From Mobula hypostoma (taxonomy: Eukaryota), in contig NC_086108.1 in the NCBI RefSeq assembly GCF_963921235.1, forward strand, positions 43,278,001-43,342,000: DNA of 64,000 nucleotides, given 5' to 3'. Shown in pieces: positions 1-64,000 of the stretch; the stretch's first letter is position 1, and each line of letters starts with the position of its first letter. A program made the position numbers and the translations under genes. Under the pieces are notes generated by a model. The model worked only from the letters and a program-made list of their open reading frames with translations, had not been told where the DNA came from and did no database searches.

Positions 1-268
1 ACCTTTTAGCCCAACTGCATCCAGCACCTATCTATTTCAATAGACACTTTTCCTTCAGTAAACTGACTTACTACAGATACTACAGGAAAAAAAGAGAAAA
101 AAATCCAGGTTGTCTTTGTTGGGCTACATAAACTAAATTAGTTTTAGATATAATTTTCACACTGCATTTCAACCAGTTTCACCCAGTTCACAATTAGAAC
201 GGCCATTTTAATAGCCATTAGTGTCAGTGTTTGGAGAACACTATTGGTCATTATATCAATTATGAATA

Positions 269-1278
269 CAAGGTTGACTGCCCCTTATCCGAAGTGTCTG
301 GGGCCGGAAGCCTTTCAGATTTTGGAATACTTACATCTATATAATGAGATAGCTTGGGAATGAAACCCAAGTTTAAACACAAGATCCATTTACATTACAT
401 ATACAGTTTAACTCACAACACGCTGGAGGAACTCAGCAGGTCGGGCAGCATCTGTGGAAAAGATCGTTTGATGCTTCGGGCCAGAACCCTTCGTCAGGAC
501 TGTGACAAAGGGTTCCGGCCCGAAACATCGACTGATCTTTTCCACGGACGCTGCCTGACCTGCTGAGTTCCTCCAGCATGTTGTGAGTGTTGCTTTGACC
601 CCAGCATCTGCAGATTATTTTGTGTTTACATATACAGTTTATAATATATTTAATAATTTTGTACATGAAACAATAATGCATACACTGAACCACCAGAAAG
701 GTAAGCTATCACTACCTCAACCACCCAGGTGGACAGTCAGTGACTATTTGGCAGCTCCACCATTCATGACTCTGAACTTATGTGCTACCGGTCAAAAGTT
801 TTTGTCTTACACTTGTTCATCACACATATGTCCTGACGCAACCATTCAGCATGTTAGAATTTCATCGGCGACAATCTTGGCAAACTCATCAATAAATTTC
901 TCTGCTGCGTCATGATCAGGTGTTCTATCAACACAAATCTTTTAAAATTTCATGGTGTGCCTTTTCTTAAATTCCTGCAACCAGCCTGCTGAATATTCAT
1001 GATTACCTTTAATTGTCAGTTCATGATGGATCTTTGCTTGTTTCATGATGAGCATATGTTCATGAAGAATCTTTAATTGTTTCGTTATCAGCATATGTTC
1101 ACTGACGCTGATGAATCCACTCAGAATTCACTTCTGTTCATTATATATGTGAGGTCACTTCGCAGAACTGTTTGTGGTGTGCAGAGATCTGTGCATCGTC
1201 TAGGAATTATCCCAGCACCTTGTGGAATTTTCAGAGGTTTTCGGACATTGGAATTTTGGATAAGGGGAGCTCAACCTG
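269..1278 (-). mobile_element. Tigger/pogo-like DNA transposon, internally deleted
   Basis: TIRs CAAGGTTGACTGCCCCTTATCCGAA (269-) and TTGGATAAGGGGAGCTCAACCTG (-1278), flanked by TA on both sides. The - strand remnant EYSAGWLQEFKKRH (~960-1000) resembles the CENP-B-type HTH of pogo/Tigger transposases. Confidence 0.8.
411..625. mobile_element. Penelope pLTR-derived fold-back mini-element
   Basis: Inverted arms with apex near 498-502; 16-bp TSD TTACATATACAGTTTA at 395-410 and 626-641; similar to the pLTR at 9580-9690 and near-identical to 50964-51087. Confidence 0.85.
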
Positions 1279-3328
1279 TATTTTTGTTTCCATGTAATTT
1301 GGAGGCTTCCATTGTGTAGTTAGAATGCTGGAAACATTCAGGCAGCAATTGAAGAGAAACAGAGAAGAGCTTGTCCAAGTTAATGCCAAGTGTTTCCAAC
1401 ATTTTCTTTTTTATTTCAGATTTCTAGCATGTACACTTTAAAAAAAACCTTCTGACAATTAACAATGTAAAATGTAGCACGAATTCGTATCAGCCATGTT
1501 TTCTAATTGGATTCAGAGCAAAAAAAATCTCACGGAGACAAAAATATTTAAAAATAATGGTCTATTTGGTCACTCACACCAACGTCATTTAATAAAATCA
1601 TAATTGATCTCTACATTGGATATACCCAGCAAGAGCTGCTACAGAATTCCATAGAGTCACCACCATCTGAAAACATTTCTCTGCATTTCTTTACTGAACC
1701 ATTGTCCCCGTTTTGAAATTGTGGTTCCTGGTTCTAAACACCTGGTGTGAGGAAACATCATACCTAAATCTAGTCTGTCAGACCCCATAATAATTTTTGC
1801 CTGTTTCAGTGATGTAATTTTCTAATGCTCTCATTCAAAATTCATTCAAATGGATAAAGCTCTAATAATAAGTTCCATAACCATGATTACCCAAAAGTTT
1901 GAACAGTTTTAGGAGGTAGCCCCATCTAGCAAACTACTAGCAATTCACAAACAACATACTACGAGCTCAAGTTCATGATGTAATACTCTCTTTATTACTC
2001 TGTTTCAAGAAAGCAGTCATATTGGAATATTCAATTAGTTTCCTCATGATTGTAGACTGTATCTGCCTAGCTGCAGAAGTTTTACACTGAAGTATTTTCC
2101 ATACTATATTGTTACAGACACAAAACAATATATAAGGTATCAATGACTCCTTGCCTACCGCACCAATCCCTTTTTTGTCCTCATTATGAGCTGCTTTCTT
2201 AACAGCAGAAATTGCATATGTGGTTCTGCCTATTTGTCTTCCATGAAATCACTTATCAACTCTTCCAAGGAAATTTAAAAGCAAATGCCAAATTAATTTT
2301 AAGTAGTATAGTCCATAATGCAGTAGATTAAAGTTGAAAACAGTCAGGGGACATGAAAAATATTAACAATTGGTAAAGAGGAAAACAAAGCCTGTGTTTT
2401 AAGATTTTCAAGATTCCAATAGAAGGGAAGCTCTAAAGAATAAAACAGTGTTGAATGTTGCTTTCAAAATAACTAGTTGTAATGTATGTAAGAGCAAGTA
2501 AAACCAGTCATATCAAGAATTACTTGTATCCTGTCCAGGAGCCTTGTGTCAAAAATGTAGAAGTGCTTCTGCTGTCTGCACAGAGCATTCAAAATGGTTT
2601 ACAACATCTAGTATTCTTTTCTTTTTACATACAGATTAATGTCATTAAGTTACTGTAAGCTACTTGGTTTGTTTGGCAATATTGCAGGTCTGAGGAATCA
2701 TCTCAAGAATTCACACATAATTTTGATTTATACTAATACAACACTGAATTTCATGAGGTAATAGCTTTTTAGGATAAATAGCAAACTTGAGATGTTAATG
2801 TTACTCTATTGAGAAGGAAAACAAATTATTCTGATAGTTGATCCAATATACTTTCTTCAACCTAAAAACATTAGTGTCTGCATGTCAAAAGCATCCCAAT
2901 GATTGGTGAGATACATTAGTTCATTCAACCTTCAGCCATGAAAGAAGCTATCTAAACTACAAGTTTGTCTTTCTTTGACACAGGGCAGCCAGCCATACAT
3001 CCCATTTCTATTTGTGGGATTTTGTTGTGTACAGATACCTCATTTGTACACTGGACTGTAACAATGTTTGAAGGAAATGATGAGGCACAATTCAAACACA
3101 ATAGTCTTTAAAACAAAAATTATTCACCAGATTACATGGTCAATATTAAGTTGTACTCTTAGAAATTTTCTTATACAAAACACAAGACAAATGAAGAGGT
3201 ACACTCTTGCATTGTAAAATACGTCCTAGTCAAAAATTAACCAGTAAATCAATTTTATGAACAAAAGATTTGTTGACTGGGCCCACAGCAATTCTGGAAC
3301 ACAAAATCATCATTTGGAATCAACTTAC

Positions 3329-3404
3329 CATTCCTTCACATTAACTTCTGTAATCCCTTCTCCAATGTCAGAAAGTTTAAACTGAACAACTTGACCATTA
3401 ACAG
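3329..3404 (-). CDS. DBT: DBT exon 3 (start of lipoyl domain)
   Basis: ttgcag|CT GTT AAT...GAA TG|gtaagt; 76 nt, phase 1 to 2; translates (A)[24 protein letters not shown](W), matching vertebrate [26 protein letters not shown]. Confidence 0.96.
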
Positions 3405-3497
3405 CTGCAAAAGTAAGTAAAAGGTAAGTCAACAGTTGACACAACTAACCATGTTAAATTAGGAGTTCAAAGAGAAACTAGTGAACATTGCAATTAC

Positions 3498-3618
3498 CAG
3501 CAGAGGTTCTTAAATATCTTGACTGTACGCAGACTTGAATAGATGACTTGTTAAATATAGGATATTGTGGCTTCATAAAATGACCATTACTACAACATCT
3601 ATAGTGGTGCACACATAC
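3498..3618 (-). CDS. DBT: DBT exon 2 (mitochondrial presequence region)
   Basis: Polypyrimidine tract tgtctctgtttctctgccag|GTA...GCT G|gtaatt; 121 nt, phase 0 to 1; VCVHHYRCCSNGHFMKPQYPIFNKSSIQVCVQSRYLRTSA resembles human ICVRYFQTCGNVHVLKPNY...HFLKTTA; in frame with exon 3. Confidence 0.88.
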
Positions 3619-4113
3619 CTGGCAGAGAAACAGAGACAATTAACAGATGTAACAATATAGACTTCAATGGCAGTATTGCAATTGTAACAACCTCTAAGAA
3701 ATGGGAAAGGGAAAATTGAGAAATTTGACATTTGCAATTCAAAATCTCTTCCTATGCTCTTCACAGAGAATGGGCAATCATTCATAACTTCTGTTACTGC
3801 TACTGCTGAACAACAGGAAACAAAAACAGCATTATTGGGAAGGACCCATCACCTTGAATAGCAGTGGTCAGTGGTCAGTGGTCTTGGCTGTTGGTCTGCC
3901 AAGACAGCATCAATTATGGTTTAACCACAAGAGAAACTTCTGCCTCAAACTGGCAGAAGGCCAAACATCTTGTGCAAAGGGCAAAGAAGTCATTTTCCCA
4001 CAAGGACATATTTCTATGTGTATGATGGGGGTATATTGCTTACCTCTGAGCTTCATTATCAATTATCTGGCCAATCAATGCCATCACAAACTTTGACAAA
4101 TATGCTCTTAGAA

Positions 4114-4342
4114 TCGCAAACAGGAGGAAATCTGCAGATGCTGGAATTTCAAGCATCACACACACAAAAGTTGCTGGTGGATGCAGCAGGCCAGGCAGCA
4201 TCTATAGGAAGAGGTACAGTCGATGTTTTGGGCTGAGACCCTCCGTCAGGACTAACGAAGGGTCTCGGCCCGAAACGTCGACTGTACCTCTTCCCATAGA
4301 TGCTGCCCGGCCTGCTGCGTTCACCAGCAACTTTTATGTGTG
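4114..4342. mobile_element. Penelope pLTR-derived fold-back mini-element
   Basis: Inverted arms with apex near 4250-4256; 12-bp TSD ATGCTCTTAGAA at 4102-4113 and 4343-4354. Confidence 0.87.
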
Positions 4343-4629
4343 ATGCTCTTAGAAGTTATTTTAAAAGTTAATGCTTTTAAGAGTAAAAGCAGCTAGAAGC
4401 TCCAACCATTCCCCTTTTTTACTATGCAATATGAAACAGTAATGATGAAAACACCAGTGAAACAATTTTAATCATCCTGTATGCCCTATTACCATAGAAT
4501 GCAACAAGTATAGTTTATGGTTAACCGTATTTTTCCATTGTGTTGAATTTGATTTTCACTAAAGTGAACCTTACCCTGCTATACAGAGAATTTATCCAAA
4601 ATAGTTTAACAGTTAAATAATTAAGTCAA

Positions 4630-5400
4630 TGAGTTCTTCCACTACCTTCTGGCTAAAGAAATTCCTCATCATGGTTCTAAATGGACATCTCTCTATTCTG
4701 AGGCTATGCCCTCTGGTCTTAGACTTACTCACTATATAAAGCATCCTCTCCACATCCACTCGATCAAGGCCTTTCAATATCTGATGGGTTTCAATGAGAA
4801 ACCCCCCCCCCATTCTTCTAGACTCCAGCACGTACAGGACAGAGCCATCAAACACTCTTCATATGTTAACTATTTCATTCCCAGAATTATTCTCGTGAAC
4901 TCCCTCTTAACCCTCTCTAATGCCATCATTTCTTTGATAAGAGGCCCAAAACTGCTCACAATACTCCAAGTCCATCATGCACAAGGATTCCCAAGTTCTT
5001 TTGCATCTCTGATTTATGGAATTTTCTCCCTGTTTAGAAAATAGTCCACTCCTTTATTCCTTCTACCAAAGTGCATGACTGTACAATTCCCAGCACTATA
5101 CTCCATCTGCCTCTTCTTTACCCATTCTCCAAACTGTCCAAGTCCTTCTGCAGACTCACTGTTTCCTCAACACTACCTGCCCCTCCATCGATCTTTTACT
5201 GTCTGCAAACTCGGGCACAAAGACATCAATTCCACCGAACAAATCGCTAACATATAAAAGGAAGCAGTCTCTATACCGACCTCTACTGAACACAAGTCAC
5301 TGGCAGCCAACCAGTACAGGCCCCCTTTATTCCCACTCTTTGCCTCCTGCCAGTCAGCCAATCTTCTATCCATGCAGGTATCTTTCCTGTAATTCCTGCT
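4630..5400 (-). mobile_element. CR1 LINE fragments (RT C-terminal part)
   Basis: - strand ORF pieces such as LIETHQILKGLDRVDVER...TRGHSLRI are homologous to the C-terminus of the 22938-24533 CR1 ORF. Confidence 0.75.
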
Positions 5401-5439
5401 AAGCAAGGTATCAGCTCATGGTATTACAGGAAAGAGAAG

Positions 5440-6532
5440 TATGAGGAAAGCAGAGGTGGAGAGGTTCAACAACCTTAAATTCCTCAAAGTTATTATTTCG
5501 GAGGACCTGTCTTGGGCCCAACACGCAAGTGCAATTACTAAGGAAGCACGGCAGCACCTCTAACTCCTTAGGAATTTGCTAACATTTGGCTTGACATCTG
5601 AAAACTCTGATAAACTTCTATAGATGTGTAGTAGAGAGTATATTGACTGGGTGCATTGTTGTACAGCCTCACCATCAGAGGACTTTAGGCTCAGACCCAG
5701 GGAATAATTGTCAAACACAGTTTACTTAAAATTATATACTGTTTCTTAGGAAGCTTATATCACTCTGTTGAACTGCAAAGTTTCACTCAGTTGAACTACA
5801 AAGTTCCATTCGTAGAGCTTGGGAAAACCTGCAAATCAAGTGAGCACCTAAATATTGTCTGGGGCTGCTGTTAAACAATTTGTTATCACATACATACTCT
5901 GATAAGGGTACCCAGTAGCTATCTCATGCAACAAACACTTCTTTGTTCATACGTTATTCTCACAGCATGACTTGTCAAGCTGCCAATAAGTCAGTTAGGT
6001 TTTAGCCCTTTTAATTCTGCATATAATTCCTCAGCACCATATAGCATGGTATGGAAACACCAATGCCCATGAACAGAAAATAGTGGATACGGTCCAATCC
6101 ATCACAGGTAAAGTCCTGCCCAGCCTTGAGCACATCTGCACAAAATGTTGTCACAGGAAAGCAGCATTCATCATCAGGGACCCCCACCACCTAGAGCATA
6201 TTCTCTTCTCGCTAGTGCCATCAGGAAGGTGGTTCGGGAGCCACAGGACTCACACCACCATGTTCAAGAACAGTTACTATCCCTCAACCAACACTCAACT
6301 TCACTTGCCCCATCATTGAAATGATCCCGCAAACTATGGACTCACTTTCAAAGACTCTTCATCCCCTTGCTTATTTACGATTATTATTCTTTCTTTTTGT
6401 ATCTGCAGTTTATTGTCTTTTACATACTGGTTGAATGCCCAAATTGGTGCAGGCTTTCATTAATGCTATTATGATAATTATGCCAATATGAATTTATTGA
6501 GTATGCCCATAAGAAAATTAATCTCAGGGTTG
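5440..6532 (+). mobile_element. Rex/Babar-like LINE 3' fragment, interrupted by the Tigger-like element (tail resumes at 8034-8082)
   Basis: IIRDPHH...LFSLVPSGRW motif (6083-6319); the 3' UTR AATCTCAGGGTTGTA continues as TATGGTGAC...AATAAATCTACTTTGAACTTTGA after the transposon. Confidence 0.7.
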
Positions 6533-6534
6533 TA

Positions 6535-8031
6535 CAGGTGTCCCCCGCTTTTCGAACGATCACTTTACAGAACCTCACTGCTACAAAAGACCTACATTAG
6601 TACCCTGTTTTCGCAAACAGAAGGTGTTTTCACTGTTACGATAAAAGTCAGCGCGCACCCCGAGCAGCCGCTTTCCCCCGGATTCGGAACTGCGTTCTCA
6701 CCGGCATTGCTTAAACACGTGCCTGTGAGCAGTCATTTGCAAGATGAGTTCTATGGTATCGGAAAAGCCTGAAAGAGCTCATAAGGGTGTTACACTTAGC
6801 GTAAAACTAGACATAATTAAGCGTTTTGATCGTGGTGAATGAAGTAAGGACAAAATGAGCCTGGCTTGTGGAAGCTGACGAGGATGATGTTGAGGAGGTT
6901 TTGGCATCCCATGACCAAGAACTGATAGATGAAGAGCTGATGCAATTGGAAGAGGAAAGGATAACAATCGAAACCGAATGAGTAATGATAAAGTAATTTT
7001 GAAAGGGTACGTCAGTTTAGGGCATATTTGCAGGATGGTTTGAGTGCTTACAAAGAACTGTATGACAGAAAAATGCGCGAGGCTCAGCAGTCAAGCAAGC
7101 TTTCCACATCAGCCACAGCAGACGACGAACCTCGACCTTCGACATTGAAGCGGGCAGTCATAGGAGATGAGCTGCCTGCTCTAATGGAAACAGACGACTA
7201 TGGGATGACACCCCAGTGTCCCACCACCCCAACACCAAGGCCTCAGACAGATACCGATTCGCGGAGAATGCAGCAGTAGCCGGGAGGCACACAGCACATC
7301 TTTAAGAAAAAAGCCGAAATAAACGTGCTAATTAGGTGCCGCCCAACACGTAATTGTCGGCCCAGATCAGAGGTGATGCAATTGGCAATCAGCACTGATC
7401 TGGGCCGACAATTACATGCCGTGAGGCACCTAATTAATTAGCATGTTTATTTTGGCTTTTTTCTTAAAGATATGCTGTGTGTCTCCTGGCTACCACTGTA
7501 CCCCTGCATGCTTCGCAGATCGGTATCGATTTGCTGCCCGGAGGGTGGGGGCCACTGCACCACCCAAACTCCGACGACTCAGTCTAACACACCACCATCA
7601 GTGTGCTCCGTGCTTTCCCAATCCCGAATTATTTCTACTTTATAACAGCTGTGTATTTTTACGTGTTATTTGGTATGATTTGGCAGCTTCATAGCTTAAA
7701 GGTTACTGCAGAGCGCTTGCGCCGTGTTTTTGCTGACTGCGCTTGCGTGAGTTTTTCGCTACGGAGAACAGTTCAGGCAATGATTGTGGAAAAGTATTTC
7801 TACTTTATATAAGCTGTGTATTTATCATATCATTCCTGCTTTTACTATAGTTACAGTTATTTTAGGTTTTATGTGTTATTTGGCATGATTTGGTAGGTTA
7901 TTTTTGGGTCTGCGAACGCTCACAAAATATTCCCATATAAATAAATGGTAATTGCTTCTTCACTTTATGACATTCCGGCTTACGAACCGTTTCATAGGAA
8001 CGCTCTACCTTCAGATGGCGGGGGAAACCTG
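6535..8031 (+). mobile_element. Tigger/pogo-like non-autonomous DNA transposon, copy A
   Basis: Ends CAGGTGTCCCCCGC...GCGGGGGAAACCTG with TA on both sides; transposase C-terminal remnant at 7028-7279; highly similar to 10060-11535 in reverse orientation. Confidence 0.85.
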
Positions 8032-8779
8032 TATATGGTGACGTATATGTACTTCAGTAATAAATCTACTTTGAACTTTGAAGCAGCTTCATGTGCGGCA
8101 CCTTGTCAAAGCCAGGTAAACAAAATCCAACTAACTCTTTGTCTATCCTGCCTGTTATTTCCTCAAAGACTTCCAACAGATCTGTCAGGCAAGATTTCCC
8201 CTGAAGGAAACCATGCTGACTCTGGCCTATTTTACCATGTGCCTCGAGTAGCCCAAAACTTCATCCTTAATAATGGACTCCAAAATCTACCCAACCATTG
8301 AAGTCAGGCCAATTGGCCTACAACTTCCTTCTGCCTCCCTTCCTTCTTAAACAGTGGAGAGATATTTGTAATTTTTCTGTACTCTGGAACCATTCCAGAA
8401 TCTAGCGATTTTTGAAAGATCATTACTCTGCCTCCATAACCTCTTTAGCTACCTCTTTCAGAACCCTGGCACGTAGACCACCTGGGCCAGGTGACTTATC
8501 TATATTCGGACCTTGCGGCTTCCCAAGCACCTTCGCCTTAGTAGTAGCAACTACACTCACTCCTGCCCCTAGATATTCTCAAATTTCAGTATACAGGTAG
8601 TGCCTTCCACAGTGACTGACAAAAACATCCCCCATTTCTACCCCCCCCCAGCAATTATTACCTCTCCAACATCACTTTCCAGCAGTCCAAAATCCAATCT
8701 CACCTCTCTCTCTTACCCTTTATATATCTGAAAAACTTTGGTATCTTCTTTTATATTATTGGTTAGCTTACCATCATAT

Positions 8780-9690
8780 TCCACATCTTTCCCTCCCCCC
8801 CGCCCTCTGCTTTCTGCAGGGATCGCTCCCTACGTGACTCCCTTGTCCATTCGGGCCCCCCATCCCTCCCCACTGATCTCCCTCCTGGCACTTATCCGTG
8901 TAAGCGGAACAAGTGCTACACATGCCCTTACACTTCCTCCCTTACCACCATTCAGGGCCCCAGACAGTCCTTCCAGGTGAGGCGACACTTCACCTGTGAG
9001 TCGGCTGGGGTGATATACTGCGTCTTGTGCTCCCGATGTGGTCTTCTATATATTGGCGAGACCCGACGCAGACTGGGAGACCGCCTCGCTGAACACCTAC
9101 GCTCTGTCCACCAGAGAAAGCAGGATCTCCCAGTGGCCACACATTTTAATTCCACATCCCATTCCCATTCTGACATGTCTATCCACGGCCTCCTCTACTG
9201 TAAAGATGAAGCCACACTCAGGTTGGAGGAACAACACCTTATATTCCGTCTGGGTAGCTTCCAACCTGATGGCATGAACATCGACTTTTCTAACTTCCAC
9301 TAATGCCCCACCTCCCCCTCGTACCCCATCCGTTATTTATTTTTATACACACATTCTTTCTCTCACTCTCCTTTTTCTCCCTCTGACTATACCCCTTGCC
9401 CATCATCTGGGTTCTCACCCCCTTGTCTTTCTCCCCAGACCTCCTGTCCCATGATCCTCTCATATCCCCTTTGCCAATCACCTGTCCAGCTCTTGGCTCC
9501 ATCCCTCCCCCTCCTGTCTTCTCCTATCATTTTGGATCTCCCCTCCCCCTCCCAGTTTCAAATCTCTTACCAACTCTTCCTTCAGTTAGTCCTGATGAAG
9601 GGTCTCGGCCTGAAACGTCGACTGTACCTCCTCCTAGAGATGCTGCCTGGCCTGCTGCGTTCACCAGCAACTTTGATGTGTGTTGCTATT
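8780..9690 (+). mobile_element. Penelope-like element 3' part: GIY-YIG endonuclease plus pLTR
   Basis: ORF 8977-9303 has VIYCVLCSRCGLLYIGETRRRLGDRLAEH...VATHFN...EQHLIFRLGSFQPDGMN (GIY-YIG with Cys-rich motif typical of PLEs), followed by a pyrimidine-rich 3' UTR and the pLTR. Confidence 0.92.
9588..9623 (+). ncRNA. Minimal type I hammerhead ribozyme motif in Penelope pLTR
   Basis: AGUC-CUGAUGA-AGGGUCUCGGCCU-GAAAC-GUC^GACU: stem I AGUC/GACU, core CUGANGA and GAAA, stem II AGG/CCU, collapsed palindromic stem III (ACGU). Activity untested. Confidence 0.75.
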
Positions 9691-10059
9691 TCATCCTTTC
9701 TCTCCTTTTGCTGCTCTGCTATCAGCCCTGCTAGAGTCTCTTTCCCAAAAACTTTGGCCAGCTTCCCTCTCATGCCACCGTAATACCTTATACTCCACTA
9801 CAATACTGATACATTTGACTTTAGCTTCTCCCTCTTAAATTGCAGGGTGAATTCTATCATATTATGATCACTTTCTTCTAAGGGTTCCATTACCTTAAGT
9901 TTCCTCATCAAACATGGTTCATTACACAACATCCGATCCAGAATTGTTTTTCCCCTAGTGGGCTCAACCACACACTGCACCAAAAAAAAAGCCATCTTGT
10001 AGACATTCTATAAATTCCCTCTTTTGGGATCTAGCACCAACCTGACATCCCTATGACTA

Positions 10060-11535
10060 CAGGTTTCCCCCGCCATCTGAAGGTAGAGCGTTCCTATGAA
10101 ACGGTTTGTAAGCCGGAATGTCGTAAAGCGAAGAAGCAATTACCATTTATTTATATGGGAAAATTTTGTGAGCGTTCACAGACCCAAATATAACCTACCA
10201 AATCATGCCAAATAACACACAAGACCTAAAATAACAGTAACATGTAGTAAAAGCAGGAATGATATGATAAATACGCAGCTTATATAAAGTAGAAATACTT
10301 TTCCACAATCATTGCCTGAACTGTTCTCCATAGCGAAAATCCCACACAACCGCTCTCGGCAAAAACACGGCGCAAGCACTCTCCAGTAACTTTTAAGCTA
10401 TGAAGCTGCCAAATCATACCAAATAACACGTAAAAATACACAGCCGATATAAAGTAGAAATAATGTATGTACAGTGTAGTATCACTCACCAGAATTGGGA
10501 CAGCGCTGAGCACACTGATGATGGTGGGTTAGACTGAGTCGTCGGAGGTTGGGGTGGTGCAGTGGCCCCCACCCTCCAGGCAGCGAACTGATACCGATCT
10601 GCGAAGAATGCAGTGGTACAGCGGTATCCGGGAGGCACACAGCAGATCTTAATGAAAAAAGCCGAAATAAACATGCTAATTAATTAGGTACCGCCCGGCA
10701 GGTAATTAATTAGCATGTTTATTTTGGCTTTTTTCTTAAAGAGTGCTGGCTGCCTCCCGGCTACTGCTGCATTCTCCGCGAATCAGTATCTGTCCGCAGC
10801 CTGGGGGTTGGGGTGGTGGGACACTGAGGTGTCATCTCATCGTCGTCTGTTTCCATTAGGGTAGGCAGCTCATCATCTTCTATCTCTGCCTGCCTCAATG
10901 TCGAAGGTCGAGGTTCGTCGTCTGCCGTGGCTGATGTGGAAGGCTTGAAAAACAACAGTATGCTTGACTGCTGAGCCTCGCGCATTTTTAGATCATACAG
11001 TTCTTTGTAAGCACTCAAACCATCCTGCAAATACGCCCTAAACTGACGTACCCTTTCAAAATTAAAGTCGTACTTTATCATTACTCATTCGGTTTCAATT
11101 GTTATCCTTTCCTCTTCCAATTGCATCAGTTCTTCATCTATCAGTTCTCGGTCATGGGATTCCAAAACCTCTTCAACATCATCTTCGTCAATTTCCACAA
11201 GCCAAACTCACTTTGTCCTTACTTCGCTCACCATGATCGAAATGCTTAATTATGTCTAGTTTTACGCTTACGAGCTCTTTTAGGCTTTTCCGATACCTTA
11301 GAACTCATCTTGCTAACGGCTGCTCACAGGCACGTGTTTAAGCAATGCCGGCGAGAATGCCGTTCCGAATCCGGGGGAGAGCAGCTGCTCAGGGCGCGGG
11401 CTGCCTTTTATCGCGCGCTGCCTTTTTTCATAACAGTGAAAACACCTTCTGTTAGCGAAAACAGGGAACTAATGTAGGTCTTTCGTAACAGTGAGGTTTC
11501 GTAAAGAAAAATGCTTGAAAAGCAGGGGACCCCTG
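10060..11535 (-). mobile_element. Tigger/pogo-like non-autonomous DNA transposon, copy B
   Basis: TA|CAGGTTTCCCCCGC...GCAGGGGACCCCTG|TA; ORF 10761-11081 matches the copy A remnant (AYKELYD.KMREAQQSS). Confidence 0.85.
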
Positions 11536-12544
11536 TATTGGAATATTGCCCTCATTACATGCCTTTTCTATCTCTTGCTGTAACTTATATCTGACATCCT
11601 GGCTACTGTATTGGGGGCCTGTATACAGCTCCCATCAGGATCTTATTACCCTTGCCATTCCTTAACTCCACGCACAAGGATTATACAACTTCTGTTCCTA
11701 TGTCACCTCTTACTAAGAATTTGATTTCATTTTTTACCAACAGAACCAGCCCGCCACCTCTGCCTACCTGTCTGTCATTTCAAAACAACTTGTATCCTTG
11801 GATGTTAAGCTTCCAACTATGATCTTCTTTCAGCCACTTCTCAGTGATGCCCATGTCATAACTGCCTATTTCTAACTGTGCTACAGACCTTCTAACTTAT
11901 TCTATATACTGCATGCATTCAAATATAACACCTTTAGTCCTGTGTTCATCACTCTTTTCAATTTTACCCTCATGTTACACTTCAACTCATTCCAGTAGCT
12001 GTATTTTGCCCTACCATCTGCCTCACAGTCGCACAATACAATGCATCAACTTGTATACCAATTATCCCAGCCTCTTTCTCCATCCTCCTGCTAGAATTAG
12101 TTTAAACCCTCTCCAACAGCTCACGTAAACTTGCTTGCAAGGATATTGGTTCCCCCAAGGTTCAGGTGTAACCCATCGTTTTTGTACAAGACATAGCTTT
12201 TCCCAGAAGAGACCCCAACGATCCAGAAATCTGAAACACTGATCCCTGGACCATTCCCTTGGCTAATCATTCATCTATACTATCATCCTATTCCTGCCCT
12301 GACCAGCACATGGCACTGGGAGTAATTGAGACCATGCACTCCCATTTCACAGCAACTCCAGCATACATCACCACCCTGCATCTCTTAGACCCATACTATT
12401 AAAATGACCTCTGTGCAAGTGCAGAACTTTCATGGTTCTGTGGAAGCAGATACAGACCATCCAATCTCTAACACCCTAACAAAATAGGGATGGATGGTTA
12501 ATCCTGCCAATCCTCATGAAGATTTATTGCTTCTTTCTTTGTAT

Positions 12545-14370
12545 CAAAATTCAAACTTCAAAGTAAATTTATTTTCAAAATACATATATGTCACCATATA
12601 CAACCCTGAGATTCATTTTCTTGTGGGCATTCTCAATAAATCCACTATTGAATAATAACCATAATGGAATCAGTGAAAGACTGGGCTTTCAGCCAATGTA
12701 TAACAAACTGCAAATACAGGAAGAAAGAAATAGTAATAAATAAATAAGCAATAAATATTGAGAACATAAGACGAAGAATCCTTGAAAGTGAGTCTATTGG
12801 TTGTGGGAACATTTCAATGAAGGGGTAAGTGAAGCTGAGTGAATTTATCCCCTTTGGTTCAAGAGCCTGATGGTTGAAGAGTAACAACTATTCCTGAACC
12901 TGTGGTGAGAGTCCTGAGGCTCCTGTATCTTCTTCCTGATGGCAGCAGCAAAAATAGAGCATGTCCTGGGTGGTGAGGATCCCTGATGATGGATGCTGCT
13001 TTCCTGTGACAACACTTTGTGTAAATGTGGTCAATGGCGGAGAGGGCTTTACCTGTGACAGACTGGGCCATATCCACTACACTTTGTATGATATTCCTCT
13101 CAAGGGCATTGGCGTATGCATACCCAGCAATGATGCAGCCAGTCAATATACTCTCTACTACACATCTATAGAAGTTTGTCAAAGTTTTAGATGTCATGGC
13201 AAAACTTTGCAAACTCCCAAAGTAGTACAAGCGCTGTCATGCTTTCTTCATAATTGCACTTACTTGCTGGGCCAGGATAGGTCCTCTGAAATAGTAACAC
13301 CTTGGAATTAACAGTCGCTGAGCTTCCCCACCTCAAATCTCCGATAAGGAATGTCTCCAATTTCCTCCTCCTCAAAGCATAATCAACTCCTTGGTCTTGC
13401 TGATTTTGAGTAAGAGGTTGTTGCTGTGGCACCACTCAGACAGATTTCTAATCTTCCTCCTATATGCTGATTCATCACCATCTTTGATTCAGCCTACTAC
13501 AGTGGTGTCACCAGTAAACTTGAATATGGCATTGGAGATGAGCTTAGCCACACAGTCATAAAGGTAAACTGAGTAGAGCAGGGAACTAAGCACTCAGCCT
13601 TGTGGTGCACCTATGCTGACGGAGATTGTAGAGCAGATGTTGTTACCAATCCAAACTGTCTGGGGTCTGCAAGTGAAGAAATCAAGGATCTATTTGAACA
13701 AGGATGTATTGAGGCTAGAGTCTTAAAACTTCTTGGTTAGTTTTGAAGGGATGATATTGAATGCTGAGCTGCAGCTAATAAAAAGCATCCTGATGTTTTT
13801 ACTGTCTTTGGTGTCCAGATGTTCCGGGGTTGAGTGAAGAGCCAATCAAGTGGCATCAGCTGTGGACCTGTTGCTCCGATAGGTAAACTGAGCGGATCCA
13901 AGTTACTTCTCAGGTAGAAGTTGATAGGTTGCATCACCATTCTCTCAAAACGCTTCATCACTATGGATGTAAGTGCTAATGGATGATAGTCATTGAAGCA
14001 GGTCTATCATTCTTCATAGGCACCAATATAATTGAAGCTTGCTTGAAGCAGGTGGGTAATTCAGACTACCAAAACGAGAGGTTAAAGATTTCAGTCAACA
14101 CTCCAGCCAACTGATCAGCAAGGTGTTTAGTACTAGACCTGGTACCCTGTCTGGAATGGATGCTTTTCACGGGTTCACCCTCCTGAAAGCCTCAGAGTGT
14201 GAAATCATAGGATCATTGAGGGCTGTGGAAGTTTGTGATGGTCCCTCCATGTTTTGATGGCCAAAGTGAACATAGAAGACATTGAACTCACCTGGAAACA
14301 AAGCTCTGTTGTCATCTGTGTCGTTTGTTTTCACTTTATAAGAGATGATAGTATTCACACCCTGCCACAT
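12545..14370 (-). mobile_element. Rex/Babar-like LINE, decayed RT plus 3' UTR
   Basis: - strand ORF pieces FYRCVVESILTGCI...IIRDPHHPGHALFLLLPSGRRYRSL and KRFERMVM; TTTGAA-type tail at ~12550-12565. Confidence 0.8.
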
Positions 14371-14667
14371 CTGCTCCACAATCTCCATCAGCATTGGTGC
14401 CACAGTTCCTGAAAAGATGACTATTTGCAGAGCTTTCATTTTAAGTACTAATTGAATAAAAATGAGAACAAGTGCCAAGCAGAGCAAACAGTTGAGGAAA
14501 CAAGGTGATGATGTACTTTCAAATTATTCAGATGTAGAACAGAAGATAAAAGACAATTTAAAATATTTTTACTTTTTATAATTATTGAAAAATCAAGGCT
14601 CAGTATTCAAAACCTGTGTTCAAATACGATATACAGGGATGAATGATGATTCAACAGTCCCTGTGGT

Positions 14668-15073
14668 GGGGAGGAGGGGGAGGAGGAGGAGGAGGGGGGA
14701 GAGGAGGAGGAGGAGGGGGGAGAGGAGGAGGAGGAGGGGGGAGAGGAGGAGGAGGAGGGGGGGAGAGGAGGAGGAGGAGGGGGGAGAGGAGGAGGAGGAG
14801 GGGGGAGAGGAGGAGGAGGAGGGGGGAGAGGAGGAGGAGGAGGGGGGGAGAGGAGGAGGGGGGGAGAGGGGGGGGGGGAGGAGGGGGGGAGGAGAGGGGG
14901 AGGAGAGGGGGAGGAGAGGGGGAGGAGAGGGGGAGGAGAGGGGGAGGAGAGGGGGAGGAGAGGGGGAGGAGAGGGGGAGGAGAGGGGGAGGAGAGGGGGA
15001 GGAGAGGGGGAGGGAGGGGGAGGGAGGGGGAGGGAGGGGGAGGGAGGGGGAGGGAGGGGGAGGGGGGAGGAGA
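14668..15073. repeat. 406-nt pure purine (G/A) compound tandem repeat
   Basis: No pyrimidine on the + strand; units progress from 21-mer GAGGAGGAGGAGGAGGGGGGA to 11-mer GGGGGAGGAGA to 10-mer GGGGGAGGGA. Confidence 0.97.
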
Positions 15074-15274
15074 CCTCAATTCCAATTGGAGTCATCGGGA
15101 TGCCATCATGACGGCTTTTTTTTTTAAAGCAGGTTTTCTTATTTTTACGAGGCCAAGTTGCTAGCTCGGTGCTCAACCCATCACGGATGGAAGGCGTGCA
15201 AGGGAGCTGGCTGGATTCAAACTCGGGAGCCTTCACTCCGAAGTCCGGCGCTGATGCCACTACGCCACCAGCCA
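15074..15274 (-). mobile_element. tRNA-derived SINE
   Basis: Pol III A box TGGCGTAGTGG (15267-15257) and B box GTTTGAATCC (15222-15213) with tRNA-like spacing; no CCA-ending cloverleaf; body runs into the simple repeat. Confidence 0.75.
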
Positions 15275-15309
15275 GTGTAAGTATTGTGTACAATTAGTAA
15301 AATTACAAA

Positions 15310-15505
15310 CAACAAGCTGTTGCTGGAGGAACTTGCTGGATCAGGCAGCATCTGAGGAAGAAAACTGAAAGTAGATATAGTTGGATTAAGACCATTGACC
15401 AAAATGTCAACACCTCATTTCTCTCACAGATGCTGTCCAATCTATTTAGTTCCACCACAGTTTGTTTTTGTTCCAGACACCAGTATCTTCAGTCTCTTGA
15501 GTCTC
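15310..15505. mobile_element. Old Penelope pLTR fold-back element
   Basis: TGCTGGAGGAACTTGCTGGATCAGGCAGCATCTG...CAGATGCTGTCC...TAGTTCCACCACAG degenerate inverted arms of the same family. Confidence 0.65.
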
Positions 15506-17259
15506 ATTTAAAATTACAAGATGAATTCAAGGCCAGCATTTCTGAAATTAGTGCAGCAAGGATCAGTAAACAACAGAGGTTGTGACATTTTAAGCAGTAT
15601 TGTAGCCAAAAATCCAATTGTACAGTTAAAAAGCGATTCTAGGCAACTCTTAGCTTTGATTGATAATTTAGATGTACTTGTGGGAGGTTCAGGGAATCAC
15701 AGCAGAAAAGTACAGAATTTCAAAGATCCATTTACTTCCAAAATCTTGTTATTTGCATTCATAATATCACCTTTGGAAATTCAGAGTAAGATCTTTTTTC
15801 AAACAACACAAGGATAAGGGTAGCAACACACAGAATGCTGGAGGAAACCTCAACCGTACTTTTTTCCACAGATGCTGCTTGGCCTGGTGAGTTTCTCCAA
15901 CATTTTGTTTGTGTATCTTGCTTAGATTTTCAGCATCTTCAGATTTCCTCTTGATAAGGATAAAGGGAATTTCATCAAATTTAAGATATTCCTTTGTTAC
16001 ATTTTATGAGGTTAAAAGGCTGATTGAAATTAGAGATATGAAGCCTTAGATATCAACTTCCAGTACCTTTGAGAGCCAATATCTTATTAATACTCAAAGA
16101 ACTGTGATGGTTTGATACTCTTGGTTGTGTAATTTGAAGCTGTCAATCTACCCAAGAGTTACCAACATCTGTGGAATGCTCTGCCTCAGAAGGCAGTGGA
16201 GACCAATTCTCTGGATGCTTTCAAGAAACAGTTAGATAGAGCTCTTAATGATAGCAGAGTCAAGGGATATGGGAAGAAGGCAGGAACGGGGTACTGATTG
16301 TGGATGATCAGCCATGATCACAGTGAATGGTGGTACTGGCTTGAAGGGCCGAATGGCCTACTCCTGTACCTATTGTCTATTGTCTTAACCTCATATCACC
16401 ACCATATATGTACAGATAATATGAAGTGTGGAAATGTACATTACTTCTCCTGCTCCAGTAAAGAACATAACACATCAGGAAGTTAATTGTGGTTTTACTA
16501 CTTTTAAATTATCTGAATTAAATGCTTTGATGATTTACCTGCATCATTATTTGCACAACATAGAATGGAAAGATATTTAAAGGCTGAATCATGACCCCAA
16601 ATCATTTGACCTTCAATGTTATTCAATAGCCCCTGTTCCATTTTGTAATTATACATACCATAGTGCAAACAGTGAAACATGGTTAGTTAATGGAAGAGTA
16701 AGGGCAAATGTTACATTTTTTTATTTGCAACTGGTTGAATATTACATACTTTCCTTGAAATTTAATCTAATCAATGTTGAGTATTAGTTATAAAGGAAAA
16801 ACTCCACATTCAATCACTAATCATCTCCATTGGCTTGAATGTCAAGATCAAAGTTCTGCAGCTTGAAGATTTTTCTGTATATTTTGTTTTGATCATTTAA
16901 CCAGTCCTTACAATTATTACAATTCCATTCCCTCGAAAACACTGTCATCCCCATATTTTATTTGTTCTTCACTTTATAAAAATCATAATATATCAGTACA
17001 TGGGGGTTGGAGGAATATAGTAATTTTGCATCTGCACTATATAAAACACTGCAATTGTCCAAATGCTGAACATGCAATACTTACCAAGAAAATCTTAAAA
17101 ACTGTATGGATTAACTTAAGTTAACTGAAAGGAATGTAGTTAGTAAGGCAAAGTTGAGACCATCATTTGCACAGTATGATGGGTTACAATAGAATTAAAT
17201 TACTAACAACTTTACAAAATGTCAACTACTACTGATTTGATAAAATGAGTTCTTTCCAG

Positions 17260-19190
17260 TTGGAGACATTGGCTGATTCAGTTATGCTGTATGACACTTA
17301 TGGCAGAATGCTGTTTCTGGATTTCAGTTCGGCATTCAACACCATTGTCCAAAGACCTTTGTGAAGAAATTTCTAATATTTAGTCTAGATACAGAACAGC
17401 GCAACTGGGTGTTGAACTTTCCAACTGACCGATCTCAGATAGCCAGGATGTACTACTGCTCCTTTCTCCCCATCATCCTCTACACAGCTGACCCCCCCCC
17501 CCCCAGGACTGTGTGCTGAGCCCATTGCCGTACACTCTGCTCACACGGCTGCACGGCCAAACATCTGAGCAATCACATCGTAAGGTTAGCCGATGACACA
17601 ACAGTGGTGGTGTTCATCACCACAACAAAGAGGTGACTTACAGACAGCGGGTGGAAGAGCTCAAGGCCTGGTGCCATTTAGCGGTATAGATGTGTACAGC
17701 TGACAATAAACTGAACTTGAACTTTTCATCAATGTCAACAAGACATAGGAAATGGTTATTGATTTCAGAAGAACTCGCACCACTCATCATCTCATGTTCT
17801 CAGTATTTATTGCTTTATTTTCTTTTTTCTCTTTCTTTTTGTATTTTGCACATTGGTAGCTGTCCGTCCTTTTGTGTGTAGTCTTTCGTTGGTTCTACTG
17901 TGTTTCTTGTATTTAAAGTGATTGCCGACAAGAAAATGAATCTCAAGGCTGTATATGCTGACATACAAGTACGTACTTTGATAATAAATGTACTTTGACC
18001 ATTGAGCACATCTACATGGGGTGCTGTTGCAGGACATCATCACGGACCTCATATTTCAGGTCATGCTCTCTCCTCACTGCTGCCATCAGAAGGATGGTAC
18101 AGGAGCCTCAAGACCCACACCACCAGATTCAGGAACAGTTATTACCCCTCAACAATCAGCCTCTTGAATCAGAGAAGATAACTTCACTCTCCCCATCACT
18201 GAACTGTCCTCACAACCTATGGGCCACTTTCAAGGACTCTTCATCTCATGCTTTCAATAGTTATTACTCATTTATTATTATTTATTATTTCTTTTTGTAT
18301 TTGTACACTTTGTTGTCTTTTGAACATTAGTGTTTTTTCCATCTTGTTGGTTGCAGTCTTTCATTGACTCTATTGTGTTTATTTGTATTTACTGTGAATG
18401 GATGCAAGGAAATGCACATGTACGTACTTGAATAACAAATTTACTTTAAACTTTTACATTGGCAGCACAACAGTGGAAACTGCAAGCAGTTTCAAACTCC
18501 TGGGAGTGCACATCTCACTCAACCTTTCCTGGTCCCAGAACACACCCTATATAATCAGGAAAGCTCACCAATACCTCCGTTTTCTGAGGAGGCTGAAGAG
18601 AGCTGGACTATGCACATCAATACTCACATCCTTCTAGTGATGCACAGTGGGAAGCATCCTAATAAGATGCATCACTGCACAGTAAAGAAAATGCACTGCA
18701 GCAGACAGGAAGGCTCTACAATGGGTAGTCAAAACTGCCCAATGCATCACCGGCACCAGCCTACCCACCGTCAAGGACAATTTTGCAGAAAGGTGCAAGC
18801 AACATCAGGAAGAATCCTACCCACCCTGCTCATGTACTGTTTGTCCCACACACACCAAGGAGGAGGCTTCAAAACATCCACGCCTGGACCACCAGACTCA
18901 AAAACAGTTACCTTCCCCAAGCAGTAAGGCTGATCAACACCTCCACGCACTAACCCACCCTCTACACCACCAACCATCACTACTTTATCATTTCCTATCC
19001 ATCACCTAATGTACAGTCACTCCTGTGCCTAGCACCACTTCCTGGACATACAATTAACGTTGATAAGCTATCTTATATTTTTGTGATTATTGTGTTCTTT
19101 ATCTTATTTGTGCTGCATCGATCCAAAGTAACAATTATTTTCATTCTCCTTTGCACTTGTGTATTGGAAATGGCAGTTTTAATCTCGAAT
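17260..19190 (+). mobile_element. Rex/Babar-like LINE fragments (nested)
   Basis: RT remnants (SSAFNTI, GCVLSPL, ADDT) and FKLLGVHIS.NLSWSQN...FLRRLKRAGL (18398-18637), with two 3' UTR copies interleaved. Confidence 0.7.
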
Positions 19191-19499
19191 CCTATCTCAT
19201 TCTTACTTTTGTAAACGGAGCCAACTACTGTGCAGTGACAGTGCCAGTTTCAGACCCGCCATACCACCACCGAGGCCGCCGCAAACACCGGAGAAAGTCG
19301 CACAAAACGGAACCAGGTAAAACGTGGAGTTTGCCTACTGAGACAACTGGTACAACTTATTCCTACTTAGTACAACAACCGCCTGAGGGCAAGCTCGATC
19401 CGATGACAAGCGTGGCATCGACTAACGGGCCTCCCGCCTCCACTCAACATGACTTTCACACTTGATGAACACTACCTTCTCACCAGCCACGCAAAATAC

Positions 19500-19580
19500 C
19501 TGTCGGAGCGGCGTCCGTCTGCTGGAAAGCTTCAATCCCTCTCCCCGCAGTACAGCCAAAACGGCCCGCACGGTCGCCAT
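19500..19580 (-). CDS. DBT: DBT exon 1 (coding part)
   Basis: AAAATGGCG start context; MATVRAVLAVLRGEGLKLSSRRTPLRQ|gtattt; 81 nt, phase 0 matching exon 2; Arg-rich, acid-poor mitochondrial presequence resembling MAAVR...; lies in a CpG-rich island. Confidence 0.85.
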
Positions 19581-19830
19581 TTTACCTGGAACTGACGTCA
19601 TCACGCAACCCTGGAGGGCTCCGGCGCCGCTCGTTTGGGGGCAATCGGAGGGGCTCTACGCTTTCGCGGGGGGGTGGATTGTTTTTCTGTTGTCGGGCCC
19701 TTTCTGCAGGGTCTCGTCCTGACGTGGACTGAAAACTCTCAACACCTTCCACTTTGAGCGGTCACGCGTTAGGTATTTCTCAGGGTCAGGGAGAATATTC
19801 CAAAATTTTCCGAGAGGATTTCACCGCGAT
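19575..19830 (-). promoter_or_regulatory. DBT CpG-island promoter with full CRE and YY1-like site
   Basis: CpG-dense from ~19260 to 19830; palindromic TGACGTCA at 19593-19600; CGCCATTTT (YY1 consensus) at 19575-19583 overlapping the ATG. Confidence 0.65.
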
Positions 19831-19914
19831 AGTTGAAACCTTCCCTCTGTGCCGCTGGTAATCTCTTTCTGTGACAAAGCTCAGGCCAGAATGTCTCTTT
19901 CAAGAGCCAAAGGG

Positions 19915-20105
19915 GACTGCAGGCGCTGGAATCAGGAATATCACAAAAAGTGCTGGAGGAACTCAGCAGGTCAGGCAGCGTTTGTGGAGGGAGATGGACA
20001 GTCGACGTTTCAGGTCGTAACACAACCTGGACTACAGTCGACTGTCTACTACCCATAACAGATGTAGTCTGTCCCGCTGAGTTCCTCCACAGCTTTTTGT
20101 GTTGC
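19915..20105. mobile_element. Older Penelope pLTR fold-back element
   Basis: TGCTGGAGGAACTCAGCAGGTCAGGCAGC...GCTGAGTTCCTCCACAGC inverted arms; apex near the GAAACGTCGAC motif. Confidence 0.75.
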
Positions 20106-20169
20106 TTCTATGTCATGGCATGGAGAACATGTTGGCCTGTACGATGAAGTCAACTGAGTGTGATAGAAC

Positions 20170-20386
20170 ACAAACACGAGGAAATCTGCAGATGTTGGAA
20201 TTTCAAGCAACACATATAAAAGTTGCTGGTGAATGCAGCAGGCCAGGCAGCATCTCTAGGAAGAGGTACAGTCAAAGTTCTGGGCCGAGTAGTACAGACG
20301 AAGTGTCTCGGCCCGAAACTTCGACTGTACCTCTTCCTAGAGATGCTGCTTGGCCTGCTGTGTTCACCAGCAACTTTGATGGGTGT
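20170..20386. mobile_element. Penelope pLTR-derived fold-back mini-element
   Basis: Inverted arms with apex ~20288-20297; 15-bp TSD TGAGTGTGATAGAAC at 20155-20169 and 20387-20401. Confidence 0.88.
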
Positions 20387-21448
20387 TGAGTGTGATAGAA
20401 CCTGGATCTGAGGCTGTTTGCATGGGAGAGAATGTTGATTCTGGTTCCCTAAATCTTGCAGTCCATTTGAAAGATAAAGTGGAGACAAGCTGTAGGAATA
20501 TTGTATGCAGTTCTGGTCATCCAGCCATAGAAAGGAAAGAGTACAAAAAAGATTTATGGGGATATTACCAGAACTGAAGTGCTTGATGAAAAGGAGAGGG
20601 TGGAATGTTTCTCCTTGGAAGATAGGAGGTTGAGGGGTTACCTTACAGAAGTATATACAATCATAAAGGGAGTCATAGTCTTTTTTCCCAGGGTAGAGTT
20701 TAAAACGAGAGGATGTATGCTTAAGCTGAGAGTGGAAAGATTTAAAGGGAAACTTTTTCACACGGGGTGATGATTATATGGAACGAGCTGCCAGAGGAAG
20801 CTGTAGAGGCGGGTACATCCAAGACATAGGGCTTAACATCCAAGAATACATATTGTGTCGAAAGGACAGGCAGGTAGACGGAGGTGGTGGGGTGGCTCTG
20901 TTGGTAAAAAAAATTAAATCAAACCTTTAGAAGGAGGTGATATAGAATCAGAAAATCATTGTGGGTAGAGTTAAGAAAGTGCAAGGGTAAAAAAGACCTT
21001 GATGGGTGTATTACACAAGCCTATGAACAGTAGCCAGGATGTGGGGTACAAATTACAATGAGAGATAAAAGAGGCGTGTAAGAAGGTCAATTTTATGATA
21101 ATCCTGGGGAATTTAAATATGCGGGTAGACTGGGAAAATTGGTTTGGTGCTGGATCCCAAGAGAAGGAATTTGGAGAATACCTCCGAGTTGGATTTTTCG
21201 AGTAGTTGATGTTGAGCCGCTAGGGAAAAAACAATTCTGGATTAGGTGTTGTGTAATGAAACTGATTTGATTAGGGAACATAAGATAAAGGAACTCTTAG
21301 GAAGCAGTGATCAAAATTTGATAGAATTCACCCTGAAGTTTGATGGGGAGAAGCTAACTTAAGATATGTCAGTATTATAGAGGAGTACACTTGAAGATGG
21401 CACCAGCAACCAAACACGCCGTCCTGCAGACTGTTCATGGAATTACTT

Positions 21449-21862
21449 TTTATATTTTTTTATATATTTGTTTTATATATTTTTTCTCTCTTTTCTCCCT
21501 CTGTCTCTCTCACTATAACTCCTTGCCCATCCTCTGGGTCCCCATCCCCCCACCTTTCTTTCTCCCTAGGCCTCCCATCCCATGTCTTCTCCGTTCTCCA
21601 GTCTCGTATCCCTTTTGCCAATCAACTGTCTAGCTCTTAGCTCCACCCCTCCTCCTCCTGTCTTCTCCTATCATTTCGGATCTCCCCCTCCCCCTTTCAA
21701 ATCTCTTACTATCGCTTCTTTCAGTTAGTCCTGATGAAGAGTCTCGGCCCGAAACGTCGACTGTACCTCTTCCTATAGATGCTGCCTGGCCTGCTGCGTT
21801 CCATCAGCATTTTGTGTGTGTTGCTTGAATTTCCGGCATCTACAGATTTCCTCGTGTTTGCG
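21449..21862 (+). mobile_element. Penelope 3' UTR/pLTR copy
   Basis: Homologous to 9335-9690 and includes the terminal extension; diverged 14-bp TSD TCATGGAATTACTT (21435-21448) and TCATGAAACTACTT (21863-21876). Confidence 0.85.
21727..21762 (+). ncRNA. Minimal type I hammerhead ribozyme motif
   Basis: AGUC-CUGAUGA-AGAGUCUCGGCCC-GAAAC-GUC^GACU; core intact, stem II weakened by a G>A change. Confidence 0.6.
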
Positions 21863-22686
21863 TCATGAAACTACTTCTCTTTTTAAATATGCTTCTGCTA
21901 CTAAACTGTGTGTGATTCGAGCCTGTAATCTATAATTTGATCATGTGCTTTTGGACTAGCTGAGCAATCTGGCACTTTTGCTGTCTCGAGGAATTTGGTG
22001 AGGTAGAGAACAGAGGGTGCGGCCTAATGGCAAAATGCAAACCCTTAATCAGCTCCATTGCTCACTGATCTTGCCAATTAAAGCGTCGAGCAAGGCTGAA
22101 ATCGATGAGGACGAAAGCAAAAGGCAAGCAGATGCTCAGCTTTGTCCGCCTGTGTTTGATGGGTGTCCCTCTCCCGCTCACTCACTGATGCTGGAGGAAG
22201 GTGCAGGAGTCTTGGGTTTTGGGCAAGGTTTAATCAGTGCAGCTTGTGACTGTTGACACATTTTAGAGGACTCTGTGGTTCATGTTACATATACAGTATT
22301 GTCAACGAACAACACAGCATTAAATTGAACGGAACAGAACATTCCTAGACCATTTCAAGGACACTGCAGTTTTATATTTAATATTCTGTGTATTATTCAC
22401 TCATTTTTTTTTACCATTTGCATGATTTGTTCTTTTTATCATACGTTGGGTGTTCAATGTTTTCTTTGAACAGGTGTTCTTTGTATCGTGGCTGCCTGCA
22501 GAAAAACAAATCTAAGGGTTATATACTGCATACATACTTAAAGGGAATCACATTGACATGAGAGAGAAGCTGGAATGGGACACTAGCAGGAATGATGGCA
22601 AAACAGCAATGGCAGGAGTTTTTGAGAGCAATTCAGAAGCTGCAGGATAGATATACCATAAAGAAGAAGTATTCTAACGGGAGGAT

Positions 22687-24615
22687 GAGGAGTATAAGAA
22701 GTGCAAGAAAATACTTAAGAAAGAAATCAGGAGGGCAAAAAGAAGACATGAGGTTGCCTTGGCAGTCAAAGTGAAGGATAATCCAAAGAGCTTTTACAAG
22801 TATATTAAGAGCAAAAGGATTGTAAGGGATAAAATTGGTCCTCTTGAAGATCAGAGTGGTCGGCTTTGTGCGGAACCAAAGGAAATGGGGGAGATCTTAA
22901 ATAGGTTTTTTGCGTCTATTTACTAAAGGAAGCTGGCATGAAATCTATGGAATTGAGGGAATCAAGTAGTGAGACCATGGAAACTGTACAGATTGAAAAG
23001 GAGGAGGTGCTTGCTGTCTTGAGGAAAATTAAAGTGGATAAATCCCCGGGACCTGACAGAGTGTTCCCTCGGACCTTGAAGGAGACTAGTGTTGAAATTG
23101 CGGGGGCCCTGACAGAAATATTTAAAATGTCGCTGCCTACAGGTGAAGTGCCGGAGGATTGGAGAGTGGCTCATGTTGTTCCGTTGTTTAAAAAAGGATC
23201 GAAAAGTAATCTGGGAAATCATAGGCCGGTGAGTTTAACGTCAGTAGTAGGTAAGTTATTGGAGGGAGTACTAAGAGACAGAATCTACAAGCATTTGGAT
23301 AGACAGGGGCTTATTAGGGAGAGTCAACATGGCTTTGTGCGTAGTAGGTCATGTTTGACCATTCTGTTGGAGTTTTTCGAGGAGGTTACCAGAAAAGTGG
23401 ATGAAGGGGAGGCAGTGGATATTGTCTACATGGACTTCAGTAAGGCCTTTGACAAGGTCCCTCATGGGAGGTTAGTTAGGAAAATTCAGTCGCTAGGTAT
23501 ACATGGAGAGGTGGTAAATTGGATTAGACATTGGCTCGATGGAAGAAGCCAGAGAGTGGTGGTAGAGAATTGCTTCTCTGAGTGGAGGCCTGTGACTAGT
23601 GGTGTGCCACAGGGATCAGTGCTGGGCCCATTGTTAATTGTCATCTATATCAATGATCTGGATGATAATGTGGTAAATTGGATCAGCAAGTTTGCTGATG
23701 ATACAAAGATTGGAGGTGTAGTAGACAGTGAGGAAGGTTTTCAGAGCCTGCAGAGGGACTTGGACCAGCTGGAAAAATGGGCTGAAAAATGGCAGATGAG
23801 GTTTAATACTGACAAGTGTGAGGTATTGCACGTTGGAAGGACAAACCAATGTAGAACATACAGGGTTAATGGTAAGGCACTGAGGAGTGCCGTGGAACAG
23901 AGGGATCTGGGAATACAGATACAAAATTCCCTAAAAGTGTCATCACAGGTAGATAGGGTCGTAAAGAGAGCTTTTGGTACATTGGCCTTTATTAATCAAA
24001 GTATTGAGTATAAGAGCTGGAATGTTATGATCAGGTTGTATAAGGCATTGGTGAGGCCGAATCTGGAGTATTGTGTTCAGTTTTGGTCACCAAATTACAG
24101 GAAGGATATAAATAAGGTTGAAAGAGTGCAGAGAAGGTTTACAAGGATGTTGCCGGGACTTGAGAAACTCAGTTACAGAGAAAGGTTGAATAGGTTAGGA
24201 CTTTATTCCCTGGAGCGTAGAAGAATGAGGGGAGATTTGATAGAGGTATATAAAATTATGATGGGTATAGATAGAGTGAATGCAAGCAGGCTTTTTCCCC
24301 TGAGGCAAGGGGAGAAAAAAACCAGAGGACATGGGTTAAGGGTGAGGGGGGAAAAGTTTAAAGGGAACATTAGTGGGGGCTTCTTCACACAGAGAGTGGT
24401 GGGAGTATGGAATGAGCTGCCAGACAAGGTGGTAAATGCGGGTTCTTTTTTAACATTTAAGAATAAATTGGACAGATACATGGATGGGAGGTGTATGGAG
24501 GGATATGGTCCGAGTGCAGGTCAGTGGGACTAGGCAGAAAATGGTTCGGCACAGCCAAGAAGGGCCAAAGGGCCTGTTTCTGTGCTGTAGTTTCTATGGT
24601 TTCAATGGTTTCTAA
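22687..24615 (+). mobile_element. Young 5'-truncated CR1 LINE with an uninterrupted 531-aa RT ORF (22938-24533)
   Basis: Motifs KSPGPD, RPVSLTS, QHGF, DFSKAFDKVPH, GVPQGSVLGP, KFADD, RPNLEYC, TRGH; tail (TTTCTATGG)n at ~24590-24615; no endonuclease domain. Confidence 0.93.
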
Positions 24616-24825
24616 ATGTGGCTGACTGAAGAAGTCAAGGACAGCATAAAAGCAAAAGAGAGGGCATATAATATTGCAAGATATTAGTGGGAAGTCAGTG
24701 GAATGGGAAGCTTTAAAAAGCCAACAGAAGGAACTGAAAAGCAATAAGGAGAGAAAATATGAAATATGAAGGTAAGGTAGTCAATAATAAAAAAGAGGAT
24801 ACCAGAAGTTTTTTTTTCAGATATA

Positions 24826-25238
24826 CGGTACTGTGCAAAACATTTAGGCACCCTAGATTTTTCATATGGTTTCAAATGGTGTGGCCTCCACAGAGCCCTG
24901 ATCTCAACCTTAATCAAAGCTGGATGGGATTACCTGGAGAGACAGAAGCAAGTGAGACAGCCAAAGTCTAGCAAAAGCTGTGACTAGTTCTCCAAGATGC
25001 TTGGAGTAATCTCACAGCTGATTTTCTTATTAAAACTGCATGACAGTGTACCCAAGAGAATTGATGCAGTTTTAAAGGCAAAGAGTGATCACACCAAATA
25101 TTGATTTTAGCTTTTTACTGTTTACAGTTCTTCATAGTAATTTTTTGATACTTAGAAACTTTTCATTTCATTATTTTTGAAACCATCTTCGCTTTACAGA
25201 ATATTTTTACATGTACCTAAGACTTTTGCACAGTACTG
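24826..25238 (+). mobile_element. Tc1-like MITE or deleted element
   Basis: TIRs CGGTACTGTGCAAAACATTTAGGCAC and GTACCTAAGACTTTTGCACAGTACTG; left TA; Tc1 transposase motif WPPQSPDLN in ORF 24759-24971. Confidence 0.85.
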
Positions 25239-28200
25239 CAGAAAGAGTGAAAAAGAGGTGAAAATGGATATTGAACTGCTGGAAAATAATGATGGAGAGG
25301 TAGTAGTGAAGGACAAAGAAATGGTGGAAGAACTTTTAAGTATTTTGTGTCAGTCTGCACTGTGAAAGCCACCAACAGTATGCCAGAAATTCAAGAGTGT
25401 CGGGGGCAGAAGTGAGTGTGGTTGCTATTAGGAGAAGGTGCTTGGGAAGCTGAAAAATCTGAAGGCAGATAAGTCACCTGAACTAGATGGACTACACCCC
25501 AGGATTTTGAAAGAGGTAGCTAAAGAGATTGTGGAGGTATCAGTAATTATTTCCCAAGAACCACTAGATTCTGGAATAGTTCCAGAGCACTAGAAAATTA
25601 GAAATGTCACTCCTTTCCTCAAGAAGGGAGGGAGGCAAAAGAAAGGAAATTATAGGCCAGTTAGCCTGACTTCAGTGGTTGGGAAAATCTTGGAGTCTAT
25701 GATTAAGGATGAGGTTTTGAGGTACTTAGAGGTGCATGATAAAATGGGTGGAAGTCAGCATGGTTTCCCTAAAGTGGAAATCTTGCCTGACATGTCTTTT
25801 GGAATTCTTTGAGGAAATAATCGGCAGGATAGACAAATGAGAGTCAGTAAATATTTTTTACTTGGATTTTCAGAAGGCCTTTGACAAGTTGCTGCACCTG
25901 GGCTGCTAAACAAGGTAAGAACCCATGGTATTACAGAAAAAATGTAGCATGGATAGAAGATTAGCTGACTGTCAGGAGGCAAAGACTGAGAATAAAGGGT
26001 AACTTTTCTGGTTGTCTGCTGTTGACTAGAGATGCTCCACAGGGGTTGGTGTTGGGACTGCTTTTCCTGTTATATGTCAGTGATTTGAATGATGGATTTG
26101 TGCGGATGATATGAAAATAGGGGAGGGACAGGTAGTGTTGAGGAAGCAGAGAGTCTGCTGACAAAGACTGATTAGGAGAATGAGCAAAAAGTGGCAGAAG
26201 GAGTATAGTGTTGGGAAGTGTATAGTTATGCAGTTTGGTAGAAGGAATAAAAATGTAGCCTATTTTCTAAATGGGAAGAAAATTCAGAAATCAGAGGTGC
26301 AAAGGGACTTGCATGTCCTTGTGCAGGATTCCCTAGAGGTTAACTTGCAGATTGAGTGAAGGTAAGGATGGCAAATGCAATGTTAGCACTCATTTCAAGA
26401 AGACTAGAATATAAAAATAAAGACGTAATGTTGAGGTTTTATAAGGCATTGGTCAGGCTGCGCTTATTGTGAGCAGTTTTGGGCCTCTTATCTAGGAAAA
26501 GTTGTGGTGCCATTGGAGAGGGTCCAGAGGATGTCACGAGAATGATTCTGGGAATGAAAGGGTTAACGTATGAGGAGCATTTGATGGCTCAGGGCCTGTA
26601 CTAGCTGGAGTTTAGAAGAATGAGGGGGATGTCATAGAAATCTATAGAATATTGAAAGGCCTTAATAGAGTGGATGTGGGGAGGATGTTTCCATTAGTGG
26701 GCAAGTCTACGACCAGAGAGCACTGTTTCAGAATAGAGGGATGTCAATTTAAAACACAGATGAAGAGGAATTTTTTTAGCCCGAGAGTGGGAATTCTGTG
26801 GAATTCGTTGTCACAGACATCTGTGGAGGCCAAGTCATTTGGTATATTTAAAGTGAAGGTAATAGGTTCTTGATTAGTCAGGGTGTCAAAGGTTACAGAG
26901 AGAAGTAGGAGAATGAAATTGAGAGGGTTAATAAATTAGCCATGATGGAATGGTGGAGTAGACTCTGGACCAAGTGGCCTAATTCTACTCCTATGTTTTA
27001 TGGACTTACACTATGATCTAATTAAAATGCTTAAGGCATTTTACATGGTTAGAAAAGGCATAGGGAGATAAAGGCAGGCAAAAGGTGTAAGCTCAGGTAG
27101 ATATTTTAGTCGGTGCAAACAAGTTGGGTTTAAGGGCTGTTTCCAAGTTGTATAACTCCATGACTGTAACAACATTAGGGATATATTTCTGGTGCCTTGA
27201 GTACCTGCTATGGGTAGCTCAAGTGTAAAGGAGTTCAGGGATAACTGCTGAGTATACCATGAATTTGTGCCAGATCTGAGGTCTTGTCAGACACTGAAGG
27301 CTATTGTGAATTTCATTGTCAACCCCTGCTTTTACTGAGTGGTGGCTCTTTCTTTCTTTTTAAATCTTTTTATTAAATTAGTACACACATGGTAAAACAT
27401 AAAGCAACCAATACATTGTTATGATATAGATATACAAGAAATATTAATACAAAAAAAACAATGAAAACAACATAGGTTAGTTAAAAAATAACAAGGTAGT
27501 ATAATTGCATACTAGTTTTCCATATAACGGTAAAGAGAAAAAAAACCCCGAAGAAAAAAAAATCCAAAAAAACTACCGTGCCACTAAACTACAAAGCAAA
27601 GCAATGGGCTAGCTAGGTAAATAGTAGACTTAACCAGATTAAACAATCACGTCCTCAAACCCGACCTCCACTAATAACAGATAAAATCCACGAAGGGAGT
27701 ATATATGTGATCAGAGAGAAAAAAAAAGTGGTAGCTCTCAAGCTATGAGAAGTGGTTCAGGTTTTTCAGAGTATCACCATGAATCTTTATTGTCACAATG
27801 TGGTGGTGTGCAGCAGAAGCAGCTATGGAGAAGGCTTTTGTCATGTGGATGTTGAGCGCAAGGCCCATTCCAGTGCTTCAGAGACTGAATCAACCATGGC
27901 CTCTGCACATGTGTAAACGTAAGAATTGTCCACATCACATACTGCATCTTGACTAGTAGTGTCCACAAATGTATTGCCAAGGCCAGCTAAGTCCCAAATC
28001 TGGGAAAAGGAAGAGATAGCAACAAATAAGAAATTACATAATTCAAGAAAGCGAAATATTGATTATCAATGTAAGAAGACATGGTGTCTTCTTGTTTTCT
28101 ACCACACAGAAGTAATTCCCAGAGCCCTGCATTGGCAAATGAGGTCTTCCCCAAATTTTGTCCATTTAGAAGTACAGTGGATATAAACTTCACTGTGTGA

Positions 28201-28728
28201 CAACTGCAAGGAAAATGCAGGATGCAGTTTTGAGACTTTTCATGCCCTTTTTTTTGAATTATTTAAATCTTTTAGATCCAACAAAGTCATAGATTCATAG
28301 ATTAATAATGCATTGTAAATGTGCCCTTTGGCCCAACTGGTCCATGCTGACCACAGCAAACTCCCTGCTAGTCCCAGTTGCCAAGGTTCAGCCCATAACT
28401 CCAAGCCCTTCCTTCCATGTACCTGTCCAAATGCCTCTTAAATGTTATAGTGATACCACCTCAGTCGTTTCCTCTGCACCTCATTACAAGTACACATCAT
28501 CCTCTGTGTAAAGAAGTTACCTCTCGGGTCTCTTAAATCTCTACTCTCTTGTGGTTATGGACTCTAGTTTTGGAGACCCAGTCCTGGGAAAGAAAGGCTG
28601 TCACAGTTCAGTTTATTCATACCTTTCAAGATTTTATAAACTTTTCTGAGGTCACCTCTTACTCTATGCTTCAAGATATAAAGATCCTGCAATGACATTG
28701 GTAACAAGCTGTGTTGGCACTTGGCCTT

Positions 28729-28888
28729 CCCTTGGACTACATCTGTGATGTGGAGAGGGGGAACATGCCGCGTGGGCAACAGCCGGTTCTTCAGATCTTC
28801 TCACCCAGGCTTGCGCCCCGGAGAGGACACAATCCACCAGAGGTGCAAACTCATGATCCCCTGGGATCAACGACTGCCTACTATTACT
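28729..28888 (+). mobile_element. Short GC-rich SINE-like insert within a CR1 3' fragment (~28285-29030, - strand)
   Basis: GC-rich block unrelated to the flanking CR1, ending in a CCTACTATTACT-type tail; family not identified. Confidence 0.4.
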
Positions 28889-31829
28889 TTTATAAAATCC
28901 AACATGGCCAAAATCTCCTCATTACTCAGGCCCTCTAGTCCAGATAGCACCTCCTCTGCCCCCTCTCCAGCTTGACAATGTCTTACATATATGAGGTGAC
29001 CAAAATTGTTCACAGTACTCCAAACGTTCTCTCCTCAAATTCAGTTGCCCACTGTAACTTGCCTTCAACTTATGTTTGATTCATGATAATATGTGAGCTA
29101 CATTCCAGCCAATAGATCTATTAACAGTACTAAAGTCATTGAGGACTGATATCATGTTATAATTTGCATAAATATTTGACAATTTTTATTGTTACAGTGT
29201 TTCATTTTGCCTCCAACAACCTTCCTGCAGGAGTGGAGCTAATCTTCAACTTGAATTTGTCCTATCTGCTGGGTAGATAGGACAAAGGTCATCCAACAGA
29301 AGGGAATCCCAACAACACAAATAGGACCCCAATACAATGCGCTCAACTCTGTGGCACTCCAGCACCAGCTGAGAGTTCATTAAACAGGACAGAATGCAAA
29401 AACCTTCAAGCTCTGCATCTGGCAAAATGGCATTCCAATATTCATCTTGTGCACTTAGCAGAAGAACCCCTCAAGAGGCTGGCATCTTACTGCAGCACTC
29501 TATGCACCCAATCTTAGCACACTATCTCATGCTCCCAGCAGGACAGTAATCATTTCGAGAACTGCATACTGCAACTTGGGCACTGCAAAGACAACAATAA
29601 AGCAAATTAACACTAGAAGACTGTGCACCCGACAGCAAGGCAGTCCAGTGTCAGCACACTGTGTACCCAGTACTATAGTGCATCAAAGTTAGAACACTTA
29701 GTACTAGCAGGATGACAATCTAGCACACTACTGCTGATAAGATCGTATCCCAGCACTATCACAATGCAATTAGCAGGATAGTGCATCAACACCAGGATAT
29801 TGTAATTGGTTTATAGTTTGTCAGATATACCAAGATAAAGTGAAAGGCTTTTCTTTGTATGTCAGCTGGATAAATAATTTCATGCACTAGTGTATTGAAG
29901 TAGTACACACACAAAAAAAGCAAATAAAGTGCTATAGTTATGGGGAATGTGGAGTGCAGGTAGACAAAAAAAAGTGCAAAGGCTATGATAAGGAAGTTTG
30001 AAAGATCAAAAGTTCATCTTTATCGTCTCAGAGATCCTTTCAAGAGTCTGATAATAGTGGGAGAGAAATTGCCCTTGAGCCTGCTTGTATCTTGAAGCTC
30101 TATATCATCTACCTGATGGAAGGGCAGAGAAGGGATTGATGGCAGAGTGGGGGTCCTTGATTTTTTTGGCTTCTTTCCCTTGGCAGCGAGAAGTGTAGAC
30201 AGAATCAATGGGGTCTCGTGCAGACCAGTTGATACACCAAGTTGTGATGCATCCTAATAGGATGCTTTCCAAGGTGCATCTGTAAAAATTGTTAAAGCTC
30301 ATAGAAACATAGAAAACCTACAGCACAATACAGGCCCTTCAGCCCACAATGCTGTGCCAAACATGTACTTACTTTTGAAATTACCTAGGGTTACCTATAG
30401 CCCTCTATTTTTCTAAGCTCCATGTACCTATCCAAGAATCTCGTAAAAGACCCTATTGTATCCGCGTATTGGAGGCATGCTGAATTTTCTTCACTCTCTG
30501 AGGAACCAGAGACACTGGTGTTTTTCTTGGACATAACATCCATGTGGCTGGAACAGGACAAATTTTTGTTGATATTTACATCTAGTTACTTGAAGCACCC
30601 AAACACCAGAACATTGCATGTTATGTGTTGACACCCTAACACCAGTATTCTGTGCATATTGTGTGTCAGCATCCCAGCTGTAACAATTTCAGTATGCAAT
30701 ATGTGGCACCTCCAGAACCAGTGTCCAATGAATTCAATGTGCATCTTATAAAATTAAATTCTGCTGTACATATATTCCACAAGTTAGAGCCCATCCAGTG
30801 GGATAGTGCTCCATGTTCATCTGAGATTAATAAGGCTGCTACAATAATAACATAACAAAACAGAAGGATTCACTAGAAAAACAGATGGATTACAGAAAGC
30901 TTGTATGGGCTCTTGTGCCATTTTAGGGTACAAATTCAGTTCTAGATTCCATGTTATGACAAAGAGGTCCAAAGTTCAAAGTAAATTTATTACAAAGTAC
31001 ATTTATGTCATCATATATACAACCCGGAGATTTGTTTTCTTGTAGGTATACACAGTAATTCCAATAAGCATAATAGAATTAATGATGAATACATTAGATG
31101 TGCCTATTAAACAAGAGGAAATAAACTTTTTATGAGGCATTAATTTCACTAATTCCTAAAAAAGATGAAGATTTATCTGAATGTGCCTCTTATAGACCAA
31201 TTTCTTTACTAAATGTGGATTCTAAAATTCTTTCTAAGATTTTGGCTAATAGGATCAAGAACATTTTACCTAAAGTTATCTCTAACGATCAAACTGGATT
31301 TATTAAGAATACATATTCACACTTTAACATTCGGAGACTATTGAACATTATTTATTCCTCTCCATCCAAAGAACGTGAATGTGTTGTTTCCCTTGATGCA
31401 GAGAAAGCCTTTGATAGGGTAGAGTGGTTTTATTTATTTGAAATTTTAGAAAGGTTTAACATTGGTCCGGGTTTTATTTCCTTGATCAAATTGATCTATT
31501 AAGCTCCTATGGTTGGGGTTATAACTAACAATCAAAAATCTCCATATTTTAGACTATACAGAGGTACCCAGTAGGGCTGTCCTCTTAGTCCTTTGTTATT
31601 TAACTTGGCTCCAGAACCTCTAGCTATTACTCTTTGGAATTCTAATACTATTCAGGGTATTAAGAGAGGGGAGAAAATGCGTAAGGTTTCGTTGTATGCA
31701 GACGACTTGTTAGTCTACATTTCAGATCCTAAGAAATCTATTCCTTCTATGTTATCCACATTCTACAAATTTAGTAGTTTTTCTGAATATAAGTTAAATT
31801 TATACAAGAGTGAGCTATTTCCCATTAAT

Positions 31830-31915
31830 CAACATACATCAAAGTTGCTGCGTTCACCAGCAACTTTGATGTATGTTGCTTGAATTTCCAGCATCTGCAG
31901 AATTCCTGTTGTTTG
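31830..31915. mobile_element. 86-bp Penelope fold-back micro-insertion
   Basis: 21-bp perfect stem (31830-31850 with 31858-31878) plus the pLTR terminal extension; 14-bp TSD TATTTCCCATTAAT at 31816-31829 and 31916-31929. Confidence 0.88.
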
Positions 31916-33329
31916 TATTTCCCATTAATAATCATTTGGACCAGTATGAGCAATTACCTTTTAGTATTGCTAAAAATCAATTTACTTACCTTGGTATTAA
32001 AGTTACTAAGAATTTTAAAGATCAGTATAAATATAATTTTCTCCCATTAATTGATTATACCAACAAATACTTTCTAAATGGTCTCCTATGACGCTATCAT
32101 TAATTGGTCGAATTAATACTATTAAAATGATAGTTCTACCGAACTTTTTATATACATTTCAATCAGTTCCTTCATTTGCTCCTAAATGGTTTTTTGACAG
32201 AATAGACTTGAAAATTTTATCCTATATTTGGAACAATAAAAATCCTAGATTGAGTAAACCTTTATTGCAGAAATTTAAAAAGGATGGTGGTATGGCTTTG
32301 CCAAATCTGTACTACTGGGCAATTAATATTCGATATATTACCTGTTGGATTCATTATTCAGACATATATGACTGTCCTTTATGGGTGGATTTGGAGAAAA
32401 ACTCGGTGAAGGGGTATTCCTTGGCCTCTTTACTGGGAGCTCCTCTTCCTCTTCTGTTCTCTAAAATTGGTAAACAAGACCTTAATCCTATTATTAAACA
32501 TACATTAAGAATTTGGTTTCAGTTTTGCAGATTTTTTTAATTAAGTAATTTTGTCCTTTCTCGTAAAATATATTTTAAACCATCAATTTTAGATCAGGCT
32601 TTTTAAATTTGGAAAACCAAAGCAATAGTAACTTTTTTGGATTTGTTTATAGGGGATTGCTTAATGTCTTTTACTCTGCTAGCGGATAAATTTGATTTAT
32701 CCAATGTACACTTTTTTAGATATTTACAAATTAGGAATTTTTTTTACGTACTTTGCTTCCAAATTATCCCTCCGCTTAGCCATCTAATATAATAGATACC
32801 CTCTTCCAGGTTAAACCACTCCAAAAAGGATTAATAGCTACAATTTATAAATGGTTATTGAATTTACGAATTATATCTAACGATAAAATTAAAGGTGCGT
32901 GGGAATTGGAATTTCAAGAGTTACTTTCAGATAATCAATGGAGTAAAATTTTTCATCTGGTAAATACTTCATCTATTTGTGCCTGTCATTCCTTGATACA
33001 GTTCAGGGTAGTGCATCGGGCACATATGTCAAAGGATAGATTAACCTGTATTTTTCCCAATATTAATCCTATTTGTGATAGATGTAATACTCAGGTGGCC
33101 ACTTTAACTCACATGATTTGGTCTTGCATAAAATTGGAGAATTTTTGGAAAGGTGTTTTTAAAACCTTATCAAAAGTGCTGGATCTGGATTTACAACCAA
33201 ACTTATTTACAGCTATTTTTGGGATTATTCCATCGGAAGCAAGATGTACTCCTGCTTCTGCTCAGCAGATGATAGCCTTTTCAACCCTATTGGCAAGGAA
33301 AGCCATTTTACTTAAATGGAAGGACCCAT

Positions 33330-36300
33330 TTGGGTGACAGTCGGGGGGAGGGAAGCGAAGGTGAGCAGACCAGTAGTGCAGAGCCCCCTGTAGCCATTCC
33401 CCTGAATAATAAGTTTACCGTCCTGGATACTGTTGGCGAGGACGACCGACCAGGTGTGAGCCACGGTGATAGGTCCTCTGGCACTGAGTCTGACCCTGTG
33501 CTGCAGAAGGGTGGGACGGAGAAGAGGAGAGCTGTCGTCATTGGAGACTCTATAGTCAGGGGAGCAGACAGGAGATTTTGTGGACGTGAGAAGGACACCC
33601 GCATGGTTTGTTGCCTCCCGGGTGCCAGGGTCCGGGATGTCTCTGATCGGGTACACGACATCCTGGTATGAGAGGGAAAGCAACCAGAAGTCATGATACA
33701 TGTTGGGACCAACAACATAGGCAGGAAGAGGGATGAGGTCCTGAAGTGTGAGTTTCGGGAACTAGGCAGAAGGCTGAAGAACAGGACCTCAAGGGTGGCG
33801 TTCTCAGGATTGCTGCCACTGCTACGTGACAGTGATGGTAAGAATTGGAGGAGATGGCAGTTGAATGCGTGGCTGAGGAGTTGGTGCAGGGAGCAGGGTT
33901 TTAGATTTTTAGATCATTGGGATCTCTTCTGGGGAAGGTGGGACCTGTACAGATTGGATGGGTTGCACCTGAACTCGAGGGGGAGCAATATCCTTGCAGG
34001 TAGGTTTGCTAGCATGGTTCGGGAGGGTTTAAACTAATTTGCAAGGGGGATGGGACCCAGAGCGATAGAGCAGTGAAAGAAGTGCATGGAGTAAAGCCAG
34101 ATCTAACATACAGAGAGGCTTTGAGGAAAGAGAAGCAGAATAAATGGTGTAAAGACAGTAAGGTAGAAGGGCTGAAATGTGTGTACCTTAATGCAAGAAG
34201 CATCAGGAACAAAGGTGATGAATTGAGAGCTTGGATACATACATGGAATTATGATGTAGTGGCCATTACAGAGACTTGGCTGGCATCAGGGCAGGAATGG
34301 ATTCTCTATTCCTGGATTTCAGTGCTTTAAAAGTGATAGAGAGGACGGAAAAAGGGGAGGAGGGGTGGCATTACTGGTCAGGGATACTATTACAGCTACA
34401 GAAAGGGTGGGTAATGTAGCAGGATCCTCTTTTGAGTCAATATGGGTGGAAGTCAGGAACAGGAAGGGAGCAGTTACTCTGTTGGGGGTATTCTGTAGGA
34501 CCCTGGTAGCAGCAGAGATACAGAGGAGCAGATTGGGAGGCAGATTTTGGAAAGGTGCAAAAATAACAGGGTTGTTATCATGGGTGACTTTGACTACCCT
34601 AATATTGATTGGCACCTGATTAGTTCCAAGGGTTTAGATGGGGCAGAGTTTGTTAAGTGTGTCCAGGATGGATGTGGACAGGCCGACCAGGGGGAATGCC
34701 ATACTAGATCTAGTACTAGGTAATGAACCGGGTCAGGTCACAGATCTCTCAGTGGGTGAGCATCTGGGGGACAGTGACCACTGCTCCCTGGCCTTTAGCA
34801 TTATCATGGAAAAGGATAGAATCAGAGAGGACAGGAAAATTTTTAATTGGGGAAAGGCAAATTATGAGGCTATAAGGCTAGAACTTGCGGGTGTGAATTG
34901 GGATGATGTTTTTGCAGGGAAATGTACTATGGATATGTGGTCGATGTTTAGAGATCTCTCGCGGGATGTTAGGGATAAATTTGTCCCGGTGAGGAAGATA
35001 AAGAATGGTAGGGTGAAGGAAACATGGGTGACAAGTGAGGTGGAAAATCTAGTCAGCTGGAAGAAGGCAGCATACATGAGGTTTAGGAAGCAAGGATCAG
35101 ATGGGACTATTGAGGAATATAGGGAAGCAAGAAAGGAGCTTAAGGGGCTGAGAAGAGCAAGAAGGGGGCATGAGAAGGCCTTGGCGAGTAGGGTAAAGGA
35201 AAACCCCAAGGCATTCTTCAATTATGTGAAGCAAAAAAGGATGATAGGAGTGAAAGTAGGACCGATTAGAGATAAAGGTGGGAAGATGTGCCTGGAGCCT
35301 GGAAGTGAGCAAGGTCCTCAATGAATACTTCTCTTCAGTATTCACCAATGATGATGGTGAGGACAATATGAGTGAGGTTGATGTTCTGGAGCATGTTGAT
35401 ATTAAGGGAGAGGAGGTGTTGGAGTTGTTAAAATACATGAGGACAGATAAGTCCCCAGGGCTTGACAGAATATTCCCCAGGCTGCTCCACGAGGCGAGAG
35501 AAGAGATTACTGAGCCTCTGGCTAGGATCTTTATGTCCTCATTGTCCACGGGAATGGTACTGGAGGATTGGAGGGAGGCGAATGTTGTCCCCTTGTTCAA
35601 AAAAGGTACTAGGGATAGTCCGGGTAATTATAGACCAGTGAGCCTTAGGTCTGTGGTGGGAAAGCTGTCGGAAAAGATTCTTAGAGATAGGATCTATAGG
35701 CATTTAGAGAATCATGGTCTGATCAGGGACAGTCAGCATGGCTTTGTGAAGGGCAGATCGTGTCTAGCAAGCCTGATAGAGTTCTTTGAGGAGGTGACCA
35801 GGCATATAGATGAGGGTAGTGCAGTGTATGTGATCTATATGGATTTTAGTAAGGCATTTGACAAGGTTCCACCTGGTAGGCTTATTCAGAAAGTTAGAAG
35901 GCATGGGATCCAGGGAAGTTTGGCCAGGTGGATTCAGAATTGGGCTTGCCTGCAAAAGGCAGAGGGTGGTGGCGGAGGGAGTACATTCAGATTGGAGGAT
36001 TGTGACTAGTGGTGTCCCACCAAGATCTGTTCTGGGACCTCTACTTTTCGTGATTTTTATTCTTGACCTGGATGTGGGGGTAGAAGGGTGGGCTGGCAAG
36101 TTTGCAGATGACACAAAGGTTGGTGGTGTTGCAGATAGTGTCGAGGATTGTCAATGATTGCAGAGAGACATTGATAGGATGCAGGAGTGGGCTGAGAAGT
36201 GGCAGATGGAGTTCAACCCAGAGAAGTGTGAGGTGGTACACTTTGGAAGGACAAACTCCAAGGCAGAGTACAAAGTAAATGGCAGGATACTTGGTAGTGT

Positions 36301-37006
36301 GGAGGAGCAGAGGGATCTCGGGGTACATGTCCACAGATCCCTGAAAGTTGCCTCACAGGTAGATAGGGTAGTTAAGAAAGCTTATGGGGTGTTAGCTTTC
36401 ATAAGTCGAGGGATAGAGTTTAAGAGTTGCGATGTAACGATGCAGCTCTATAAAATTCTGGTTAGGCCACACTTGGAGTACTGTGTCCAGTTCTGGTCAC
36501 CTCACTATAGGAAGGCTGTGGAAGCATTGGAAAGGGTACAGAGGAGATTTACCAGGATGCTGCCTGGTTTAGAAAGTATGCATTATGATCAGAGATTAAG
36601 GGAGCTAGAGCTTTACTCTTTGGAGAGAAGGAGGATGAGAGGAGACATGATAGAGGTGTACAAGATAACAAGAGGAATAGATAGAGTGGATAGCCAGTGC
36701 CTCTTCCCCTGGGCACCACTGCTCAATACAAGAGGACATGGCTTTAAGGTAAGGGGTGGGAAGTTCAAGGGGGATATTAGAGGAAGGTTTTTTTACTCAG
36801 GGGGTGGTTGGTGCGTGGAATGCACTGCCTGAGTCAGTGGTGGAGGCAGATACACTAGTGAAGTTTAAGAGATTACTGGACAGGTATATGGAGGAATTTA
36901 AGGTGGGGGCTTATATGGGAGGCAGGGTTTGAGGGTCAGCACAACATTGTGGGCCGAAGGGCCTGTACTGTGCTGTACTATTCTATTTTCTATGTTCTAT
37001 GTTCTA
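33330..37006 (+). mobile_element. Long CR1 LINE (ORF1 esterase, APE endonuclease, RT), frameshifted
   Basis: SGNH esterase motifs VIGDSIVRG, HVGTN, DGLHLN (33330-34037); endonuclease LNARSI..K, ITETWL, SDH; RT DFSKAFDK, KFADD; (TTCTATG)n tail ending ~37006. Confidence 0.92.
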
Positions 37007-37849
37007 ACCCTTCTACCGCCTTTTATTGGCTTTCCTCTATCATGTCCTGTTTAAGTCTAGAGAAAATAAGAAGTCGGACATTGGATACATCCTTTAAATT
37101 TGAAGAAATCTGGTGACCTTTTATTCAATATTTTCATATGATCCGATTTTTGTACTGATTCTCTTCCAGCTACTTTTTCAGAACCTTGGATTTGATCAGA
37201 GAGTCTCTCTTGGTTTTTCTCTCAGGATGGATTGCCCAGTCCTTTGGTTTTTCTTCTTTTTTATATATAAAAATTTCTAATAGTCCTTCCTTTCTTCATA
37301 AATTGAGAATTACATTTTTTTCTGTATTATACATTCTATATCAAATTTATACTTTGAAGATCAACACTGTGTGATTCTGATATTGTTTATTTTACCTTCT
37401 GTATGTACTGTTACTGACATATATACCAGAGATATTCTCCTCCTGTTTGTATACACACTTTTTTTTACAATCGATAAAAAGATTGATGAAAGGAAAAGAA
37501 TTAATGAAAGACCACACCCAACAGGACAAACAACTACTGTGCAAATACAAGAGAAAAAAATAAATAATAAATAAACAAGCAATAAATTTTGAGAATATAA
37601 GATAAAGAGCCCTTGAAAGTGAGTCCATAGCTTGTGGGAACAGTGATGGGTCAAGTGAAGTTATCCCCTCTGGTTCAAGAGCTTAATGGTTGATGGATAA
37701 TAACTGTTCCTGAACCTGGTGGTGTGAATCATGAGACTACTGATTACTGACGGAATCTGACCATCACTCGCGAGGCTGGCATTTATTGCCCATCACTAAC
37801 TAACTGAGAATATGATTGTAAACCTCCTTCCAACAGCACTGTGGTCCCG

Positions 37850-38110
37850 ATGATAAGGGGCGGGGTTCGAGGAGTATCAATGAGAGACAAAACAGAAAAT
37901 GCAAGCAGCGTTTAGCAGGTCACGTTGCATCTGTACGAAGAAGACTGGACTGACTGAAGAGGCGGGGTTTGAGCGGTGATGGTGTGAGGGGTGGGTTTAA
38001 TGTGAGAGGCGGAATTTGATTGGCGACTGCGTAAAGGAGCCAGGTTGGCTTTTTTGTGCAGGTCTCTGTCTTACGTGGGTGCTAGACTTTCACGGTTCCA
38101 CTCGGCAACA
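37850..38110 (+). promoter_or_regulatory. RTCA CpG-island promoter
   Basis: GC boxes GGGGCGGGG (37857-37865) and GAGGCGGGG (~37959); reverse CCAAT (ATTGG, 38019-38023); CpG-rich to ~38640; immediately upstream of the ATG. Confidence 0.6.
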
Positions 38111-38152
38111 ATGGCTGAATACATTGAAATTGACGGTGGGATAATGGAAGGG
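38111..38152 (+). CDS. RTCA: RTCA exon 1 (coding part)
   Basis: ACAATGG Kozak context; MAEYIEIDGGIMEG|gtgagt, matching vertebrate RTCA ...VEVDGSIMEG; phase 0. Confidence 0.93.
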
Positions 38153-39496
38153 GTGAGTGATGCGTGGAGTTAGTCTCCGCTGTAAATCTCTCGGTTGGGC
38201 CTGTGCTGCTTCGCGCTGTCTGCATGGCTTTGGGCCCGAGTGCGGAAATCTACCGATAATATTGTTTGAACTCAAATCAGAGGTTGGAGTGCGAAATAAA
38301 GCGGTCGGTCTCAGGCGGAATATTACCTCGTCTCGATTCTCGACCCATTAATTTAGTGTGTGCTTGATATTGGTCAATTAGAGCTATTAATGATAATTTG
38401 ATGTCTGACAGCTAGCGGGAAATAAACCTAGTACTGGTCGGCCATGCATATGTATTTCTGCCCGGGTTTCGAGAGATGAAGGGACTCTGGATTTGGGGCT
38501 TCTGCGTTGCCTGTTTGCAAAAATCTCAATATCGCTGCCTTTCTCTATCCTCCGCCGCACCCCCCCACCCCCCACAAGATCGATAATAATACCATAAAGG
38601 GGAGTCGGGTGGCTATTAGGGCACTTCATGCGGTTACGAATTGACTAATAGGAAACTCCAATCCTGTTATGATGTTTCTTAATGTATTTCACAGGTCTTT
38701 TTACCTAATAAAGACCCGTATCGTTTATGGGTAGCTTGCGAATATATCAGTGATTGTTAACAAATGTCACGTGTATTGATATGCCTGCCATGATTCAGGA
38801 GGTAGTTTTGACTCGAATTGGATTGTGGATTTGCTCTCCTGAAGTCTCCCATGAAGTCAACTTATGTGTCTACATTGACACCCAGTTATAGAGTAATAAA
38901 ATCATACATGCAGAAACAAGTCGTTCAACCCAATGACTTTATGCGAACCATCCAACACCAACCCCCAACAGAATTTGGGTTAGTTGATGGGAATAAGGGA
39001 GAATGGAATGGCTTGCAGTAGGATTAGTGTTCGACCATTTGTGTAAGCTTGGGCTGAAGAAGCTGTTTTGTGTAGTATTCCTATGATTTTTTTAAAAATC
39101 TACTCTAGATTAAGCTATACATTCCTTTATAATTGAAGTGTAACCTCTTAAGGTTAATACCACATATAATAAAGGATCACATTGTTGTCCTTCCTCATTA
39201 ATTGGCATACTTAGATTCTAGCCTTTTGCAAATCTTCACTAGGACACACAGACCCCTTTGTCATTACAAGGCTTGACAATCTCTCACAATTAAGATCATT
39301 GGTCTGCTTTCTTGTCAACATTAACAGTTTTTACAGTGTCCCACGGTGTATTCCAGTTGATAAATTTTGCACACGGACTTGACCTGTGTCGATCAACTGC
39401 CTGGAACATTCAAGGACATGAAACAACTCCCAAATATCAAAAGTATAGTGTAATTAATTGGTCTTATTTAAGCTTAAAAACTTAACCTGGAACTAA

Positions 39497-40250
39497 GCAA
39501 CACACAAAATTCTAGAGGAAATCAGCAGGTCAGGTATCATCTATGGAAATGAATAAACAGTCAACATTTCGGACCAAGACCCTTCTTCAGGACTGGAAAG
39601 GAAAGGAGAAGATGTCAGAATAAAAAGATAAGGAAGTGGAAAGGAGGATAGCTAGAAGGTGATAGGTGAAGCCATGTTGGCAGGAAAGGGGAGAGAAAGG
39701 AATCTGATGGGAGAGGAGAGTGGATCTTAGGAGAAACGGAAGGAGGAGGGGACCAAGGTTGAAGGAGATAGGCAGGTGAGAAATGGTAAAGGCCTGAATT
39801 GGGAATAGAGGAAGAAGGGAAGGGGAGAGGGAATTTCTTTTTGTCAGAAGGAGAATTCTATATTCATACCATCAGGTTGCAAGCTACCCAGACTGAATAA
39901 AAGGTGTTGTTCCTCCACCCTGAGGGTGGCCTCATCATGGCACAAGAGGAGGTCGGGGTCAGAATGGGAATTAAAATGTTTGGCACCGGAAAGTTTCACT
40001 TGTGGCGGATGGAGTGGGGGTGCTCGACGAAGCAGTCCCCAATTTATGACAGGTCTCACCAATGTAGAGGAGGCTGCATTGGGAGCACCGGACACAATAG
40101 CTGACCCTAGCAGATTCACAGGGGAAGTGATGCCTCACATGGAAGGACTGTTTGGGACCCTGAATGGAAGTGAAGGAGGAGGTGAATGGGCAGGTGTAGC
40201 ACTTTGGCTGCTTGCAGGGATAAGTGCCAGGAGGGAGATTAGTGGGGAGA
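39497..40250 (-). mobile_element. Penelope-like element 3' part (GIY-YIG remnant plus pLTR)
   Basis: - strand ORF ...HFNSHSD...DEATLRVEEQHLLFSLGSLQPDGMNIEF (39844-40119) and pLTR at ~39500-39600. Confidence 0.88.
39558..39595 (-). ncRNA. Minimal hammerhead-like motif
   Basis: CAGUC-CUGAAGA-AGGGUCUUGGUCC-GAAAU-GUU^GACUG; 5-bp stem I and core retained, stem III palindrome altered. Confidence 0.5.
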
Positions 40251-40874
40251 GATGAATGAACAAAGGAATCACAGAGGGAGTGATCCCTGTGGAAAGCAGA
40301 GGGGTGGATGTTTGGTGGTAGGATCCTTTTGGAGATGGCAGAAATTGCAGATGATGATGTTTTAGATGCAGATTTTAGGTAAGAAGAGGAACTCTATTAC
40401 AATTAAGGTGGGTGGATTGGCCCTCAGCAGATTTCTCCCTTGCAATTGAGTTTTACATTTATTTTATTATAGTTGTTGCTACTATGGTTATGCCTTCATC
40501 TGAGAGTATTCATTATTCCATTCTCTTTATAGAACAGTAATACCTGATCTCACTTTGTCTCCAGAATGTGTAGTTCAAGGAAAGTATCCCAAAAAAGCTT
40601 GATGAGCTCCTGTTTTAGGTTATCTTTTCTATGCTGAATCATGGCAGACACGTCAATACATGTGATATTTGTAGAATAAAATTCCCCTACTCCCCAAATA
40701 TCACTTTTTTACAATCTGTTCAACTGTGTAGTTATTGTTATAGGGCCTGTATAATGTACCCAAACAATTTCTACAACCTGAATCTGTTACACTTGACCAT
40801 CAATAATTAACAGAATAATTTCTGTATCGTTTCCTTGCTTCCTTTCCTCTTTAGATGCCAAACCCTTCAATATT

Positions 40875-43160
40875 AAAAGTTCAAAGTAAATTTATTGTCT
40901 AAAGTACATGTATGTTATCATATACAACTGTGAGATTCATTTTTGTGTAAAGAATCACAGTAAATACAAGAAACACAATAGAATCAATGAAAGACCGCAC
41001 CCAACAGGATGGACAGACAACCAGTATGTAAAAGACAACAAACCGTCAGAATGCAAAAAGAAAAGAATAAAATAAACAATAAATATCAAGAACATGAGAT
41101 GAAGAGTTCTTGAAAGTGAGTCCATAGGTTATGGGAACAGCTCAGTGATGGGACAGGTGAAGTTGAGCAAAGTTATCCCCTCTGGTTCAAGAGGCTGATG
41201 GTTGACTGTTCTTGAACCTGGTGGAGTAGGTCCTGAGGCTCCTGAATCTCCTACCAGGTAGCAGCGAGAAAAGTGTATGGCTTGGATGGTTAGTGGTGGT
41301 GGTGGGGGGGGGGGGGGTTCCTTTGGCTTCTGCTCTCCTGAGACAGTACTCCATATGTGCTCAATAGTGGGGAGGGCTTTACTTATGATGGACTGGACTG
41401 TATCCACTACATTTTGTAGGATATTCTGTTCAAAGGCATTGCTGTTTTCATACCAGGCTGTGATGCAGCCAGTAAATGGACTCTCCACCACACATCTATA
41501 GAGGTCATGCCAAATCAACACAAACTCCTAAGGAAGTAGAGGTGCTGCCGTGCTTTCTTTGTAATGGCACTTGTGTGCTGGACCCAGGACAGATCGTCTA
41601 AAATGATAACACCAAGGAATTTAAAGTTGCTGACTGTCCACCTCTGAACCCAAATGAGGTGGGACTCATTGACCTCTGAATTTTCTCCTCCTCAAGTCAC
41701 TGATCTGCTCCTTGGTCTTGCTGACATTGAGTGAGAGGTTGTTGTTGTGGCACCACTTGGCCAGATTTTCAATCTCCCTCCTATATATTGATTTATTACC
41801 ACCTTTGATTCGGTCATTGACAGCAAACTTAAATATGGCATTGGAGCTGTGCTTAGCCTCATAAGTATAAAGTGAGTAGAGCAGGGGGCTAAGCTGACAG
41901 CCTTGTGTTGCACCTGCACTGATAGTGATCATAGAGGAGATGTCGTTGCTAACCTGAGCTGACTGGGGTCTGCAAGTGAGGAAATCGAGCATCCAGTTGC
42001 ACAAGGAAGCATTGAGGCCCAGGTCTTGAAGCTTATTGGTAAATTTTGAGGGGATAATAGTACTGAATGCTGAACTGTAGTCAATGAAGAGCATCCTGAT
42101 ATAAGCATCATCACGGTCCAGATGTTTCAGGATTGAGTGGAAGAGACGATGACCTGGCATCTGCTGTTGATATGTTATAATGACAGGCTAATTAGAGCTG
42201 ATCCAAGTCACCTCTCAGGCAGGAGTTGATGTGTTTCATCACCAACATCTCAAAGTGGATGTACAGTAAGTGTGACTGGACAATAGTCATTAAGGCAGGT
42301 AACCGTGTTCTTCTTAGGCACTGGTATAATTGAAGCCTGTTTGAAGAAGGTGGTACCTCAGACTGCTGAAGCAAGTCATTAAAGATATCAGTGAGCACTC
42401 TAGCCATTTGATCAGCACAGGTCTTTGGTACTCGACCTGAAATCCTTGCTGGCCCGGATGCTTTTTGTGGGTTCACACTCCTGAAGGATGCTCTGACATT
42501 GGCTTTTGAGACAGAAATCTCAGGTCATCGGGGGACTGTGGCAGTTTAAAAAGATACCTCCATGTTTTGATGGTCAAAGGGAGCATAGAAGGTGTGAGCT
42601 CATGTGGGAGTAAACCCTTGTTGTCACCTATGTTGCTTGGTTTCTCTTTGTAGGAGATGATGGCATTCATGTCCTGCCACAGAAGTAGAGTATCCTTCAG
42701 TGATGCAAGTGTGGTCTGTTATTGCCACTTCACATGTGAGATGGCTTTCTGGAAATTGTACCTAGACTACTTGTATTTTACTTGTTTGGCAGACTTGAAT
42801 GCCACTGATCTGGCCCTCAGCAGATTTCGGATCTCATGGTTCATCGGGGCTTCTGGTTGGGGAAGACGGAATAATTTTGTGGAGACGCACTCATCTACAA
42901 CTGTTCTTATAATATCTATGACAACTGTGGTGTATTCGTTCAGATCCTCTGATGAGTCCTTGAACAAGGCCCAGTCCACCGACTCACTACAATCCCATAG
43001 CCGCTCCTTTGCCTCCTATGACCACCTCTTCATTGTCCTTACTTCTGGAGCATTGCTCTTCAGCGTCTGTCTGTATACAGGTAGGAGGAGGGCAACCAAA
43101 TGATCTAATTTCCCAAAATGCACTCTAGGAATTGAACGGTAGGCATTCCTTATGGTAGTA
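40875..43160 (-). mobile_element. Rex/Babar-like LINE
   Basis: [14 protein letters not shown]...[17 protein letters not shown] (41666-42160) and KASGP; 3' UTR with TTTGAAC tail near 40880. Confidence 0.85.
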
Positions 43161-43242
43161 TCTGCCCCAGTCTATATATCTCTTGCAACCATGTCTCTGT
43201 CAGTGCTATCAGATCGTATTGGTATATTGAACTTTTAATATG

Positions 43243-44266
43243 TGGTACTGTGCAAAAATCTTGGGCATATGTAAAATATTCTGTAAAGTGAAACTACTTT
43301 CAAAAATTATGAAATGAAAAATTTCTAAATATCAAGAAGTTACTATAATGAGCAGTAAACAGTCATGAACTACAAACGTTTGTAGATAAAATCAATATTT
43401 GGTGTGACCATCATTTGCTTTTAAAACTGCATCAATTCTCTTAGTTGCACTGTTCTGCAGTTTTATAAGAAAACTGGTGCAGGATGACCACCTTGTGTCA
43501 TGTTGTTTAGCTTACTATTGCCATGGTGCAAGGATTGACGGCTTGAAGGTTAAACTGTCACATCTGCCGCACCTTCACCTTTTAGTGTGGTTTGATTTTA
43601 TCTGCACTCATTTCTGTTTCAGTTAATCTGTTTAGTTCATTCAAGTCATTGTTATTGATCATTAGCATCCTGTGTTTACCATACGACCATAGATAAAGGA
43701 GCAGAATTAGGCCATTTGGCCCATTGTTGGCTGATCCATTTTGCCATCACCCCTGTATTCCTTCATGCCCTGACCAATCAAGAATCTATCAACCTCTGCT
43801 TAAATATACATAAACACTTGGCCTCCACAGCTGCCTGTGGCAATGAATTCCACAGATTTACCCCTCTCTGGCTAAAGGAATTCTGCATCTCCATTCCAAA
43901 AAGACGCCACTCTATTCAGAGGCTCTGTCCTCTAGTCTTAGACACTGCCACCTAGGGAAATGTCCTTACCAAATCCACTCCATCAAGGCCTTTCACCATT
44001 TGATAGGTTTCAATGACATCACCCCTCATTCTTCTGAATAATCATCCACTGGGCTTTATACCTACAAAGTAACTTTTTATTTGAAAAGCAGCCTATTACT
44101 TAATGTGTTACTTTCTTTAATGAAATGTAAAAAGTTCTCTAACATTTAATTTTTGGGAAAATGAATGCTTGAAAATCTAACATTTGTTCTTTCCTACTGA
44201 CACACTAATGCGGTAAGCAAAATTTATATAAAAATCTAGGGTGCCTAAGACTTTAACATAGTACTA
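43243..44266 (-). mobile_element. Tc1-like element (family of 24826-25238) containing a CR1 3' fragment (~43680-44040)
   Basis: Degenerate TIRs TGGTACTGTGCAAAAATCTTGGGCA and GTGCCTAAGACTTTAACATAGTACTA; internal sequence is the reverse complement of 25010-25230. Confidence 0.75.
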
Positions 44267-44289
44267 TAAATGCAGGTAGTTGAATGAAT

Positions 44290-45249
44290 GTCCGACAGAG
44301 TGATCAGCAGCACTGGGGCTCCTCAGGGGACTGTCTTGTCTCCCTTTCTCTTCACCATTTACACCTCGGACTTCAACTACTGCACGGAGTCTTGTCATCT
44401 TCAGAAGTTTTCTGATGACTCTGCCATAGTTGGATGCATCAGCAAGGGAGATGAGGCTGAGCACAGGGCTACGGGTGTGAGCAGAATTATCTGCAGCTTA
44501 ATGTGAAAAAGACTAAGGAGCTGGTGGTAGACCGGAGGAGAGCTAAGGTACCGGTGACCCCTGTTTCCATCCAGGGGGTCAGTGTGGACATGGAGGATTA
44601 CAAATACCTGGGGATACGAATTGACAATAAACTGGACTGGTCAAAGAACACTGAGGCTGTCTACAAGAAGGGCCAGAGTCGTCTCTATTTCCTGAGGAGA
44701 ATGAGGTCCTTTAACATCTGTCGGACGATGCTGAGGATGTTCTACGAGTCTGTGGTTGCCAGTCCTATCATGTTTGCTGTTGTGTGCTGGGCCAGCAGGC
44801 TGAGGGTGGCAGACACCAACAGAATCAACAAACTCATTCGTAAGGCCAGTGATGTTGTGGGGATGGAACTGGACTCTCTGACGGTGGTATCTGAAAAGAG
44901 GATGCTGTCTAAGTTGCATGCCATCTTGGTCAATGTCTCCCATCCACTACATAATGTACTGGGTGGGCACAGGAGTACATTCAGCCAGAGACTCATTCCA
45001 CCGAGATGCAGCACTGAGCGTCATAGGAAGTCATTCCTGCCTGTGGCCATCAAACTTTACAACTCCTCCCTTGGAGGGTCAGACACCCTGAGCCGATAGG
45101 CTGGTCCTGGACTTATTTTCATAATTTACTGGCATAAATTACATATTACTATTTAACTATTTATGGTTCTATTACTATTTATTATTTATGGAGCAACTGT
45201 AACGAAAACCAATTTCCCCCGGGATTAATAAAGTATGATTATGACTATG
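44290..45249 (+). mobile_element. Young 5'-truncated Rex/Babar-like LINE
   Basis: GAPQGTVLSPFLFTIYTSDF...KFSDDS, YKYLG..IDNKLDW, SRLYFLRR; 3' end AATAAAG(TATGAC)n at 45227-45249. Confidence 0.88.
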
Positions 45250-45266
45250 GCACTTTCATTTTCCAG

Positions 45267-45367
45267 GGAGGACAGATTTTACGTGTTTGTACAGCACTAA
45301 GTTGCCTTCTTGGAACCAAGATAAAAATCCATAATATTCGAGCAGGGAGAAGCACACCTGGCCTACG
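45267..45367 (+). CDS. RTCA: RTCA exon 2
   Basis: ttttccag|GGA...CTA CG|gtaagt; 101 nt; [33 protein letters not shown](R), the RtcA signature. Confidence 0.97.
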
Positions 45368-45769
45368 GTAAGTATTCACAGCTTATTTGATCAGTTTTTT
45401 GCCTCCCCATCAAACTCTTTTAAAAGACCATGGAGTCATAGAGTAGCACAGAAGCAGGCTTTCTGGCCCATCTAGTCTGTGCCGAACTATTATTTTGCCA
45501 AGTACCATTGACCTGCACATGGACCAGAGTCTTCCATTCTCCTTCCATCCACTTGCTTGTCTAGACTTCTCTTAGATGTGTTAATTTGAACCTGCATCCA
45601 ACACTACTTTTGGCAGCTTGTTTCACACTCTTGTCACTCTCTGGGTGAAGACAATCTCTCCACCCCCCACCTCCAGCTTAAAAATTTCACCTTTCACCCT
45701 TAACCTATGACCTCTAGTTTTAGTCTCACCTACTCTTTGCTTCTCTGGAAGACTACATAGGTCCGTAAG

Positions 45770-46325
45770 AGAGGAGATGGTTGTATTGGGAAAGTGCCAA
45801 GGGCATGGGGAGGGACAGTCTGGAGTGATGAATAGACCAGGGGGTCAGAAAGGGAGTGCTCTGCAGTAAGTTCAAAGAGTGGGGAGGGAGGTGCGACTGG
45901 TGGTGGAATTGTGGAGCTGCTGAAAATGCTGGAGGATGATATATTGGATGTGGAGATTGGTGAGTGACAGATGAGAATGAAGGGACCTCTGTTGTTCTGC
46001 CTAGAGAGGATGAGTGAGAGCAAAAGTGTGGAAATGGAGGAAATGTGTGTGAGGGCTCTATCCCCTATTGGGCAGGGTTTGCCACATTTCTGGAAGGAGG
46101 ACTTTTCAGAAAGCCTGGAGAAAAAGACCACATCTTCAGAAAAGATGTGGCTGAAATGGAGAAATTAGAAAAGGGATAGCATCTTTCAGAGACAGGATGG
46201 GAGGAAGTCACGGTAACAAAAGGAGTCAATATGCATCTTGTGCTACCACTGATGCTGCCTGTTGAGTTCTTACAGCATTCAGTTTTCTGTTTCATATTCC
46301 AGCGTCTGCAGTCTCTTTTGTTTCT
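45770..46325. mobile_element. Old Penelope remnant (coding piece on - strand, pLTR tail on + strand)
   Basis: - strand SSHPVSE..YPFSNF resembles the PLE RT C-terminus; + strand GATGCTGCCTG..GAGTT...CAGCGTCTGCAGTCTC is the pLTR end. Confidence 0.55.
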
Positions 46326-46989
46326 CTTTAATGTCTATTAGCCATTTGCATCTTAAATTTCTTGTCTATTTCCCCTTTAAATTATTGTTATCTTTGCTGC
46401 TATGACTTATTAAGGATAGGTCATTTGGTCCTTTGCTCCACCATTCATCAAGGTCATGGCTGTTCTCCTAATTTTCCTAGATGATTAACATACCTTTGAT
46501 TCACATACTGTCAAGAAATCTTTTGATCTGTTTTGAATAAACTCAATATCTGCATGGAAAATTACAAAGATTCAACATCCTTTGCATGAAAAAAAATTTT
46601 GCCCCATCTTATTGCTTTTCCTTGCTAGTAATTTAATCAGGAAATATCCTCCCTGCATCCAGCCAGTCAAGCATTCTGTGAATTTCAATGTAATTGCCTT
46701 TAATTATTTCTAAACTTTACAGAATATGGGCACAGTGAACCATTCTAGTGAATATTTCCCTCCTTGGGAGGAATATTCTTTTTCTTGAAAAAGGACATTA
46801 AAAATATAACCAGACCGTTACTATCTCTCATCCATCTTCTAAAGTCAAGTTCTGCTTTACTTTTAATTACATTAGGAGATAAAGTAGGCACTTGGCTTCT
46901 TGAGCCTGCTCGGAATTTCATGGTTGTCTTCTATTTAACACCATCTTTCTGCCTTATCCCTTGATTCATCAAACAATCAACACCGATTG

Positions 46990-49552
46990 GGGTTGGAAGT
47001 GCCCACGTAGGACACCTCGGAGGAAGCGTGGGTGTAGATCAGGGTTACAGGTGCGTTTAAGGAAACGGTTTTAAACCCCCTATACCGACTATTTTGCTGG
47101 CGAACATGCAGTCTCTGCTGAATAAAATCGATAATCTCAGAGCCAGGGTGCTGAATCAGAGGGAAATTAGGACCGCGTGTGTCCTTTGTTACATGGAATC
47201 CTGGTTAACCCCTTCCATCCTCGATGCAGCGATCCAGATTGACGGGTTTACTATACACCGTTAGGATAGATCTATAGAGTCTCTCAAAAGCAGAGGTAGG
47301 GGGGTATACTTCATGATCAACTGTTCCTGGTGCACAAATATATCAGTGCTGTCTCAATTCTGCTCACCAGACCTGGAATATCCGGCAGTAAAGTGCCGTC
47401 CTTTTTACCTACCAAGACAGTTCTCTGGGATCATTTTGGTAGCCAATGTCAAAGCAGGCTTTAGAAGATCTGAGTAACGGGATCAATATGCACAAAACAG
47501 TACACCCTAACGCCTTCACCATTGTTTTGGGAGATTTTAACCAGGCTAGTCTGGAAAAAAAATCACTAAGCAACTACCATCAACAGATCACTTGCAATAC
47601 CAGAGGAAACAACACACTGGACCATTGATACACCACCATAAAATGCCTACTATGCTATTCTATGTCCTCACTTCGGGAAGTCTGATCATTTAGCTGTACT
47701 TCTACTCCCTGAATATAAGCAGAGACTGAAGACTGCAGCACCAGCAGTGAGGACCAAGAAGGTATGCATGGCAACTCTGGCAGGGTCTGCAAGACATTAC
47801 TTCCTACAAAGCAAAACCCAATAGTATGAATGGCAGCGATGCTTCACTACCAGATGAACTCAACGCCTCCTATGCATGCTTTGAAAGGGAGAACACAACT
47901 ATGGCTGTGAAGATCCCTGCTGCACCTGATGACCCTGTGATTTCCATTTCAGAGACCGATGTTAGACTGTCTTTAAAGAGAGTGAACCCTCGCAAGGCGG
48001 AAGATCCCGATGGAGTACCTGGTAAGGCTCTGAAAACCTGTGCCAAACAACTAGTGGGAGTATTCAAGGACATTTTCAATCTCTCACTGCTACGGGCAGA
48101 AGTTCCCACTTGCTTCAAAAAGGCAACGATTATACCAGTGCTTAAGAAGAATAATGTGGGCTGCCTTAATGACTGTTGCCCGGTAGCACTCACTATTTTC
48201 TATGTTTCTATGTTTCTACATCGACAGTAATGAAATGCTTTGAGAGATTGGTCATGACTAGACTGAACTCTTACCTCAGCAAGGACCTGGACCCATTGCG
48301 ATTTGCCTATTGCTACAATAGGTCAACAGCAGACGCAATCTAAATGGCTCTTCACACGGCTTTAGACCACCTGGACGACACAAACATCTACGTCAGGATA
48401 CTGTTCACTGACTATAGCTCAGCACTTAATACCATCATTCCCACAATCTTGATTGAGAAGTTGCAGAACCTGGGCTTCTGTACCTCCCTCTACAATTGGA
48501 TCCTCGACTTCCTAACCCGAAGACAACAATCTGTGCAGATTGGTGATAACATATCTTCCTCACTAATGATCAACACTGGTGCACCTCAGGGGTGTGTGCT
48601 TAGCTCACTGCTCTATTCTCTATATACACATGACTATGTGGCTAGGTATAGCTCAAATACCATCTATAAATTTGCTGACAATACAACCATCGCTGGTAGA
48701 ATCTCAGGTAGTGACGAGAGGGCGTATAGGAGTGAGATAACAACCTGGCACTCAACGTCAGTAAGACGAAAGAGCTGATTGTGGAATTCAGGAAGGTTAA
48801 GATGAAGGGACATATTCCAATCCTCATAGAGGGATCAGAAGTGGAGAGAGTGAGCAGCTTCAAGTTCCTGGGTGTCAAGATCTCTGAGGATCTAACTTGG
48901 TCCCAAAATATCAATGTAGTTAGAAAGAAGGCAAGACAGTGGCTATATTTTATTAGGAGTTTGAAGAGATTAGGCATGTCAACAAATACACTAAAACTTC
49001 TATAGTTGTACAGTGGAAAGCATTCTGACAGGCTGAATCACTGGCTGGTATGGAGGGGCTATTGCACAGGACCGAAATAAGCTGCAGAAGGTTGTGAATC
49101 TGGTCAGCTCCATCTTGGGTACTAGCCTACAAAGTACCCAGGACATCTTTAGGGAGCGGTGTCTTGGAAAGGCAGCGTTCATGATTAAGGACGTCCAGTA
49201 CCCATGGCATGCCCTTTTCTCACTGTCACCATCAGGTAGGAGGTACAGAAGCCTGAAGGCACACACTCAGCAATTCAGGAGCAGCTTCTTCCCCTCTGTC
49301 GTCCGATTCCTAAATGGACATTGAAGCTTTGGACACTACCTCACTTTTTAAAAAAAATAGTATTTCTGTTTTTGTGCATTTTTAAAATCTAGTCAATATA
49401 CATAATTGATTTACTTGTTCATTATTATTATTTTTATTTTGTTTATTTTTTTTCTCTCTGCTAGGTTATGTATTGCATTGAACTATTGCTGCTAAGTTAA
49501 CAAATTTCACGTCACATTCCGGTAATAATAAATCTGACTCTGATTCTGATTC
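46990..49552 (+). mobile_element. Rex/Babar-like LINE (endonuclease plus RT, decayed)
   Basis: [45 protein letters not shown]; tail AATAAA(TCTGAT)n at ~49527-49552. Confidence 0.88.
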
Positions 49553-50453
49553 AGAAACTTGTTGATCACACACAAATAGATGGACCACATTTTCTGTGGG
49601 TTTTTGTGCCTTAGAGGAATAACATTTTCTGCAACTTCTGCCTCATTTCTTTAAATGAAAGCAATTGCCTGCCCACCTTTGTACCTTTCATTGTGTTTTC
49701 CCAATTAACCTACAGGCTGATATTATTGTTCCCTCGTACCTTTAAGACGGTATTTTCAGATTAATTGCATCACTTTCAAACTCAAGAATAATTTTATCAC
49801 ATTATGAATGTTGTCTTGTGTAAAGCCTCTGCAGCAAAATTATCAGTTAGCTCTTTCTTATGCACTAAATAACCTGAAAAATCTCCCTGGTTTCCCTAAG
49901 TGGTCACTAAGTTATTGATCTTAAAATATGATCTTGCATATATGTTATGAATTCATCCTCTATTTGCTGCTGATGTGACTTATCCAGTCTCTATGTAGAT
50001 AGAAGTCTCCCATTACAATTTTTATCTCTGTTTTTTGTAATCATTCTTAGTTTTCTAATAACCTGTTTGGTGGTGGTGAAAAAACTTTATTCTTCATTTC
50101 ATTCTCTGTCTGATGATTTATGCTCACTTAATGCCACTCGGATGGTTTGTGAACAATTCCCATTAGGTGAGAAACTTTAAAATATTTTGTCCTAGCTTTG
50201 GTTGTAGCACAAATGGCTGGTATTGGAAACTGGTGAACATTTAAATTGGTACAAAAATGGAGATATTTTCATGTATTAATCAGAGGCACCCAACTATGAT
50301 GGCCTTAATTTGTGGCTCTTATTCTGAAGATTGATTTGGATTCTAATTACCAATGTAATCTTCATGAACACACACATTTCTATGGGAAGACCTGAAAAAG
50401 TACAGTTCTTAATTGGTTAGCTGCTAAAACATATATTTTTTTAAAATTTTAAG

Positions 50454-50597
50454 GCCTCAGCATCTGTCAGGACTTGAGATGGTTCGTGATCTATGTGATG
50501 GTTGCCTTGAAGAAGCCAAAGTCGGTTCCACGGAAATATGTTTCTCTCCTGGTAAAATCAAAGGAGGTAACCATGTGGCAGATACAAAAACAGCTGG
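50454..50597 (+). CDS. RTCA: RTCA exon 3
   Basis: ttttaag|G CCT...GCT GG|gtaagc; 144 nt; [47 protein letters not shown](G). Confidence 0.97.
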
Positions 50598-50963
50598 GTA
50601 AGCATAGATAGGCATAGCTGCATTTTAATGAAGAGAAAAAATGTCTTGCTTTTATCTTTTACACTTTTAGGATCCCTGAATTTGAAGCCAATCTTTAGCA
50701 TCTGCAATTGATATTGAACATTATATCTTGCTCATCAGAAGAAAATGAATAAACAATTTATTTTTATTTTAATTTCTATGGCTTCTGATAAGTCTTAGCT
50801 TAGAAGTTTGTGAAAGGTCCAAATATTTAACTCAAACTGGTGACACTCTTTGAAGTTCCGATGTTTGATATTGTTAGGATTCACTGAGCATCTGAAAGTG
50901 GTAAGAAAGCTTCTGTCATGGCATCCTGGAATGCAAGGATCTTGGTCAGAGGAGGTGTTGGGT

Positions 50964-51087
50964 AAACACAAAATAATCTGCAGATGCTGGGGTCAAAGCA
51001 ACACTCACAACACGCTGGAGGAACTCAGCAGGTTGGGCAGCATCCGTGGAAAAGATCGGTTGACGTTTCGGGCCGGAACCCTTCGTC
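50964..51087 (-). mobile_element. Single-arm Penelope pLTR mini-insertion starting at the hammerhead core
   Basis: - strand begins (CCT)GACGAAGGGTTCCGGCCCGAAACGTC; 11-bp TSD AGGTGTTGGGT at 50953-50963 and 51088-51098. Confidence 0.87.
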
Positions 51088-53434
51088 AGGTGTTGGGTGT
51101 TAGTCTTTAGCTTCCTTAGCTAGTGTAAACTGTGATGGAGCTTCCCAACATTCAATTTTTATATGAGAGTGCATCACAACGATTTTTTTTGTCTTCCTCT
51201 AAATTGATTGCATGAAGCTTCCAACAAATCTGTGTGAACTTTATTTAATATTGTAAAGTCTATTATGGTATATTGTATTTTATGGATGACTAACACTACA
51301 GAAACTGAAACTATCTTTAAGTTTTTTTTAAAGTTTACATCACAAGTCACCTTTTTTTCTTGGCTTTTTTCTTTGGGGTATTCGCTGCTGATGTTAGAAT
51401 AGTGCTTCTGATATAGAAGAACCTCCCAACTAAAAATGGGCACTGAGCTCAAATGGGAGGTACTGAGAGGGGTAACCCAAAGGAGTGAGGTGAAGAAGTA
51501 ATTGGGAAAGTAACTGGAGAACGTTCCAATGCGGCAGAACGCATGGATCATCATATTTGAAGAAAGGGAAGGTGGTGATGGAGGAATTGTGTAAGAGGAT
51601 AGAAACTGTGAAGAGGGTTTAAACCTAAATTTGAGATATTTGGAATAGGAACTTTCCTATGCTTATTGGAGGTAATTGCCTCTATTAGACAAATGATGTA
51701 CAGTTTTCCACTGAAGATGCTTGTAAAAGTACCACCTTTCAACTACCAAGTTCAACTGCATTGGCTAGTCTGTTCAATTCAGGCATAAATTATGTTTTAA
51801 CTCTTCTGACATAGAAATGAATGACTCTGTCCTTCAATACCATTGTTTGCAAATGTATTTAATTGCTGCTGTACTGGGAACTTTTGACAAAAGCACTTTG
51901 TCAGTTATTGGTAGCTATGACATTTTGTTGCCTTTGTGAGAGTAATTCTGGCCGGTCTGCTCAAGAATGGTAAGTTTTGGTCCCCGTAAGTAAGTTTTGA
52001 TGTACCTGTTCTGTTTGGTTTGTGTTTTTTGTTTGTGCGGGAGGAGGGATTTGGGGGTTGACGTGCATGTTCCATTTTTGTTGTTTTTTATGTGCGTGGA
52101 GCAGGGATTTTGGGGGTTGATGATCGTGCTGCCTTTCTTTTCTTTCTTGGTTTCATGGCTACCCGGAGAAGAAGAATTTCAAGTAATATACTTGGATAAT
52201 AAATGAACCTTTGAATTATAGTTAATATGCAATATATAAACCAGTTTTTTAATGCTCAAACAGTTCTGCGCTGAAGTGAGAGAGTATACTGCAGTCATCT
52301 TTATCAGATTTAGGCCTCCAAATGCAGTTATGCCACGTTAACAAAATTGGGCTTCAGTCACCATTGAATGCTTTCAAAATCCCAGACTGTCGATCACTTC
52401 TCAACTGTTAAAAGCTGTGTTTAGAATAAATATATCTCCCTTAAAATAATTACTTGCTTTCCCTGGACGTTGTAATGCTGACTATTTCTCTATTACTACA
52501 AAGATTCGAAGCTGCCATCTGCGTGTGAAAACATTTCCTTGTGAGTGGTTGTTTAACCATCTGCAGATTAAATATCTCCTCACTTTTAAGCTCAGCCTTT
52601 TGTTATCAGTGTTCTCAGCTGCCTATCTGGCAATTACAAGATTTAACTTTGTATGCTTATTCTTGTGTTGCACTGTTGCATCCATTTTAATAGGTACAAT
52701 GGGAGATTGGGAATGAATGCAATTTAGTGATTAATGGTGAATGCAATTTTAGACTGGGGTACAGCAACAGAATTTCTTGCTAGCTGAACCTTGTGGTAGT
52801 TAGAAAATATGAGGTGGGCCAGGAAAAAAAATTGCAGTGATTGCTGTTGGAGGTAACAAGACCATAAGGGTTTCCCAGAAGAAGGAGTGAAATGAGCGAA
52901 GAGCAGATCAAGGGAAAGTTCAATTAAAAATAAATAGTCTCAGTAATGAACTGGATAATGGCACAAGAAGCAGAAATTGGGCTTAATTAGACATGAAGTG
53001 AGACTGATCAGCAATCTGTGTTTGAGGGCAGGAAATTGTAACTTAAGCTTAAAAGATCAGGACTTGTATTCAGAATTGAGTAAATTTTAAATACAAAAGT
53101 ATTGTGAATAAATTTTGAATTACCTGGAATATTATTTTCAGAGAGAAATCAATTTGATGGAGGTTCCTTGGTTTTGTAAAGTGAACCTATAAGTAATTTT
53201 AACGTGCAACACCAAGAGTCTATCACTCAGCATTGCATTGTTTTCCTGAGAAGATTGTCAGATGAGCCTTTGCATTACTGATAAGCCAATTTATCTCTCT
53301 GCTGTGCTTGTGAGACACTTCTGTGAATTTTCAAAATTGCTGATTTATTTTTGTCAGAAAGACATTTGTTATGAACAGTATTTCCATTTTGATATGCCAT
53401 TAATTTAGAAGGTCAATTGTGTTTTGTTTACCAG

Positions 53435-53558
53435 GAGCGTCTGTCTACTAATGCAGGTCTCCATTCCGTGTGTACTCTTTGCTGCTTCTCCATCTGAACT
53501 GATTTTACGAGGAGGCACTAATGCTGAGATGGCTCCACAGATTGATTATACCTTAGAA
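53435..53558 (+). CDS. RTCA: RTCA exon 4
   Basis: ttaccag|G AGC...TTA GAA|gtaaga; 124 nt; [41 protein letters not shown]. Confidence 0.97.
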
Positions 53559-55983
53559 GTAAGAGCCAGCATAGTGCTCGATGATTTGCAAGGGAAATAG
53601 TGTGTGCATACTTTCCTAGGGATGGTATTTTATCTTAATTAACTAATAATTTGTGATTTTCAATTTATTTGCATGTGTCCATGTTGAGAAATGTGTTTAA
53701 ATAACTCCTCCCATTTTGATTAGTTTCTTTGGATTCATTATTCAGTGAACATAAAGTTAACAGAAGTTTACTCAAAAGAACATTTCAAAATGGCCCACCA
53801 CCTGTCAGTTGCAGCTGTTTCTGTGATTTCTACCTACGGTAGCTTTGATTTCATTTAGTGTCTGTTAAAAAGTGATTGGGATTTGAGCCTTGTTTTACAA
53901 AGATGTGCCCTCATTTTGTCATTCTTTCACAACTATCCTCTCCACTATATATTTACTTCACTCTTCAGTGGTTTAGACATTTGACTTAACAGCCACTGCA
54001 TGAGACGTATATTATTTTCTTTAAAACCTTTTCAACACCTGATTGAAATTGATGGGGCAGTGCATGAAAACATTTAGTGTTGTTCAGAATTCATAAATGT
54101 TTTCTGCTATATATTAATCCTTAATGCTACTAATTGCTGAATTAATCTTTTTGGGTTTGTGTGTGTGCAAAATTCAAATGAGGACTGGTTGTGCACTCAA
54201 AGTACATAACAAATAACAGTAATATTTACATAACATCTTTTACTGTCAGTTGAAAATTGCAAAATCTTTATAGGGGCATTAAAAAAAGCTTGGAAAGGGA
54301 ACTAAAAGATATTGAGCACTTTAAAGTGTGGAAAGACAAATGGATAAGGTTTACTGAGGGAATGCCATGCTTTCAGTTGCCATTGGCAGACAAATCGTAA
54401 TGTGATATGATTTTGGCTAGAGGACCATAAAGAGATATGGAGGAGTGAGGGATCTGAACCAACATGAATTTTAAAGGGTTTCTGAGGATACAAGTACAGA
54501 TGTATGCACAAAATATATAGTTCTTTTTATCAATCATAGAGGCTGTGAGACTATTTGAGTTGGCAAGGCTGTGAATATGGAATTGGCGAATTTGTTCCGG
54601 GGTGGGGGTGGGGGGCTGTTTTAAGGCAGTGATGAGTATGATGGAGGATCCACTAGCTGAAGGGAAGAAGTCAGTAGAAGTATTTTCATTAGAATTTTTT
54701 TATGGTACCTGTTTGGGATGATAAAGAACATCTTAATAAAATGTTACTAGTGGCAGAATTGAGATCCTTGAGAGAAAAGTGTCAGGTGTGGGGAAGTGTC
54801 AGGTCAAGAATGATTTCAGTGACAAAATGCGCACTGCCACCATGAACATCTGTGGCATGTGTTCAAAGACAGAGCCAGGCAGGGAGGCTTCATTGAAATC
54901 AGAACATAGAACAATACAGCACAGTGATGTGGCACTGACCTTTTAACCTACTCCAAGATTGCTATCATGTTTAACTATTATTCAGCCATACGTAAATACC
55001 CATTAATACAGCCAAATGAAATAGTGTTCCTCGGGGGCCAAGATGTAAAACACAGTACCAACAGTCATATACAGCAAAGGCACATTTAGCACATGTTAGA
55101 TAGGAAGGGAAAATACAGTCACACAGATAATTGTAAGTAACCCAAGTCTGTAAGTGACATGTATTCCTCTCGAGTGGCGCTCCATTTTTTATTTGTCCAC
55201 ATGCCTATCTAAGAGAGGAAGATGATCTTGTTTGTCACCCAGGTTTCTATCTACAGACAGTGATAATATACTCATCCATAGTAATCCAGTGGATGTGAGT
55301 GTCTAGTTCACAAGTAAATGGACATTTTGGAGGGAGATGCAGAGTTCCACCAGTGGGACAACTTGGTTGAATCTGTGGGCTCTTCAGTGAGTGCAAAGAC
55401 ATTCCAAGGAAAGCTTGCCTAAGTTGCACAGTCTGACAGTGACTAGAGAATGGGAAAGCTGAGGATTGCTGTAGGTATGAAACACAATTTGGGAGTGTAG
55501 TTTGCCAGTAAGGGGACAAATGAAAGGAGATGTGATTACATAAAATAACCAGCAACAAGTGAAGGATAAGCAAATGAACTAAGTTAGTTTAAATTAAATT
55601 AATCTAAGATTAATTCAAGGGGATGATTTTGCTAAATATAGCAATATTGCATGGTAGCCAATAATACTCAATTCCATTGTGATTCAAAATTGGAATTTTC
55701 AGAGGACATCTGGTCCTGAAAGACATCAAAAGTGAGCAGGATTTTAAAACAACTGTTGACTTGACTGAAATGTTTTCAAGTAAGATACTTGTATGATGCT
55801 GAATGAATAATGCCCAGAAACAAAATTCTGACTGCAAACATTCAAACTTTAACTTGCAACACTAAAGACCCAAATTAGCCTAATTTTGTTTAGTTGTGTT
55901 GAGACAAAGTAGCTATATTAATGCAATTTTAATTTTGTCATCTTAAAAATCAGAAGCAATAATTGTATTTTTCCGTTTTGCAG

Positions 55984-56042
55984 CTATTTCAGCCAATCGT
56001 AGAAAAGTTTGGATTTAAGTTCCACTGTGATTTGTTAATGAG
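55984..56042 (+). CDS. RTCA: RTCA exon 5
   Basis: ttttgcag|CTA...ATG AG|gtaggt; 59 nt; [19 protein letters not shown](R), compare human [20 protein letters not shown]. Confidence 0.95.
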
Positions 56043-56254
56043 GTAGGTATTAAGCCCTGTTCAAAAGTTGCATCTAACATAAAAATACAAAATTGGACCA
56101 GGATTGACTTCCAGATTTCTAAACACTGTGTAAGCGCAATTTTGAATACCAGAAGCATTAGACTGATATAATGAATGTTCACAGTATTAGAAACATTCCT
56201 TGGTTCTCTTTGTTTTCTAACTTTTCTCGGTTCTGAGGAAAAGTTATCAACCTG

Positions 56255-59200
56255 GAAGCTAGAAAGTTTTTGACAAGAACAGGCCATTTGGCCTAACAAA
56301 GCTTGCCAAATTCCTGTTCACACAGTGTGTTGAAATGACTATCGAGTTTAGATTTGGAAGTCTGTAAGGTACTACTCTCACCTACGCAACCCAGTAGTTT
56401 GTTCCATGTATCCACAACTCGCTGTGTAAAGACAAGCATCCTGATGTTGGTCTAAAATCTCCCCTTAACCAGTCTCCACATCTGGCCCTGTGTCCTTAAT
56501 GATGAATTAGATTTGAAATATGAACTGGCAACCACTTTACTCACTCCCTTAATGATCTTAAACACTTCTGTCATGTTGCCTCTCATTCTACATTTATTTA
56601 GGCTAAAAAGATGTAATTCTTTCAATCTTCCTCCATAGCTCATACTCTGCAGACCTGCAATGCGTCTAGTCACCCTTCTCTGAACTCTCCAGTGCCTTCC
56701 CATCCCTCACATGAGATGGAGACCAAAACTGTACACCGTGCTCAAGGTGTGGCTTGAGAAGCTTAAGCAGAATGTCTCGACTTGAACTCCACTGAGCTTA
56801 TTATATAGCCCAACATTCTATTAGCCTTCCTAATCGCTCCTGTGCATTATCTAGTGATGAGTCTACTAGGACACCTAATTCCTTCTTATACAGTGCACTT
56901 TCTAACTCAACACCTCCCATTTATATCATATATTTCTACTTCCTATATGTAATGCTTTACACTTATTTACATTAAATTTCATCTGCCATTTATCGGCCCA
57001 ACTCTGGATTTTAGACCATAAACCATAAGATATAGGAGTAGAATTAGGCCATTTGGCCCATCAAGACTGCTTTGCCATTTAATCATGGCTGATCCTTTTT
57101 CCCCTCCTGAGCCCCACTCCCTGACCTTCTCCCTTTAACCTTTGATGCTGTGTCCAATCAGGAACCTTTCAAGCTCTGCCTTAAATACACCCAACAACTT
57201 GGCCTCCATAAGAAATAGGAGCAGGAGTAGGCTGTCTGGCTCATCGAGCCTGCTCCGCCATTCAATAAGATCATGGCTGGTTTGGCCATGGGCTCACCTC
57301 CACCTACCTGCCTTTTCCCCATGACCCTTAATGTCCTTACTATGAAAAGATCTATCCAACCCTGTCTTAAATATATTTACTGAAGTAGCCCTCACTGCTT
57401 CATTGGGAAGAGAATTCCACAGATTCATCACTTTGTGGGAAAAGCAGTTCCTCCTCATCTCCGTCCTAAACTTACTCCCCTGAATCTTGAGGCTATGTCC
57501 CCTAGTTCCAGTCTCACCTACCAGTAGAAACAACTTTCCTGTCTCTGTCTTGTCTATCCCTTTCATAATTTTATATTTCTATAAGATCTCCTCTCATTCT
57601 GAATTCCAGCGAGTACAGTCCCAGGCGATTCAATCTCTCCTCATAGTCTAACCCCCTCATCTCTGGAATCAACCTGGTAAACCTCCTGTGCACCACCTCT
57701 AAAGCTAGTATATCCTTCTTCAAGTAAGGAGATCAGAAGTGCACGCAATACTCCAGTTGTGGCCTCACCAGTACCCTGTACAGTTGTAGCAAACCTCCCT
57801 GCTCTTAAATTCAATCCCTGTAGCAATGAAGGCCAACATTCCATTTGCCGCCTTGATGGCCTACTGCACTTGCAAACCAACCTTCTGTGATTTATGCACA
57901 ATCACTCCCAAGATCTTCTGCAAAGCAGCATGCTACAATTTTTTACCATTTAAATAGTAATCTTCTCTTTCTTTTTTCCTTCCAAAATGGATGACCTCCC
58001 ATTTAGCAACATTGGTACTCCATCTGCCAGACCCTCGCCCACTCACTTAACCTATCTGTATCTCTCTGCAGACTCTCTGTTCCTTCTGCACAATTTGCTT
58101 TTCCACTCAATTTAGTATCATCAGCAAACTTAGATACACTGCACTTGATCCCCTCTTCCAGATCATTAATTTGTATCATGAACAGTTGCGGGCCCAGCAC
58201 CGACCCCTACAGAACACCACTCACCACTGATTGCCAACTAGAGTTACACCCATGTATCCAAACTCTCTGCTTTCTATTAGTTAACCAATCTTCTATCCAT
58301 GATCCCCTCTTCCAGATCATTAATTTGTATCATGAACAGTTGCGGGCCCAGCACCGACCCCTACAGAACACCACTCACCACTGATTGCCAACTAGAGTTA
58401 CACCCATGTATCCAAACTCTCTGCTTTCTATTAGTTAACCAATCTTCTATCCATGATAATACATCACCCCCAACTCTATGCATTCTTACTTTAGTCTTTT
58501 ATGTGGCACCTTATCGAACGCCTTCTGGAAAACCAAGTAAATAACGTCCATCTATTCCCCTCTATCCACTGCGCTGGTTATATCCTCAAAGAACTCTGGT
58601 AAGTTTGTCAAACAGGGCCTGCCTGCGGTGAATCCATGCTGCGTCTGCCTGATGAGTCCATTTCTTTCCAGATGCCTCGCTATTTCTTCCTTAATGATAG
58701 CTTCAAGCATTTTCCCAACTACAGATGTTAAACTAACTGGCCTATTGTTACCTGCCTTCTGACTACATCCTTTTTTGAACAGTGGCGTGACATTTCCAAT
58801 CTGCCGGGACCTGCCCAGAGTCCAGAGAATTTTGGTAAATCATCACCAAAACCTCGTCTATAATTTCTTCCATTTCTTTCAGTACCCTGGGATGCATTCC
58901 ATTAGGACCGGGGGACTTATCTATCTTCAGGCCCACAAGTTTGCTGAGCACTACTTCTTTAGTAATAGCTATTGTATCAAGGTCCTCGCCTCCCATTACA
59001 TCCATGACATCTCTCTTTGGCATGTTAGACGTGTCCTCCACCGTGAAGACCAACACAAAATAGTCATTTAAATGCTCAGCCATTTCCTCATTACCCCAAT
59101 ATTAATTCTCCCTTCTCATCCTCCAAGGGACCTACATTCACTTCAGCCACCCTTTTCCGCTTTATATAATTATAAAAACTTTTACTATCCATTTTTATAT

Positions 59201-62200
59201 TTTGTACTAGTTTATTTTCATAATCTAGCTTCCCTTTTATTGCTCGCTTAGTGGTACTTTGTTGCTTTTTAAAGTTTTCCCAATCTTCCAGTTTCCCACT
59301 ACTCTTGGCGACTTTGTACGCATGAGCTTTTAGTTTGATGCCTTCCTTTATTTCCTTAGTTAGCCGAGGCTGGCTCTCCCCACCCTTACTGTCCTTGCTT
59401 TTAATTGGAATATTCTTTGGTTGAGCACCATGAAAGATCTCTTTGAAAGTCTTCCACTGTTCCTCAACTGTTCCACCATATAGCTTGTGTTCCCAGTCTA
59501 CACTAGCTAAATCCTCCTTCATCCCATTGTAGTCTCCACTGTTTAGGTGTAATATACTGGTTTTAGATTGAACTATTGCACCCTCCATTTTTATGAGAAA
59601 TTCAATCATACTGTGATCACTCTTTCTAAGAGGATCCCTAACTAAAAGATCACTAATTTTACCTGTCTCATTGCACAGGACCAGATCAAAGATAACACGT
59701 TCCCTTGTAGGTTCAGTAACATGCTGTTCAAGAAAGCCATCACGAATGCATTCTATGAAGCCCTCCTCAAGACTGCCTCAACCAACTTGATTCAGCCAAT
59801 CTATGTCCAAGTTAAAGGCCCCCATGATAACTGCTGTTCCATTCTTGCATGCCTCAGATATTTCTGTTTATTGCCTGTGCCACTGTTAGTTATAACCATA
59901 TAACAATTACAGCACGGAACAGGCCATCTTGGCCCTTCTAGTCTGTGCCGAACTCTTACTCTCACCTAGCCCCACCGACCTGCACTCACCCCATAACCCT
60001 TCATTCCTTTCCTGTCCATATAGCTGTGCAGTTTAACTTTAAACGACAACATCGAACCTGCCTCAACCACTTCTGCTGGAAGCTCGTTCCACACAGCCAC
60101 CATTCTCTGAGTAAAGAAGTTCCCCCTCATGTTACCCGTAAACTTTTGCCCTTTAACTCTCAACTCATGTCCTCTTGTTTGAATCTCCCCCACTCTTAAT
60201 GGAAAAAGCCTATCCATGTTAACTCTATCTATCCTCTCATGATCTTAAATACCTCTATCAAGTCCCCCCTCGACCTTCTACATTCCAAAGAATAAAGACA
60301 CAACTTGTTCAACCTTTCTCTGTAACTTGTGATGAAACCCAGGTAACATTCTAGTAAACCTTCTCTGTACTCTATTTTGTTGACATCTTTCCTATAATTT
60401 GGTGACCAAAACTGTACACAATACTCCAAATTTGGCCTCACCAATGCCTTGTACAATTTCAACATTACATCCCAACTCCTATACTCAATGCTCTGATTTA
60501 TAAGGGCCAGCATACCAAAAGCTTTCTTCACCACCCTATCCACATGAGATTCCACCTTCAGGGAACTATGCACCATTATTCCTAGATCCCTCTATTCTAC
60601 TGCATTCTTCAATGCCCTACCATTTACTATGTATGTCCTATTTTGATTAGTCCTACCAAAGTGTAGCACCTCACATTTATCAGCATTAAACTCCGTCTGC
60701 CATCTTTCAGCCCACTCTTCTAACTGGCCTAAATCTCTCTGCAAGCTTTGAAAACCTACTTCATTATCCACAACTCCACCTATCTTAGTATCATCTGCAT
60801 ACTTACTCATCCAATTTACCACCCCATCATCCAGATCATTAATATATATGACAAATAACATTGGACTCAGTACAGATCCCTGAGGCACACCACTAGTCAC
60901 CGGCCTCCAATCTGACATACAGTTTTCCACTACCACTCTCTGGCGTCTCCCATCCAGCCACTGCTGAATCCATTTTACTACTTCAATATTAACACCTAAC
61001 GATTGAACCTTCTTAACCAACCTTCCATGTGGGACCTTGTCAAAGACCTTTCTGAAGTCCGTTATGATTCGGTGGCTGATGGGGAACTCCTACCAGTCAT
61101 TTTTTTTTCCCACTTTACTATTGCTAATCTCTACCCAGATGGATTCAACGTCCTGCTCCTTGGATTTTATATCGTCCCTCACTGTCACCCTGATCTCATC
61201 TTTAATTAGGAGTGCTACTCCACCTCTCTTACCTTCCTGCCTATCCTCCCGTATTACCTGATACCCTTGGATATTTAATTCCCAATCCTCTGCACCCTGC
61301 AACCACGTTTCTGTAATGGCCACTAAATCTGTTGAACCCAACCCGCCCCCCCCCCACCCCACTATTTAGTTTGAGGCCCTATCCACAGCCCGAGTTATGT
61401 GATTTGATAGGATCCCGGTCCTATCACAGTTCAGGTGGAGCCCATCACATTGGTACAGCTCCCTCACTTCCCCAATACTGCTGCCAATTTCCCATGAACT
61501 CAAACCCCCTTCTCCCACACCAATCCTTGAGCCACGTATTTAACTCTCTAATCTTCTATGCCAATTTGCATATGGCTCAGGTAGTAATCCAGAGGTTACT
61601 ACCTTTTTGGTTTTGCTTTTTAATTTAGTCTCTAGCTGCTCAAATTCCCTCAGCAGAACCTCTTTCCTCATTCTACCTATGTTGATGGTAACCACATGGA
61701 CCACAACAACTGGATCTTGTCCCTCCCACTGCAAATTCCTCTGCAGGTCAGATAAGATGTCTCAAACCCAGGCACCAGACAGGCAACACAGCCTTTGGTG
61801 TGCTCTATCCTTGCAACAGAGAACTCTGTCTATTCCCCTGATTATACTATCCCCAATTACCACTACATATCTTTTGTAGGCATTTAACAAACTCACTATC
61901 TTGACATCCATTACCAACCTGATTTTTGCAATCGATCTGCAAGTTGAAATCTCCGATGACTATCATAACTTTGCCCTTTTGATACGTCTTTTCTATTTCC
62001 CATTGTAACCTCTGGTCCCCATTCCAGCTATTGTTGGGAGGCCTGTATATAACTGCCATTAGGATCCTTTTACCCTTGTAGTTTCTTAACTCAAGCCACA
62101 AAGATTCAACATCCTCTGATCCTATGTCATATCTAGCCAACTGATTTGATGCCATTCTTTACCAGCAGAGCTACACCAGCCCCTCTGCCTACCTTCCTAT

Positions 62201-63835
62201 CCCTCTGATACAACGTGTAACTGTGAACATTTGGCTCTGAACTACAACCATCCTTCAGCCATCTGTCATAGTGCAACAAGATCATCCATCTTAGATTTTG
62301 TTTGGATCTAACTATTGATTCTGCTGCCTGAAGGTTATCAGCCTGTCCCCCTAATTTTGTGTCATCAACAAACTTTACTAGTTTGTTATGTGCTTAATCG
62401 TTAATGTAAATTAAAAACAGCAGTAGCCTTAAAATGTGAAAATGATCCTCTTACCTTAACTCGTTGTTTTCTGTTCTTGAGCCAATTCTGCACCCATTCT
62501 TACACCTTACCTTGAAATCCCTACCTCCTGTAATTTGATTATTCACCTCTTGTGGGCTATCTTGTCAAAAGCCTTTTGAAAGTCCGAGTAAATAATATCA
62601 GCCTTACTATTGTTATCATAAATTTTATCTGCCTCTTCATAGAACTCCAACATATTAGTCAAACATGATTTCCTCTTTCTGAACCCTTGCTGGCTTTCTG
62701 CTAACATGCCTGTTCTTATCAGCTGGTTTTCCAGCTCATTCTTTATTATTGTTTCCATTATCTTGCCTGTGATACACATTAAGCTTACTGGTCTATAGTT
62801 ACCAGAGTCAGTGCAGTCACCCTTCTAATATACTGGGACAATGTTAGCCCATTTCTGGTTCTTGGGGATTTCACCAGTCTTCAATGACTTCTGAAAAATG
62901 CATGTTAGGGTTTTGTATATATAATCACAAACCTCTTTAGGTCCCCTTAGATATATGATGTCCATATATCCAAGGGGACTTTTCTGATGAAACAACACCT
63001 CACTTTCTAAGTTCTCTAAATCACTAAAACAGCCTTAATTTTTCTTTCTCCAGTTACTTGATAAGTTTTTTTTCTTAAAAATTTTAGATTTCCAGTGGCA
63101 CTCTATTTTTGCTTTACAAGTAATACAGGTATTTATTTCTGTATGTGGATGAAGCATAATATCAGAATGATCCAGAGGGATCTTTGCACCACCAGTAAAA
63201 GGTGGTCTGGGGTTTTCTGTCAGTGGCAGACCCAAGAATTGTCATCAGAACATAGAACAAAGAACAGTACAGCACAGGAACAGGCTATCTGGCCTGCAGT
63301 GTTGTGCCAAACCAGCTAAGAAAAGAAGCAAATGAAAAAACACCCAAACACTAATCCCTCCTACCTACACCATGTCCATATTCCTCCATCTTCCTTACAT
63401 CCATGTGCTTATTCAAATGTCTCTTAAAAGTCTCCAGTGTATTTGTCTCCACCAGAATACTAGGCATTCACAACTCTCTAAGTTTAAAAAAAACTTACCT
63501 CTCACATCCCCATTTGAACCTTCTCCCTCTCACTTTCAATGCATGCCCTCTGATATTAGACAATTCAACTCTGGAAAACACACTTTTTGTCCACTCTATC
63601 TATGCCCCTCATAATCTTGTAACCCTCTGTCAGATCTCCCCTCAGCCTCTGCCGGTCTAGAGAAAACAACCCAAGTTTAACCAGCCTCTCGTGTTAGCCT
63701 TCTAAACCAGGCAGCATCCTGGTAAACCTCTTCTGTACCCTCTCCAAAGCCTCAATATTCTTCCTGTAGTGGGGCGACCAGAACTGTATGCAGTACTCCA
63801 GATGTGGCCTAACCAGAGTTTTATAAAGTTGCAGT
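56255..63835 (-). mobile_element. Stack of nested CR1 LINEs in RTCA intron 5
   Basis: Several separate CR1 3' ends (~56260, ~57015, ~57210, ~59890, ~63250) and RT, endonuclease and ORF1 pieces on the - strand (GVPQGSVLSP..KYADD at 60592-61020, ITETWL at 61090-61362, DFQKAFDK at 62543-62779). Confidence 0.85.
58147..58454. repeat. Perfect 154-bp tandem duplication inside CR1
   Basis: 58147-58300 equals 58301-58454; TGAT microhomology at the junctions; the ORF track shows identical peptides starting at 58145 and 58299. Confidence 0.92.
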
Positions 63836-64000
63836 GTTTAAGTGAATTGTGATGTACCCCTTTTCTTAAAAATTCCTTCAAATGTAGCTATGATATCCTC
63901 TGCTGCAAAAGATTATGTGGAGGAAATACTGTAGGTACCTGAACCTGGTAGGAAACTGATCCATTTATTGGATTAAATGGCTTTTTTGTACTTGGCAGGT

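What the first reader, a model, noticed from the sequence alone, without database searches (positions are those of the whole stretch)
395..51098. Fold-back Penelope mini-elements with long TSDs whose apex or 5' end maps to the ribozyme core
Seen: copies at 411-625, 4114-4342 and 20170-20386 are hairpins with exact 16, 12 and 15 bp TSDs. In each, the turn-around lies in the AGTCCTGACGAAG...GAAAC hammerhead. The single-arm copy at 50964-51087 (11-bp TSD) begins exactly at CCTGACGA, and older copies at 15310 and 19915 fold near the same place. One arm always keeps a ~35-40 nt terminal extension and the other lacks it. Established: inverted pLTRs and a short terminal tail are known PLE traits. Inference: the breakpoints cluster about 25-30 nt upstream of the predicted cleavage site rather than at it. 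This suggests reverse transcriptase stalls or self-primes on the ribozyme fold, producing a stereotyped non-autonomous, MITE-like retroelement. This is the best candidate for an undescribed system in the window.
Basis: partly seen in the sequence, partly recalled or inferred. Interest (0 to 1): 0.75.

Follow-up and report, generated by a model that had tools for sequence, protein, structure and literature searches.

The report
Penelope stubs ending at ribozyme edge
These short hairpins are truncated insertions of a known class of jumping gene (Penelope-like) in a ray-like fish genome, each likely made afresh rather than copied as a unit; the one uncommon detail is that most stop at the same few bases beside the ribozyme motif, probably where the element's RNA begins.

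Summary
The hairpins, target-site duplications and one-sided tails are real. They are 3' ends of a Neptune-type Penelope-like element; an endonuclease-bearing copy lies at 8767-9687. The window holds 13 copies, 7 of them hairpins. All 7 junctions differ and the arms are no closer within a copy than between copies, so this is not a MITE-like unit. The layout (inverted pseudo-LTR, 30-40 bp tail, TSD) is published. What survives is a sharp limit: in 4 well-preserved hairpins, and probably a fifth, the farther arm stops 4-7 nt before the hammerhead core, 32-35 nt upstream of the cut site; partner arms scatter. A stall on the fold fits poorly: the fold is weak and the stop is on its far side. One-strand self-priming cannot make 2 of 7 hairpins. 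Best model: both target ends are primed at two internal start sites, and cDNA runs off the RNA 5' end (inferred, about 55%). No genome was held, so the sample is small. The scan noted the same pattern before in this and other genomes. A refinement of known biology.

The parts
395..641 (.). Hairpin copy, subfamily B: 16-bp TSD (395-410, 626-641); tail-less arm 411-502 (sense on -, reaches -5/-6); tail-bearing arm 503-625 (sense on +, starts about +2); 37-nt tail 589-625
4102..4354 (.). Hairpin copy, subfamily A: 12-bp TSD (4102-4113, 4343-4354); tail-bearing arm 4114-4254/4256 (sense on -, reaches -5 to -7); tail-less arm 4255/4257-4342; 2-nt junction microhomology; junction centred on the local quasi-palindrome
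8767..9303 (+). 5'-truncated ORF of the parent element: C-X4-C-X2-C linker and GIY-YIG endonuclease (Neptune-type)
   Evidence: PF01541, E 2e-4, 22.0 bits, just under the 22.6 cut-off; relatives with RT motifs upstream
9304..9687 (+). 3' UTR, minimal hammerhead (helix I 5' strand 9588-9591, core from 9592, predicted cut after 9619) and tail-less 3' end of the ORF-bearing copy; no TSD found
15298..15519 (.). Old hairpin copy with 11-bp TSD; tail-bearing arm on + probably from about -5; tail-less arm from about +26; junction reading uncertain
15810..15963 (.).
19912..20107 (.). Old hairpin, no TSD found; tail-bearing arm (sense on -) reaches -5 at 20034; tail-less arm starts +26 at 20037
20155..20401 (.). 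Hairpin copy, subfamily A: 15-bp TSD; tail-bearing arm 20170-20289 (sense on -, starts +13); tail-less arm 20290-20386 (reaches -5); 0-1 nt microhomology
21460..21862 (+). Single-arm copy that reads through: about 265 nt of 3' UTR, hammerhead 21727-21762 (C3 = 21731, cut after 21758), tail to 21862; used as the coordinate reference
31816..31929 (.).
37859..37969 (-). Old single-arm copy, 9-bp TSD; begins with upstream-like sequence at about -13 but lacks the ribozyme core
39495..40303 (-). Long tail-less copy of another subfamily with a decayed endonuclease region; reads through the ribozyme
46232..46354 (+). Old single-arm copy, 8-bp TSD, starts near +45 (downstream of the ribozyme)
50953..51098 (-). 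Single-arm copy, subfamily B: 11-bp TSD; body 50964-51087 with tail; 5' junction at -1 to +3 through a 3-nt microhomology with the TSD

Best explanation
These are short 3'-end insertions of a Neptune-type Penelope-like retrotransposon, each likely formed anew when the enzyme primes both ends of a staggered cut at two internal start sites on its RNA and the copies probably run off the RNA's 5' end just before the hammerhead. Steps: (1) staggered cleavage of the target gives the 8-16 bp duplication (TSDs shown; cleavage of both strands shown in vitro for the Anolis element). (2) One target end primes at the outer start site (tail end, about +130) and the other at the inner site (about +90 to +96), which gives the 37-45 nt one-sided tail (two fixed 3' ends shown here; their being start sites is taken from PMC11167929). 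(3) On the 5'-most copy of the leader in the transcript the template ends about 95-135 nt later, at -4/-5, so the farther cDNA stops there (inferred). (4) The two cDNA 3' ends are joined head to head through 0-5 nt of microhomology, by annealing or by a short fold-back, after variable trimming or early stop of the partner (junctions shown; route inferred). Priming at one site only gives single-arm copies; priming on a downstream copy of the repeat gives the long read-through copies. The ribozyme cut is not what sets the end. My odds: Penelope-like origin 0.97, formed at each insertion 0.9, twin priming 0.75, limit = RNA 5' end 0.55.
For: Parent ORF and repeat in the window; ray proteins 73-91% identical, and in those read (3 of 9) RT-type motifs precede the same endonuclease. 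7 of 7 junctions differ. Arms within a copy 90% alike, between copies of subfamily A 84-97%. In 411 and 20170 the tail-less arm reaches farther 5' than the tail-bearing arm, so both arms needed their own template. The far arm ends at -5 at least in 4 of 4 well-preserved ribozyme-spanning hairpins, whether the junction uses the local palindrome (411, 4114) or not (20170, 19917). In runs of other samples the 6 opposite-strand joints listed have their far end at -4, -3, -2, +11, +12 and +20, none in the 200 nt of covered 3' UTR (15 joints shown, 64 not shown). A pyrimidine-pyrimidine-A initiator-like match (motif recalled) sits at -4 in 3 of 3 long copies. PMC11167929: both strands are cut and extended, two internal start sites bound the tail, uncleaved RNA is the main template. 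PMC2377424: the D. virilis promoter is internal to the repeat.
Against: Only 13 copies; no genome was held and the public collections gave no further copies. With a short geometric length null, 4 of 13 is not significant (p = 0.05-0.12); hammerhead-poor Chlamys elements make insertions of median 128 bp by plain truncation (PMC9977147). No RNA 5' end was observed: only contigs were available and no place of many starts was listed. The initiator-like motif is common here (4 in 403, 9 in 384, 10 in 406 nt; also shared at about -31 and -130). In D. virilis the start lies about 120 nt upstream of helix I, with an intron ending at helix I (PMC2377424, PMC4209133), so a start at helix I would differ from the one mapped case. 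In one search loose ends at -4 (863 and 730 contigs) have a pyrimidine-rich consensus, so many are read-through copies of other subfamilies whose likeness to the reference simply ends there; the joints at -4 to -2 may share this artefact. The in vitro paper saw no difference in start site between strands, so the one-site-per-end rule is inferred.
Confidence: 0.6

Rival explanations
1. Same twin-primed insertions, but the limit is a stop on a longer RNA: the enzyme pauses at the 5' strand of helix I because of the ribozyme (as dimer, or with bound protein), or the cDNA end snaps back on its own helix I complement.
For: The limit coincides with the 5' edge of helix I in all subfamilies. Isolated, helix I pairs with probability 0.90-0.96 (46-nt piece). 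Two old hairpins have one arm at -5 and the other at about +26, the two sides of the ribozyme. PMC11167929 shows that the protein changes how this RNA folds.
Against: In context helix I pairs with probability 0-0.22 and the region folds no better than shuffles. A helix blocks from its 3' side. The predicted cDNA fold does not pair the helix I complement in 3 of 3 tests. Snap-back predicts a partner arm starting at +29 with the helix shared; 0 of 7 junctions show that. Three long copies pass through.
Confidence: 0.2
2. The limit reflects joining or later editing rather than synthesis: cDNAs of varied length are captured by the short quasi-palindrome centred at -2/-1, or perfect palindromes were trimmed after insertion.
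For: 4114 is centred exactly on this palindrome and 411 within 2 nt; 31830 is centred on another natural 5-bp inverted repeat. PMC3846280 reports palindromes at inverted junctions and reads them as self-priming.
Against: 20170 and 19917 end at -5 without using the palindrome (0-2 nt microhomology); single-arm 50964 also starts there.
Confidence: 0.1
3. The clustering is a by-product of a generally short cDNA length (about 100-135 nt) and small numbers.
For: 4 of 13 in 4 nt has p = 0.05-0.12 under geometric nulls of mean 50-70 nt; median 128 bp for Chlamys insertions (PMC9977147).
Against: Arms primed about 40 nt apart end at the same base (tail-less in 411 and 20170, tail-bearing in 4114 and 19917), which points to position and not length; 5 of 13 has p at most 0.017.
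Confidence: 0.05
4. A non-autonomous MITE-like hairpin amplified as a unit.
For: Similar size (215-229 bp) and layout of three copies.
Against: 7 of 7 junctions differ; TSDs of 8-16 bp; several subfamilies; same sequence in single-arm and ORF-linked copies.
Confidence: 0.03
5. The limit is a splice acceptor (as in D. virilis, where the intron ends at helix I) and the stubs copy spliced RNA with a tiny first exon.
For: Pyrimidine tract and AG precede helix I in 3 of 3 long copies; PMC4209133.
Against: No GTRAG donor in the 265-288 nt upstream in 3 of 3 copies; junction fillers are 0-2 nt with no shared exon; RNA contigs show the same upstream consensus as DNA in the rows listed.
Confidence: 0.02

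Closest known systems
Insertion units of endonuclease-bearing Penelope-like elements (Arkhipova et al. 2013, PMC3846280; Craig et al. 2021, PMC8557442)
   Same: Inverted 5'-truncated pseudo-LTR at the 5' end, 30-40 bp tail on one side, 8-10 bp TSD, head-to-head junction with short palindrome, heavy 5' truncation.
   Different: Here the whole insertion is often only the two inverted arms (86-229 bp), TSDs reach 16 bp, and the far arm ends within a few bases of helix I; the passages read give no such limit.
Poseidon of Anolis carolinensis, in vitro (Frangieh et al. 2024, PMC11167929)
   Same: Two internal RT start sites bounding the tail, both target strands cut and extended, hammerhead about 100-130 nt upstream, cleavage not needed, no reads ending at the cut site.
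   Different: Poseidon clade versus a Neptune-type linker here; there the ORF starts inside the ribozyme, here no reading frame is shared across subfamilies; that paper does not treat inverted junctions or 5' ends of genomic stubs in the parts read.
Minimal type I hammerheads of metazoan PLEs (Cervera and De la Pena 2014, PMC4209133)
   Same: Short helix I, extra base between positions 9 and 10.1, palindromic ACGU in place of helix III, thousands of dispersed single motifs, pairs on opposite strands 100-700 bp apart.
   Different: Opposite-strand pairs here are back to back within one ribozyme length; no intron donor upstream, unlike D. virilis.
Non-LTR retrozymes (Li et al. 2026, bioRxiv 10.64898/2026.07.22.740005)
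   Same: Non-coding, PLE pseudo-LTR-derived, hammerhead-bearing, present in a cartilaginous fish.
   Different: Defined by direct tandem repeats; none in this window, where copies are dispersed, inverted or single.
Twin-primed 5'-inverted L1 insertions (recalled; search listing of PMC2837659 only)
   Same: Both target ends prime on the RNA and give an inverted, TSD-flanked insertion joined by microhomology.
   Different: In L1 the two cDNAs cover different parts of the RNA; here start sites about 40 nt apart make the arms overlap, which gives a hairpin.

Membership tests
Penelope-like element, Neptune type | C-terminal GIY-YIG endonuclease | tested here: met
   ORF 8767-9303, PF01541 E 2e-4, 22.0 bits against a cut-off of 22.6; ends just before the 3' UTR and repeat
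Penelope-like element, Neptune type | C-X2-5-C-x-x-C linker before the endonuclease (PMC8557442) | tested here: met
   C-X4-C-X2-C visible in the translation and in 3 of 3 relatives read
Penelope-like element, Neptune type | Reverse transcriptase upstream in the same ORF | tested here: inconclusive
   Absent from the truncated window copies; YIDD-type motif by eye in relatives P0001 and P0005, but Pfam gave no RT hit for 3 of 3
Penelope-like element, Neptune type | Placement in the Neptune clade by RT phylogeny | not tested
   No reference set fetched
Penelope-like element, Neptune type | Minimal hammerhead in the terminal repeat | tested here: met
   Core motifs, helix I and II by alignment and folding; Rfam gave 0 matches at gathering score; activity not testable
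Penelope-like element, Neptune type | Inverted pseudo-LTR and one-sided 30-40 bp tail with TSD | tested here: met
   tails 37-45 nt
MITE (unit-amplified non-autonomous element) | Copies share one internal structure and junction | tested here: not met
   7 of 7 junctions differ
MITE (unit-amplified non-autonomous element) | Symmetric terminal inverted repeats and a family-specific TSD length (recalled) | tested here: not met
   One terminus carries an unpaired tail; TSDs 8-16 bp
Non-LTR retrozyme | Direct tandem repeats with a hammerhead in consecutive units | tested here: not met
   0 of 9 tandem-repeat rows involve the element; one direct-repeat joint listed in two other runs
SINE-like non-autonomous retroelement | Short copies are themselves transcribed and serve as templates | not testable with these tools
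   No raw RNA reads; no tRNA-derived head (0 tRNA genes)

The most novel reading that the evidence does not exclude
The 135-nt leader from the start site through the hammerhead to the two RT start sites is a self-contained cis unit. The stubs are the Penelope equivalent of strong-stop cDNA caught in the genome; they map the element's transcription start to the 5' edge of helix I in vivo, and stubs that reach -4 keep an internal promoter, so they are transcribed and recopied in trans as a SINE-like single-arm family, with hairpins as the twin-primed by-product.
Probability: 0.2. Interest if true: 0.55.

Novelty: new variant of a known kind. Interest (0 to 1): 0.3.

Why it matters
How Penelope-like elements finish an insertion, why they make inverted ends and what their hammerhead does are open questions. 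A very abundant family (86,475 and 76,241 contigs laid on 450 bases in two DNA runs) with clean TSDs is a natural data set: far-arm ends could map the RNA 5' end, and junctions where each arm holds unique sequence argue for two primings over the self-priming reading in print. It does not define a new kind of element.

Tried and rejected
No whole genome was held, so the genome-wide plot could not be made. Rfam at gathering score: 0 matches. Pattern scans: viral contigs 1, 2 and 0 matches (the one read, L001, is unrelated; L116 and L117 were not examined); metagenome contigs 114 matches, and of the 115 loci then held none had more than a 41-base partial match to the element; genome contigs 0. 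Protein-based locus searches in viral and genome contigs: none confirmed. Phage records: no match. Look-up of earlier findings by sequence and by nearby place: nothing. Sequencing runs: no RNA holder listed; all laid runs were contigs, so depth, starts and strand could not be used, and no place of many starts was listed. Depth showed no clean step at the ribozyme and is confounded by subfamily likeness; not used. TSD searches for the three long copies and for 19917 found nothing convincing. A weak fragment at 52511-52570 (E 0.08) was left out of the count of 13. Cleavage-site origin of the 5' ends rejected: 0 of 7 far arms end at +29. Supplements of PMC11167929 held as text had no hit for three terms; its supplementary figures and the bioRxiv supplements could not be seen and may show end positions of genomic copies.


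Full report
1. Observation. The three main hairpins are there: arms 411-496/503-588, 4159-4249/4252-4342 and 20208-20289/20307-20388, 88-89% complementary. Exact direct repeats of 16, 12, 15 and 11 bp flank the copies at 411, 4114, 20170 and 50964, and 11 bp the copy at 15309. A null of 3000 random positions gave 11 bp or more in 0.43% and 8 bp or more in 2.1%. One duplication is shown to be a real insertion mark: the copy at 31830 interrupts an L1-like reverse-transcriptase frame whose left and right flanks, translated separately, continue each other across one copy of the 14-bp repeat.

2. Census. BLAST and a profile built from eight arms give 13 copies: 7 hairpins (411, 4114, 15309, 15818, 19917, 20170, 31830), 3 short single arms (37868, 46240, 50964) and 3 long copies that read through the ribozyme (9687, 21460, 39495). 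A weak fragment at 52511 was left out. 9 of the 10 short copies have an 8-16 bp TSD; 19917 and the long copies have none that I could find.

3. Identity. The repeat follows an ORF at 8767-9303 with a C-X4-C-X2-C linker and a GIY-YIG match (E 2e-4, just under the cut-off). Its 9 longer relatives are 73-91% identical and annotated in Mobula and Hypanus; in the three read, RT-type motifs precede the endonuclease by eye, though Pfam gave no RT hit. By the description in PMC8557442 (passages) that linker marks Neptune or Nematis; I call it Neptune-type without a tree. The sense strand carries a minimal hammerhead of the kind in PMC4209133 (parts 1-2 of 4 read): a 4-5 bp helix I, an extra base after position 9, and a palindromic ACGU in place of helix III. 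With C3 as +1 the predicted cut is after +28. Rfam has no match. The family is very abundant: 86,475 and 76,241 contigs of two DNA runs were laid on 450 bases.

4. Where the arms end. Far arm and partner: 411, -5/-6 (tail-less) and +2; 4114, -5 to -7 (tail-bearing) and +4 to +6; 20170, -5 (tail-less) and +13; 19917, -5 (tail-bearing) and +26; 15309, about -5 and about +26 (degenerate); 15818, +21 and +69; 31830, +62 and about +67. Single arms start at -1 to +3 (50964, with 3 nt shared with the TSD), about +45 (46240) and about -13 with the core missing (37868). So there is a limit at the 5' edge of helix I, 32-35 nt upstream of the cut, and a scatter downstream of it. No hairpin arm passes -7. 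Post hoc scan tests: 4 of 7 in 4 nt, p = 0.0002-0.01; 4 of 13, p = 0.003-0.14; 5 of 13, p = 0.0001-0.017 (uniform nulls of 80-340 nt and geometric nulls). In other samples, the 6 opposite-strand joints among the 15 shown have far ends at -4, -3, -2, +11, +12 and +20 (64 joints not shown). This is weak support: other subfamilies cease to resemble the reference at -4, and the loose ends there have a pyrimidine-rich consensus, so many are read-through copies.

5. Not a unit. All 7 junctions differ. Subfamily-A arms (4114, 20170, 31830) are 84-97% identical to one another and to the repeat of ORF-bearing copy 9687; the two arms of one hairpin are 90% alike; the arms of 411 are 92-95% like single-arm 50964. 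The same sequence thus occurs as hairpin, single arm and long copy.

6. Mechanism. PMC11167929 (parts 1-2 of 4 read; text supplements searched, no hit) shows for the Anolis element that both target strands are cut and extended, that reverse transcription starts at two internal sites bounding the tail, and that uncleaved RNA is the main template. Here the tail-less end also closes the long single-arm copies 9687 and 39495, so it behaves as a start site. Two cDNAs of the same polarity, attached to opposite ends of a staggered cut and joined at their 3' ends, give a head-to-head hairpin with a one-sided tail and a TSD. One-strand fold-back cannot make 411 or 20170: there the tail-less arm has 5' bases that the tail-bearing arm lacks, and the tail-bearing arm has the tail. 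In the other 5 the tail-bearing arm is the longer, and fold-back or annealing cannot be told apart; 31830 turns on a natural 5-bp inverted repeat and 4114 on the quasi-palindrome around -2/-1. PMC3846280 (passages and Discussion read) reads such junction palindromes as self-priming.

7. What sets the limit. A stall on the fold is unlikely. Five pieces fold no better than shuffles (z -0.69 to +0.89). Helix I pairs with probability 0.90-0.96 in a 46-nt piece but 0-0.22 in four whole leaders, and a downstream stem near +47/+110 is more stable (0.48-0.99 in the two copies that hold it). The enzyme meets a helix from the 3' side, yet the limit is on the 5' edge. The limit holds for arms primed 40 nt apart and for junctions that do not use the palindrome. 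A template end explains this most simply: initiation on the first copy of the leader in the transcript, then run-off. An initiator-like match (recalled motif) lies at -4 in 3 of 3 long copies, but the motif is common here. Against: no RNA end was seen; in D. virilis the start lies at 371 and the intron (416-491) ends at helix I, about 120 nt downstream (PMC2377424, parts 2-3 of 4 read; PMC4209133); I found no donor upstream here. Plain truncation also gives short stubs: median 128 bp for Chlamys (PMC9977147, passages). I put the RNA 5' end at about 55%.

8. Known and new. Inverted pseudo-LTR, one-sided tail and TSD are described (PMC3846280; PMC8557442); opposite-strand hammerhead pairs too (PMC4209133). 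Retrozymes are direct tandems (bioRxiv 10.64898/2026.07.22.740005, parts 1-3 of 5 read; supplements closed) and none is in the window. Nine searches of the library gave no paper that reports a limit of stub 5' ends at helix I; the library lacks most subscription papers and Repbase. Earlier notes of this scan report the same hairpins and the same limit in this and other genomes; they are unchecked and are not counted as support.

9. Verdict. Real feature; known class and layout; the MITE-like and stall readings are not supported; a modest, testable refinement remains. New variant of a known kind, interest 0.3.

Noticed in passing
window 7271-7498 and 10647-10742: A second, unrelated family of long inverted repeats (86-89% complementary arms) occurs twice with different apexes.
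   Followed up: no
window 37868-37960 (-): Old TSD-flanked copy that begins with sequence like the bases upstream of helix I and resumes downstream of it, lacking the ribozyme core; could be a skip across the ribozyme or a later deletion.
   Followed up: partly
window 21764-21786 and equivalents: All subfamilies keep a pyrimidine tract followed by AG and ATG just after the ribozyme (+48), like a splice acceptor, with the core's CTGAY as a possible branch point; the same bases form a stem with +103 to +111, which may explain the conservation. No shared reading frame follows.
   Followed up: partly
window 15309-15508 and 19912-20107: In both old hairpins the tail-less arm begins at about +26, within 3 nt of the predicted cut site, while the other arm reaches -5.
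   Followed up: partly
window 21819 to 21727 (joint in runs X1 and X4): A direct-repeat joint from the tail-less end back to -4 was listed in two runs of different organisms, with about 29 other letters between in X4; may be a short partial tandem.
   Followed up: no
window 31125-33337: Decayed L1-like element (RVT_1 and zf-RVT matches) that hosts the 31830 hairpin.
   Followed up: partly
window 22905-24533, 33300-36832, 59091-61089: Several decayed LINE copies; 22905-24533 is a 542-residue open frame with an RVT_1 match.
   Followed up: no
window 51092-51098: The flank just outside the TSD of copy 50964 holds a 7-base match, on the opposite strand, to the bases upstream of the core in subfamily A; probably chance.
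   Followed up: no
window 58146-58457: Perfect two-copy tandem of 154 bases; recent duplication or assembly artefact.
   Followed up: no
P0003, P0004, P0007: Ray gene models named as host genes (kinase, mucin-2, chitinase-domain) include this element's endonuclease region, probably exonised repeats or annotation error.
   Followed up: no
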